Shown piece after piece: positions 1-64,000 of a stretch of 64,000 nt of DNA. Each line of letters opens with the position of its first letter. The first letter of the stretch is position 1. The DNA is from Heptranchias perlo (Eukaryota), in contig NW_027139242.1 of the NCBI RefSeq assembly GCF_035084215.1, positions 372,001 through 436,000 of the forward strand, written 5' to 3'. Made by a program: the position numbers and the translations under genes. The notes beneath the pieces were generated by a model, which made no database searches, was not told where the DNA came from, and worked only from the letters and a program-made list of their open reading frames with translations.

Positions 1-129
1 CAATGCATGTCACAAAGCTACCTCCAATTCTGCACCCTTTTATTTTTGCTAAAAATCGGCGCCATGGATGAGATTGTTACCTGTGAGGGAGGGGAATTGG
101 AGGCCCCTCGATACATCCATCCCCTACAG

Positions 130-1712
130 TAGAGTCAAATTCAAAGTAAAAGAGGAGGTAGTTGAGATACTCAATGGGCTAAAAATTGATAAAGAGGAGG
201 TAGCAGGAAGGCTAGCTGCACTTAAAGTAGAGAAGTCACAGGTCCAGATGGGTTGCATCCTAGGTTGCTGAAGGAAGTACTGGCCATAATCTTCCAATCC
301 TCCTTAGATACAGGGGTGGTGCCAGAAGACTGGGAATTGGCAATGTTACACCCTTGTTTAAAAAAGGGTGTGAGGATAAACTCAGCAACTATAGGCGAGT
401 CAGGTTAACCTCAATGGTGGGGAAGCTTTTAGAAACGATAATCCAGGACAGAATTAACAGTCACTTGGACGAGTGTGGATTAATAAAGGAAAGCCAGCAC
501 TAACTTGACTGAGTTTTTCGATGAGGTAAGAGAGAGGGTAGATGAGGGCAATGCAGTTGATGTGGTGTTTATGGACTTTCAAAAGGCGTTTGATAAAGTG
601 CCGCACAGTAGGCTTGTCAGCAAAATTGAAGCCCATGAAGTGGCAGTGTGGATATGAAATTGGCTGAGTGACAGGAAACAGAGAGTAGTGGTGAACGGTT
701 GTTTTTCAGACTGGAGGTGTACAGTGGTGTTCCCCAGGTATCGGTACTAGGACCACTGCTCTTTTTGATGACTTGGACTTGAGTGTACAGGGCACAATTT
801 CAAAATTTGCAGATGACTCAAAACTTGGAAGGGTAGTGAACAGTGAGGAGGATAGTGATAGACTTCAAGAGGGTATAGACAGGCTGGTGGAATGGGCGGA
901 CACGTGGCAGATGAAATTTAACGCAGAGCAGTGCGAGGTGATATATGTCGGAAGGAAGAATGAGGAGAGACAATATAAACTAAAGGGTACAACTCTAAAA
1001 GGGCACAGGAACAGAGAGACCTGGGGTGTATATGTGCACAAATCGATGAAGATGGCAGGACAGGTTGAGAAAGCAGTTTAAAAAAGCACACGGGATCCTG
1101 GGCTTTATAAATAGAGGCATAGAGTACAAAAGTATGGAAGTCATGATGAACCTTTATAAAACACTGGTTCGGCCACAACTGGAGTATTGTGTCCAGTTCT
1201 GGGCACCGCACTTTAGGAAAGATGTGAAGGCCTTAAAGACGATGCAGAAGAGATTTACTAGAATGATTCCAGGGATGAGGGACTTTAGTTATATGGATAG
1301 ACTGGAGAAGCTGGGGTTGTTCTCCTTGGAACAGAGATGGTTGCCAGGAGATTTGAAAGAGGTATTCAAAATCATGAAGGGTCTAGACAGAGTAGATAGA
1401 GAGAAACTGTTCCCATTGGCAGAAGGGTCAAGAACCAGAGGATATAGATTTAAGGTGATTGGCAAAAGAACCAAAGGCGACATGAGGGAAAACTTTTTCA
1501 CACAGAGAGTGGTTAGGATCTGGAATGCACTGCCCGAGGGGGTGGTGGAGGCAGATTCAGTCATGGCCTTCAAAAGGGAACTGGATAAGTACTTGGAGAA
1601 AAGAATTGCAGGACGACAGGGAGTGGGACGAACTGGATTGCTCTTACAAAGAGCCGGTATAGGCTCGATGGGCTGAATGGCCTCCTTCTGTGCTCTAACC
1701 ATTCTATGATTC
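130..1712 (+). mobile_element. CR1-type LINE, 5'-truncated and frameshifted
   Basis: RT fragments (SKFADDSKLG; RPQLEYCVQFWAP; FFTQRVVRIWNALP) and a CR1 3' end with ATTCTATGATTC. Confidence 0.9.
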
Positions 1713-1747
1713 CGGTACGGCCCCTCGATACATCAATCACAGACAAT

Positions 1748-4445
1748 ACAGTGACACGCGGGCATCCCCCCCTCCCCAGTGACACGCGGGCATCCCCCCC
1801 TCCCCAGTGACACGCGGGCACCCCCCCCTCCCCAGTGACACGCGGGCACCCCCCCTCCCCAGTGACACGCGGGCATCCCCCCCCTCCCCAGTGACACGCG
1901 GGCATCCCCCCCTCCCCAGTGACACGCGGGCACCCCCCCCTCCCCAGTGACACGCGGGCACCCCCCCCTCCCCAGTGACACGCGGGCACCCCCCCTCCCC
2001 AGTGACACGCGGGCACCCCCCCTCCCCAGTGACACGCGGGCACCCCCCCTCCCCAGTGACACGCGGGCACCCCCCCTCCCCAGTGACACGCGGGCACCCC
2101 CCCTCCCCAGTGACACGCGGGCACCCCCCCCTCCCCAGTGACACGCGGGCACCCCCCCCTCCCCAGTGACACGCGGGCACCCCCCCCTCCCCAGTGACAC
2201 GCGGGCACCCCCCCCTCCCCAGTGACACGCGGGCACCCCCCCCTCCCTCCCCAGTGATACGCGGGCACACCCCCCCTCCCTCCCCAGTGACACGCGGGCA
2301 CCCCCCCCTCCCCAGTGACACGCGGGCACCCCCCCCTCCCCAGTGACACGCGGGCACCCCCCCCTCCCCAGTGACACGCGGGCACCCCCCCCCTCCCCAG
2401 TGACACGCGGGCACCCCCCCCCCCCCAGTGATACGCGGGCACCCCCCCCTCCCCAGTGATACGCGGGCACACCCCCCCCTCCCTCCCCAGTGATACGCGG
2501 GCACACCCCCCCTCCCTCCCCAGTGATACGCGGGCACACCCCCCCCTCCCTCCCCAGCGATACGCGGGCACACCCCCCCCTCCCTCCCCAGTGATACGCG
2601 GGCACACCCCCCCCTCCCTCCCCAGTGATACGCGGGCACACACCCCCCTCCCTCCCCAGCGATACGCGGGCACACACCCCCCTCCCTCCCCAGCGATACG
2701 CGGGCACACACCCCCCTCCCTCCCCAGCGATACGCGGGCACACCCCCCCCTCCCTCCCCAGCGATACGCGGGCACACCCCCCCCCTCCCTCCCCAGTGAT
2801 ACGCGGGCACACCCCCCCCTCCCTCCCCAGCGATACGCGGGCACACCCCCCTCCCTCCCCAGCGATACGCGGGCACACCCCCCCTCCCTCCCCAGCGATA
2901 CGCGGGCACACCCCCCCCCCTCCCTCCCCAGCGATACGCGGGCACACCCCCCCCCCCCAGTGATACGCGGGCACACACCCCCCCCCCAGTGATACGCGGG
3001 CACACCCCCCTCCCTCCCCAGTGATACGCGGGCACACCCCCCCCTCCCTCCCCAGTGATACGCGGGCACACCCCCCCTCCCTCCCCAGTGATACGCGGGC
3101 ACACCCCCCCCTCCCTCCCCAGTGATACGCGGGCACACCCCCTCCCTCCCCAGTGATACGCGGGCACACCCCCCTCCCTCCCCAGTGATACGCGGGCACA
3201 CCCCCCCCTCCCTCCCCAGTGATACGCGGGCACACCCCCCCTCCCTCCCCAGTGATACGCGGGCACACCCCCCCCTCCCTCCCCAGCGATACGCGGGCAC
3301 ACACCCCCCTCCCTCCCCAGTGATACGCGGGCACACCCCCCCCCCTCCCTCCCCAGTGATACGCGGGCACACCCCCCCTCCCTCCCCAGCGATACGCGGG
3401 CACACCCCCCCCCCTCCCTCCCCAGCGATACGCGGGCACACCCCCCCCCCCAGTGATACGCGGGCACACACCCCCCCCCCAGTGATACGCGGGCACACCC
3501 CCCTCCCTCCCCAGTGATACGCGGGCACACCCCCCCCTCCCTCCCCAGTGATACGCGGGCACACCCCCCCTCCCTCCCCAGTGATACGCGGGCACACCCC
3601 CCCCTCCCTCCCCAGTGATACGCGGGCACACCCCCCTCCCTCCCCAGTGATACGCGGGCACACCCCCCTCCCTCCCCAGTGATACGCGGGCACACCCCCC
3701 CCTCCCTCCCCAGTGATACGCGGGCACACCCCCCCTCCCTCCCCAGTGATACGCGGGCACACCCCCCCCTCCCTCCCCAGTGATACGCGGGCACACCCCC
3801 CCCTCCCCAGTGATACGCGGGCACACCCCCCCCTCCCTCCCCAGTGATACGCGGGCACACACCCCCCCCTCCCTCCCCAGCGATACGCGGGCACACCCCC
3901 CCCTCCCTCCCCAGCGATACGCGGGCACACCCCCCCCCCCCAGTGATACGCGGGCACACACCCCCCCCCCAGTGATACGCGGGCACACCCCCCCCCCTCC
4001 CTCCCCAGTGATACGCGGGCACACCCCCCCCTCCCTCCCCAGTGATACGCGGGCACACCCCCCCCTCCCTCCCCAGTGATACGCGGGCACACCCCCCCCT
4101 CCCTCCCCAGTGATACGCGGGCACACCCCCCCCTCCCTCCCTCCCCAGTGATACGCGGGCACACCCCCCCCTCCCTCCCCAGTGATACGCGGGCACACCC
4201 CCCCCTCCCTCCCCAGTGATACGCGGGCACACCCCCCCCTCCCTCCCTCCCCAGTGATACGCGGGCACACCCCCCCCTCCCTCCCCAGTGATACGCGGGC
4301 ACACCCCCCCCCCTCCCTCCCCAGTGATACGCGGGCACACCCCCCCCTCCCTCCCCAGTGATACGCGGGCACACCCCCCCCTCCCTCCCCAGTGATACGC
4401 GGGCACACCCCCCCCTCCCTCCCCAGTGATACGCGGGCACACCCC
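1748..4445. repeat. CpG-rich minisatellite (about 30-37 bp unit, CCCCAGTGAY ACGCGGGCAC...Cn...T) in DGCR2 intron 1
   Basis: Direct tandem repeats; they account for the 900+ aa low-complexity ORFs. Confidence 0.97.
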
Positions 4446-4572
4446 TCGCCGCACACACCCACACCCACACCTAGCACCTCAGTATCCTGGGGTAATCGGT
4501 TGGCCCCGGCCCCGGCCCCCGCTCCCGCTCCCCGGCCTTTCCTGCCGGGTCCTCGGTCCCCGCCCCCGTTAC

Positions 4573-4642
4573 CTGGGCGCTCCGTCTCCGCCACAGCCAC
4601 GATCAGCAGCAACAGCAAAGGGATGTCGGGTTTGGGCCACAT
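4573..4642 (-). CDS. DGCR2: DGCR2 coding exon 1 (signal peptide); rest of the gene lies left of the window
   Basis: MWPKPDIPLLLLLIVAVAETERP resembles the human N-terminus [26 protein letters not shown]; phase-1 donor CCAG|gtaacg; CpG island; position next to TSSK and ESS2. Confidence 0.8.
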
Positions 4643-4659
4643 TTATCCGCCAGGCATCC

Positions 4660-4830
4660 TCCGGCCGGCTGCTCCGGCTCCGGCTCCGGCTCCAGCCCCC
4701 GGCCCCTCTCTCAGGCTCGGGCTCCGGCTCCGGGAAACACATAAGATGGCGGCGGCACCGCGCCGAGCATCACGGGAGTGGGCGGGGCCTGTCGCTGGAG
4801 GCTGGGTCTGTTGCTAGGGGGCGGGGCCTG
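4660..4830 (-). promoter_or_regulatory. DGCR2 CpG-island promoter/5'UTR with YY1 site and GC boxes
   Basis: AAGATGGCGGC at 4743-4753, GGGCGGGGC near 4780 and 4818, (GCTCCG)n tract. Confidence 0.65.
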
Positions 4831-5572
4831 TCGGCAGGGGTGGGGTCCGTCGCTAGGGGCCGGGTCTGTCGCTCGGGCCCGGGGTCTGTTGCCAGGGGCC
4901 GGGTCTGTCGGCAGGGGGTGGGATCTGTCGGCAGGGGCCGGGTCTGTCGGCAGGGGGTGGGATCTGTCGGCAGGGGGTGGGCTCTGTCGGCAGGGGGTGG
5001 GATCTGTCGGCAGGGGGTGGGCTCTGTCGGCAGGGGGTGGGATCTGTCGGCAGGGGCCGGGTCTGTCGGCAGGGGGTGGGATCTGTCGGCAGGGGCCGGG
5101 TCTGTCGGCAGGGGGTGGGCTCTGTCGGCAGGGGGTGGGCTCTGTCGGCAGGGGGTGGGCTCTGTCGGCAGGGGCCGGGTCTGTCGGCAGGGGGTGGGCT
5201 CTGTCGGCAGGGGGTGGGCTCTGTCGGCAGGGGGTGGGCTCTGTCGGCAGGGGGTGGGATCTGTCGGCAGGGGGTGGGCTCTGTCGGCAGGGGGTGGGCT
5301 CTGTCGGCAGGGGGTGGGCTCTGTCGGCAGGGGGTGGGCTCTGTCGGCAGGGGGTGGGATCTGTCGGCAGGGGGTGGGCTCTGTCGGCAGGGGGTGGGCT
5401 CTGTCGGCAGGGGGTGGGCTCTGTCGGCAGGGGGTGGGCTCTGTCGGCAGGGGGTGGGCTCTGTCGGCAGGGGGTGGGCTCTGTCGGCAGGGGGTGGGCT
5501 CTGTCGGCAGGGGGTGGGCTCTGTCGGCAGGGGCCGGGTCCGTTGCCAGGGCCCGGGGTCCGTTGCCGGGGG
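4790..5572. repeat. 20-bp G-rich minisatellite (GGGTGGGCTCTGTCGGCAGG)
   Basis: Tandem array directly upstream of the DGCR2 promoter. Confidence 0.95.
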
Positions 5573-5611
5573 TGGGAGAAGCACGGGGTCACCTCTGGGC
5601 ATCGGGTAACC

Positions 5612-6645
5612 CAGCAACAACAACAACTTGCATTTATTTTGCGCCTTTAATGTAGTAAAACGTCCCGAGGTGCTTCACAGGAGCGATTATCAAACAAAAT
5701 TTGACACCGAGCCACAGAAGGAGATATTAGGTCAGGTGACCAAAAGCTTGGTCAAAGAGGGAGGTTTTAAGGAGGGTCTTAAAGGAGGAGAGAGAGGCGG
5801 AGAGGTTTAGGGAGGGAATTCCAGAGCTTCGGGCCCAGGCAGCTGAAGGCACGGCCGCCAACGGTGGAGTGATTAAAATCAGGGATGCACAAGAGGCCGG
5901 AATTGGAGGAATGCAGAGATCTCGGAGGGTTGTCGGGCTGGAGGAGGTTACAGAGATCGGGAGGGGAGAGGCCATGGAGGGATTTGAACACAAGGATGAA
6001 AATCCGGCGTTCCCGGACCGGGAGCCAATGTAGGTCAGTGAGCACTGGGGGTGATGGGTGAACCGGACTTGGTGAGAGTTAGGATACAGGGCAGCAGAGT
6101 TTTGGATGAGCTCAAGTTTATGGAGGGTGGAAGATGGGACGCCGGCCAGGAGAGCATTGGAATATTCAAGTCTGGAGGTAACAAAAGTATGGGTGAGGTT
6201 TTCAACAGATGAGCTGAGGCGGGGCGGAGACGGGGTGTTGTTACTGAGGTGGAAATAGGTGGTCTTGGTGATGGAGAGGATATGGGGTCGGAAGCTCATC
6301 TGAGGGTCAAATAGTACGTCAAGGATGCGAACGGTCTGGTTCAGCCTCAGACAGTGGCCAGGGAGAGGGATGGAGTCGGTGTCTGGGGAACGGAGTTTGT
6401 GGCTGGACCAAAGACAATGGCTTCGGTCTTCCCAATATTTAATTGGGGGAAATTTTCGCTTATTGGAAAGCAGCATGACAAATCAGAGGCAGTGGAGGGG
6501 TCGAAAGACATGGTGGTGAGGTAGAACTGGGCATCGTCAGCATGCATGTGGAACCTGACCTGTTTTAGGATGATGTCGCCGTGGGGCAGCAGATGAGAGT
6601 AGATGAGAAATAGGAGGAGGCCAAGGATAGATCCTTGGGACACCC
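5612..6645 (-). mobile_element. L2-clade LINE 3' portion
   Basis: FVTSRLEYSNALLAG, LHWLPV, GRAFSCLGPKLWNSLP; tail AAATGCAAGTTGTTGTTG on the minus strand. Confidence 0.88.
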
Positions 6646-6647
6646 AA

Positions 6648-7472
6648 CAACCCAGCACCAGGCAACCCAGCACCTGGCAACCCAGCACCTGGCAACCCAG
6701 CACCGGGCAACCCAGCACCTGGCAACCCAGCACCAGGCAACCCAGCACCTGGCAACCCAGCACCTGGCAACCCAGCACCGGGCAACCCAGCACCTGGCAA
6801 CCCAGCACCGGGCAACCCAGCACCGGGCAACCCAGCACCTGGCAACCCAGCACCGGGCAACCCAGCACCGGGCAACCCAGCACCGGGCAACCCAGCACCT
6901 GGCAACCCAGCACCGGGCAACCCAGCACCGGGCAACCCAGCACCGGGCAACCCAGCACCGGGCAACCCAGCACCTGGCAACCCAGCACCGGGCAACCCAG
7001 CACCGGGCAACCCAGCACCGGGCAACCCAGCACCAGGCAACCCAGCACCTGGCAACCCAGCACCGGGCAACCCAGCACCGGGCAACCCAGCACCGGGCAA
7101 CCCAGCACCGGGCAACCCAGCACCGGGCAACCCAGCACCGGGCAACCCAGCACCGGGCAACCCAGCACCGGGCAACCCAGCACCAGGCAACCCAGCACCT
7201 GGCAACCCAGCACCGGGCAACCCAGCACCTGGCAACCCAGCACCAGGCAACCCAGCACCAGGCAACCCAGCACCAGGCAACCCAGCACCTGGCAACCCAG
7301 CACCTGGCAACCCAGCACCAGGCAACCCAGCACCTGGCAACCCAGCACCAGGCAACCCAGCACCAGGCAACCCAGCACCAGGCAACCCAGCACCAGGCAA
7401 CCCAGCACCTGGCAACCCAGCACCGGGCAACCCAGCACCGGGCAACCCAGCACCTGGCAACCCAGCACCGGG
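6648..7472. repeat. 15-bp minisatellite (CAACCCAGCACCDGG), about 55 copies
   Basis: 15-bp period with one variable base; degenerate inverted relatives at about 7790-7950. Confidence 0.97.
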
Positions 7473-8834
7473 AATTCGACCAACCAGCTGGACAAATCAA
7501 GACATCAGCTTTTTATCCACACAAATGCCATCAGTGTCAAAGAGGCTGCTTCAAGTACCTCGACAGTATTTCCGTTTGCCGACAAAAGTGATACTTGATA
7601 GGAAAAAATTTGCAGGGCTATGTGGAAAGAGCAAGGGATTGAGACTAATTGGACAGCTCTTTCAAAAAGCTGCACAGGCACGATGGGCTGAATGGCCTCC
7701 TCTTGTGCTGTACCTACTATGATACTATGACACCAGAGACCCAACCCCGGAAAAATGGGCATCCAAAACCTGGCAAACCAGCAACCGAGTGCCCGGTGTT
7801 GAGTTCCCCGGTATCGGGTTCCCCAGTGCTGGGTTCCCCACTATTGGGCTCCCCAGTGCTAGGTTCCCCACTATCAGGTTCCCCGGTTCAAGGTGAATGG
7901 CGCAAGGTATCCAGTGCAGGGCGTCCGCTGCAGGGTTATCAGATTCCTGGTTCTCCATTTTCCTATTTTTCAGTATATCCCACGTTTCATGGTTGCACAA
8001 GAGGCCCGAATTGGAGGAACGCAGACATTTCGGAGGCTTAAAGGGCTATCGGTGATCGGAGAGATAGGGAAGGGCGAGGTCGTGGAGGAATTTGAGAACA
8101 AGGATGTAATCAATGTGTTGCTGGACTGGGAGCTAACGTAGGTCAGCAAGCACAGGGACGATAGGAGAACGAGACTTGGGAACGAAACACAAATGTGAAA
8201 CACATTGTGTTTAACTAACTTGATTGAGTTTTTTGATGAGGTAACAGAGGCCAATGCAGTTGATGTGGTGTATATGGACTTCCAAAAGGCGTTTGATAAA
8301 GTGCCACATAATAGGCTTGTCATCAAAGTTGAAGCCCGTGGAATAAAAGGGACAGTGGCAGCATGGATATGAAATTGGCTAAGTGACAGAAAACAGAGAG
8401 TAATGGTGAACATTTGTTTTTCAGACTGGAGGGAGGTGTACAGTAGTGTTTCCCAGGGGTCGGTGCTGGGACCACTGCTCTTTTTGATATATATTAATGA
8501 CTTAGACTTGGGTGTACAGGGCACAATTTCCAAATGACACAAAATTTGGAAGTGCAGTAAACAGTGAGGAGGATAGTGATAGATTTTGAGGATATAGACA
8601 GGCTGGTGGAATGGGCAGACACACGGCTGATGAAATCTAACACAGAGAAGTGTGACGTGATGCATTTCGGTAGGAAGAACGAGGCGAGGCAATACAAACT
8701 AGAGGGCACAACTCTAAAGGGGCACAGGAATAGAGAGATCTGGGGGGTATATGTGCACAAATCTTTGAAGATGGCAGGGCAGGTTGAGAAAGTGGTTAAA
8801 AAAGCATACGGGATCCTGGGCTTTATAAATAGAT

Positions 8835-10290
8835 TTTACAACACCAAGTTATAGTCCAACAATTTTATTTGAAAATCACAAGCTTTCGGAGGCTTCCTCC
8901 TTCCTCAGGTGAATGTCAAGAAATCCTCGAACCTCTCGCATTTATAAATCACAGAACAATACCTGGTGATTACAGATAGTCTTTCCAACTGCCCGTTGCC
9001 AAGGCAATCAAAGTGTTCAGTCAGAGAGGTGTCACCTGCAGAACCCCCGAATATACAAACAACCAAAAAAAAGAGGCAGAAACATAGAAACATCCGGAAG
9101 GAAGAGAAAGACAGAGAATGACCCGTTATATTAAAAACAGATAACTTTTGTTCGCTGGTGGAGTTACATGTAGCGTGACATGAACCCAAGATCCCGGTTG
9201 AGGCCGTCCTCATGGGTGCAGAACTTGGCTATCAATTTCTGCTCGACGATTTTGCGTTGTCGTGTCTCAAAGGCCGCCTTGGAGTACGCTTACCCGAAGA
9301 TCGGTGCCTGAATATCCTTGACTGCTGAAGTGTTCCCCGACTGGGAGGGAACCCTCCTGTCTGGCGATTGTTGCGCGGTGTCCGTTCATCCGTTGTCGCA
9401 GCGTCTGCATGGTCTCGCCAATGTACCATGCTCTGGGGCATCCTTTCCTGCAACATATGAGGTAGACAACGTTGGCCGAGTCACAGGAGTATGAACCATG
9501 CACCTGGTGGGTGGTGTCCTCTCGTGTGATGGTGGTATCTGTGTCGATGATCTGGCATGTCTTGCAGAGGTTACCGTGGCAGGGTTGTGTGGTGTCGTGG
9601 ACGCTGTTCTCCTGAAAGCTGGGTAATTTGCTGTGAACAAAGATCTGTTTGAGGTTGGGTGGCTGTTTAAAGGCAAGTAGTGGAGGTGTGGGGATGGCCG
9701 TAGCGAGGTGTTCGTCGTCATTGATGACATGTTGAAGGCTGCGGAGAACATGGCGTCGTTTCTCCGCTCCGGGGAAGTACTGGACGACGAAGGGTACTCT
9801 GTTGGTTGCGTCCCGTGTTAGTCTTCTGAGGAGGTCTTTCGCTGTGGCCCGTCGGAACTGTCGATCGATGAGTCGAGCGTCATATCCCGTTCTTACTAGG
9901 GCGTCTTTCAGCGTCTGTAGGTGTCCATCGCGTTCCTCCTCGTCTGAGCAGACCCTGTGTATTCGCAGGGCCTGTCCATAGGGGATGGCCTCTTTGACGT
10001 GGTTAGGGTGGAAGCTGGAAAAGTGGAGCATCATGAGGTTGTCCGTGGGCTTGCGGAAGAGTGAGGTGCTGAGGTGCCCATCTTTGATGGAGATTCGTGT
10101 GTCCGAGAAAGAAACTGATTCTGAGGAGTAGTCCATGGTGAGCTTGATGGTGGGATGGAACTTGTTGATGTTATCATGTAGTCTCTTCAGTGATTCTTCG
10201 CCGTGGGTCCATAGGAAGAAAATGTCGTCTATGTATCTGGTGTATAGCGTTGGTTGGAGGTCCTGTGCAGTGAAGAAGTCCTGCTCGAAC
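8835..10290 (-). mobile_element. Penelope-like element family 1, 5'-truncated
   Basis: RT C-terminus (YTRYIDDIF) plus GIY-YIG endonuclease (NVVYLICC...WYIGET); flanked by CTTTRTAAATAGA duplication. Confidence 0.92.
8876..8912 (-). ncRNA. Minimal hammerhead ribozyme motif in Penelope pLTR
   Basis: UCAC-CUGAGGA-A-GGAG(GAAGC)CUCC-GAAA-GCUU-GUGA. Confidence 0.72.
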
Positions 10291-10912
10291 TTTGTAAATA
10301 GAGGCATAGAATACAAAAGCAAGGAAGTTACGATGGACCTTTATAAAACATTGGCTCGGCTACAACTGGAGTATTGTGCCCAGTTCTGGGCACCACACTT
10401 TAGAAAAGATGCGAAGGCCTTAGAGAGGGTGCAGAGGAGATTTACTAGAATGGTTCCAGGGATGAGGGACTTCAGTTACATGGATAGACTGGAGAAGCTG
10501 GGGTTTTTCTCCTTAGAGCAGAGAAGGTTGCGAGGAGATTTGATCGAGGTATTCAAAATCATGAAGGGTCGAGACAGAGTAGATAGAGAGAAACGGTTCC
10601 CATTGGCGGAAGGGTCAAGAACCAGAGGACACAGATTTAAGGTGATTGGCCAAAGAACCAAAGGTGATATGAGGAAAAACATTTTTACACAGCGAGTGGT
10701 TAGGATGTGGAATGCACTGCCCGAGGGGGTGGTGGAGGCAGATTCAATCATGGCCTTCAAAAGGGAACAGGATAAGTACTTGAAGAGAAAAAATCTGCAG
10801 GGCTACGGGGAAAGGGCGGGGGAGTGGGACTAGCAGAGAGTCTTGCAGAGAGCCAGCACGGGCTCGATGGGCCAAATGGCTGCCTTCTGTGCTTAACCTT
10901 TCCATGATTCTG

Positions 10913-11615
10913 TTAGTTAGGATACGGGCAACAGAGTTTTGGATGAGCTCAAGTTTATGGAGGATGGAAGATGGGAGGCCGGCTGGGAGAGGCTAGATGT
11001 AACAAAGGCATGGTTGAGGTTTAGGCAGCAGATGAGCTGAGGCACGGGCAGAGACGGACGATGTTACGGAGGTGGAAGTCGGCGGTCTTGGTGATGGAGC
11101 GGAGATAGGGTCAGAAGCTCATCTCAGTTAAATCGGATGTTGAGGTCGCAAACAGTCTGGTTCAGCCTCAGACTGTGGCCAGGGAGAGGGATGGAGTCGG
11201 TGTCTGGGGAACGGAATTTGTGGCGGGGCTGAAGACAATGGATTTGGTCGTTCCAATATTTAATTGGAGGAAATTTCTACTCATCCAATACTGGATGTCG
11301 GACAAACAGTGTGACAAATCAGAGTGAGCGGAGGGGTTGAGAGAGGTGATGGTGAGGTAGAGCTGGGTGTCGTCTGCGTACATGATGGAACCTGACGTCA
11401 TGTTTTCGGATGATGTCGCCAAAGGGGAGCATGTAAATGAGAAATAGGAGGGGGCCAAGGATAGATCCTTGGGGGACCCCAGAGGTAACAGTGCTGGAGT
11501 GGGAAGAGAAGCCATTGCAGGTGATTCTCCGGCTACGACGAGATAGATAGGAATAGAACCAGGCGAGCACAGTCCCACCCAGCTGGACAATGGAGGAGAG
11601 GCGTTACAGGAGGAG
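10913..11615 (-). mobile_element. L2 LINE fragment, inverted relative to the adjacent L2
   Basis: [19 protein letters not shown] and YADDTQLY on the minus strand. Confidence 0.85.
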
Positions 11616-11616
11616 G

Positions 11617-14314
11617 ACATCAAAAGGTGGAGGTATGGGATCATCCTGGAATATAAAGATAACCCCCGGCTTCTCTTCACTACGAACCGTCTTCTTAAAC
11701 CCCTCTCCCCTGCCCCCTCCACCCTCACCTCCAAAAACAAATGCGAGGAGCTCATGGACTTTGTGACTAAGATTGAGACCATCCGTTCAGCTGCCTCTGT
11801 CACTTCCCTCCCTTCCCCGAGCCCATCGAGCCAAACTTCCCCTCCATTTCCCCCCCTGCCCTAGCCCTGAACTCGCATCTTTCTCCAGTTTCTCTCCTAT
11901 CTCCCATCATACCCTCTCCAAACTCATCCTGACCATGAGACCCACCTCCTGCTCCCTTTACCCTATTCCCACCAAACTGCTGACCACCCAGCTTCCCTTC
12001 CTGGCCCCCATGTAGCTGATATTGTTAACAGTTCCCTCTCCTCAGGCACTGCCGTCATCACCCTCCTCCTCAAAAAACCCCTCTGTCCCTGCAAACTACC
12101 GCCCCATCTCCAACCTCCCTTTCCTCTCCAAAGTCCTTGAACATGTTGTCGCCTCCCAAATCCGTGCCCATCTTTCCCGCAACTCCATGTTTGAATCCCT
12201 CCAATCAGGTTTCTGCCCCTGCCATAGTCTTGAAATGGCCCTTATCAACGTCACAAATGACATCCTATGTGACTGTGACCGTGGTAAACTCTCCCTCCTC
12301 ATCTCTCTCCACCTGTCTGCAGCCTTTGACACGGTTGACCACACCATCCTCCTCCATTGTCCAACTGGGTGGGACTGCACTCGCCTGGTTCTATTCCTAT
12401 CCAGTTGTAGCCAGAGAATCACCTGCAATGGCTTCTTTTCCCGCTCCCGCATTGTTACCTCTGGAGTCCCCCGAGGATCTATCCTTGGCCCCCTCCTATT
12501 TCTCATCTACATGCTGACCCTCGATGACATCATCCGAAAACACGTCAGATTCCACATGTATGCTGACATCACCCAGCTCCACCTCACCACCACCTCTCTC
12601 CGTCCCTCCACTCTCTCTGATTTGTCACACTGCTGATCTGACATCCGGTACTGGATGAGCAGAAATTTCCTCCAATTAAATATTGGGAAGACTGAAGCCA
12701 TTATCTTCAGTCCCCGCCACCCACTCCATCCCTCTCCCCGGCCACTGTCTGAGGCTGAACCAGACCGTTCACAATCCCAACGTCCTATTTGACCCTGAGA
12801 TGAGCTTCCGACCCCGTATCCGCTCCATCACCAAGACCGACTACTTCCACCTCCGTAACATCGCCCGTCTCCACTCCTGCCTCAGCTCACCTGCTATTGA
12901 AACCCTCATCTATGCTTTTGTTACCTCTAGACTGGATTATTCCAATGCTCTCCTGGCCGGCCTCCCATCTTCCACCGTCCATAAACTTGAGTTCGTCCAT
13001 AACTCTGCTGCCCCGTATACTAACTCGCACCAAGTCCCGTTCACCCATCACCCCTGGTGCTCGCTGACCTCCATTGGCTCCTGGTCCACGAACACCTCAA
13101 TTTTTAAAATTGCTCATCTTTATGTTCAAATCCCTCCAAGCCTCGCCCCTCCCTATCTCTGTAACCTCCTCCAGCCCTCTGACAGCTCTGCGTTCCTCCA
13201 ACTCTGGCCTCTTGTGCTATACCTCTTCCTTCGCCCCACCATTGGCGGCTATGCCTTCAGCTGCCTAGGCCCTAAGCTCTTGAATTCCCTTCCCAAAACT
13301 CTTCGCCTCTCTACCTCTCTCTCCACCTGTAAGACTCAGCTTAAAACCTACCTCTTTGATCAACCTTTTGGTCACCTGTCCTAATGCCTCCATCTTTGGT
13401 TCGGTGTCAGTTTTATTTGTCTGATTACACTCCTGTGAAGCAGTCCGTGCCCGCATGCAGCAAGACCTGGACAACATCCAGGCTTGGGCTGATAAGTGGC
13501 AAGTAACATTCGTGCCAGACAAGTGCCAGGCAATGACCATCTCCAACAAGAGAGAATCTAACCACCTCCCCTTGACATTCAACAGCATTACCATCGCCGA
13601 ATCCCCCACCATCAACATCCTGGGGGTCACCATTGACCAGAAACTTAACTGGACCAGCCACATAAATACTGTGGCTACAAGAGCAGGTCAGAGGCTGGGT
13701 ATTCTGCGGCGAGTGACTCGCCTCCTGACTCCGCAAAGCCTTTCCACCATCTACAAGGCACAAGTCAGGAGTGTGATGGAATACTCTCCACTTGCCTGGA
13801 TGAGTGCAGCTCCAACAACACTCAAGAAGCTCGACACCATCCAAGACAAAGCAGCCCACTTGATTGGTACCCCATCCACCACCCTAAACATTCACTCCCT
13901 TCACCACCGGCGCACAGTGGCTGCAGTGTGTACCATCCACAGGATGCACTGCAGCAACTCGCCAAGGCTTCTTCGACAGCACCTCCCAAACCCACGACCT
14001 CTACCACCTAGGACAAGGGCAGCAGGTACATGGGAACAACACCACCTGCACGTTCCCCTCCAAGTCAAACACCATCCCGACTTGGAAATATATCGCCGTT
14101 CCTTCATCGTCGCTGGGTCAAAATCCTGGAACTCCCTTCCTAACAGCACTGTGGGAGAACCGTCACCACACGGACTGCAGCGGTTCAAGAAGGCGGCTCA
14201 CCACCACCTTCTCAAGGGATGCTGGCCTTGCCAGACGCCCTCATCCCATAAAAAAAAGCGCCTTGGGACGTTTTACTACATTAAAGGCGCTATATAAATG
14301 CAAGTTGTTGTTGT
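11617..14314 (+). mobile_element. L2 LINE with its 3'UTR interrupted at 13441-14256
   Basis: NYRPISNLPFLSKVLE, AFDTVDH, FVTSRLDYSN; tail GGCGCTATATAAATGCAAG(TTG)n resumes at about 14257. Confidence 0.88.
13441..14256 (+). mobile_element. CR1/L2-group LINE 'family B' 3' fragment with A tail
   Basis: QQDLDNIQAWADKWQV...ILGVTIDQKLNWTSHI; same family at 23145-26790 and 52940-54072. Confidence 0.85.
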
Positions 14315-14838
14315 TATACCCCCACTAATTGCATTTGCCTCGGCCCAAAAATATCATTAAATATTTCTTATCACTGAAAGCAAACACAAAAATAAACTGT
14401 TCACAAATGGGTGAGTGTAGGGTCAGGGTGCAAGCGTTTATGTCCCACTCGCAAACTGGACCAAGAGGGATGGAATCAAAAAGGTGATGTGAATACAACC
14501 TGCCTTCAGGTGAATCCAGGCAGATAGAAAGGATGGTGGTGACAATTCCACAGCACTGTTCTCTCCCTGTACAGTCACATTCTGACCATTGTGTCATCGT
14601 CTTTAGGTCATAACACACAAACATTCTTTTTGGACCCACCACAACCACAGTTAACCAGCTCCAAGACAGTGACTTGTTAAAGTTACTGTTTGTGAAAACA
14701 AGTCTCTATAGAGGCTGAAAGGGAACACGGAACGTTTCTGTGTGCTGTGGGATAGTGCCTCTGATCCTCCGTCTCCATGGCGTTTGTCAGCAGGTAAGAG
14801 GAGGGCAGGGAGCACGCATGTATTGATGTCACAGCACC

Positions 14839-16308
14839 ATGGATGATGGGGTAGTCCTGAAAAAACGGGGCTACACCTTGGGCGTCAACCTGGGAGAGGG
14901 GTCCTATGCCAAAGTCAAGTCCGCCTACTCTGACCGTCTGAAGACCAATGTGGCCGTTAAAATCATTGACAGGAGGAAGGCTCCTGCTGATTTCCTGGAG
15001 AAGTTTCTACCCCGGGAACTGGAGATCTTGGCCATGCTCAATCATCGCTACATAGTCAAAACCTTTGAGATTTTCGAGACTTCCGATGGAAAGGTTTACA
15101 TTATTATGGAGCTGGGTGTTCAGGGAGATTTACTGGAATTCATTAAAACCAGGGGGGCATTGCCTGAAGAGGTATCCCGCAAGATGTTCCGCCAGCTAGC
15201 ACTGGCCGTCAAGCACTGTCACGAGCTGGATGTCGTCCATCGGGATCTCAAGTGTGAGAACCTTCTCCTGGATAAGGACTTCAATATCAAACTCTCCGAC
15301 TTTGGTTTTGCCAAACGGTGCAGTACAGATGATCAGGGGAGACCTTTGCTCAGTAAAACCTTCTGTGGCTCCGCAGCATATGCAGCCCCTGAAGTTCTAC
15401 AGGGGATCCCTTACCAGCCCAAAGTGTACGATGTTTGGAGTCTTGGGGTGATCCTTTTCATCATGGTGTGTGGATCGATGCCGTACGATGACTCAAACAT
15501 CAAAAGAATGCTCAGGATCCAGAAGGAGCACAGAGTGGATTTTCCTCGCTCAAAAGTGGTGCCTGCAGATTGCAAGGAGCTGATCTATCGTATGCTGCAC
15601 CCGGACACGACCAAACGGCTCACCATCGACGAGGTTCTGGAACATCCCTGGCTCTTCTCTGCCAAAATGAAAGAACCCCCTGCACTGAAAAAAGTGGAAC
15701 CCGGCGCAGAGAAGAGGGAAGATAAGCATGGGCACACGAAGGAAGAGAAGCACGAGGGAAAAAGTGAGCGGAAACATGACCCAAAGTACCAGTGGGAGGT
15801 GGAAGCAGGCCATGAATGGGTGGACATGAAACATGAGGCAAAGCACGAATGGATGAACATGAAACGGGACAAGGCGGACGGCAAGCACGAGGCACATACT
15901 GAGCGCAAAGAGGAGGCTAGGTCTGAGGGAAAATATGACTCCAAGGAATCAGGCTCACCTCAGTCAAGGTCTGACGATGCAAAGCACCAACCGAAAAGTG
16001 GGCTGAAAGCTGACCAAAAGAATGGAGCAAAACCAGATCCCAAGACAGGGTCAAAGCAGGAGAAGATCCCAAATCACGAAACCAAAGCTGAAATTGAGAA
16101 ACTGGAACCGAAAACGCAACAGAGCAGCAGGCGCAAATCGAGAAGCTTCAGACTAAACGACGAGGACCAGCCCGATGACAGTGAGGTCTACCCCGACCAG
16201 GAGAGCTTCATAGAAGCACAAAGCAAGGCAGAGTTGAAAAAAATTAGTTCCAAAAAGTCTAAATCTGTTGAAAAAAAGGGCAAGCATTCGAGCAAATCTC
16301 GCACCTAG
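14839..16308 (+). CDS. TSSK1/2: Intronless testis-specific serine/threonine kinase, TSSK1/TSSK2 co-ortholog, 489 aa
   Basis: [62 protein letters not shown] closely match mammalian TSSK1/2; Kozak GCACCATGG; syntenic position. Confidence 0.95.
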
Positions 16309-16422
16309 ATATCCAGAGACATGAAAACTTCAAACATCCAGTAAAAAAGGACTGCTTTCATGAAAGTTATTTATAAGTCCGCCTGGATCACTGTGATCTG
16401 TTTTTCTGTCTTCTGAAAATCT

Positions 16423-16442
16423 AATAAAGAACCAGGAATAAA
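16423..16442 (+). terminator. Two AATAAA polyadenylation signals for TSSK
   Basis: AATAAA at 16423-16428 and 16437-16442, about 120 nt after the stop codon. Confidence 0.65.
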
Positions 16443-17389
16443 CTGATAAACCTTTAATATTTACAGTGGGCCCACAGCAATTTATTATTATAGGACATCT
16501 GCGAGTGGCAAAACCAAAGAGCTGGGAACTGGGGACACACAGTGGCTCAGTCAGCATGTGAAAGGGAAAAGACAGATTCGGGTAGAGGTCCGAGAAAAGA
16601 AAAAGGGGTTCGCTCTACACGATCGGGCAAAACTGGGGGAGGGAACAGGTCAAGGGTCAATGGAGGGGGATATTCTGAAAGGTATATTCTATGGGTCAGA
16701 ATGCTGCTTGCAAGAAGGATCCTGAGCTCCATGCTTTGCTGCACCAACTCCCACTCCATGAACACTCCTGCTCTCAGGCATCTCCCGATCTGAACCATTC
16801 TGGCTACAGTCTGAATTATGCTCACACCCGGCTTTGCTCCATTCCATTTTTGCACCATTTCACTCACTTTTCACTGACTCCTAATCATTCAACTTACAGC
16901 AGCCTAGTGATTCTGGACTTGGACCAGGAACCCAGAGGTCAGGAATTCAAATGGCAAACTGTGAAACTGAACTCAGTAAATGTAGTCATTTGTGGAATCA
17001 CCAGAAATTAACCATGGAATCTGTCAGATTGTTGTAAAAACCCAACTGGGTCACTAATGTCCTTCAGAGAAGGGGACCTGCCATCCCTCCACCCCCTCCC
17101 CTCGCCCCACCCCCTCCCCTCGCCCCCTCCCCTCCCCTCGCCTCACCTCGCCCCACCCCCTCCCCTCGCCTCGCCCCACCCCCTCCCCTCCCCCACCCCT
17201 CCCCAGTCAGACTGACAGGAGTCTCCAGTCCCACACTGTGCCCTCAAGGATCGTGGGGTCAGACAATAACTACTGCACACAAGAACAAAAATATTCACCT
17301 CTTTACAGTCTTCTTAAAGAAATCTATTCACAATTCATCAAGCTGCTTTTTCATGTAGTACTGGGTACATCTGTATCGAGCCTCTCCTA

Positions 17390-18985
17390 GCACTTGCCCC
17401 TCACCTCTAAATAAAGAGGAGGTACTTAAAAGATGGGCAATACTCAAAATAGAAAAGTCTCCCTGTCTGGATGGGGTGCAACCTAGGTTAGAGGGAAATA
17501 AGGGTGGAAATTGTGGAGGCTCTGGCCACAATCTTCCAATTCTCCTTAGAGATGGGGACCGTGCCCAAGGACCGGAGGATTGTAAATGTTACACCCAATC
17601 AAAAAAAGGGAGGGATAAACCCGGCAATTACAGGCCCGTCAGCCTAACGTCGGTGGTGGGGAACTTTTTAGAGACAATACTCCAGGACAAAATTAATTGT
17701 CACTTGGAAAAGTCTGGGCTAATAAATGAAAGTCAGCACGGATTTGTTAAAGGAAAATCATGTTTCACTAACTTGATTGAGTTTTTTGATGAAGTAACGG
17801 AGAGGGTCGATGAGGGTAGTGTGGTTGATGTTGTGTATATGAACTTTCAAAAGTCATTTGATAAAGTACCACATAATAGGCTTATTAGCAAAATTAAAGC
17901 CCATGGGATTAAAGGGACAGTGGCAGAGTGGATACAAAATTGGCTAAGGGACAGAAAGCAGAGAGTAGTGGTGAACGATTGTTTTTCAGACTGGAGGGAA
18001 GTATACAGTGGTGTTCCCCAGGGGTCAGTATTAGGACCACTGCTCTTTTTGATATATATTAATGACCTGAACTTGGGTATAGAGGGTATAATTTCAAAGT
18101 TTGCAGGTGACAAAGCTCAGAAATGTAGTAAACAGTGAGGAGGATATAACAGACTTCAGGACATAGACAGACTGGTGAAACTGGCAGATACAGGTCAGAT
18201 CAAATTTAACACAGAGAAGTGCAAAGTGATGCATTTTGGTAGGAAGAATGAGGCAATATAAACTAAATGGTACAATTTTAAAGGGGGTGCAGGAACAGAG
18301 AGAACTGGGGGTTTATGAACACAAATCTTTGAAGGTGGCAGGACAAGTTGAGAAGGCTGTTTAAAAAAGTATTTGGGATTCTGGGCTTTATTAATAGAGG
18401 CATAGAGTACAAAAGCAAGGAAGTTAAAACACTGGTTAGGCCTCAGCTGGAATATTGTGTTCAATTCTGGGCTTTAGAAAGGATGTCAAGGCCTTAGAGA
18501 GGATGCAGAGGAGATTTACTACATTGGTTCCAGGGATGAGGTGCTTCAGTTATGTGGAGAGACTGGAGAAGCTGGGGTTGTTCTCCTTAGAGCAGAGAAG
18601 GTTAAGAGGAGATTTGATAGAGGTGTTCAAAATCTTGAATGGTTTTGATAGAGTAAATAAGGAGAAACTGTTTCCACTGGCAGGAGGGTCGGTAACCAGA
18701 GGACACAGATTTAAGATAATTGGTAAAAGAATCAGGGGCGACATGAGGAAAAAAATGTTTACACAGCGAGTTATAATGATCTGGAGTGCGCTGCCTGAAA
18801 GGGTGGTGGAAGCAGATTCAATAATAACTTTCAAAAGGGAGTTGGATAAATACTTGAAGGGAAAAAAATTACAGGGCTATGGGGAAAGAGCAGGGGAGTG
18901 GGACTAAATGGACAGCTCATTCAAAAAGCCAGCACAGGCACGATGGGCTGAATGGCCTCCTCCTGTGCTGTAACATTCAATGATA
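17390..18985 (+). mobile_element. Degenerate CR1 LINE
   Basis: [37 protein letters not shown] and a CR1 3' end. Confidence 0.9.
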
Positions 18986-19774
18986 GTCTATTGGGCCCAG
19001 TGCCTCCACATCTTCCCCCAAAACCTTGATCCGTCTTTTCTCTTTCAGGTGCTGACTGACGCAGCATGAAGTTCCTGCGTTTACAGTTCTTATCTTTTAT
19101 TACTGAGGCACAAGTTAATTCATTACTTGACAGAGAGACGATTCGATAACAAGAAATACAACAGAATATTCTCAACCAATGTCCTGCTCCAGCAGACTGT
19201 GTACTCACTTGGTGGCTGGTGAACCTGGCCTTTATGGGTCCATTAAAAAGATGGTACAGCAAATAAACAGAGAGGAGAGGGAGGGGGTGGTAATTCAGCT
19301 CCCCATCTCCTGTCATGAAACGATACGTTGCTCAACATCCAACACAGACCCAATATCGAGCCTAGTGCAGGGGCGAGAGCAGGGCTTCTCTTACCCACAC
19401 ATACCCAACACACTCAAATAATCTTCAGTCAAGTCTTACTAAGACATCTCCAGGCCTCTGAACATCTGGGTAGAGCTCCCACCACTGCTCAGTGAGTGAG
19501 CGAGGGCTCTCCCTGGGGACAGGACCGAGTGAGGGCACTCCCTGGGGACTGAGTGCTACATTCGGAAGGTCCCAGGTCCTGGCCTAGGCCGGGCCAATCT
19601 CAGCTGCTTGGCAGCTGGGGAATTGCGATGAGCCTCTGCACCCCAAATGCTGCTGGGGGTAGGGAAGGGGTGTGGGGGTGAAAAGGTTTCTCTGCTGATT
19701 CAGTTTCCAGCGATTCCTGGTACAAACTGTGCATGAACACTGGGAGAGGACGGGAAGACCAGGCTCATGGACTA

Positions 19775-20532
19775 AACCCCAGTCAGGGTCAGGGCCTGTG
19801 CCACTGAACCCCAGTGAGGGTCAGGGCCTGTGCCACTGAACCCCAGTGAGGGTCAGGGTCTGTGCCACTGAACCCCAGTGAGGGTCAGGGTCTGTGCCAC
19901 TGAACCCCAGTGAGGGTCAGGGTCTGTGCCACTGAACCCCAGTGAGGGTCAGGGTCTGTGCCACTGAACCCCAGTGAGGGTCAGGGCCTGTGCCACTGAA
20001 CCACAGTGAGGGTCAGGGCCTGTGCCACTGAACCCCAGTGAGGGTCAGGGCCTGTGCCACTGAACCCCAGTGAGGGTCAGGGTCTGTGCCACTGAACCCC
20101 AGTGAGGGTCAGGGCCTGTGCCACTGAACCCCAGTGAGGGTCAGGGCCTGTGCCACTGAACCCCAGTGAGGGTCAGGGCCTGTGCCACTGAACCCCAGTG
20201 AGGGTCAGGGCCTGTGCCACTGAACCCCAGTGAGGGTCAGGGTCTGTGCCACTGAACCCCAGTGAGGGTCAGGGCCTGTGCCACTGAACCCCAGTGAGGG
20301 TCAGGGCCTGTGCCACTGAACCCCAGTGAGGGTCAGGGTCTGTGCCACTGAACCCCAGTGAGGGTCAGGGCCTGTGCCACTGAACCCCAGTGAGGGTCAG
20401 GGTCTGTGCCACTGAACCCCAGTGAGGGTCAGGGTCTGTGCCACTGAACCCCAGTGAGGGTCAGGGTCTGTGCCACTGAACCCCAGTGAGGGTCAGGGCC
20501 TGTGCCACTGAACCCCAGTGAGGGTCTGGGCC
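19775..20532. repeat. 32-bp minisatellite (GAACCCCAGTGAGGGTCAGGGYCTGTGCCACT)
   Basis: About 23 near-identical tandem copies between TSSK and ESS2. Confidence 0.97.
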
Positions 20533-20995
20533 TTCAGAAGAGATCAGGAGAGAAAGCAAACCAGACTTTACCATATTTACATATTAAAACCACCCAGCCC
20601 AGCACTCAGAACTAAAGCCCCAATTTAATACAGATGTGATGCTGTCTCCTCCATGTGAAAGGGTCAGAGGTTAATGTTGAACAGATGAGAAGGGGGTTGG
20701 TTTGGAGCTAACGGGAGGTGAGCCAACACTGAAAAGATTAGAAAGAAATGGAAATATTTCCCCCGGAGTTCTGGGGGAAAGGCTTCAAACATTTGCTTCA
20801 TGGTGACTGCTGTTATACCGCAAGCAGCGTCAGGCGATGCCTTGTTATCTCGCATGGCCTGGTAATGTGCAGTTTAACAAGTCCGTGACTGAACTCAGAC
20901 AAACCCCACACAATGTCACACAAGAGATTTACAAGTAGTGTCGGGGATGGAGCAGAAATCAGCGGAAAAGTCCAGCCTTCACCCAAAGAGGCCAG

Positions 20996-21001
20996 TTTAT
21001 T
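20996..21001 (-). terminator. Likely ESS2 polyadenylation signal
   Basis: AATAAA on the minus strand about 300 nt after the ESS2 stop. Confidence 0.55.
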
Positions 21002-21149
21002 GAATGAGAAGAATCGGTGGGAGGGGCAGGTGAATGTCGACCGGTGTACAGATGGAATCGTCCTTCATTCTTAAACATCCCCATTATCAGTCCAGCAAAT
21101 ATCAGTTGGTTTCCAATTCCTCTTGGTCACTTTGGGGAAACAAAGGAGA

Positions 21150-21283
21150 GCGCGGCCCGAGCTCGGAGAGACGCGGCCCGAGCTCGGAGAGACGCGGCCC
21201 GAGCTCGGAGAGACGCGGCCCGAGCTCGGAGAGACGCGGCCCGAGCTCGGAGAGACGCGGCCCGAGCTCGGAGAGACGCGGCC
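21150..21283. repeat. 21-bp CpG-rich tandem repeat in the ESS2 3'UTR
   Basis: (CGCGGCCCGAGCTCGGAGAGA) about 6 copies. Confidence 0.95.
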
Positions 21284-21297
21284 CCTCATGTCCAGCA

Positions 21298-21568
21298 CTA
21301 GAAGAAGTCGGCTGCTTTCTTTCTCTTGGGCAGCTGCAGCAGGTTATCAGTGATGGAGGTGGGGTCCTGGCTGTTCGGGGTGTGGGTACTAGTGGGTACC
21401 TTAGGGGTCCCGTCAGCAGCTGGTGTCTTGCACCGTGGTGTTCCTTTGTGTGCCGGGGAGGGCGTGTAACTGGCGCGTAAAGCTTTGTCCGTATACTTGC
21501 TGGAAGTCCGGTTAACAAGTCGCTGCAGAGCTGGCGACATCACAGGGCTGATTCCGTGCGGAGAGAGG
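21298..21568 (-). CDS. ESS2: ESS2 exon 10 (last coding exon)
   Basis: MSPALQRLV...[13 protein letters not shown]...[19 protein letters not shown]; acceptor ttcacag, phase 2. Confidence 0.95.
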
Positions 21569-21717
21569 CTGTGAACGAGGAGAAAGCAACAGAAATAAAT
21601 CAACGGTGAACAGACCAGCCCCCCCTCACTCACCAAGGCCAAAATAACATTTGTCCTCTCAGAAACAAATCCCCGTGAACCAGTGATTCCACGAATAAAA
21701 CCGCACAGAGTTTACAT

Positions 21718-22143
21718 CCCTCCCCCCACACTCCCCGTCCCTCCCCCACACTCCCCGTCCCTCCCCCACACTCCCCGTCCCTCCCCCACACTCCCCGTCC
21801 CTCCCCCACACTCCCCGTCCCTCCCCCACACTCCCCGTCCCTCCCCCACACTCCCCGTCCCTCCCCCACACTCCCCGTCCCTCCCCCACACTCCCCGTCC
21901 CTCCCCCACACTCCCCGTCCCTCCCCCACACTCCCCGTCCCTCCCCCACACTCCCCGTCCCTCCCCCTCCCCCCCCCAACCACTCCCTCCCCCTCCCCCC
22001 CCCAACCACTCCCTCCCCCTCCCCCCCCCAACCACTCCCTCCCCCTCCCCCCCCCAACCACTCCCTCCCCCTCCCCCCCCCAACCACTCCCTCCCCCTCC
22101 CCCCCCCAACCACTCCCTCCCCCTCCCCCCCCCAACCACTCCC
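21718..22143. repeat. Two adjacent C-rich minisatellites (20 bp, then about 29 bp) in ESS2 intron 9
   Basis: (CTCCCCCACACTCCCCGTCC)n followed by (CCCTCCCCCTCCCCCCCCCAACCACT)n. Confidence 0.93.
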
Positions 22144-22410
22144 TTTTCAGGGGCCGGGCAGTGAAGGGAAGGAGAGAAAGGGACCGAAACGCTCCAAGGC
22201 AAATTTCAATTCCTCACTCGACTGCCATCAACCAGTAAGAGCAAGTTGGGGCCCTCACTGCAGCCTGCAACTCACTTCAAGCCCGGCCCGGCCCGGCCCC
22301 TCACACGGCCCGGCCTCCAGGCAAACAGAAGCGGTGAGCCGACACACCGAGCCCTGGAGCAGGACACCACCTGTCTCTGTGCAGACTCAAACTCCAGTGC
22401 CTGCACTCAC

Positions 22411-22526
22411 CTGACCAGACTCTCTGTGGCCTTCCGCAAGGCCTCCTGCTTCTTGGTTCTATTCTTGGCAGCGACCTCATTGACCATTTTTAGCCCCAAC
22501 CTCTCTCTCCGGCCTGGTTCCAGAAT
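22411..22526 (-). CDS. ESS2: ESS2 exon 9
   Basis: ILEPGRRERLGLKMVNEVAAKNRTKKQEALRKATESLV; 116 nt; ag/gtgagt boundaries. Confidence 0.95.
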
Positions 22527-22944
22527 CTGTGGCAAAGGGATCACATATCAAGGATTAGAAGCAAATCAGGTGGATTTCTTAAACCACATACTTCACTCTT
22601 TCCGCAGAGATCGGCGCCCCCCCGAGATGATGGAGTAGAGATCCTCGGGCACGGCTGCCTCTGTATAACACCCAAGTGCCAACTCTTTGTTTGCAAATCG
22701 AGGCTTTAAATGTTGCTTCAATCACAGGGCGTGGGGAGGGGATCACAGGCCAGCCCTCACTCACCACCAATCAGACACATCCAACTTGGGGAAACGGAGG
22801 ACGATGTCAGCATCCTCCCCCTGTCCCCGTCGCTAATTCAGGGCAGAGGGGCCGGCTGGAACAATCCAACTACAATCTGATATTTCATATCTCTCCCAAA
22901 CCCCAACAACACAGCACTGACCACAGTGTGTAACGGGGACAAGA

Positions 22945-23095
22945 GCGAGGGCGAGGGCAGGCCGCGGGCGGCCAACGGGCGAGGGGAGGCCGCGGGCGGC
23001 CAACGGGCGAGGGCGAGCGGAGGCCGCGGGCGGCCAACGGGCGAGGGCGAGCGGAGGCCGCGGGCGGCCAACGGGCGAGGGCGAGCGGAGGCCGC
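22945..23095. repeat. GC-rich tandem repeat, about 31-bp unit
   Basis: GGGCGAGGGCGAGCGGAGGCCGCGGGCGGCCAAC units. Confidence 0.85.
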
Positions 23096-23144
23096 ATGTG
23101 TTGATCTGTGAAACGATTGAGGAAAGGGATGAAGAGTTCGCCTT

Positions 23145-26100
23145 TCTTTTAATTCATTCCATCGGGATGTGGGCGTCGCTGGCGAGGCCGGCATTTATTG
23201 CCCATCCCTAATTGCCCTTGAGAAGGTGGTGGTGAGCCGCCTTCTTGAACCGCTGCAGTCCGTGTGGTGACGGTTCTCCCACAGTGCTGTTAGGAAGGGA
23301 GTTCCAGGATTTTGACCCAGTGACGATGAAGGAACGGCGATATATTTCCAAGTTGGGATGGTGTGTGACTTGGAGGGGAACGTGCAGGTGGTGTTGTTCC
23401 CATGTACCTGCTGCTCTTGTCCTTCTAGGTGGTAGAGGTCGCGGGTTTGGGAGGTGCTGTCGAAGAAGCCTTGGCGAGTTGCTGCAGTACACGCTGCAGC
23501 CACTGTGCACCGGTGGTGAAGGGAGTGAATGTTTAGGGTGGTGGATGGGGTGCCAATCAAGCGGGCTGCTTTGTCCTGGATGGCGTCGAGCTTCTTGTGT
23601 TTTGCTGGAGCTGCACTCATCCAGGCAAGTGGAGAGTATCCATCACACTCCTGACTTGTGCCTTGTAGATGGCGGAAAGGCTTTGGGGAGTCAGGAGGTG
23701 AGTCACTCACTGCAGAATACCAGCCTCTGACCTGCTCTCGTAGCCACAGTATTTATGTGGCTGGTCCAGTTAAGTTTCTGCAAGAAAAATAGGGTGGTAA
23801 TAGTAGGGGACTTTAACTTTCCCAACATTGACTGGGACAGCCATAGCATTAGGGGCTTGGATGGAGAGAAATTTGTTGAGTGTATTCAGGAGGAATTTCT
23901 CATTCAGTATGTGGATGGCCCGACTAGAGAGGGGGCAAACTTGACCTCCTCTTGGGAAATAAGGAAGGGCAGGTGACAGAAGTGTTAGTGAGGGATCACT
24001 TTGGGACCAGTGATCATAATTCCATTAGTTTTAAGATAGCTATGGAGAATGATAGGTCTGGCCCAAAAGTTAAAATTCTAAATTGGGGAAAGGCCAATTT
24101 TGATGGTATTAGACAGGAACTTTCAGAAGTTGATTGGGAGAGTCTGTTGGCAGGCAAAGGGATGTCTGGTAAGTGGGAGGCTTTCAAAAGTGTGTTAACC
24201 AGGGTTCAGGGTAAGCACATTCCTTATAAAGTGAAGGGCAAGGCTGGTAGAAGTAGGGAACCTTGGATGACTCGGGAGATTGAGGCACTAGTCAAAAAGA
24301 AGAAGGAGGCATATGACATGCATAGACAGCTGGGATCAAGTGGATCCCTTGAAGAGTATAGAGATTGCCGGAGTAGTTAAGAGAGAAATCAGGAGGGCAA
24401 AAAGGGGACATGAGATTGCTTTGGCAGATAAGGCAAAGGAGAATCCAAAGAGCTTCTACAAATACATAAAGGGCAAAAGAGTAACTAGGGAGAGAGTAGG
24501 GCCTCTTAAGGATCAACAAGGTCATCTGTGTGCGGAACCACAAGAGATGGGTGAGATCCTGAATGAATATTTCACATCGGTATTTACGGTTGAGAAAGGC
24601 ATGGATGTTAGGGAACTTGGGGAAATAAATAGTGATGTCTTGAGGAGTGTACATATTACAGAGAGGGAGGTGCTGGAAGCAAGGTACCTATCAAGGTAGA
24701 TAAATCTCCGGGACCTGATGAAATGTATCCCAGGATGTTATGGGAGGAAATTGCGGGTCCCTTAGCAGAGATTTTTGAATCATCGACAGCTACAGGTGAG
24801 GTGCCTGAAGATTGGAGGGTAGCAAATGTTGTGCCTTTGTTTAAGAAGCGCGGCAGGGAAAAGCCTGGGAACTACAGACCGGTGAGCCTGACATCTGTAG
24901 TGGGTAAGTTATTAGAGGGTATTCTGAGAGACAGGATCTACAGGCATTTGGAGAAGCAGGGACTGATTAGGAACAGTCAGCATGGTTTTGTGAGAGAAAA
25001 ATCATGTCTCACGAATTTGATTGAGTTTTTTGAAGGGGTAACCAAGAAGATAGATGAGGGCTGTGCAGTAGACGTGGTCTACATGGACTTTAGCAAAGCC
25101 TTTGACAAGGTACCGCATGGTAGGTTGTTATATAAGGTTAAATCTCACGGGATCCAAGGTGAGGTAGCCAATTGGATACAAAATTGGCTTGACGACAGAA
25201 GACAGAGGGTGGTTGTAGAGGGTTGTTTTTCAAACAGGAGGCCTGTGACCAGCGGTGTGCCTCAGGGATCGGTGCTGGGTCCGCTGTTATTTGTTATTTA
25301 TATTAATGATTTGGATGAGAATTTAGGAGGAATGGTTAGTAAGTTTGCAGATGACACCAAGATTGGTGGCATTGTGGACAGTGAAGAAGGTTATCTCGGA
25401 TTGCAACGGGATCTTGATAAATTGGGCCAGTGGGCCGATGAATGGCAGATGGAGTTTAATTTAGATAAATGTGAGGTGATGCATTTTGGTAGATCGAATC
25501 GGGCCAGGACCTACTCCGTTAATGGTAGGGCGTTGGGGAGAGTTATAGAACAAAGAGATCTAGGAGTACAGGTTCATAGCTCCTTGAAAGTGGAGTCACA
25601 GGTGGATAGGGTGGTGAAGAAGGCATTCGGCATGCTTGGTTTCATTGGTCAGAACGTTGAATACAGGAGTTGGGATGTCTTGATGAAGTTGTACAGGACA
25701 TTGGTAAGGCCACACTTGGAATACTGTGTACAGTTCTGGTCACCCTATTATAGAAAGGATATTATTAAACTAGAAAGAGTGCAGAAAAGATTTACTAGGA
25801 TGCTACCGGGACTTGATGGTTTGACTTATAGGGAGAGGTTAGATAGACTGGGACTTTTTTCCCTGGAGAGTAGGAGGTTAAGGGGTGATCTTATAGAAGT
25901 CTATAAAATAATGAGGGGCATAGATAAGGTAGATAGTCAAAATCTTTTCCCAAAGGTAGGGGAGTCTATAACGAGGGGGCATAGATTTAAGGTGAGAGGG
26001 GAGAGATACAAAAGGGTCCAGAGGGGCAATTTTTTCACTCAAAGGGTGGTGACTGTCTGGAACGAGCTGCCAGAGGCAGTAGTAGAGGCGGGTACAATTT

Positions 26101-26790
26101 TGTCTTTTAAAAAGCATTTGGACAGTTACATGGGTAAGATGGGTATAGAGGGATATGGGCCAAGTGCAGGCAATTGGGACTAGCTTAGTGGTATAAACTG
26201 GACGACATGGACATGTTGGGCCGAAGGGCCTGTTTCCATGTTGTAAACTTCTATGACTCTAATGGTGACCCCCAGGATGTTGATGGTGGGGGATTTGGCG
26301 ATGGTAATGCCGTTGAATGTCAAGGGGAGGTGGTTAGATTCTCTCTTGTTGGAGATGGTCATTGCCTGGCACTTGTCTGGCATGAATGTTACTTGCCACT
26401 TATGAGCCCAAGCCTGGATGTTGTCCAGGTCTTGCTGCATGCGGGCACGGACTGCTTCATTATTTGAGGGGTTGTGAATGGAACTGAACACTGTGCAATC
26501 ATCAGCGAACATCCCCATTTCTGACCTTATGATGGAAGGAAGGTCATTGATGAAGCAGCTGAAGATGGTTGGGCCTGTGACACTGCCCTGAAGAACTCCT
26601 GCAGCAATGTCCTGGGGCTGAGATGATTGGCCTCCAACAACCACTACCATCTTCCTTTGTGCTAGGTATGACTCCAGCCACTGGAGAGTTTTCCCCGATT
26701 CCCATTGACTTCAATTTTACTCGTGCTCCTTGGTGTCACACTCGGTCAAATGCTGCCTTGATGTCAAGGGCAGTCACTCTCACCAAGGCT
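23145..26790 (-). mobile_element. LINE family B split by a CR1 (23145-23780 and 26261-26790)
   Basis: Sequence stops at GTTAAGTTTCTG and resumes at AATGGTGACCCCC, which are nearly contiguous in the 13441 copy; IFSCFINDLP/FADD in the right part. Confidence 0.85.
23781..26260 (+). mobile_element. Young CR1 LINE with EN C-terminus and an uninterrupted 486-aa RT ORF (24723-26183)
   Basis: VIVGDFNFPNIDW, SDHN (APE domain); SKFADDTK; CTATGACT tail; frameshifts upstream of 24723. Confidence 0.93.
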
Positions 26791-26840
26791 GTAATGAGGT
26801 CTGGACCTCTTGTGTCTCCGCGCCCTAGCCTAGCCTGTAC

Positions 26841-26950
26841 CTTAAACGCTGGTCCAGGCGTCCTGTCCACGTGAGGAGTTTCTGAGCTGTCCACACGGAA
26901 TGGAGTACCTTCGATTTCACCCCACGTCATCAATGGGGACTCGTGCACAC
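26841..26950 (-). CDS. ESS2: ESS2 exon 8
   Basis: VHESPLMTWGEIEGTPFRVDSSETPHVDRTPGPAFK; 110 nt. Confidence 0.95.
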
Positions 26951-27244
26951 CTGCAAGGAAACAAGCTCCTGTCAATAACCTTGGGACTGATCCCAGGATA
27001 CAAACCACTTCTACAAGTAGTTTAGATCAGGAGTACATTTTCAAAAAGGTAACCAGAGGTTGTAAGCTTAACATTCAACCAATGGTTGGTCACCATAACC
27101 ATGGACAACACTATCACGCGCACAAGTCCCGCTGGTCTACGGTCCGGCGGGCGCCGAGTCCCGCTGGCCTACGGTCCGGCGGGCGCCGAGTCCCGCTGGC
27201 CTACGGTCCGGCGGGTATAGGGTCCTTCTAGGGTACAGTCCTAT

Positions 27245-28310
27245 GGGTACTGACGATACCACCTTCCACACCAGTGCTTCCAATATTTCTTCCTTTTTCC
27301 TCAACCGAGGATTCCCCTCCACTGTAGCGCCCTCAATCTTGTCTGTCTCATTTCCCGCACATCTGCTCTCACCCATTCCTCTCCCTCCCAGAACCACGAT
27401 ACAGTCCTCCTTGTCCTCACCAGCCTCCACATTCAACATATCATCCTCCGCCATTTCCAGCATGGTCCCACCACCAAACACATCTTCCTCTTCCCTCCCC
27501 TTTCAGCATTCCGAAGGGACCGTTCCCTCCGCGACACCCTGATCCACTCTTCCATCACCCCCATCACCCACTCTCCTCCCCACAGCATCTTCCCGTGCGA
27601 GCGCAGGAGATGCAACACCTGCCCCTTTACCTCCTCCCTTCCCACCGTCCAGGGCCCCAAACACTCCTTCCAGGGAAACAGGGGTTTATTTGTACTTCTT
27701 TCAATTCAGTGTACTGTATTCGCTGCTCACGATGCGGTCTCCTCTATAATGGGGAGACCAAACGGAGATTGGGTGATCACTTTGCTGAACACCTTCGCTC
27801 TGTCCGCAAACGTGACCCTGACCTGCCAGTCACTTGCCATTTTAATTCCCACTCCCACTCCGACCTCGGCCTCTTACGCTGTTCCAATGAAGCTCGGCGG
27901 AAGCTCGAGGAACAGCACCTCGTCTTTCGATTAGGCACTTTACAACCTTCCGGACTCAACACTGATTTCAATAACTTCAGATCAGAACCACAGCTCCCAT
28001 TTTTTCGGACAGCAGGAGCTGGTAATGTTTCTGCTGCCGCCATTTACAGCTCCTCCTGATCAATCTTTTATTTTTTAACCTGTCCCATTCCCACCCTCCT
28101 TGCTTTGCACCATCATCCCTTTTATCATTTAATCACTCCTGCCCTCCACCCTATCACAGGCCTTCCCTTTTGTTCCTTCCTCCCCTCCCTCCCCTCTGGC
28201 TCTGTACTTACTCAAAAACTTTAATTCTATTAACATCTTCCCGTTCTAACTCTGTTTCTTTCTCCAGATGCTGCCTCACTTGCTGAGCTTCTCCAGTATT
28301 TTCTGTTTTT
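27245..28310 (+). mobile_element. Penelope-like element family 2, 3' part
   Basis: GIY-YIG VYCIRCSRCGLLYNGETKRRLGDHFAEH...QPSGLN; 3'UTR matches 55603-55830. Confidence 0.85.
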
Positions 28311-28374
28311 AGTACAGTCCGACGGGTAACGAGTCCTGTTGGCATATAGTTCGAAGTTGTGTGTTGCTCTCCTG

Positions 28375-29330
28375 AACACGCTGAGTCTCACTCAGAAGGT
28401 CAAGGGCGCACTGTGAGAGAGGGAGCACAGGTGGTGGGGGGGGGGGGGGCACGGTGCTGTCGAAGGGGCAGCACAGGGTGGGGGGGGGGTCACGGTGCTG
28501 TCGGAGGGGCAGTACGGGGGGGGGGGGGGGCACGGTGCTGTCGAAGGGGCAGTACGGGGGGGGGGGGGGGCACGGTGCTGTCGGAGGGGCAGTACGGGGG
28601 GGGGGGGCACGGTGCTGTCGGAGGGGCAGTACGGGGGGGGGGGCACGGTGCTGTCGGAGGGGCAGTACGGGGGGGGGGGGCACGGTGCTGTCGAAGGGGC
28701 AGTACGGGGGGGGGGGGGGGGGGGCACGGTGCTGTCGGAGGGGCAGTACGGGGGGGGGGGGGGGGCCCGGTGCTGTCGAAGGGGCAGCACAGGGTAGGGG
28801 GGGGGGGGCACGGTGCTGTCGAAGGGGCAGCACAGGGTGGGGGGGGGGGGGGGGGGAAAAGAGGTGCCGTCGGAGGGGCAGTACGGGGGGGGGGGGGCTC
28901 GGTGCTGTCGGAGGGACAGTACGGGGGGGGGGGGGGGAAGGTGCCGTCGGAGGGGCAGTACAGGGGGGGGGGGGGGGGGGACCGTGCTGTCGGAGGGGCA
29001 GTACAGGGGGGGGGGGGGGGGGGGGGAGAGGTGCCGTCGGAGGGGCAGTACGGTGGTGGGGGGGGGGGGGGGGGGGAGAGGTGCCGTCGGAGGGGCAGTA
29101 TGGTGGGGGCGGGGGGGGGGGGGACCGTGCTGTCGGGGGGGCAGTACGGTGGGGGCGGGGGACCGTGCTGTCGGGGGGGCAGGGCTGCCCTCTCAGGTGG
29201 ATGTGAGAGAGTGTGTGGCACTGTATGAAGAGCAGGGAGTGTCTCGGTGTCCTGCTGTTCGTGGGATCTTGTGTACATAACAACAGTGAAGTGTCCGGGG
29301 ACATCTTATCAAAATTGAAGAGATGCTAAG
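28375..29330 (+). mobile_element. Degenerate Deu-domain SINE with an internal G-rich minisatellite (about 28440-29180)
   Basis: Flanks match the 41467 SINE (TCAGAAGGTC; TGCCCTCTCAGGTGGA; GAAGAGCAG); unit GGTGCTGTCGGAGGGGCAGTAC(G)n. Confidence 0.7.
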
Positions 29331-29395
29331 AATGTCAGCGTGAGGTGAACACGGAGTGACCAACAGCAGCACTGCTCCCCTCAGCTAGTTGTTAC

Positions 29396-29498
29396 CTGGA
29401 GCAGGTGAAGGAGTCCCCACGAACCCATAGCCATTCACTTTGGGTGACTCCTGCGGGATCAGCTCCTTCCCATCAGGCCCCACTTTGCCCTGCTTAAA
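29396..29498 (-). CDS. ESS2: ESS2 exon 7
   Basis: FKQGKVGPDGKELIPQESPKVNGYGFVGTPSPAP; 103 nt. Confidence 0.95.
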
Positions 29499-29689
29499 CT
29501 TGAAAACAAAAGTCAGGGTCAGTCAGTGAGCACGGAGAATTCCAGTCCAAGCAATCTCCGGGACACAGAGCACTCGTCTGCTGAACATGTCATTGTTCAT
29601 TACAGCCACACGTCACGGAGGGCATGGTTCAGGTGCAGAGTAGACATATTACCACGAGGGGGAAAGGAGGGGCATCCAAAGCTGGAGCT

Positions 29690-31697
29690 CCCTGGATGAC
29701 TAAAGATACAGATTAACATGGAACAGAAAAAGGGGGCTCATGGTGAATGTAAGGTTCATAATACAGTAGAGAATCAGGCTGAAAACAGAAAGTACAGAGG
29801 AGATCGAATAAAGGGAATAAGAAGGGCAAAGAGAGAATCTGAGAATAGATTAGTGGCGAATAGAAAAGTAAACAATGTGGAGGATAGTAACAGATTTCAG
29901 GAGGACACAGACAGACTGGTGAAATGGGGCAGATCAAATTTAAAGCAGAGAAGTGTGAAGTGATGCATTTTGGTAGGAAGAATGAGGAGAGGCAATTTAA
30001 ACTAAATGGTACAATTTTAAAGGGGGTGCAGGAACAGAGAGACCTGGGGGTTTATGTACACAAATCATTGAAGGTGGCAGGACAAGTTGAGAAGGTGTTA
30101 AAAAAGCATTTGGGATCCTGGGCTTTATTAATAGAGGCATAGAGTACAAAAGCAAGGAAGTTATGCGAGGAGAGGGGGAGCCCGGGCCCTGAAACGCCCT
30201 GCAGTTCTACTGTGCCATGTTGAAATGTTTTGTGTAAATGCCCCAGCCCAGGGGGCCTGCAGTGTGTGGGGTGTGTTTCGGGGGGGGGGCCCTGCAGTGT
30301 GTGGGGTGTGTTTCGGGGGGGGGGCCCTGCAGTGTGTGGGGTGTGTTTCGGGGGGGGGCCCTGCAGTGTGTGGGGTGTGTTTCGGGGGGGGGGGGGGGCC
30401 CTGCAGTGTGTGGGGTGTGTTTCGGGGGGGGGGGGGGGCCCTGCAGTGTGTGGGGTGTGTTTCGGGGGGGGGGGCCCTGCAGTGTGTGGGGTGTGTTTCG
30501 GGGGGGGGGGGGCCCTACAGTGTGTGGGGTGTGTTTCGGGGGGGGGGGCCCTGCAGTGTGTGGGGTGTGTTTCGGGGGGGGGGGGGGCCCTGCAGTGTGT
30601 GGGGTGTGTTTCGGGGGGGGGGCCCTGCAGTGTGTGGGGTGTGTTTCGGGGGGGGGGGCCCTGCAGTGTGTGGGGTGTGTTTCGGGGGGGGGGGGGGCCC
30701 TGCAGTGTGTGGGGTGTGTTTCGGGGGGGGGGGGGGCCCTACAGTGTGTGGGGTGTGTTTCGGGGGGGGGGGGGGCCCTACAGTGTGTGGGGTGTGTTTC
30801 GGGGGGGGGGGGGGGCCCTGCAGTGTGTGGGGTGTGTTTCGGGGGGGGGGGGGGGCCCTGCAGTGTGTGGGGTGTGTTTCGGGGGGGGGGGGGGCCCTGC
30901 AGTGTGTGGGGTGTGTTTCGGGGGGGGGGGGGCCTGCAGTGTGTGGGGTGTGTTTCGGGGGGGGGGGGGGGCCCTGCAGTGTGTGGGGTGTGTTTCGGGG
31001 GGGGGGGCCCTGCAGTGTGTGGGGTGTGTTTCGGGGGGGGGGGCCCTGCAGTGTGTGGGGTGTGTTTCGGGGGGGGGGGGGGGCCCTGCAGTGTGTGGGG
31101 TGTGTTTCGGGGGGGGGGGGGCCTGCAGTGTGTGGGGTGTGTTTCGGGGGGGGGGGGGGGCCCTGCAGTGTGTGGGGTGTGTTTCGGGGGGGGGGGGGGC
31201 CCTGCAGTGTGTGGGGTGTGTTTCGGGGGGGGGGGGGGGCCCTGCAGTGTGTGGGGTGTGTTTCGGGGGGGGGGGGGGCCTGCAGTGTGTGGGGTGTGTT
31301 TCGGGGGGGGGGGGGGGCCCTACAGTGTGTGGGGTGTGTTTCGGGGGGGGGGCCCTACAGTGTGTGGGGTGTGTTTCGGGGGGGGGCCCTACAGTGTGTG
31401 GGGTGTGTTTCGGGGGGGGGCCCTGCAGTGTGTGGGGTGTTTGAACCAAAGGTGACATGAGGAAAATCTTTTTCACACAGCGAGTGGTTAGGATCTGGAA
31501 TGCACGGCCCGAGGGGGTGGTGGAGGCAGATTCAATCGTGGTCTTCAAAAGGGAACTGGATAAGTACTTGAAAGGAAAAATTTGCAGGGCTACGGGGAAA
31601 GGGTGGGACTCGCTGGATTGCCCTTGCACAGAGCCGGCACGGAATCGATGGGCCGAAAGGCTCCTCTGTGCTGTAAGCTTTCTGTGATTGTATTCTA
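29690..31697 (+). mobile_element. CR1 fragments (29690-30165 and 31445-31697) flanking a minisatellite
   Basis: KCEVMHFGRKN and FFTQRVVRIWNA; CR1 tail near 31690. Confidence 0.8.
30252..31441. repeat. Minisatellite CCCTRCAGTGTGTGGGGTGTGTTTC(G)8-15
   Basis: About 30 tandem units with variable poly-G length. Confidence 0.96.
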
Positions 31698-31728
31698 TGT
31701 TTGGGTGGGCGGTGCCTGCTCTCTGTAC

Positions 31729-31859
31729 CTGTGCGTTGAGAGCTGCCGCTTGCTGCAGCTGTGACTTGCTCAGGGCTCGGCTGAACGGATCACCCTGGAA
31801 ACGGGTGTTTTTGTGAACCACTTCGCGAGGTTTCTTGAAGAGCTCATCGTCCGTCACCC
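31729..31859 (-). CDS. ESS2: ESS2 exon 6
   Basis: GVTDDELFKKPREVVHKNTRFQGDPFSRALSKSQLQQAAALNAQ; 131 nt. Confidence 0.95.
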
Positions 31860-33450
31860 CTGCAAACAAAGAGTGAAACTCACAGCAACTGTCAGGCAGC
31901 AAAACGGAAACCAGCTCCTACTCCCTGGGCTGAGGAGCAGGGAGAGGGCCCTTCACTGAGCACCTCGGGCAGCTCCGGTGGGGCTCTGGGGAGTGGACCA
32001 CAGGGTATACCCAGCTATCTAATCCCAGCAATTCAGCCCTCAGGGAACTCCATTCTATCCCTCACTTCAAAGGAAAAATTTTCAGGGCTACGGGGATAGG
32101 GCGGGGGAGTGGGACTAGCTGGATTGCTCTTGCACAGACTCGATGGGCTGAATGGCCTCCTTTCGTGCTGTAACCTTTCTAAGATTCTAATAGCAGCTGG
32201 AAGCAAGGCTCAGTTTGAAATGGTCACTCTCCACTGAGAGAAAAGGCCTCAGGTGATGCAGCATGGGCTGGGTAATAGTTTGAGGCCTGAGGTAACTATG
32301 GAAACACTCCTCATACACCACTGTTCACCCTACAGTGTGACAGTCAGTCACTGTGTGACAGTCACAGTTCCAACAACAGCCAGTCTCCAGCCTGAGCTGG
32401 AAGATCATGTCCCTCCTGCCCATCGGCCCTTTCCTGTCACCACCCCCCCCACTCCTCCTCACCCCACCCCCCTCACCCCTGTGAGTGCAGCTTATTTTCA
32501 GAGAGATAGATAGATCCATCGATCCTGTGGAGACTTCCCTCCCACCATTCTGGGCTACATTCAAACCCACGACCCCCGGTGGAAGGTCAGTTTATTAATG
32601 TCCCTCACCACCCAGTTCCACGGTTAGGTCACCGACCACATGAAATCTGAGAACCTCCTGCAGAAGTCAAGTGACCTGTGCACAGACACCCAGGCAGGGA
32701 TGTGAGCAGGAGGAGGTCAGCACTGAATCTGGGTCCCTCTCACAGGGGCACATTCACAGCTTTCACATCAATCTGTTGCTGTTTCCAGGTAAACCATCAG
32801 CCCAGGGAAATGTTTGGTCAGTGGGGAAGGGTCTTGCTGTTCTTCAGGCACTAACTCCAAGTGTTCACACATTCCTTCCTTCAAGTGTCACCTTGTATCG
32901 GAGTCAGACTGCCACATGTGTGAGCCTCTGCCAGTGCTGCTGCTGTCTCCTGCCCATCGTCCTGCTCCTATCTCTTGGCTCTTTCCTCTGTGGCCCAAAT
33001 ACTCAAGGTCTATTCCTTCACCTCAGTTAGTGTATTACCCCCGACCCCGCCAACACTTCCCTCCTCTTCGACCCCACAGGGTACCGGTGGTCAGGGGCCC
33101 CTGGTACAGTGCCCGGTGACCAGTGTACCAGCAGTGTCGTGCATTGGCAGGGAGTTCAACCAAACAAGACACCGGAGCCAAGCCGGAACCCCTCTCACCA
33201 AATGTCCAAATCAGCAGGAATCACCGGACAGCGATCCAGAGACAGAACTCTGGCTGACTGTCCCCACTGGGCTGAGGCCCTGTGTCGTGTCCCCTCTCCT
33301 GCTCCAGCTGACAGCACAAACGGGGGATTGTACCCGTGCTGCTCGTTCTGTATGACTCAGTGAGTGGCAACGCCCAGACAGGGTCCAGACCGGGCAGGGC
33401 CCGGGCCCAGACAGCTTGCACGACAGAGTCTCAACGAGTCTGCTCCTTAC

Positions 33451-33568
33451 CTTCTGGGTAATACATCAGAACGTTCTTGGCTTTATACTCCCAGGTTTCT
33501 ACTCCTGCTTTTCCGCCCTTGATGGCCTGGTCTTCAGGGGACAGCAATGCCAGCATCGCCTCACGGTG
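33451..33568 (-). CDS. ESS2: ESS2 exon 5
   Basis: HREAMLALLSPEDQAIKGGKAGVETWEYKAKNVLMYYPE; 118 nt; ttccag/gtaagg. Confidence 0.93.
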
Positions 33569-33911
33569 CTGGAACGAGAGACAATGTCACCAATACAGTG
33601 AGGGTAGAGGCCCTGTACGCAGCCGCCTGTACGCTGTCACTCGGAGGGAGAGAGATTAGTGATTTATGTGAGGTACCTGTTCCTACACGAGGCCCACAGC
33701 AAAAAGATCTCCTCTCCCCATATCCATGGGCCGGGGCGGGGGGTGGTGGAGATTGAAATCAAGATATCTGTTGATAAAGGGGCATCTCACCCCCACCACC
33801 ATGCAATGATTTAATACGAGGGAGAATATATGTCAAAGACACTCATTAATGCTCACAGTTATTTACACATTTATACACATTAATATACAGACGGCAGGGA
33901 GGAGGCTGTAC

Positions 33912-34081
33912 CTGTTTCGACTCTTCCTCTGCCTCATACAGCCAGCCGTGTTTAATCTTGTTCCTCTCTTCAGCGAGTTCCATGATCTGATTAAAGGAGG
34001 TGTTGTCCTCACTGGTGCTTCTCCCCAAGAAGGTGTCCAGAGTGGGCAATTCCTTCTCTTCCTTCCTCCCATTCCTCTCTC
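33912..34081 (-). CDS. ESS2: ESS2 exon 4
   Basis: EEKELPTLDTFLGRSTSEDNTSFNQIMELAEERNKIKHGWLYEAEEESKQ; 170 nt. Confidence 0.95.
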
Positions 34082-34125
34082 CTGGAGAAACACAGAGACA
34101 CCCTCACACTCAGTAAGGTAGAGGA

Positions 34126-35077
34126 GTGCCCGTTACTGCACCGTGCTCCCTTTACTGCACCGTGTTACTGCACCATGTTACTGCACCATGCTCCCGTTAC
34201 TGCACCATGTTACTGCACCATGCTCCCGTTACTGCACCATGTTACTGCACCATGCTCCCGTTACTGCACCATGTTACTGCACCATGCTCCCGTTACTGCA
34301 CCATGTTACTGCACCATGTTACTGCACCATGTTACTGCACCATGTTACTGCACCATGTTACTGCACCATGTTACTGCACCATGTTACTGCACCATGTTAC
34401 TGCACCATGTTACTGCACCATGCTCCCTTTACTGCACCATGTTACTGCACCATGCTCCCTTTACTGCACCATGTTACTGCACCATGTTACTGCACCGTGC
34501 TCCCTTTACTGCACCATGTTACTGCACCATGCTCCCTTTACTGCACCATGTTACTGCACCATGTTACTGCACCATGTTACTGCACCATGTTACTGCACCA
34601 TGCTCCCTTTACTGCACCATGTTACTGCACCATGTTACTGCACCATGCTCCCGTTACTGCACCATGTTACTGCACCATGTTACTGCACCATGTTACTGCA
34701 CCATGCTCCCTTTACTGCACCATGTTACTGCACCATGCTCCCTTTACTGCACCATGTTACTGCACCGTGCTCCCTTTACTGCACCATGTTACTGCACCAT
34801 GCTCCCTTTACTGCACCATGTTACTGCACCATGTTACTGCACCATGTTACTGCACCATGTTACTGCACCATGTTACTGCACCATGTTACTGCACCATGTT
34901 ACTGCACCATGCTCCCTTTACTGCACCATGTTACTGCACCATGTTACTGCACCGTGCTCCCTTTACTGCACCATGTTACTGCACCATGCTCCCTTTACTG
35001 CACCATGTTACTGCACCATGTTACTGCACCATGCTCCCTTTACTGCACCATGTTACTGCACCATGCTCCCTTTACTG
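34126..35077. repeat. Minisatellite of interleaved 13-bp (GTTACTGCACCAT) and 19-bp (GCTCCCKTTACTGCACCAT) units
   Basis: Fills almost all of ESS2 intron 3. Confidence 0.96.
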
Positions 35078-35147
35078 CTGCCCAGCACAAGCATTAGAAC
35101 CGTTTCTACTTATCAGAGAGAGATGTACTTTACATCACTAAAATCAC

Positions 35148-35246
35148 CTCCATCAGCCGGCAGACGTCCACTTTGCCCAGCTTTACTCTGTGAAGACGGA
35201 GACCCTGGAAGAACCTCTGGTGTTTCAAAAGTAGCCGGTGTGAGAT
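35148..35246 (-). CDS. ESS2: ESS2 exon 3
   Basis: YLTPATFETPEVLPGSPSSQSKAGQSGRLPADG; 99 nt; phase 1/1. Confidence 0.9.
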
Positions 35247-35668
35247 CTGTAAGAGACCAGAATTACAGTCAGAGTCAAAACATCAGCGCCCTCACCCCCA
35301 GGTCAGCGCCCTCACCCCCAGAGACCCCCGGGTCAGCGCCCTCACCCCCAGAGACCCCCGGGTCAGCGCCCTCACCTGTGCCCTGCTGGTGTTGCCTTCA
35401 GCTGAGCCTATTTAGAAAGCGGGATACACCTGCACAGGGCCTGCAGATGAACGTCAATGCCCATTTTGAAGTCCTTACTTTTCTATTTTTATTCTGAATT
35501 TCTATGTCCCCATTTATAATAGCACTGTCTATGTAAACTTGTCACCCTCCAACCAGTAGGGGCCTGGGACGCCCAACATTGCTGGAAGCAGAATCCAGTC
35601 ACTTTTAAAAGGGAAGTGGATAAATATTTGCTGCGATTGAGCAAGTAATTGAGAGGAGAAGCACTTAC

Positions 35669-35837
35669 AAGGAGCAGGGGTCCCCGAGCTTGGTTTACCG
35701 AGTGAAGAACCATACTTTATGGTTATTTCTCGCATCTTTTCCATGTCACCACTCTCTTCAGCCTCCAAATACTCTCGCTGAGCACGTAACTTCTCCACAT
35801 CAGGGAAAAAATCCCGCTGGATAATTTTCTCCAAATT
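35669..35837 (-). CDS. ESS2: ESS2 exon 2
   Basis: NLEKIIQRDFFPDVEKLRAQREYLEAEESGDMEKMREITIKYGSSLGK; 169 nt. Confidence 0.96.
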
Positions 35838-35906
35838 CTATTGAAAAAAAACACTGACATTCAGCAGTTGTACAGCAAAAGGAAAGATAACACAGGACAC
35901 AAGTCA

Positions 35907-37780
35907 CAAAAGAGTATGAAAAGAAACTCTCAAGGGATATCAAAACCAATACGAAGAACTTTTATAGTTATATTAGGTAAAAGAGGGTGGTCAGGAGCAG
36001 TGTTGGCCCCTTAAAAACTGAAAGTGGGGATATTGTCATTGACAATGGGGAAATGGTGGACATGTTGAATAATTACTTTGCGTCAGTATTTACAGTAGAA
36101 AAAGAGGATAGCATGCCGGAAATCCCAAGAAAACTAATATTGAATCAGGGACAGGGACTCGATAAAATTAACATAAGTAAAACAACAGTAATGAAGAAAA
36201 TAATAGCACTAAAGAGTGACAAATCCCCAGGACCAGATGGTTTCCATCCCAGGGTTTTAAAGGAAGGAGGTGAGCACATTGCAGATGCCCTAACTATAAT
36301 CTTTCAAAGTTCTCTAGATTCAGGAACTGTCCCTCTAGATTGGAAAATTGCACGTCACTCCGCTTTTTAAGAAAGGAGAGAGAGGGAAACCGGGGAATTA
36401 TAGACCAGTTAGCCTAACATCTGTTGTGGGGAAAATGCTGGAGTCTATAATTAAGGATAGGGTGACTGAACACCTCGAGAATTTTCAGTTAATCAGAGAG
36501 AGCCAGCATGGATTTGTGAAAGGTAGGTCATGCCTGACAAACCTGATTGAATTTTTTTTGAAGAGGTGACTAAAGTAGTGGATAGGGGAATGTCAATGGA
36601 TGTTATTTATATGGACTTCCAGAAGGCATTTGATAAAGTCCCACATAAGAGACTGTTAGCTAAGTTAGAAGCCCATGGAATCGAGGGAAAAGTACGGACT
36701 TGGTTAGGAAGTTGGCTGAGCGAAAGGCGACAGAGAATAGGGATAATGGGAAGGTACTCACATTGGCAGGATGTGACTAGTGGAGTCCTGCAGGGACCTC
36801 AATTATTCACAATATTTATTAACGACTTAGATGAAGGCATAGAAAGTCTCATATCTAAGTTTGCCGATGACACAAAGATTGGTGGCATTGTAAGCAGTGT
36901 GGATGAAAACATGAAATTACAAAGCGATAGTGATAGATTAGGTGAATGGGCAAAACTGTGGCAAATGGAATTCAATGTAGACAAATGTGAGGTCATCCAC
37001 TTTGGATCAAAAAAGGATAGAACAGGGTACTTTCTAAATGGTTAAAAAGTTAAAAAACAGTGGATGTCCAAAGGGACTTAGGGGTTCAGGTACATAGATC
37101 ATTGAAGTGTCATGAACAGGTGCAGAAAATAATCAAGAAGGCTAATGGAATGTTGGCCTTTATATCCAGAGGACTAGAGTACAAGGGGGCAGAAGTTATG
37201 CTGCAGCTATACAAAACCCTGGTCAAACCACACCTGGAGTCCTGTGAGCAGATCTGGACACCGCACCTTCGGAAGGACATATTGGCCTTGGAGGGAGCGC
37301 AGTGTAGGTTTACTAGAATGATACCCGGACTTCAAGGGTTAAGTTACGAGGAGAGGTTATACAAATTGGGGTTGTATTCTCTGGAGTTTCGAAGGTTAAG
37401 GGGTGATCTGATCGAAGTTTATAAGATATTAAGGGGAACGGATAGGGTGGATAGAGAGAAACTATTTCCGCTGGTTGGGGATTCTAGGAGTAGGGGGCAC
37501 AGTCTAAAAATTAGAGCCAGACCTTTCAGGAGCGAGATTAGAAAACATTTCTACACACAAAGGGTGGTAGGAGTTTGGAACTCTCTTCCGCAAACGGCAA
37601 TTGATACTAGCTCAATTGCTAAATTTAAATCTGAGATAGATAGCTTTTTGGCAACCAAAGGTATTAAGGGATATGGGCCAAAGGCAGGTATATGGAGTTA
37701 GATCACAGATCAGCCATGATCTTATCAAATGGCGGAGCAGGCACGAGGGGCTGAATGGCCTACTCATGATCCTATGTTCC
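35907..37780 (+). mobile_element. Young CR1 LINE ('family C') in ESS2 intron 1
   Basis: KSPGPDGFHPRVLKE to GIKGYGPKAGIWS; nearly identical to copies at 49642-50760 and 57200-57658. Confidence 0.92.
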
Positions 37781-38059
37781 GATATTCAAAAAGTGGAGGG
37801 CAGCCCAGGATTGTAATATTAAATAAAACAGATCTCACAACAACCTGTTTTACTGTTTTGACTTGTGATGTTGAACTGCTTCTCCCAGAAAACCGTGTGT
37901 AGCAGCAAGGACTATCCATTCAGCATAGACACAGGGGTCCCCACAGGGAGGGGAGAGGGGGGGGGGGTGGGGAGGGGAGAAGGGGAGGGGAGAGGGGAGG
38001 GGGGAGGGAGGGAGGGGAGGGGGAGGGAGGGGGAGCCTGACCTCTAACCTGCCCCTTAC

Positions 38060-38197
38060 CCCGATGTACGATTCCTCATCCAGGACCCGTTTCCTCGGCC
38101 GGCCGTTCCCGGGCCCCGGACTTTCCTTGTTTACGGCAACCGCTCGGCTCTCTGTGTCGATGTCCCCGCTCCACAGGCCCTTTCCCTCGGTCCCCAT
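38060..38197 (-). CDS. ESS2: ESS2 exon 1 (spliceosome-associated protein, DGCR14); spliced CDS 1425 nt, 474 aa
   Basis: MGTEGK...RKRVLDEESYIG|gtaagg; all ten exons join in frame with GT-AG boundaries. Confidence 0.92.
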
Positions 38198-38244
38198 CCC
38201 ACAGCCCGCGTCTCCCCACCGTCTCTCCCGACACAGGCCTGAGC

Positions 38245-38360
38245 TCACAGTGCGCCTGCGCGGCGCCGCACAGCATCGCGGGAAATGTAGTCCATGCTTC
38301 CCGGCAGCCCCCGCGGCCTCGGGTCAGGGGTCACACAGCCTCCGAGCGCCATTTTCCCGG
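38245..38360 (-). promoter_or_regulatory. ESS2 housekeeping CpG promoter with NRF1, ZNF143/THAP11 and YY1 motifs
   Basis: TGCGCCTGCGC at 38251-38261; ACTACATTTCCC on minus at 38280-38291; CGCCATTTT at 38347-38355. Confidence 0.75.
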
Positions 38361-39777
38361 GGATCCTGTTCCCGGCGCCCGAGGCACCGGAGTTAGTGGC
38401 CGCCTCAACTCTGATATTTGGAGGGGAGGGGGGGTGGAGGGGGAGGGGGGGTGGGAGGGGGGGTGGGTGGGGGGGGAGGGGGAGGGGGAGGGGGAGGGGG
38501 GGTGGGGGGAGAGTGGGCTCGGGTGGGGGGGGGAGAGTGGGCTCGGCCTGTCTCCAGATAGTCTTTGACCAGGTAAGGAGTGAGTACACGAGCTTCAGTT
38601 TTCTGTTGAGTGTTGGTGTGTGAGAAACACCTTTCTGGTGATGAAGCCTGTGATCCTGTGATCCCTGTTTGTACTGTTACCCGTTGAGTGTTAAATGAAT
38701 GTGGTTGTTGATGTGTTGGTCTGAGGGTGTATTCATGCACTGACTTGCGTGATGTGGTGGTGTGATATTTTGCAGTAAGCAATGACCAATGTCGTCTCAC
38801 TGCCTTTACTCAAATATTGGGCCAGTCAGGCCACATTCTGGCCCACCTCTGGGAATGGCCAGTGACACTGGGCCCAGGGTAAAATCCTCAAAACATAACC
38901 TGGACCCCCTGTCGCAAGAGTCAGTACCTGATCTCAGTCAGATCAATGAGCCAGACATCAAAAGCAAACATCAGCTTGTATCATTTGACACTACAATAGG
39001 GACAGGGCAGCAGATATACAGAAGGATTTAGATCAGTTATGGAACTGGGCAGATAAATGGCAAATGAAGTTTAACACTGAATAATGCAAAGTACTGCAAA
39101 TTGAGCAGATAGCACTCATCACTGCCAGACACTGATTGCAACAGAATGAGCACAGGGACACTGACAGGGAGCTAGGGGTGACCAGATCCAACATAACCAG
39201 CACAGTGGGTAGAAGTCAATGATTATATCAAGGCTTTATAATGCACAGGGCGCACCTCACTCAGACATTCTCATCATGCTTCAAGAGAAACATTGAAGCA
39301 ATGCAGAGCAAGAAGACTGATCCAATGCTGAGCTCTGAGGATTAGAGAACGTCAAGCTCCAAAATCCAGAGAGAAAACAGTTAACGGGGAATTCTCATGA
39401 AGTACATGGGATATGAAATGGAATAGATAAGGTGAACCCAGATTTTAACTTCGGAGTAAGTCAGGTCAGTAAGACGAGTATATAAGTTTAAATTAGTGAA
39501 ATTCAAAGATATTGGATATATTGGGATGAGGAAGTCACCAATGTTTCCCTCTCCGATCATTATTGGAAGGAGCACATGTCAGCTGAGGATCCGATTGGGC
39601 TCAGTTGTGATGCTTTCAATAGATGAATATCCAGGCTTACACTTGAAGGCTGCTTGGTTGGGGTACTGGGGGACCTGCCCGAAGCTCTGGAGCTTTTAAC
39701 CCAGCAAAAGACAGGGGAACAACTCAGGAAAATAAGACACACAAAGAACAGAGTTGGAATGCCTTTCATAGATCACA

Positions 39778-39783
39778 TTTATT
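39778..39783 (-). terminator. Candidate GSC2 polyadenylation signal
   Basis: First AATAAA seen on the minus strand downstream of the GSC2 stop. Confidence 0.5.
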
Positions 39784-39829
39784 CATAAAACTGAGCACGA
39801 GAAGGAGGGGGAGCTGCGTAGGGTTACAC

Positions 39830-40714
39830 AGGAGGGGGTGTGATCAGGGTGGGGGTGTACAGGAGAGGGTGTGATCAGGGTGGGGGTGTACAGGAGAGGG
39901 TGTGATCAGGGTGGGGGTGTACGGGAGGCGGTGTGATCAGGGTGGGGGTGTACGGGAGGCGGTGTGATCAGGGTGGGGGTGTACGGGAGGGGGTGTGATC
40001 AGGGTCGGGGTGTACGGGAGGGGGTGTGATCAGGGTCGGGGTGTACGGGAGGGGGTGTGATCAGGGTCGGGGTGTACGGGAGGGGGTGTGATCAGGGTGG
40101 GGGTGTACGGGAGGGGGTGTGATCAGGGTCGGGGTGTATGGGAGGGGGTGTGATCAGGGAGGGGGCGTGATCAGGGTGGGGGTGTACAGGAGGGGGTGTG
40201 ATCAGGGTGGGGGTGTACAGGAGAGGGTGTGATCAGGGTGGGGGTGTACAGGAGAGGGTGTGATCAGGGTGGGGGCGTACGGGAGGCGGTGTGATCAGGG
40301 TGGGGGTGTACGGGAGGGGGTGTGATCAGGGTCGGGGTGTACGGGAGGCGGTGTGATCAGGGTGGGGGTGTACGGGAGGGGGTGTGATCAGGGTGGGGGT
40401 GTACGGGAGGGGGTGTGATCAGGGTGGGGGTGTACAGGAGGGGGTGTGATCAGGGTGGGGGTGTACGGGAGGGGGTGTGATCAGGGTGGGGGTGTACGGG
40501 AGGGGGTGTGATCAGGGTGGGGGTGTACGGGAGGGGGTGTGATCAGGGTCGGGGTGTACGGGAGGGGGTGTGATCAGGGTCGGGGTGTACGGGAGGGGGT
40601 GTGATCAGGGTCGGGGTGTACGGGAGGGGGTGTGATCAGGGTCGGGGTGTACGGGAGGGGGTGTGATCAGGGTGGGGGTGTACGGGAGGGGGTGTGATCA
40701 GGGTCGGGGTGTAC
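39830..40714. repeat. G-rich minisatellite of about 30 bp (GTGTGATCAGGGTSGGGGTGTACRGGAGGGG)
   Basis: Tandem array starting about 20 nt after the GSC2 stop codon. Confidence 0.95.
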
Positions 40715-40734
40715 AGCAGTTCCATGTCTTCGGT

Positions 40735-40821
40735 TTAAGTCTGCATCGTATCTTTTTCTGTTGGTTGGGGTGAGGTTCGATTCTGTCGCCTCCATTTTGC
40801 TCTTCGGTTTTTGAACCAGAC
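40735..40821 (-). CDS. GSC2: GSC2 exon 3 (homeodomain helix 3, K50)
   Basis: ttgacag|VWFKNRRAKWRRQNRTSPQPTEKDTMQT*; not present in the ORF track. Confidence 0.92.
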   Translation of the reverse strand, partial: VWFKNRRAKWRRQNRTSPQPTEKDTMQT

Positions 40822-41466
40822 CTGTCAATAAACACCAGAATGAAACTGGCTGGACAGCAGCACATTGCCCCTCCCTGCCAATAGCCAGAGGACTTGAGGG
40901 GCAGCCCAGGAACCTGCCTGATACAAGTGTTATCCAGCATGTGGTGTGGTGAGGTCAGCAATCCTGTTTCTGTCGCTGTCTGAGGGTCTGAATAAGGGGA
41001 GCATGCAGTGTCTTCATTGTTCATTGCCGACCTGTCACGACCATACAGCACAGAGAAGAATAAGCTGTTCGTGGGCAATCATCGGGCAGTCATCAGGTAG
41101 CAATCAGGGTGGTAATCAAATAATAAAATGGCATCTCAGTTGGAAATTGGACACCAATAATGGTAATCAGGCAGCAATCAGACAGAAATCAGAAAATAAC
41201 ACTGATGATGATAAGATCACGACAGAGGGGAAAGGCCAATCGTCCCATCTCAGTTCACCCATCCAGGAACACACTACAGTCTTCCCATTGCAGCATCCAA
41301 TTGGATTTTAAATGATTCAAGAGCTTTCATCTCCACCTCTGTATCTGGGAACCCATTCCATGTATCGATCACTCTGTGCGAACAACTTCCTGAAATCACC
41401 TTTTACCAACTCCAACCTCTGATCCTTTGTATAATTCTCACAATTTAAACTCATTTCTGGCTATAT

Positions 41467-41915
41467 GTCAGCCGTGGCTCAGTGAGTAGAACTCTCGGCT
41501 CTGTGTCAGAAGGTCGTGTGTTCGTGCCCCACTCCAGAGACTTGAGCCCATAATCCAGGCTGACACTCCAGTACAGTACTGAGGGAGTGCTGCACTGTCG
41601 GAGGTGCCGTCTTTCAAATGAGACATTAAACTGAAGCCCCGTCTGCCCTCTCAGATGGACGGGAAAGATCCCATGGCAATATTTCAAAGAAGAGCAGCAG
41701 ACTTCTCTTGGCCAATATTTATCCCTCAACTGACATCACTAGAAACAGATTGCCTGGACATTATTTCATTACTGTTTGTGGGATTTTACTGTGGGCAAAT
41801 TGGCAGCTGTATTTCATACTTTACAACAGTGACTACACTTCAAAAGTAATTGGTAGTAAAGCACTTTGGAATGTCTTGAGAATATGAAAAGCGTTTTATG
41901 GATGCAAGTCTTTAT
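41467..41915 (+). mobile_element. tRNA-derived Deu-domain SINE (SacSINE1-like) with an L2-type tail
   Basis: A box TGGCTCAGTGAG at 41475, B box GTTCGTGCCC at 41520, Deu-like core GTGCTGCACTGTCGGAGGTGCCGTCTTTC...AAAGATCCCATGGCA, tail ending ATGCAAGT. Family name is from recall. Confidence 0.8.
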
Positions 41916-44870
41916 TTCATCCTTTTTTCTTTCTGGAGTCGGGTTAGGAGCGAGGGGTCAGGATTGAGGGATGACAGGGTTGTCCAATGAGGAGACGTTG
42001 AGTAGAATGGACCTATACTCTTTGGAGTTTAGAAGAATGAGAGGTGATCTCAATGAACCATACAAGATTCTGAGGGGGTTTGACAGGGTCAATGCTGAGA
42101 GGCTGTTTCCCCTGGCTGGAGAGAATAGAACTAGGGGGCATAGTCTCAGGATAAGGGGTCGGCCATTTAGGACTGAGATGAGAAGGAATTTCTTCACTCA
42201 AGGGTTGTGAATCTTTGGAATTGGAATTCTCTACTCCAGAGGGCTGTGGATGCTCAGCCGTTGATTATTTTCAAGACTGAGATCGATAGATTTTTGGACT
42301 CTAAGGGAATCATAGAAATCATTGAATCATAGAAAGGTTACAGCATGGAAGGAGGCCATTCTCCCCATTGAATCCATGCTGGCTCTCTGTAAGAGCAATC
42401 CAGCTAGTCCCACTCCCCCGCCCTTTCCCCGTAGCCCTGCAAATTTTTTCCTTTCAAGTACTTATCCAGTTCCCTTTTGAAGGCCATGATTGAATCTGCC
42501 TCCACCACCCCCTCGGGCAGTGCATTCCAGATCCTAACCACTCGCTGTGTAAAAAAGTTTTTCCTCATGTCACCTTTGGTTCTTTTGCCAATCACCTTAA
42601 ATCTATGTCCTCTGGTTCTTGACCCTTCTGCCAATGGGAAAAGTTTCTCTCTGTCTAGACCCTTCATGAATTTGAATACCTCTATCAAATCTCCTCGCAA
42701 CCATCTCTGTTCCAAGGAGAACAACCCCAGCTTCTCCATTCTATCCATGTACCTGATGTTCCTCATCCTTGGAGTCATTATAGTAAATCTCTTCTGCACC
42801 CTCTCTAAGGCAATATCCCTATTCAAGGGATATGGGGATCGGGTGGGAAATTGCAGTTGAGGTCGAAGATCAGCCATACGAATTAAGAGCAGGAGTCGGC
42901 CATTCGGCCCCTCAAGCCTGCTCTGCCATTAGATAAGATCATGGCTGATCTGATTGCGACCTCAACCCTACTTTCCTGTCTATCTGCTATAACCTTTGAC
43001 TCCCTTGTTAATCAGGAATCTATCTAACTCAGCCTTAAAAATATTGAATGACCCTGCCTCCACCCCTCTCTGGGGAAGGGAATTCCACTGACTCACGACC
43101 CTCTGAGAAAAAATTTCTCCTCATCTGTGTCTTAAATGGGAGACCCCTTATTTTTAAACTGTGGCTCCTAGTTCTAGTCTCTCCCACAAGGGGAAACATC
43201 CTCTCAGCATCTACCCCTTCTAGTCCCCTCAGGATCTTATATGTTTCAATAAGATCACCTCTCATTCTTCTAAACTCCAGTGTATACAGGCCCAACTTGT
43301 TCAACCTTTCCTCATAAGATAACCCCCTCATTCCAGGAATCAGATGAGTGAACCTTCTCTCATCCGCCTTTAAAGCAGTTATGTCCTTTCTTAAATAAGG
43401 AGACCAAAACTGCACACAGTATTCTAGATGTGGTCTCACCAATGCCCTGCACAACTGTAGCAAAACATCTCTACTTTTATATTCCATTCGCCTTGCAATA
43501 AATGACAACATTCCATTTGCCTTCCTAATCACTTGCTGTACCTGCATACTAACTTTTTGTGATTCATGTACTAGGACACCCAGAGCCCTCTGTACCTCAG
43601 AGTTCTGCAATCTCTCTCCATTTAAATAATATACTGCTTTTCTATTCCTCCTGCTAAAGTGGACAAGTTTACATTTTCCCACATTGTACTCCATCTGCCA
43701 AATTTTTGCCCACGCACCTATCTATGTCCCTTTGCAGACTCCTTATGTCCTCTTCACAACTTACTTTCCTACCTACCTTTGTGTCATCAGCAAATTTAGC
43801 AACTATACATTCGGTCCCTTCATCCAAGTCATTGATATAGATTGTAAATAGTTGAGGCCCAAGCACTGATCCCTGTGGCACTCCACTCGTTACATCTTGC
43901 CAACCTGAAAATAACCCATTTATGCCTACTCTCTGTTTCCTGTTCGCTAACCAATCCTTTATCCATGCTAATGTTACCCCCTACACCATGAGCTCTTATT
44001 TTGTGTAGCAGCCTTTGATGTGGCACCTTGTCAAAAGCCTCCTGGAAATCCAAGTACACCATATCCACAGGATCCCCTTTATCCACATTGCTTGTTACTT
44101 CCTCAAAGAACTCTAATAAATTAGTCAAACACGATTTCCCTTTCACAAAGCCGTGTTGACTCTGCCTGATTGCATTGAGATTTTCCAAGTGCCCTGTTGT
44201 AACCTCCTTAATAATAGATTCTAGCATTTTCCCTATGACAGATGTTAAGCTAACTGGCCTGTAGTTTCCTGCTTTCTGTCTCCCTCCTTTCTTGAATAGA
44301 GGAGTTACATTCGCTATTTTCCAATCTGATGGGACCTTTCCAGAATCTAGGGAATTTTGGAAAATTAATACCAATGCATCTACTATCTCTGCAGCCACTT
44401 CTTTTAAGACCCTGGGATGAAGTCCGTCAGGACCTGGGGACTTGTCAACTTTCAGTTCTAATAATTTTTTCAGAACCCTTTCCCTGGTGATTGTAAATGT
44501 TTTAAGTTCCTCCCTTTCACCTCTTGATTCACAATTATTTCTGGCATGTTATTTGTCTCCTCTACAGTGAAGAACAGATGCAAAATATCTGTTCAGTTCA
44601 TCCACCATTTCCTTATTCTCCATTAATTCCCCAGACTCACTCTCTAGAGGACCATCACTCACTTTACTTACTCTTTTCCTTTTTAAATACCTGTAGAAAC
44701 TCTTACTATCTGTTTTTATATTTCTAGCCAGCTTTCTCTCGTACTCTGATTTCTCCCTCCTTATTATTCTTTTAGTAGCCATGATGTGGAGATGCCGGTG
44801 ATGGACTGGGGTTGACAATTGTAAGGAATCTTACAACACCAGGTTATAGTCCAACTGTTTTATTTGAAAA

Positions 44871-44907
44871 TCACAAGCTTTCGGAGGCTTTCTCCTTCGT
44901 CAGGTGA
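44871..44907 (-). ncRNA. Minimal hammerhead ribozyme motif
   Basis: UCAC-CUGACGA-A-GGAG(AAAGC)CUCC-GAAA-GCUU-GUGA. Confidence 0.78.
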
Positions 44908-47000
44908 GTGTGGGATTCGGATTCCATGGAAGGTTACCGCATTTATAGTCAGAGAACAATACCTGGTGATTACAGATAATCTTTCCAACTGCCCGTTGTC
45001 AAGGCAATCAAAGTGTTCAGACAGAGTGATGTTACCTACAGGACCACCGAATACACAAACGGCCAGAACAAAAGACAGAGAGAGAAACATCCGAAAGGAA
45101 GAGAAAGACAGAGAATGACCCGTTGTATTAAAAACAGATAACTTTTGTTCGCTGGTGGGGTTACGCGTAGCGTGACATGAACCCAAGATCCCGGTTGAGG
45201 CCGTCCTCATGGGTGCGGAACTTGGCTATCAATTTCTGCTCGACGATTTTGCGTTGTCATGTGTCTCGAAGGCCGCCTTGGAGAACGCTTACCCGAAGAT
45301 CGGTGGCTGAATGTCCTTGACTGCTGAAGTGTTCCCCGACTGGGAGGGAACCCTCCTGTCTGGCAATTGTTGCGCGGTGTCCGTTCATCTGTTGTCGCAG
45401 TGTCTGCATCGTCTCGCCAATGTACCATGCTCCGGGGCATCCTTTCCTGCAATGTATGAGGTAGACAACGTTGGCCGAGTCACAGGAGTATGAACCATGT
45501 ACCTGGTGGGTGGTGTCCTCTCGTGTGATGGTGGTATCTGTGTCGATGATCTGGCATGTCTTGCAGAGGTTGCCGTGACAGGGTTGTGTGGTGTCGTGGA
45601 CGCTGTTCTCCTGAAAGCTGGGTAATTTGCTGCGAACGATGGTCTGTTTGAGGTTGGGTGGCTGTTTAAGGGCGAGTAGTGCAGGTGTGGGGATGGCCAT
45701 AGCGAGGTGTTCGTCATCATCGATGACATGTTGAAGGCTGCGGAGAACATGGCGTAGTTTCTCCGCTCCGGGGAAGTACTGGACGACGAAGGGTACTCTG
45801 TTGGTTGCGTCCCGTGTTAGTCTTCTGAGGAGGTCTATGCGATTTTTCGCTGTGGCCCGTCGGAACTGTCGATCGATGAGTCGAGCGTCATATCCCGTTC
45901 TTACTAGGGCGTCTTTCAGCGTCTGTAGGTGTCCATCGCGTTCCTCCTCGTCTGAGCAGACCCTGTGTATTCGCAGGGCCTGTCCATAGGGGATGGCCTC
46001 TTTGACATGGTTAGGGTGGGAGCTGGAAAAATGGAGCATTGTGAGGTTGTCCGTGGGCTTGCGGTAGAGTGAGGTGCTGAGGTGCCCGTCTTTGATGGGA
46101 GATTCGTGTGTCCAAGAATGAAACCGATTCTGAGGAGTAGTCCATGGTGAGCTTGATGGTGGGATGGAACTTGTTGATGTTATCGTGTAGTCTCTTCAGT
46201 GATTCCTCGCCGTGGGTCCATAGGAAGAAAATGTCGTTGATGTATCTGGTGTATAGCGTTGGTTGGAGGTCCTGTGCAGTGAAGAAGTCCTGCTCGAACT
46301 TGTGCATGAAAATGTTGGCGTATTGGGGTGCGAATTTGGTCCCCATGGCTGTTCCGTGTGTTTGGGTAAAGAACTGGTTGTCGAAGGTGAAGACATTGTG
46401 ATCCAGGATGAAGCGGATGAGTTGTAGGATGGCGTCTGGGGATTGGCTGTTGTTGGTGTTGAGTACTGATGCTGTTGCAGCGATGCCGTCATCGTGGGGG
46501 ATACTGGTGTAGAGTGCCGAGACGTCCATCGTGGTGAGAAGTGTTCCTGGTTCAACTGGTCCGTGGGTGCTGAGTTTTTGTAGGAAGTCTGTAGTGTCGC
46601 GACAGAAGCTGGGAGTTCCCTGTACGATGGGTTTCAGGATGCCCTCGACGTATCCAGAGAGGTTCTCACACAGGGTTCCATTGCCTGATACGATAGGACG
46701 TCCGGGTGTGTTGGCTTTGTGTATCTTAAGGAGGCAGTAGAAGTCTCCCACGCGGGGAGTACATGGGATGAGAGCACGGAGAATGCTTTGAAGGTCTGGA
46801 TCGCAGGTCTTGATCAGTTTGTTGAGCTGGTGGGTGTGTTCCTTGGTCGGATCTGCGGGTAACCGTCTGTAGTGTTCCTGGTTGTCCAGTTGTTGGTATG
46901 CTTCTTTGCAATAGTCCGTTCTGTTCTGTATGATTCTGTCACCAGGTATTGTTCTCTGACTATAAATGCGGTAACCTTCCATGGAATCTGAATCCCACAC

Positions 47001-47037
47001 TCACCTGACGAAGGAGAAAGCCTCCGAAAGCTTGTGA
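47001..47037 (+). ncRNA. Minimal hammerhead ribozyme motif (inverted pLTR copy)
   Basis: TCACCTGACGAAGGAGAAAGCCTCCGAAAGCTTGTGA. Confidence 0.78.
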
Positions 47038-48210
47038 TTTTAAAATAAAACAGTTGGACTATAACCTGGTGTTGTAAGATTCCTTACATTATTCTTTTAG
47101 TCATTCTTGTTTTTTATATTCTGTCCAATCTTCTGACCTGCCACTAATCTTCATGGAATTGCATGCTTTTTCTTTCAATTTGATACTATGAATGGGAGGA
47201 CCCTAGGCAAGACAGAGGGTCAGAGGGATCTTGGTGTGCAAGTTCACAGATCCCTGACGGCGGCGGAACAGGTCGATAAGGTGGTAAAGAAGGCATATGG
47301 GATACTTGCCTTTATTAGCCGAGGCATAGAATATAAGAGCAAGGAGGTTATGATGGAGCTGTATAAAACACTGGTTAGGCCACAGCTGGAGTACTGTGTG
47401 CAGTTCTGGTCGCCACACTGCAGGAAGGATGTGATCGCTTTGGAGAGGGTGCAGAGGAGATTCACCAGGATGTTACCAGGGCTGGAGCGCTTCAGCTATG
47501 AAGAGAGACTGGGAAGATTGGGTTTGTTTTCCTTGGAGCAGAGGAGGCTGAGGGGGGACATGATTGAGGTGTACAAAATTATGAGGGGCACAGATAGGAT
47601 GGATACTAAGGAGCTTTTTCCCTTCATTGAGGGTTCTATAACAAGGGGACATAGATTCAAGGTAAAAGGCGGGAGGTTTAGAGGGGATTTGAGAAAGAAC
47701 TTTTTCACCCAGAGGGTGGTTGGAGTCTGGAACTCACTGCCTGAAAGGGTTGTGGAGGCAGGAACCCTCACAACATTCAAGAAGCATTTGGATGAGCACT
47801 TGAAATGCCATAGCATACAAGGCTACGGACCAAATGCTGGAATATGGGATTAGAGTAGACAGGGCTTGATGGTCGGCGCGGACACGATGGGCCGAAGGAC
47901 CTCTCTCCGTGCTGTATGACTCTATGACTCTCTATGACTATCTTTAACTTCCTTAGTTACCCACGGATGGCCTGTCCTTCCCCTGGAGTCTTTCTTTCTC
48001 ACTGGAATGTATCCAGTGATGTGATTGAATGGCGGAGCAGGCTCGAGGGGGCGTATGACCTACTCCTGCTCCTATTTCTTATGTTCTTATGAGTGAGGGG
48101 TCAGCAGTGGGGGTTGGGAGTGAGGAGACAGGAGGGAGGGGTCAGGGTTGAGTGGAGGGGTCAGGGTTCCCCCAGTTTTCCCTAGGCTCCACACTGCCCA
48201 TGATCCCTAC

Positions 48211-48446
48211 CTCCACTCTCTCCTCCTGTAGATGCACTTGTTCGGCCAGCTGCTCTCGGCTCTCCACATCTGGGTATTGATTGAGCCGGAAGTGCTGCTC
48301 GAGAGTCGCCAGCTGGTCCTCACTGAAGATAGTTCGATGTCGCCGTGTCCGCTTGTGGAGCTGATGAGAAAGGTGCAGCTCTGCCCCCGGCCCAGGTACC
48401 TGCAAGAGAGGAGGGGCCAGTGCCCGGACCCAGTGAGAGTCACACG
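48211..48446 (-). CDS. GSC2: GSC2 exon 2 (homeodomain helices 1-2); acceptor position uncertain
   Basis: [57 protein letters not shown]|gtaggg; phase-1 acceptor gaccag at 48447 chosen to fit exon 1. Confidence 0.85.
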
Positions 48447-48499
48447 CTGGTCCCAGAGTCAGTGTCAGTGCCATTGATACACAGGGAGCCCTGACACAC

Positions 48500-51400
48500 T
48501 CGAACACCAACAGGAGGAGGCCATTCAGCCCCTCCAGCCTGTTCCACCATTCAATTAGATCATGGTTGATCTGTCTCTTAACTCCATTTACCCGTCTTTG
48601 TTCCGTAACCCCCAAAATACCCTTACCTAACAAAAATCTATCGATCGCAGTTTTGAAATTTTCAATTGACCCCCAGCCTCAACATTTTTTGGGGGAGAGA
48701 GTTCCAGATTTCCACCCCCTTTGTGTGAAGAAGTGCTTCCTGACATCACCCCTGAACGGCCGAGCTCTGATTTTAAAGTTATGCTCCCTTGTTCTGGACT
48801 CACCCACCAGAGGAAATAGTTTCTCTCTCTCTACCCTATCAAATCCTTTAATCATCTTTAACACCTCATTTTGGTCACCCCTTAATCATCTATACTCAAG
48901 CCTAGCTTTTAGTGATTTCTGTACTTCGACCCCTAATTCTCTTTGCTCACCCACAGTTCTGAGCTTCTCACCATTCAGAAAATACTCTGATCTGTCCCCA
49001 CATTGAACTCCATCTGCCACAGTTTTGCTCACTCATTTAATCTATCAATGTCCCTTTGTAACTTTTTGCTCCCATCTACACTATTTACTGTACCAGCTAA
49101 CTTAGTGTCATCAGCAAACTTGGATATACAGCTCTCTGTTCCTTCGCCTAAATCATTGATAAATATAGTGAAAAGCTGCGGCCCCAGTACAGATCCCTGG
49201 GGGACACCACTAGTCACATCCTCCCGATTGGAGTGCATACCCATTATCCCTACTCTCTGCCTCCCACCTCCCAACCAATTCCCTACCCACGTCAATAGGT
49301 TGCCTCCAATTCCATGCACTTTCATTTTTGTTAACAGTCTCTTGGGTGGAACCTTATCGAATGACTTCTGGAAGTCGATATAAACAACATCCATCCTTAT
49401 CTACCACGTCAGTGACCTCAAAAAATTCAACGAGGTTCGTTAGACAGGACTTACCCTTTACAAATCCATGCTGGCTCTCTCTGATCAGTCCGTATTTGTG
49501 CAAGTGCTCAGTCACGCATAAGAACAACAGAACATAAGAAATAGGAGCGGGAGTAGGCTGTACGGCCCCTCAAGCCTGTTCTGCCATTCAATCAGATCAT
49601 GGCTACTAGCTCAGCTCCATTTTCCTGCCCTATCCCCATATAGGAACATAGGATCAGGAGTAGGCCATTCAGCCCCTCGTTCCTGCTCCGCCATTTGATA
49701 AGATCATGGCTGATCTGTGATCTAACTCCATATACCTGCCTTTGGCCCATATCCCTTAATACCTTTGGTTGCCAAAAAGCTATCTATCTCAGATTTAAAT
49801 TTAGCAATTGAGTTAGTATCAATTGCCATTTGCGGAAATATTTCTACACACCCTTTGTGTGTAGAAATATTTTCTAATCTCGCTCCTGAAAGGTCTGGCT
49901 CTAATTTTTAGACTGTGCCCCCTACTTCTAGAATCCCCAACCAGCGGAAATAGTTTCTCTCTATCCACCCTATCCGTTCCCCTTAATATCTTATAAACTT
50001 CGATCAGATCACCCCTTAACCTTCGAAACTCCAGAGAATACAACCCCAATTTGTGTAATCTCTCCTCGTAACTTAACCCTTGAAGTCCAGGTATCATTCT
50101 AGTAAACCTACGCTGCACTCCCTCCAAAGCCAATATGTCCTTCCAAAGGTGCGGTGCCCAGAACTGCTCACAGCACTCCAGGTGCGGTCTAACCAGGGTT
50201 TTGTATAGCTGCAGCATAACTTCTGCCCCCTTGTACTCCAGTCCTCTAGATATAAAGGCCAACATTCCATTAGCCTTCTTGATTATTTTCTGCACCTGTT
50301 CACGACACTTCAATGATCTATGTACCTGAACCCCTAAGTCCCTTTGGACATCCACTGTTTTTAACTTTTTACCATTTAGAAAGTACCCTGTTCTATCCTT
50401 TTTTGATCCAAAGTGGATGACCTCACATTTGTCTACATTGAATTCTATTTGCCACAGTTTTGCCCATTCACCTAATCTATCACTATCGCTTTGTAATTTT
50501 ATGTTTTCATCTACAGTGCTTACAATGCCACCAATCTTTGTGACATCGGCAAACTTAGATATGAGACTTTCTATGCTTTCATCTAAGTCATTAATAAACA
50601 TTGTGAATAATTGAGGCCCCAAGACAGATCCCTGCGGGGCTCCACTAGTCACATCCTGCCAATGTGAGTACCTTCCCATTATCCCTACTCTCTGTCGCCT
50701 TTCGCTCAGCCAACTTCCTAACCAAGTCCGTACTTTTCCCTCGATTCCATGGGCTTCTATCCCTTGATTCTAAAAATCTATCGATCTCAGTCTTGAATAT
50801 ATAAGAACATAAGAAATAGGAGCAGATAGCACTCTGTTCCTCATAAAGGATTCAAGTAACTTCCCCACAACAGACGTTAGACCAATAGGCCTATAATTTC
50901 CTCGTTTATCTCTCCTCCCCTTCTTAAATAATGGAGTGACATTAGCAATTTTCCAATCATTGGAGATCATGACGAACACACCTACAATTTCCTCACCTCC
51001 TTTCAATACTCTGGCGTGGAAACCATCAGGTCCTGGATATTTTTTTTTGAGGAGGTAACAAGGAGGGTCGATGAGGGAAACGCATTTGATGTAATCTACA
51101 TGGATTTTAGCAAGGCTTTTGACAAGGTCCCACATGGCAGATTGGTCAGAAAAGTAAAAGCCCATGGGATCCAAGGGAAAGTGGCAAGTTTGATCCAAAA
51201 TTGGCTCAGTGGCAGGAAGCAAAGGGTAATGGTCGACAGGTGTTTTTGTGACTGGAAGGCTGTTTCCAGTGAGGTCCCGTAGGGCTCAATACTAGGTCCT
51301 TTGCTTTTTGTGGTATATATTAATGATTTAGACTTAAATGTAGGGGGCATGATTAAGAGGTTTGCGAATGATACAAAAATTGGCCGTGTGGTTGACAGTG

Positions 51401-54270
51401 AGGAGGAAAGCTGTCGACTGCAGGAAGATATCAATGGACTGGTCAGGTGGGCAGAAAAGTGGCAAATGGAATTCAATCCGGAGAAGTGTGAGGTAATGCA
51501 TTTGAGGAGGGCAAACAAGGCAAGGGAGTACACAATAAATGGGAGGATACTGAGAGGTGTAGAGGAACAGAGGGACCTTGGAGTGCATAGCCACAGATCC
51601 CTGAAGGTAGCAGGACAGGTAGATAAGGTGGTTAAGAAGGCATTTGGAATACTTTCCTTTATTAGCCAAGGCATAGAATAGAAGAACAGGGAGGTTATGC
51701 TAGAACTGTATAAAACATTAGTTAGGGCACAGCTAGAGTACTGCGTACAGTTCTGGTCACCACATTACAGGAAAGATGTGTTTGCACTCGAGAGGGTACA
51801 GAGGAGATTTACGAGGATGTTGTCAGGGCTGGAGAATTTTAGCTATGAGAAAAGATTGGATAGGCTGGGGTTGTTTACTTAGGAACAGAGGAGGTTGAGG
51901 GGTGATTTAATTGAAGTATATAAAATTATGAGGGACCTAGATAGAGTGGATAGGGAGGACCTATTTCCCTTAGCAGAGGGGTCAGTAACGAGGGGGAATA
52001 AATTTAAAGTAATTGGTCGAAGGATTCGAGGGGAGTCGAGGAGAAATGTTTTCACCCAGAGGGTGGCGTGTGGAACTCACTGCTTGAAGGGTGGGAGAGG
52101 CAGAAACCCTCAACTCATTTAAAAAGTACCTGGATGTGCACTTGAAGTGCTGTAACCTACAGGGCTACGGACCAAGTGCTGGAAAGTGGGATTAAGCAGG
52201 ATAGCTCTTTTTTAGCCGGCACGGACACGATGGGCCGAATGGCCTCCAGTGCTGTAACTTTCTATGATTTGTCTATCTTTAGTCTCATTATTTTCCCCAT
52301 TACCATTTTTTAAACTTATATTAAGTATTAACCCCTTGATTTATTTTTAGTTTTCCTCGAATTGCTGGTATTTTACCCTCATTCTCTACTGTGAAGACCG
52401 ATACAAAGTAATTATTTAGCAAGTCTGTCATTTCCCGATTTCCAATTACAATATCACCTGTGTCTGTCTTTAAGAGGCCCACATTACTCTTAGCCACCTT
52501 TGTTCTCTTAATATACTTGTGAAAACCTTTAGTCTTGTCCTTGTCCTTCACAAACTTTTTCTCATATTCCCTTTTTGCAGCTCTTACCACTTTCTTTGTA
52601 TCCCTTTGCTGTTCTTTATATCTCTCCCAGTCTGTGGAATCTCTACTGTTCTTTGCATTTGTATAAACCCTTTCTTTTAGTTTTATTCGATCTCTCACTT
52701 CCCGAGTTGACCACGGTTGTTTGATGACACAAGTAGAGCTCTTGCTCTTTATGCGTATGTACAGGTTTTATAATCTATCAAATACTTATTTGAACACCTC
52801 CCACTGTTCATCCGTAGTTTTATCTGTTAATAGTTCTGCTCAGTTAACTGTGGTCAATTTCTGCCTCATCCCTTCAAAGTCAGCCTTACCCAAATTTGAA
52901 ACCTTGGTTTGTGACTCACCCTCTCCCTCTCAAACCTAATATCAACATTGCTGCAGGAGTTCCTCAGGGCAGTGTCCTAGGCCCAACCATCTTCAGCTGC
53001 TTCATCAATGACCTTCCCTCCATCATAAGGTCAGAAATGGGGATGTTTGCTGATGATTGCAGTGTTCAGTTCCATTCGCAACCCCTCAGATAATGAAGCA
53101 GTCCGAGCCCGCATGCAGCAAGACCTGGACAACATCCAGGCTTGGGCTGATAAGTGGCAAATAACATTCGCGCCAGATAAGTGCCAGGCAATGACCATCT
53201 CCAACAAATGTAAGGAGTCTTACAACACCAGGTTATAGTCCAACTGTTGGACTATAACCTGGTGTTGTAAGACTCCTTACATTTGTCCACCCCAGTCCAT
53301 CACCGGCATCTCCACATCATCTCCAACAGAGAGAGTCTAACCACCTCCCCCTGCCATTCAACGGCATTACCATCGCCGAATCCCCCACCATCAACATCCT
53401 GGAGGTCACCATTGACCAGAAACTTAACTGGACCAGCCATATAAATACTGTGGCTACAAGAGCAGGTCAGAGGCTGGGTATTCTGCGGCGAGTGACTCAC
53501 CTTCTGACTCCCCAAAGCCTTTCCACCATCTACAAGGCACAAGTCAGGAGTGTGATGGAATACTCTCCACTTGCCTGGATGAGTGCAGCTCCAACAACAT
53601 TCAAGAAGCTCGACACCATCCAGGACAAAACAGCCCGCTTGATTGGCACCCCATCCACTACCCTAAACATTCACTCCCTTCACCACCGGCGCACAGTGGC
53701 TGCAGTGTGTACCATCCACAGGATGCACTGCAGCAACTCGCCAAGGCTTCTTCGACAGCACCTCCCAAATCTGCGACCTCTACCACCTAGAAGGACAAGG
53801 GCAGCAGGCACATGGGAACAACACCACCTGCACGTTCCCCTCCAAGTCACACACCATCCTGACTTGGAAATATATCGCCGTTCCTTCATCGTCGCTGGGT
53901 CAAAATCCTAGAACTCCCTTCCTAACAGCACTGTGGGAGAACCGTCACCACACGGACTGCAGCGGTTCAAGAAGGCGGCTCACCACCACCTTCTCAAGGG
54001 CAATTAGGGATGGGCAATAAATGCCAGCCTTGCCAGCGACGCCCACATCCCATGAACGAATAAAAAAAAAAGAACTCGATCGTATTATGGTCACTGTTAG
54101 CGATGTGTTCCCTTATTATCCTGTTAGATTATTGACTAATTCTGGCTTATTACTCAACAATAAATCTAATTTAGAATGATGGAATGATACAGGACATCGT
54201 GCCTACGTCCTCTTCTTAGTTCAAGAACATATTGTTGCAGAAAACTGTCTCTAATACATTCAATAACTTT
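48500..54270. mobile_element. Nested CR1 cluster (family C - 49642-50760; CR1+ 51040-52270) with LINE family B + 52940-54072
   Basis: Multiple RT ORFs and CR1 tails; family B ends in AATAAAAAAAAA at about 54070. Confidence 0.85.
53204..53320 (+). mobile_element. Ultra-short Penelope family 1 remnant forming a perfect hairpin
   Basis: 41-bp arms 53204-53244 and 53246-53286, Penelope tail to 53320, duplication CATCTCCAACA. Confidence 0.9.
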
Positions 54271-54564
54271 GTTACAGGAATGGCCAGCTGCCCATTGGTG
54301 CACTGACTGGGGCTGAGGACAACGGCTTCTAGACACTTGAACAGATGGTCCAATGAGCAATGTGTCCATCAGGAACGGCTGAATTTCCAGTCAGTCCACT
54401 TGAATTGACCAACCCTTTCAGCTAAGGTTTAGTTGTGAATGAATTTGTTTGGTGTGTGAGTGCTCCACCTCATGTGGTACAGGTGAGAGGGTCCATGATC
54501 AAACCCAGACCGTGCTGAGCCCAGCCGAGACTGGAACTTGTCCTCAGTGCCCTCCAGTTAGGGA

Positions 54565-54910
54565 GGCAAGAAACAAAGGTCAGCCGGGGGTGGGCGGGGC
54601 AAGAAACAAAGGTCAGCCGGGGGTGGGCGGGGCAAGAAACAAAGGTCAGCCGGGGGTGGGCGGGGCAAGAAACAAAGGTCAGCTGGGGGTGGGCGGGGCA
54701 AGAAACAAAGGTCAGCCGGGGTGGGCGGGGCATGAAACAAAGGTCAGCCGGGGTGGGCGGGGCATGAAACAAAGGTCAGCCGGGGGTGGGCGGGGCATGA
54801 AACAAAGGTCAGCCGGGGTGGGCGGGGCAAGAAACAAAGGTCAGCTGGGGGTGGGCGGGGCATGAAACAAAGGTCAGCCGGGGTGGGCGGGGCAAGAAAC
54901 AAAGGTCAGT
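54565..54910. repeat. Minisatellite of about 32-33 bp (GAAACAAAGGTCAGCCGGGGGTGGGCGGGGCAA)
   Basis: About 10 tandem copies, each with a GC box and an AGGTCA half-site. Confidence 0.93.
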
Positions 54911-55214
54911 CAGGGTTCCTGCTCGGGATCATGAGGCAGAAAATCTTGCTGGAAATAGGGCTGTGGACACGAGATGAGTGCACCCCGAGGGTGAACAGCC
55001 CACCTGCACCGGGGATGCAGTAATGTGTGGCGGCTGTCAGGATCAGTGATTGCCCAACAGACCCCATCGCCCAGCACAGATAGGGAATCAATCAATGGAC
55101 AGGATCAGTGAGGGTGCTCGCACTGAGAGCTCCTCTCCCTGGATCGCTGGGGTAGACCCTCCCGTTCTCTCCTCAGGATACCGACTCTCGATGGACCTCG
55201 TTCAACAGACACCG

Positions 55215-55587
55215 GTCCCTGCCCCACCCTGTCCCCCCACACAGCCCTGCCCCGCCCTGTCCCCCCACACAGCCCTGCCCCACCCTGTCCCCACACACAG
55301 CCCTGCCCCACCCTGTCCCCACACACGGGCCGTGTGTGTGGACAGGGTGGGGCAGGGCTGTGTGTGAGGGCGGGGCAGGGCTGTGTGTGAGGACAGGGCG
55401 GGGCAGGGCTGTGTGTGGGGACAGGGTGGGGCAGGGCTGTGTGGGGGGACAGGGCGGGGCAGGGCTGTGTGTGGGGACAGGGTGGGGCAGGGCTGTGTGG
55501 GGGGACAGGGTGGGGCAGGGCTGTGTGGGGGGACAGGGTGGGGCAGGGCTGTGTGGGGGGACAGGGTGGGGCAGGGCTGTGTGTGTG
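55215..55587. repeat. Minisatellite of about 29 bp that switches strand at about 55330
   Basis: CCCTGCCCCACCCTGTCCCCCCACACAG units followed by their reverse complement. Confidence 0.9.
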
Positions 55588-55602
55588 AGCCTGAACGGTA
55601 AA

Positions 55603-55830
55603 TCAAAAGCAAAATACTGCGGACGCTGGAAATCTGAAATAAAAACAGAAAATGCTGGAAATACTCAGCAAGTCAGGCAACGTCTGTAGAGAAAGAAACA
55701 GAGTTAATGTTTCAGGTCGATGACCTTTCGTCAGAACTGGAAAAAGTAAAGATTTAACAGTTTTTAAGCAAGTACAGAGTCGGGGAAAAGGAGGGGGGAG
55801 GAAAGAACTAAAGGGATAATGATGCAAGAA
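55603..55830 (-). mobile_element. Penelope family 2 3' end (continuation of 60565-61030)
   Basis: Matches the 3'UTR of the 27245-28310 copy. Confidence 0.78.
55702..55738 (-). ncRNA. Minimal hammerhead ribozyme motif, family 2
   Basis: AGUU-CUGACGA-A-AGGUC(AUC)GACCU-GAAA-CAUU-AACU. Confidence 0.7.
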
Positions 55831-58800
55831 AATAACATAAGAAATAGCAGCAGGAGTAGGCCACATGGCCCCTCGAGCCTGCTCCGCACGGCCCCTCGAG
55901 CCGGCTCCACCATTCAATCAGATCTTCGACCTCAACTCCACTTTCCTGCCTGATCCCCATATCCCTTGATTCCCTTAGTGTCCAAAAATCTCAGTCTTGA
56001 ATATACTCAATGACTGAGCATCCACAGCCCTCTGGGGTAGAGAATTCCAAAGATTCACAACCCTCTGAGTGAAGAAATTTTTCCTCATCTCGGTCCTAAA
56101 TGTCCGACCCCTTATCCTGAGACTATGCCTCCTAGTTCTAGACTCTCCAGCCAGGGGAAACAATCTCTCAGCATCTACCCTGTCAAGCCCCCTCAGAATC
56201 TTATTCATTTCAATGAGATCACCTCTCATTCTTCTAAACTCCAGAGAGTATAGGGCCATTCTACTCAATCTCTCCTCATAGGATAATCCTCTCATCCCAG
56301 GAATCAATCTAGTGAACCTTTGTTGCACCCCTCAAAGGCAAGTATATCCTTCCTTAGATAAGGAGACCAAAACTGTACACAGTACTCCAGGTGAGGTCTC
56401 ACCAGAGCCCCATATAATTGCAGCAAGACTTCCTTACTCTTGTACTCCAACCCCCTTGCAATAAAGGCCAACTTACCATTTGCTTTCCTAATTGCTTGCT
56501 GTACCTGCATGTTAACTTTCTGCATTTCGTGTACAAGGATACCCAAATCTCTCTGAACACCAACATTTCTTAGTCTCACCTTTTAAAAAATATTCTGCTT
56601 TTCTATTCTTCCTACGAATTGTGTCCTGTACACCCAAGTCCAAGTTATCAAAAAAAGTAATGATCCCAGTACCCTGGGGAACACCACTGTACACCTCCCT
56701 CTGGTCCAAAAAACAACCATTCACCACGACTCCCTGTTTCCTGTCACTTAGCCAATTTCATATCCATGCTGCCACTGTCCCTTTTATTCCATGGGCTTCA
56801 ACTTTGCTGACAAGCCTATTATGTGGCACTTTATCAAACGCCTTTTGAAAGTCCATATACACAACATCAACCGCGTTCCCCTCATCAACCCTCTCTGTTA
56901 CCTCATCAAAAAATTCAATCAAGTTAGTTAAACAGCTGGCTTTCCTTTATTAATCCACACTTGTCCAAGTGACTTTTAATTTTCTCCCGGATTATTGTTT
57001 CCAAAAGTTTCCCCACCGCTGAGGTTAAACTGACTGACCTATAGTTGCTGGGTTTATCCTTACACCTTTTTTGAACAAAGGTGTAACATTTGCAATTCTC
57101 CAGTCCTCTGGCACCCCCTGTATCTAAGGAGGATTAGAAGATTATGGCCAGTACCTCCGCAATTTCCACCCTTACTTCCCTCAGCAACCTAGGATGCATC
57201 TAGGAACATAGGAACAGGAGTAGGCCATTCAGCCCCTCGTGCCTGCTCCGCCATTTGATAAGATCATGGCTGATCTGTGATCTAACTCCATATACCTGCC
57301 TGTGGCCCATATCCCTTAATACCTTTGGCTGCCAAAAAGCTATCTATCTCAGATTTAAATTTAGCAATTGAGCTCGTATCAATTGCCGTTTGCGGAAGAG
57401 AGTTCCAAACTTCTACAACCCTTTGTGTGTAGAAATGTTTTCTAATCTCGCTCCTGAAAGGTCTGGCTCTAATTTTTAGACTGTGCCCCCTGCTCCTAAA
57501 ATCCCCAACCAGCGGAAATAGTTTCTCTCTATCCACCCTATCTGTTCCCCGTAATATCTTTTAAACTTTGATCAGATCACCCCTTAACCTTCTAAACTCT
57601 AGAGAATACAACCCCAATTTGTGTAATCTCTCCTCGTAACTTAACCCTTGAAGTCCGGACCGAGTGACTTATCTACTTTAAGTACAGCTAACCTAGCAAC
57701 TCCTCTTTATCAATTTTTAGCCCATCCTGTATCTCAACCGACTCCTCTTTTACTGTGACTCTGGCAGCATCTTCTTCCTTGGTAAAGACAGATGCAAAAT
57801 ACCCATTTAGTACCTCAGACAAGCCCTCTGCCTCCATGAGTAGATCTCTTTTTTGGTCCCTAATCGTATCCACCCCTCCTCTTACTACTCATTTACTGTT
57901 TACATGCCTGTAGAAGACTTTTGGATTCCCTTTTATATTTCCTGCCAGTCTATTCTCATACTCTCTCTTTGCCCCTCTTATTTCCTTTTTCACTTCCCCT
58001 CTGAACTTTCTATATTCTGCCTGGTTCTCACTTGTGTTATCAACCTGACATCTGTCATATGCCCCTTTTTCTGCTTCCTCTTACCCTCTGTCTGTTTTGT
58101 CATTCAGGGAGCTCTGGCTTTGGTTGCCCTACTTTGCCCCCTCGTGGGAATGTACCTAGACTGTACCTGAACCATCTCCTCTTTAAAGGCTGCCCATTAT
58201 TCGATTACAGTTTTGCCTGCCGATCTTTGATTCCAATTTACCCGGGCCAGATCCGTTCTCAACCCATCAAAATTGGCCCTCCTCCAATTAAGTATTTTAA
58301 CTCTAGATTGCTCCTTGTCCTTTTCCACAGCTAATCTAAACCTTATGATACCACGACCACTGTACCCTAAATGCTCCCCCACTGACACTTGCTCCACTTG
58401 ACCCACCTCATTCCCCAGAACCAGATCCAGCAATGGCTCCTTCCTCATTGGGCCGGAAACATGCTGATCAAGAAAGTTCTCTCCTTCTTTGCCCTTTACA
58501 CTATTACTGTCCCAGTCGATATTAGGATAGTTGAAGTCCCCAGTTATTACTGCTCTATAATTCTTACACCTCTGTAATTTCCCTGCAAATTTGCCCCTCT
58601 ATATCTTTCCTACCAGTTGGTGGCCTATAGGATACACCCAGTAGTGTAATGGCACATTTGTTGTTTCTTAACTCTAACCAAATAGATTCTGCCCTTGACC
58701 CCTCCAGGACATCCCCCCTCTCCAGTACTGCAATATTCTCCTTAATCAATACTGCAACCCCCCTTCCTTTTTTTCCTTCCCTATCTTTCCTGAACACCTT

Positions 58801-59102
58801 GTATCCAGGAATATTTAGTACCCAATCCTGCCCTTTTTTGAGCCAGGTCCCTGCTATCATCACAACATCATATTCCCATGTGGCTATTTGCACCTGCAGC
58901 TCACCAACCTTATTTACCACGCTTTGTACGTTTACACACACGCACTGTAAACCTATCTTCGACCTTCTCGTACTCTCTCTTAGTCTGATCCCACCTAATA
59001 CTGCACTATTTCTTACTCTAGTGCTATCTATCTCTCCCAATCGTTTATGCACCTTGTTTCTCCTTTCTAATGCTAATTTTAATGTAATACTATCCTTAAC
59101 TT

Positions 59103-59523
59103 AAGTTCCGCACCCATGAGGACGGCCTCAACCGGGATCTTGGGTTCATGTCACGCTACACGTAACCCCACCAGCAAAAAGGGGGAAAAAAAAGTTATGT
59201 TTTTAATATTCTCTCTATCTCTCTGCCATTTGGGTTTCTTTCTGTCTGTCTATGTAATTGACACAATGTATATCCAGTGTACTGGGACGTGCTGTTCTCC
59301 GTGACTGGCCTGTTTGAATAACAACGACACCTTTTGATTGGTGTGATGCTGTCCCAGCATAGTATAAGATATGCGATTTGAGAACCTTTCACTCATTCAC
59401 CTGACGAAGGGGATAATCTCCGAAAGCTTGTGATTTTAAAATAAAATTGTTGGACTATAACCTGGTGTTGTAAGATTCCTTACATTTGTCCACCCCAGTC
59501 CATCACCGGCATCTCCACATCAT
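59103..59523 (+). mobile_element. Penelope family 1 3' fragment (variant 3'UTR) with pLTR end and tail
   Basis: Ends GTAAGATTCCTTACATTTGTCCACCCCAGTCCATCACCGGCATCTCCACATCAT; TAACTT on both sides. Confidence 0.85.
59397..59433 (+). ncRNA. Minimal hammerhead ribozyme motif with variant stem II
   Basis: UCAC-CUGACGA-A-GGGGA(UAA)UCUCC-GAAA-GCUU-GUGA. Confidence 0.75.
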
Positions 59524-60564
59524 AACTTTTCTAGTTAGCCATGGTTGGATCACTTTTCCATTGAGTTTTTATTCTTCAAGGGAATGTACATTCACTGAGA
59601 ATTATGAATTATTTCTTTAAATGTTCGCCATCGTTTATCTACCATCATATCCTTTAATCTAATTTCCCAATCTACCTTAGCCAACTCGCCCCTCATTGTT
59701 TAAATTTAAGACCCTAGTTTTGGACTTAACTACATCACTCTTAAACTCAATGTGAAATTCTATCATATTATGGTCACTCGTCCCCAGAGGATCCTTAACT
59801 ATAAGATGACTAATTAACCCTGTCTCATTACACAATATAGATCTACAATAACCTGTTCCCTCGTTGGTTCCTCGACATATTGTTCTAGAAAACTGTCATG
59901 GATGAATTCCATGAACTCATCCTCCAAACTACTTTTGGCAATTTGGTTTCCCCAGTCTATATGAAGATTAAAGTCCGTCACGATTATTGCATTACCCTTG
60001 TTACACGCTCCTCTCATTTCCTGATTTGTACTCTGTCCAACAGTAAACTCCTGTTAGGAGGCCTATAAACAAGTGTTTTCTGCTCCGTTATTTCTTAGCT
60101 CCACCCATGCTGATCTACATCCTGATTTCCTGAGCCAAGATCCTTTCTCACTACTGTCTTCATCTCATCCTTTATGATCAGGGCTACCCCCCCCCCCCAC
60201 CTTTTCCATTTTGCCTATCTTTTCTAAAAGTCAAGTACCCTGGAATATTTAGTTCCCAACCTTGTTCATCCGACAACCACATCTCAGTGATGGCTACTCG
60301 ATCAAACCCATTTATCTCTATTTGTGTCATTAATTCATCTATTTTGTTATGAATGTTTTGTGCATTCAGATAAAGCGCCTTTAATTTTAACTTTTTATTA
60401 TTTTTCCCTGTGTGACCTTAGTCTCTAAGGTAAACTCTCTGACCCGACCCAATGGAACAGCTCCCTCTTTCCCCAGTACTGATTCCAGTACCATGTGAAT
60501 TGAAACCCCTGCTTCCCGCACCACTCTTTCAGCCTTGCATTTAAACATCTAATCTGTTTGTTCC

Positions 60565-61030
60565 TATGCCAAGGTAAGGAGGGTGGGAATGGGACAGGTT
60601 AAGAAACATAAGATCAGTCCGGAGGAGCTGTAAATGGCAACAGCAGAACCATTACCAGCTCCTGCTGTCCAAAAAAATGGATCTGAAGTTATTGAAATCA
60701 GTGTTGAGTCCGGAAGGTTGTAAAGTGCCGAATCGAAAGATGAGGTGCTGTTCCTCGAGCTTCCACCGAGCTTCATTGGAACAGCGTAAGAGGCCGAGGA
60801 CAGAGTGGGAGTGGGAAGGGGAATTAAAATGACAAGCGACCGGCAGGTCAGGGTCACGCGTGTGGACTGAGCGGAGGTGTTCAGCAAAGTGATCACCCAA
60901 TCTGTGTCTGGTCTCCCCAGTGTAGAGGAGACCGCATTGTGAGCAGCGAATACAGTATACTAAATTGAAACAAGTACAAGTAAATCGCTGTTTCACCTGG
61001 AAGGAGTGTTTGGGTCCCTGGACGGTGCAG
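60565..61030 (-). mobile_element. Penelope family 2 GIY-YIG fragment
   Basis: NLVYCIRCSQCGLLYTGETRHRLGDHFAEH...QPSGLN. Confidence 0.85.
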
Positions 61031-61084
61031 GCCTCCCATCTCTACACACGTTACTGAATCCGACTTATAAACCTTACACTCAAC

Positions 61085-63310
61085 TCAATCCCGGGTATCT
61101 GTTATTCTATATATAAACTACCTGAACCCTTCGATTAGATTCCAGTCTGTAACTCACTCCCGGGTATCTGTTATTCTATATATAAACCCCCCAAACCCCT
61201 CGATTAGATTCCAGCCTGTAACTCACTCCCGGGTATCTGTTATTCTATATATAAACCCCCCGAACCCCTCGATTAGATTCCAGCCTGTAACTCACTCCCG
61301 GGTATCTGTTATTCTATATATAAACCCCCCGAACCCTTCGATTAGATTCCAGTCTGTAACTCACTCCCGGGTATCTGTTATTCTATATATAAACCCCCCA
61401 AACCCCTCGATTAGATTCCAGCCTGTAACTCACTCCCGGGTATCTGTTATTCTATATATAAACCCCCCGAACCCCTCGATTAGATTCCAGTCTGTAACTC
61501 ACTCCCGGGTATCTGTTATTCTATATATAAACCCCCCCGAACCCCTCGATTAGATTCCAGCCTGTAACTCACTCCCGGGTATCTGTTATTCTATATATAA
61601 ACCCCCCGAACCCCTCGATTAGATTCCAGTCTGTAACTCACTCCCGGGTATCTGTTATTCTATATATAAACCCCCCCGAACCCCTCGATTAGATTCCAGT
61701 CTGTAACTCACTCCCGGGTATCTGTTATTCTATATATAAACCCCCCAAACCCCTCGATTAGATTCCAGCCTGTAACTCACTCCCGGGTATCTGTTATTCT
61801 ATATATAAACCCCCCGAACCCCTCGATTAGATTCCAGCCTGTAACTCACTCCCGGGTATCTGTTATTCTATATATAAACCCCCCGAACCCCTCGATTAGA
61901 TTCCAGTCTGTAACTCACTCCCAGGTATCTGTTATTCTATATATAAACCCCCCAAACCCCTCGATTAGATTCCAGTCTGTAACTCACTCCCGGGTATCTG
62001 TTATTCTATATATAAACCCCCCGAACCCCTCGATTAGATTCCAGCCTGTAACTCACTCCTGAGTATCTGTTATTCTATATATAAACCCCCCCGAACCCCT
62101 CGATTAGATTCCAGCCTGTAACTCACTCCCGGGTATCTGTTATTCTATATATAAACCATCCAAACCCCTCGATTAGATTCCAGCCTGTAACTCACTCCTG
62201 AGTATCTGTTATTCTATATATAAACCCCCCGAACCCCTCGATTAGATTCCAGCCTGTAACTCACTCCCGGGTATCTGTTATTCTATATATAAACCCCCCG
62301 AACCCCTCGATTAGATTCCAGCCTGTAACTCACTCCCGGGTATCTGTTATTCTATATATAAACCCCCCGAACCCCTCGATTAGATTCCAGCCTGTAACTC
62401 ACTCCCGGGTATCTGTTATTCTATATATAAACCCCCCGAACCCCTCGATTAGATTCCAGCCTGTAACTCACTCCCGGGTATCTGTTATTCTATATATAAA
62501 CCCCCCGAACCCCTCGATTAGATTCCAGCCTGTAACTCACTCCCGGGTATCTGTTATTCTATATATAAACCCCCCGAACCCCTCGATTAGATTCCAGCCT
62601 GTAACTCACTCCCGGGTATCTGTTATTCTATATATAAACCCCCCGAACCCCTCGATTAGATTCCAGCCTGTAACTCACTCCCAGGTATCTGTTATTCTAT
62701 ATATAAACCCCCCGAACCCCTCGATTAGATTCCAGCCTGTAACTCACTCCCGGGTATCTGTTATTCTATATATAAACCCCCCGAACCCCTCGATTAGATT
62801 CCAGCCTGTAACTCACTCCCGGGTATCTGTTATTCTATATATAAACCCCCCGAACCCCTCGATTAGATTCCAGCCTGTAACTCACTCCCGGGTATCTGTT
62901 ATTCTATATATAAACCCCCCGAACCCCTCGATTAGATTCCAGCCTGTAACTCACTCCCGGGTATCTGTTATTCTATATATAAACCCCCCGAACCCCTCGA
63001 TTAGATTCCAGCCTGTAACTCACTCCCAGGTATCTGTTATTCTATATATAAACCCCCCGAACCACTCGATTAGATTCCAGCCTGTAACTCACTCCCAGGT
63101 ATCTGTTATTCTATATATAAACCCCCCCGAACCCCTCGATTAGATTCCAGCCTGTAACTCACTCCCAGGTATCTGTTATTCTATATATAAACCCCCCGAA
63201 CCCCTCGATTAGATTCCAGCCTGTAACTCACTCCCAGGTATCTGTTATTCTCTATATAAACCCTCCCGAACCCCACGGTTAGAGTCCAGCCTGTAACTCA
63301 TTCCCAGGTG
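61085..63310. repeat. 69-bp tandem satellite, about 32 copies, in GSC2 intron 1
   Basis: CTCACTCCCGGGTATCTGTTATTCTATATATAAACCCCCCGAACCCCTCGATTAGATTCCAGCCTGTAA. Confidence 0.97.
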
Positions 63311-63368
63311 CCCGTGAGGTAAACGCCTCGGTTCTGGTAACTCAGTCAGCGTGAGTACCTGCCATTAC

Positions 63369-63669
63369 CTGATGTTGGCGAGCAGTGGCACGAGGTTGGC
63401 CCAATGTGGGTGTAGCAGCAGATTGTGTTCCGGGCAATGCCTGGTGGTGCCCCTGGAGTGGGTGTGGGTACCGGTTGAGACATTAGGTGTTGTGAAGCTG
63501 TCTCCTCTCCTGGTGCCGGCTGTGGAAGAGAAGATGCAGAGCGCTGTGTGTGGCTGTGAGCGTCTGTCCCCGGCCCTCTCGCCATGCTGGATAAAATGCT
63601 CTCGATGGTAAACGGGCTCCTGGTGCCCACTGTGCCAGGAACCAGTGCTGATGCAGCTGGCACTGTCAT
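63369..63669 (-). CDS. GSC2: GSC2 exon 1 with eh1 Groucho-binding motif
   Basis: MTVPAASALVPGTVGTRSPFTIESILS...CCYTHIGPTSCHCSPTS; donor TCAG|gtaatg, phase 1; the three exons total 624 nt (207 aa). Confidence 0.82.
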
Positions 63670-63794
63670 TGCTTCAGATGTGCAGGGAAAGCATGTGGTG
63701 CTGTGAGTGTTCGATGATGGTTTGAAGTTGCCGTGTGCTTTATACTCCACACCTCCCAACCACTTTGTTCCCCCTCTCCTCTCACATGCGTTCA

Positions 63795-63900
63795 ACCTAT
63801 AAATAATCCCCAGGCAGGACAAACTTCACAATAAGGCATTCAGACTAATCTCCCCATGTTTAGTGAGCTGGATTGCAGATGTAAGATTGGACTAATCCTG
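63795..63900 (-). promoter_or_regulatory. GSC2 proximal promoter: TATA-like box and K50 homeodomain sites
   Basis: TATTTATAG on minus at 63797-63805; TAATCC at 63804 and 63893; TAATCT at 63846. Confidence 0.6.
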
Positions 63901-64000
63901 GCAGCATTCACTCAATAGCACATCTGATTTGTGCTGAAATGAGTTTGGATGAAAAAGTGCTAAGATGCTGAGCCTGGGCTGGGATGGGAGGGATTTTGGA

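Follow-up and report, generated by a model that had tools for sequence, protein, structure and literature searches.

A GSC2-like locus with Penelope-like insertions

The window, by which we mean the whole 64-kb stretch of DNA analysed, carries a homeobox gene on the reverse strand, which we call GSC2-like from the synteny of GSC2 with ESS2, TSSK and DGCR2. Exon 2 lies at 48,399–48,211 and exon 3 starts at 40,821, with intron 2 at 48,210–40,822 and intron 1 at about 63,300–48,400. Five hammerhead motifs, all in insertions of Penelope-like elements (PLEs), are spread over the window. Four are inside introns of the GSC2-like gene, two of them antisense; those at 44871 and 55702 are sense to its pre-mRNA, as the preliminary description of this DNA had it. 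The features are as follows.

8833..10292, reverse strand: family-1 insertion, 5′-truncated, with the end of the RT, a GIY-YIG-like domain and the pLTR; without tail or inverted arm
8876..8912, reverse strand: minimal hammerhead motif of family 1, with a cut predicted after CUU at 8880
27328..28317, forward strand: family-2 fragment with GIY-YIG-like ORF and pLTR, hammerhead core deleted
44777..46938, reverse strand: long arm of a family-1 insertion, 5′-truncated, with frameshifted RT and GIY-YIG ORF, pLTR and tail
44871..44907, reverse strand: minimal hammerhead motif of family 1 within GSC2-like intron 2, sense; cut predicted after 44875
44942..44947, reverse strand: TATAAA box, a putative promoter element, 73 nt upstream of the predicted cut
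46939..47087, forward strand: short inverted arm of the same insertion as 44777..46938, 99% complementary, without tail
47001..47037, forward strand: minimal hammerhead motif of family 1 carried by the inverted arm; antisense to the GSC2-like gene
48211..48399, reverse strand: homeobox exon 2 of the GSC2-like gene (Homeodomain, E 7.3e-14)
53204..53320, no strand assigned: family-1 fold-back mini-insertion starting downstream of the hammerhead, without ribozyme motif; 11-bp target-site duplication
55634..55850, reverse strand: family-2 pLTR fragment without attached ORF; ends approximate
55702..55738, reverse strand: family-2 minimal hammerhead motif, sense, GSC2-like intron 1; palindrome broken (ACAU for ACGU)
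59103..59523, forward strand: solo family-1 arm with the last ORF codons, pLTR and tail
59397..59433, forward strand: family-1 minimal hammerhead motif of the ATAAT-loop subfamily, antisense, GSC2-like intron 1

The unit at 44777–47087 is bracketed by a 14-bp target-site duplication (44763–44776 and 47088–47101). Its long arm has an RVT_1 match (E 9.4e-9) and a tail that ends at the ORF start codon (44782–44780). In nearly every long family-1 copy that was examined, a TATA box similar to the one in this arm stands 65–77 nt ahead of the predicted cut. The region around 44871 is 99–100% identical to at least 40 dispersed copies, which indicates a young insertion. The insertion at 8833..10292, 93% identical to the copy at 44.8–46.3 kb, carries an ORF at 9267–10340 and lies about 12 kb past the stop codon of an ESS2-like gene whose last coding exon ends near 21,300. 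The fold-back mini-insertion was absent from the preliminary description.

Five minimal hammerhead motifs

A core-plus-stems scan of both strands returned exactly five matches in the window, at the positions already described, while 100 dinucleotide shuffles gave a mean of 0.1 matches per shuffle under a loose rule and 0 under a strict one. Each motif reads CUGANGA, one extra A, a stem II of 4–5 bp, GAAA, two letters, UU and a 4-bp stem I; all five have the core CUGANGA ... GAAA ... UH closed by helix I, with the extra nucleotide between A9 and 10.1. RNAfold predicts stems I and II for all five 37-mers, with unremarkable free-energy z-scores (−0.65 to −1.58). A search against all Rfam families at E ≤ 1 gave ten matches, none to a hammerhead. 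The miRNA matches in the same output are hairpins of simple or fold-back repeats.

Stem II had been said to change in sequence with pairing kept. This holds for the fifth pair only (G-C at 8876, A-U at 59397), which changes on both sides within a family; the step from GGAG to GGGG alters one side only, and AGGUC/GACCU is found in the second family and is no within-family change. The palindrome that had been noted in place of stem III is indeed present in family 1 but not special to it, since family 2 normally has A-CG-U. In the window, AGCU is found in four copies, and the copy at 55702 has the non-palindromic variant ACAU.

Two abundant Penelope-like families

That the motifs are type I minimal hammerheads, and that the pLTRs carrying them belong to two Penelope-like families, is borne out. 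Family 1 is tied to an ORF with RT and GIY-YIG domains, the former matched by RVT_1 and the latter recognised by eye from the motif VVYLI..YIGET; Pfam gave no GIY-YIG match in this ORF. Family 2 is tied to an ORF whose recovered part is its GIY-YIG-like end, and blastn of its pLTR against the family-1 pLTR gave no match. Both families carry a CX2-5CxxC linker between RT and EN (CHGNLCKTC in family 1, CERRRCNTC in family 2), a feature that parts of PMC8557442 assign to the Neptune clade, in common with Nematis; the CX4-5CxxC form seen here is of this Neptune/Nematis type, whereas the Penelope/Poseidon clade lacks the linker (PMC8557442, in part).

Genome-wide, the family-1 pattern has 50,480 exact matches (control pattern, 0) and the family-2 ACGU pattern 8,340 (control, 205). 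The ACAU pattern has 8,908 matches, mostly to an unrelated repeat; a hand count of the first 100 listed gave 35 family-2 copies. The palindrome is intact in 229 of 231 family-1-type cores, and ACGU is typical of family 2. The extra nucleotide is A in 263 of 266 cores, the search pattern having fixed the spacing, and the G10.1-C11.1 pair is found in 228 of 231 family-1 cores. At the same position family 2 has A-U in 25 and G-U in 7 of 35 rows, five of the rows being misfiled family-1 variants.

Stem covariation across genomic copies, named beforehand as a test of the ribozyme assignment, was found in family 1 and is modest: among 16 recurrent variants 97.2% of cells are paired and three of nine pairs change on both sides, with covariation exceeding that of all 500 shuffles and of every slid control. 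This set consists of related family-1 subfamilies, and three of the five stem II pairs never vary in it. A pseudoknot downstream of the family-1 motif is not claimed, as no two-sided change was seen there.

Minimal hammerheads in metazoan PLE pLTRs were described in 2014 by Cervera and de la Peña (PMC4209133, in part), and the finding in the window is an ordinary one: dead insertions with further examples of a ribozyme class already known. The motifs here share with those set out in portions of PMC4209133 the type I layout, the 4-bp helix I, the extra nucleotide after A9, the pLTR location, a helix III reduced to the palindromic 15.1–16.1, G10.1-C11.1 (in family 1) and an occurrence mostly as single dispersed copies. 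According to the same portions, they differ in helix II (4–5 bp, against 7–8 in schistosome families), in the A-U or G-U at 10.1–11.1 of family 2 (G10.1-C11.1 being common but not obligatory among the motifs of that paper) and in abundance (about 59,000 pattern matches, against about 4,000 in coelacanth and 9,000 in Xenopus). Cartilaginous fish are not named in the main text portions of PMC4209133 considered here. Searches of the open full-text literature, a body that leaves aside subscription journals and Repbase and whose supplements may include shark examples, listed nothing on shark PLE hammerheads, and likewise nothing on 5′ ends piling at the motif.

Animal non-LTR retrozymes also have a type I hammerhead and short repeats and derive from PLE pLTRs (PMC7229834, in part), and one chondrichthyan in a preprint's sample has them (bioRxiv 10.64898/2026.07.22.740005, in part). 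Retrozymes are head-to-tail tandems in the relevant parts of both sources, whereas here the short copies stand alone or head-to-head. Among 310 intact cores at the retrieved loci there was no equal-unit array, the 20 same-strand neighbours being irregularly spaced at 185–3,959 nt. With no head-to-tail tandem in the window and no such array in the retrieved loci, membership of this class was rejected.

Insertion architecture

A full-length family-1 copy outside the window, L121, exceeds one unit: a TATA box, a hammerhead, 92 nt, the AUG and an 890-codon RT and GIY-YIG frame are followed by a second, identical module, so that two direct hammerheads lie 3,063 nt apart. Four contig-only RNA runs over L121:3902–6889 showed neither piled ends nor a supported splice joint, points on which contigs give no verdict.

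The tail-to-ORF junction pattern has 1,249 matches. Exactly one tail is present in 108 of 119 family-1 inverted pairs, and 91 of the 119 have a target-site duplication of at least 10 bp, which measures 12–13 bp in 67 of these 91. Arms of different subfamilies are joined in two of 59 pairs (L117, L119). Direct pLTRs by partial tandem (L121), an inverted 5′-truncated arm, a tail at one end and a target-site duplication are thus all present, as counted for family 1 only. Canonical EN+ PLE units likewise have the pLTR, an inverted 5′-truncated neighbour copy, a tail of 30–40 bp, a target-site duplication and, in the pLTR, a TATA box plus initiator-like signal (PMC3846280 and PMC8557442, in part). 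For the origin of the inverted arm and tail, the corresponding sections of these two papers favour self-priming or endonuclease resolution, whereas the single tail in 108 of 119 pairs, together with the mixed-subfamily arms in two of 59, points to two priming events.

Copies read through the predicted cut site

Among 100 tail-anchored arms, 90 cross the predicted cut site, none starts there and 35 start at −25 to −45, the upstream cluster lying about 30 nt behind the TATA box. None of 30 ORF-start copies begins at the predicted cut. Only 141 copies genome-wide fit a start at the cut site; a +4 control pattern has 1,013 matches, mostly to an indel variant, with about 30 of the first 100 listed looking like true ends by hand count. 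The read-through in 90 of 100 arms and the lack of starts at the cut suggest that the copied template RNA was likely uncut.

The 5′ ends instead gather further upstream, with a density of 5.0/nt at −25..−49 vs 0.3/nt at −50..−149 in 299 arms, a set that includes non-random loci and leaves out L231–L270; in a separate tally 89 of 170 ends fall at −25..−49. Both sets are anchored on an intact cut context and so cannot test for ends at the cut itself. In the lineage with TATA at −75/−76 the ends peak at −45/−46, many on the A of TCATTT, and positions −42..−49 hold 25 of 91 long-spacer vs none of 16 short-spacer ends (p 0.02). The AAAGC subfamily, the window's own, has TATA at −73 in 42 of 57 long copies and yet peaks at −33, with none of 22 ends at −42..−49; a structural stop at helix I would fit this too, and the evidence for TATA-tracking is mixed.

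The samples of ends are drawn largely from the first 9 Mb of contig C1. In the tail-anchored and ORF-start sets, values below about −600 mean that the end of the reference was reached, and a few deep values, such as those at L115, L135, L153 and L217, are inverted-reference artefacts. Apparent ends are displaced a few bases by microhomology at junctions. A template circle closed by re-ligation would likewise keep the cut site intact.

A proposed template RNA with a hammerhead near its start

We consider it probable that the five motifs are minimal hammerheads borne on the end repeats of truncated insertions from two Penelope-like families, that they are predicted to cut only as pairs and are likely inert, and that the copied template is likely an uncut RNA starting just upstream of the hammerhead. 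A TATA and initiator-like signal would start the RNA about 2–13 nt before helix I, so that the hammerhead would head the transcript. The element protein would cut both target strands about 12 nt apart and prime cDNA on each end, by chemistry like that in PMC11167929. The DNA pattern places one priming at the AUG, the tail end, and the other about 35 nt upstream; such two-end priming would yield a single target-site duplication enclosing head-to-head arms, of which exactly one has a tail. The cDNAs continue past the predicted cut, and a frequent stopping point is the hammerhead's 5′ edge. Cleavage would require a second hammerhead, paired via AGCU or ACGU and probably assisted by protein, and may come late or on the side, taking RNA out of the template pool by uncapping or unit release rather than making templates.

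A close parallel is the Poseidon PLE of Anolis carolinensis, PAc (Frangieh et al. 2024, PMC11167929), whose hammerhead cuts only with protein, whose hammerhead mutants do not alter insertion and for which no RNA-seq ends were seen at the cut and uncut RNA templates were shown in vitro. Like PAc, the elements here have a tail defined by two RT start sites some 35 nt apart, use both target strands, place the hammerhead just upstream of the RT start sites and appear to use an uncut RNA template; the ORF starts inside stem II in PAc, whereas here the AUG lies 92 nt past the predicted cut (PMC11167929).

A bolder version, which we think unlikely, makes the hammerhead the cap-proximal head of the mRNA. 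Its palindromic helix III would pair two RNAs in a dimeric RT-endonuclease particle, whose subunits would each prime one strand on their own RNA; once copying is done, cutting in trans would uncap and retire the RNAs. One own-RNA priming per subunit would give head-to-head arms, sometimes of two subfamilies as at L117 and L119. Mixed-subfamily arms within one target-site duplication, if common, would mean two RNAs per insertion event, and such a particle, if true, would give a job to a dimer-only PLE hammerhead without tandem repeat.

In the classical processing scheme, as proposed in portions of PMC4209133, a pair of hammerheads spaced 3 kb along a tandem transcript would excise a unit-length RNA; ligation would close it, and reverse transcription around the circle would give more-than-unit insertions. 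L121, longer than one unit with its two direct motifs, suits this scheme, as do several of the 30 ORF-start copies, which reach hundreds of bases up into the previous unit, although read-through tandem transcripts account for long copies equally. A re-ligated circle would show no ends at the cut; however, it has no end at all and would leave the pile-up at −25..−49 unexplained unless the RT stalls there, while linear cut intermediates leave no visible excess of ends. The core, stems and palindrome are conserved across subfamilies, yet hammerhead mutants left insertion of the anole element unchanged in vitro (PMC11167929), and we regard this scheme as unlikely.

It is less probable still that the motif is kept mainly as structure, an RT-stopping fold or an RNA-pairing palindrome, with cleavage negligible or vestigial. 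A peak of ends at −33, where helix I has its base, seen in several subfamilies whatever the TATA distance, the cut triplet ending in U in nearly all copies (only 307 are non-U), the lack of G10.1-C11.1 in most of family 2 and the success of Naiad PLEs without hammerheads (PMC8557442, in part) would accord with it. Against it, the catalytic CUGA-GA and GAAA-U are the same in two otherwise unmatched pLTR families, a comparison partly circular as the search patterns required those letters, and a plain hairpin needs none of them; moreover, the anole homologue does cut (PMC11167929).

The role of PLE hammerheads is called unclear in a section of PMC8557442, and this genome offers a test bed, with more than 50,000 young copies whose ends are a record of the start and stop points of reverse transcription. 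As subfamilies differ in TATA-to-hammerhead distance, start-site, structural-stop and circular-template models are separable by counting and cap mapping.

The window copies in place

The five copies had been taken for the processing ribozymes of two lineages. This is not upheld, either for copies that are truncated and unpartnered, one of them decayed and one clamped, or genome-wide, where the 5′ ends carry no mark of cleavage on the copied RNA. That cleavage would occur in dimers, as also described, follows from PMC4209133, where, in the portions considered, single min-HHRs are inactive and dimers weak. No window copy has a same-strand partner within the 64-kb window. Dimer cleavage of PLE hammerheads is reportedly the subject of work by Lunse et al. 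The motif at 44871 is predicted to lie in a 148-bp duplex with the upstream inverted arm (−279 kcal/mol), and self-pairing of the 55702 motif is predicted to be unfavourable (+2.8 vs −4.9 kcal/mol). The cofold of two motifs gives −19.0 kcal/mol for the unconstrained dimer and −14.3 for the double-hammerhead-like form; by folding alone, then, the active dimer is not favoured. The window motifs are likely inert where they stand.

An effect on the GSC2 pre-mRNA, at which the preliminary description had hinted, is without support. That the sense copies in introns 2 and 1 cut or mis-splice this RNA and now act as host regulators is very improbable: a branch-point-like, pyrimidine-rich stretch ending in CAG does follow the motif in the family-2 fragment at 55702, but neither sense copy has a compatible same-strand partner within the window, two of the four intronic copies are antisense, and the copy at 44871 belongs to a young insertion near-identical to dispersed ones. 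The predicted clamp on 44871 makes a host role unlikely, and with the missing partners and the palindrome lost at 55702 led us to reject a regulatory role for GSC2. The copies in the GSC2-like introns are probably passengers; with a family-1 motif in every 64 kb of the genome on average, chance alone should place copies in introns.

Hammerhead motifs and the insertions that carry them

A scan of both strands of the window for CUGANGA, stem II, GAAA, UH and stem I found five hammerhead motifs and no others, and all five stretches agree with the preliminary description in position and sequence. Each is 37 nt long and consists of a 4-bp helix I, the core, one extra A, a helix II of 4–5 bp, GAAA, two letters and UU. 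Dinucleotide shuffles (n = 100) averaged 0.1 matches per window with a loose rule and 0 with a strict rule. An Rfam search of the window did not find the hammerhead and the fold z-scores of the five motifs were weak, so the case rests on core letters, context and covariation. By these, their identity as Penelope-family minimal hammerheads holds; the motifs are real, correctly placed and members of an already known ribozyme kind. Sequence comparison placed four of them in three insertions of family 1, a Penelope-like element (PLE) family; a fourth family-1 insertion lacks the motif:

44777-47087, long arm (-): single family-1 insertion, long arm plus inverted arm (motifs 44871 and 47001)
8833-10292: solo 5′-truncated family-1 arm (motif 8876)
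59103-59523: solo truncated family-1 arm (motif 59397)
53204-53320: family-1 fold-back mini-insertion without hammerhead motif

The long arm of 44777-47087 comprises a broken RT and GIY-YIG frame (RVT_1, E 9.4e-9), then the pLTR, then a tail. Its inverted arm (150 nt) matches it at 99%, and a 14-bp duplication encloses both. The fifth motif (55702) sits within a pLTR fragment of family 2, whose pLTR elsewhere in the genome lies downstream of a GIY-YIG-like frame about 35% identical to that of family 1 across some 100 residues. Judged by sequence, both families share a CX4-5CxxC linker of Neptune/Nematis type, a published mark of that group (PMC8557442).

Pairing is preserved across lineages (UGUAAG/CUUACA vs UGUAAA/UUUACA) in a hairpin at 44818-44840(-) and its homologues, which lies 35–55 nt past the predicted cleavage site between CUU and GUG (the cut); the inner insertion end coincides with the 3′ base of this hairpin. 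The family-1 tail may form a pseudoknot at 44790-44860(-), GGACU with AGUCC crossing CUGGUG with CACCGG, in which two-sided change was not seen. Minisatellite arrays (periods 13–69) are dense at 1700-7500, 19600-22100, 28400-31400, 34100-35100, 39700-40800, 54500-55600 and 60900-63250. The same regions hold many RT fragments that we take to be CR1/L2-like; arrays and fragments produce spurious long ORFs and miRNA matches.

Copy number, covariation and architecture

The 3.25-Gb assembly contains 50,480 exact matches to the family-1 pattern, one per 64 kb (control 0), and 8,340 to the ACGU pattern (control 205). Of the first 100 ACGU matches listed, nearly all belong to family 2, so the palindrome is also present in that family. 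Copies with ACAU, as at 55702, number about a third of ACGU copies in the same part of contig C1 (35 of the first 100 ACAU-pattern rows listed, hand count), as would be expected from CpG decay after insertion. In family 1, 97.2% of stem cells are paired across 16 recurrent variants, and three of nine pairs show two-sided changes; the covariation score lies above 500/500 shuffles and all slid controls, inflated by the relatedness of the variants and with three stem II pairs invariant.

A full-length copy (L121) reads TATA, motif, 92 nt, AUG and an 890-codon frame interrupted by a single internal stop; it has two motifs, of which the second follows the first by 3,063 nt. Together with 1,249 genomic matches (≤2 mismatches) to the tail-to-ORF junction, this indicates that a cis partner motif exists in master copies; none was found for any window copy.

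Ten of 30 ORF-start copies (L201-L230) are open across all 506 codons retrieved, so family 1 is young. Other hammerhead-like cores with a different stem II, one of them a head-to-head pair, occur at G000:C1:22374253-22374337, 4918286 and 6978610 and at locus L066, and probably represent older PLE families.

Insertion ends and the cut

Among 119 head-to-head pairs at fetched loci, the 35-nt tail is on exactly one arm in 108, and a flank duplication of at least 10 bp is present in 91 (12 bp in 45, 13 bp in 22). One-tailed inverted arms with flank duplication are described as a PLE signature (PMC3846280, PMC8557442), and the pairs agree with the anole element, for which a pair of RT start sites and cutting of both strands were shown (PMC11167929).

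If the template were cut RNA, cDNA would be expected to end at the cut. Yet no arm starts there among 100 that are anchored downstream of it and come from the first 9 Mb of C1 (nearest -4 and +10, negative being upstream); 90 cross it and 35 start at -25 to -45. Nor do any of 30 ORF-start copies begin at the cut. Genome-wide, 141 places fit such a start, some being deletions or helix-I microhomology junctions, against 1,013 for a control pattern four bases past the cut (about 30% true-looking ends by hand count), and there is thus no excess at the cut. End density in 299 arms with intact cut context was 5.0/nt at -25 to -49 and 0.3/nt at -50 to -149. With no such excess, and window copies lacking a cis partner, the processing role proposed earlier is not supported.

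From sequence, copy numbers, covariation, architecture and end positions, we consider it probable that the hammerhead forms the 5′ head of the element RNA, which serves uncut as template. The protein would prime two cDNAs near the AUG; these would cross the cut and often stop at the RNA 5′ end or helix I, so that inert fragments bearing the motif accumulate across the genome. Cleavage would require a second motif, probably also the protein, and be a late or side reaction. The start site, priming chemistry, dimer cleavage and timing are what we infer here.

A TATA box lies 65–77 nt upstream of the cut in long copies. The lineage whose TATA sits at -75/-76 has its maximum of ends at -45/-46, with many falling on the A in TCATTT; this is 29–30 nt past the box, the usual spacing for a Pol II start. 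Where the box sits at -65 to -68, 0/16 ends fall at -42 to -49, vs 25/91 in long-spacer subfamilies (p 0.02). In the window's own subfamily, AAAGC (named by its hammerhead loop), most long copies have TATA at -73, but ends are absent from -42 to -49 (0/22) and peak at -33, where helix I begins, which counts against a TATA-tracking start site. Cap run-off and helix I stalling may both operate. Published work places a start site inside the Drosophila Penelope pLTR (PMC2377424) and TATA plus initiator in a rotifer PLE pLTR (PMC3846280).

Family-2 copies (L061-L090) carry a TTAAAAA/TCAAAAA box about 25 nt upstream of helix I, and about 8/29 by eye, in a sample chosen for intact motif, start at the helix I edge; in this they resemble family 1.

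Most pairs have nearly identical arms (median difference about 2% over 61 pairs), in some with private letters common to both (L003, L013, L023). Arms of different subfamilies occur in 2/59 readable pairs, each inside one duplication:

L117:1520-2340 (G000:C1 about 3.869 Mb): mixed-subfamily pair
L119:1520-1658 (G000:C1 about 4.023 Mb): mixed-subfamily pair

Both join ATAAT and AAAGC loops on head-to-head arms with a 12-bp target-site duplication. This could reflect two RNAs per insertion event, which would suit the dimer predicted for the anole element's protein (PMC11167929) and would let two hammerheads meet in trans; since mixed arms could also arise by gene conversion or from a tandem transcript of mixed make-up, we regard the full two-RNA model as unlikely.

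That hammerhead pairs, as in the full-length copy, release unit-length RNA as a circular template is unlikely, and a purely structural hammerhead seems very unlikely to us. In vitro, single minimal hammerheads did not cut and dimers cut weakly (PMC4209133), and 1/9 Xenopus dimers cut in a 2026 preprint (bioRxiv 10.64898/2026.07.22.740005).

Host gene

48,399-48,211 (-): GSC2-like homeobox exon
40,821 (-): start of GSC2-like exon 3

These minus-strand exons confirm that 44871 and 55702 are sense to the GSC2-like gene, in whose introns 47001 and 59397 are antisense; 8876 lies about 12 kb past the ESS2-like stop. In the pre-mRNA, the complement of 44871 would be transcribed first, and the motif is predicted to be clamped in a 148-bp duplex (-279 kcal/mol); 55702 is predicted to be incapable of a dimer helix. 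Given these predictions and the in vitro inactivity of single and weakness of dimeric hammerheads, the window copies are unlikely to affect the host transcript, and the suggested GSC2 link is not supported; host regulation by the window hammerheads is highly improbable.

Gene order in the window is DGCR2-like first exon 4642(-), intronless kinase 14827-16308(+), ESS2 21300-38100(-) and GSC2-like 40800-63700(-). The ESS2 exons match Pfam Es2; the names DGCR2-like, TSSK-like and GSC2-like are our presumed assignments. Relative to the ESS2-like gene, the TSSK-like kinase is on the other strand and downstream of the stop.

The arms of 44777-47087 would pair over 148 bp of RNA around a 2-kb loop inside a GSC2-like intron, and many such pairs genome-wide could be sources of double-stranded RNA. 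In the family-2 pLTR (55680-55710(-)), a branch-point-like UUAAC overlaps helix I, followed by a pyrimidine tract and a CAG that usually precedes ATG; a second tract (about 55650-55670(-)) ends UUUCAG. Lying in sense orientation within GSC2-like intron 1, these signals may mark an intron of the pLTR or serve as a cryptic acceptor.
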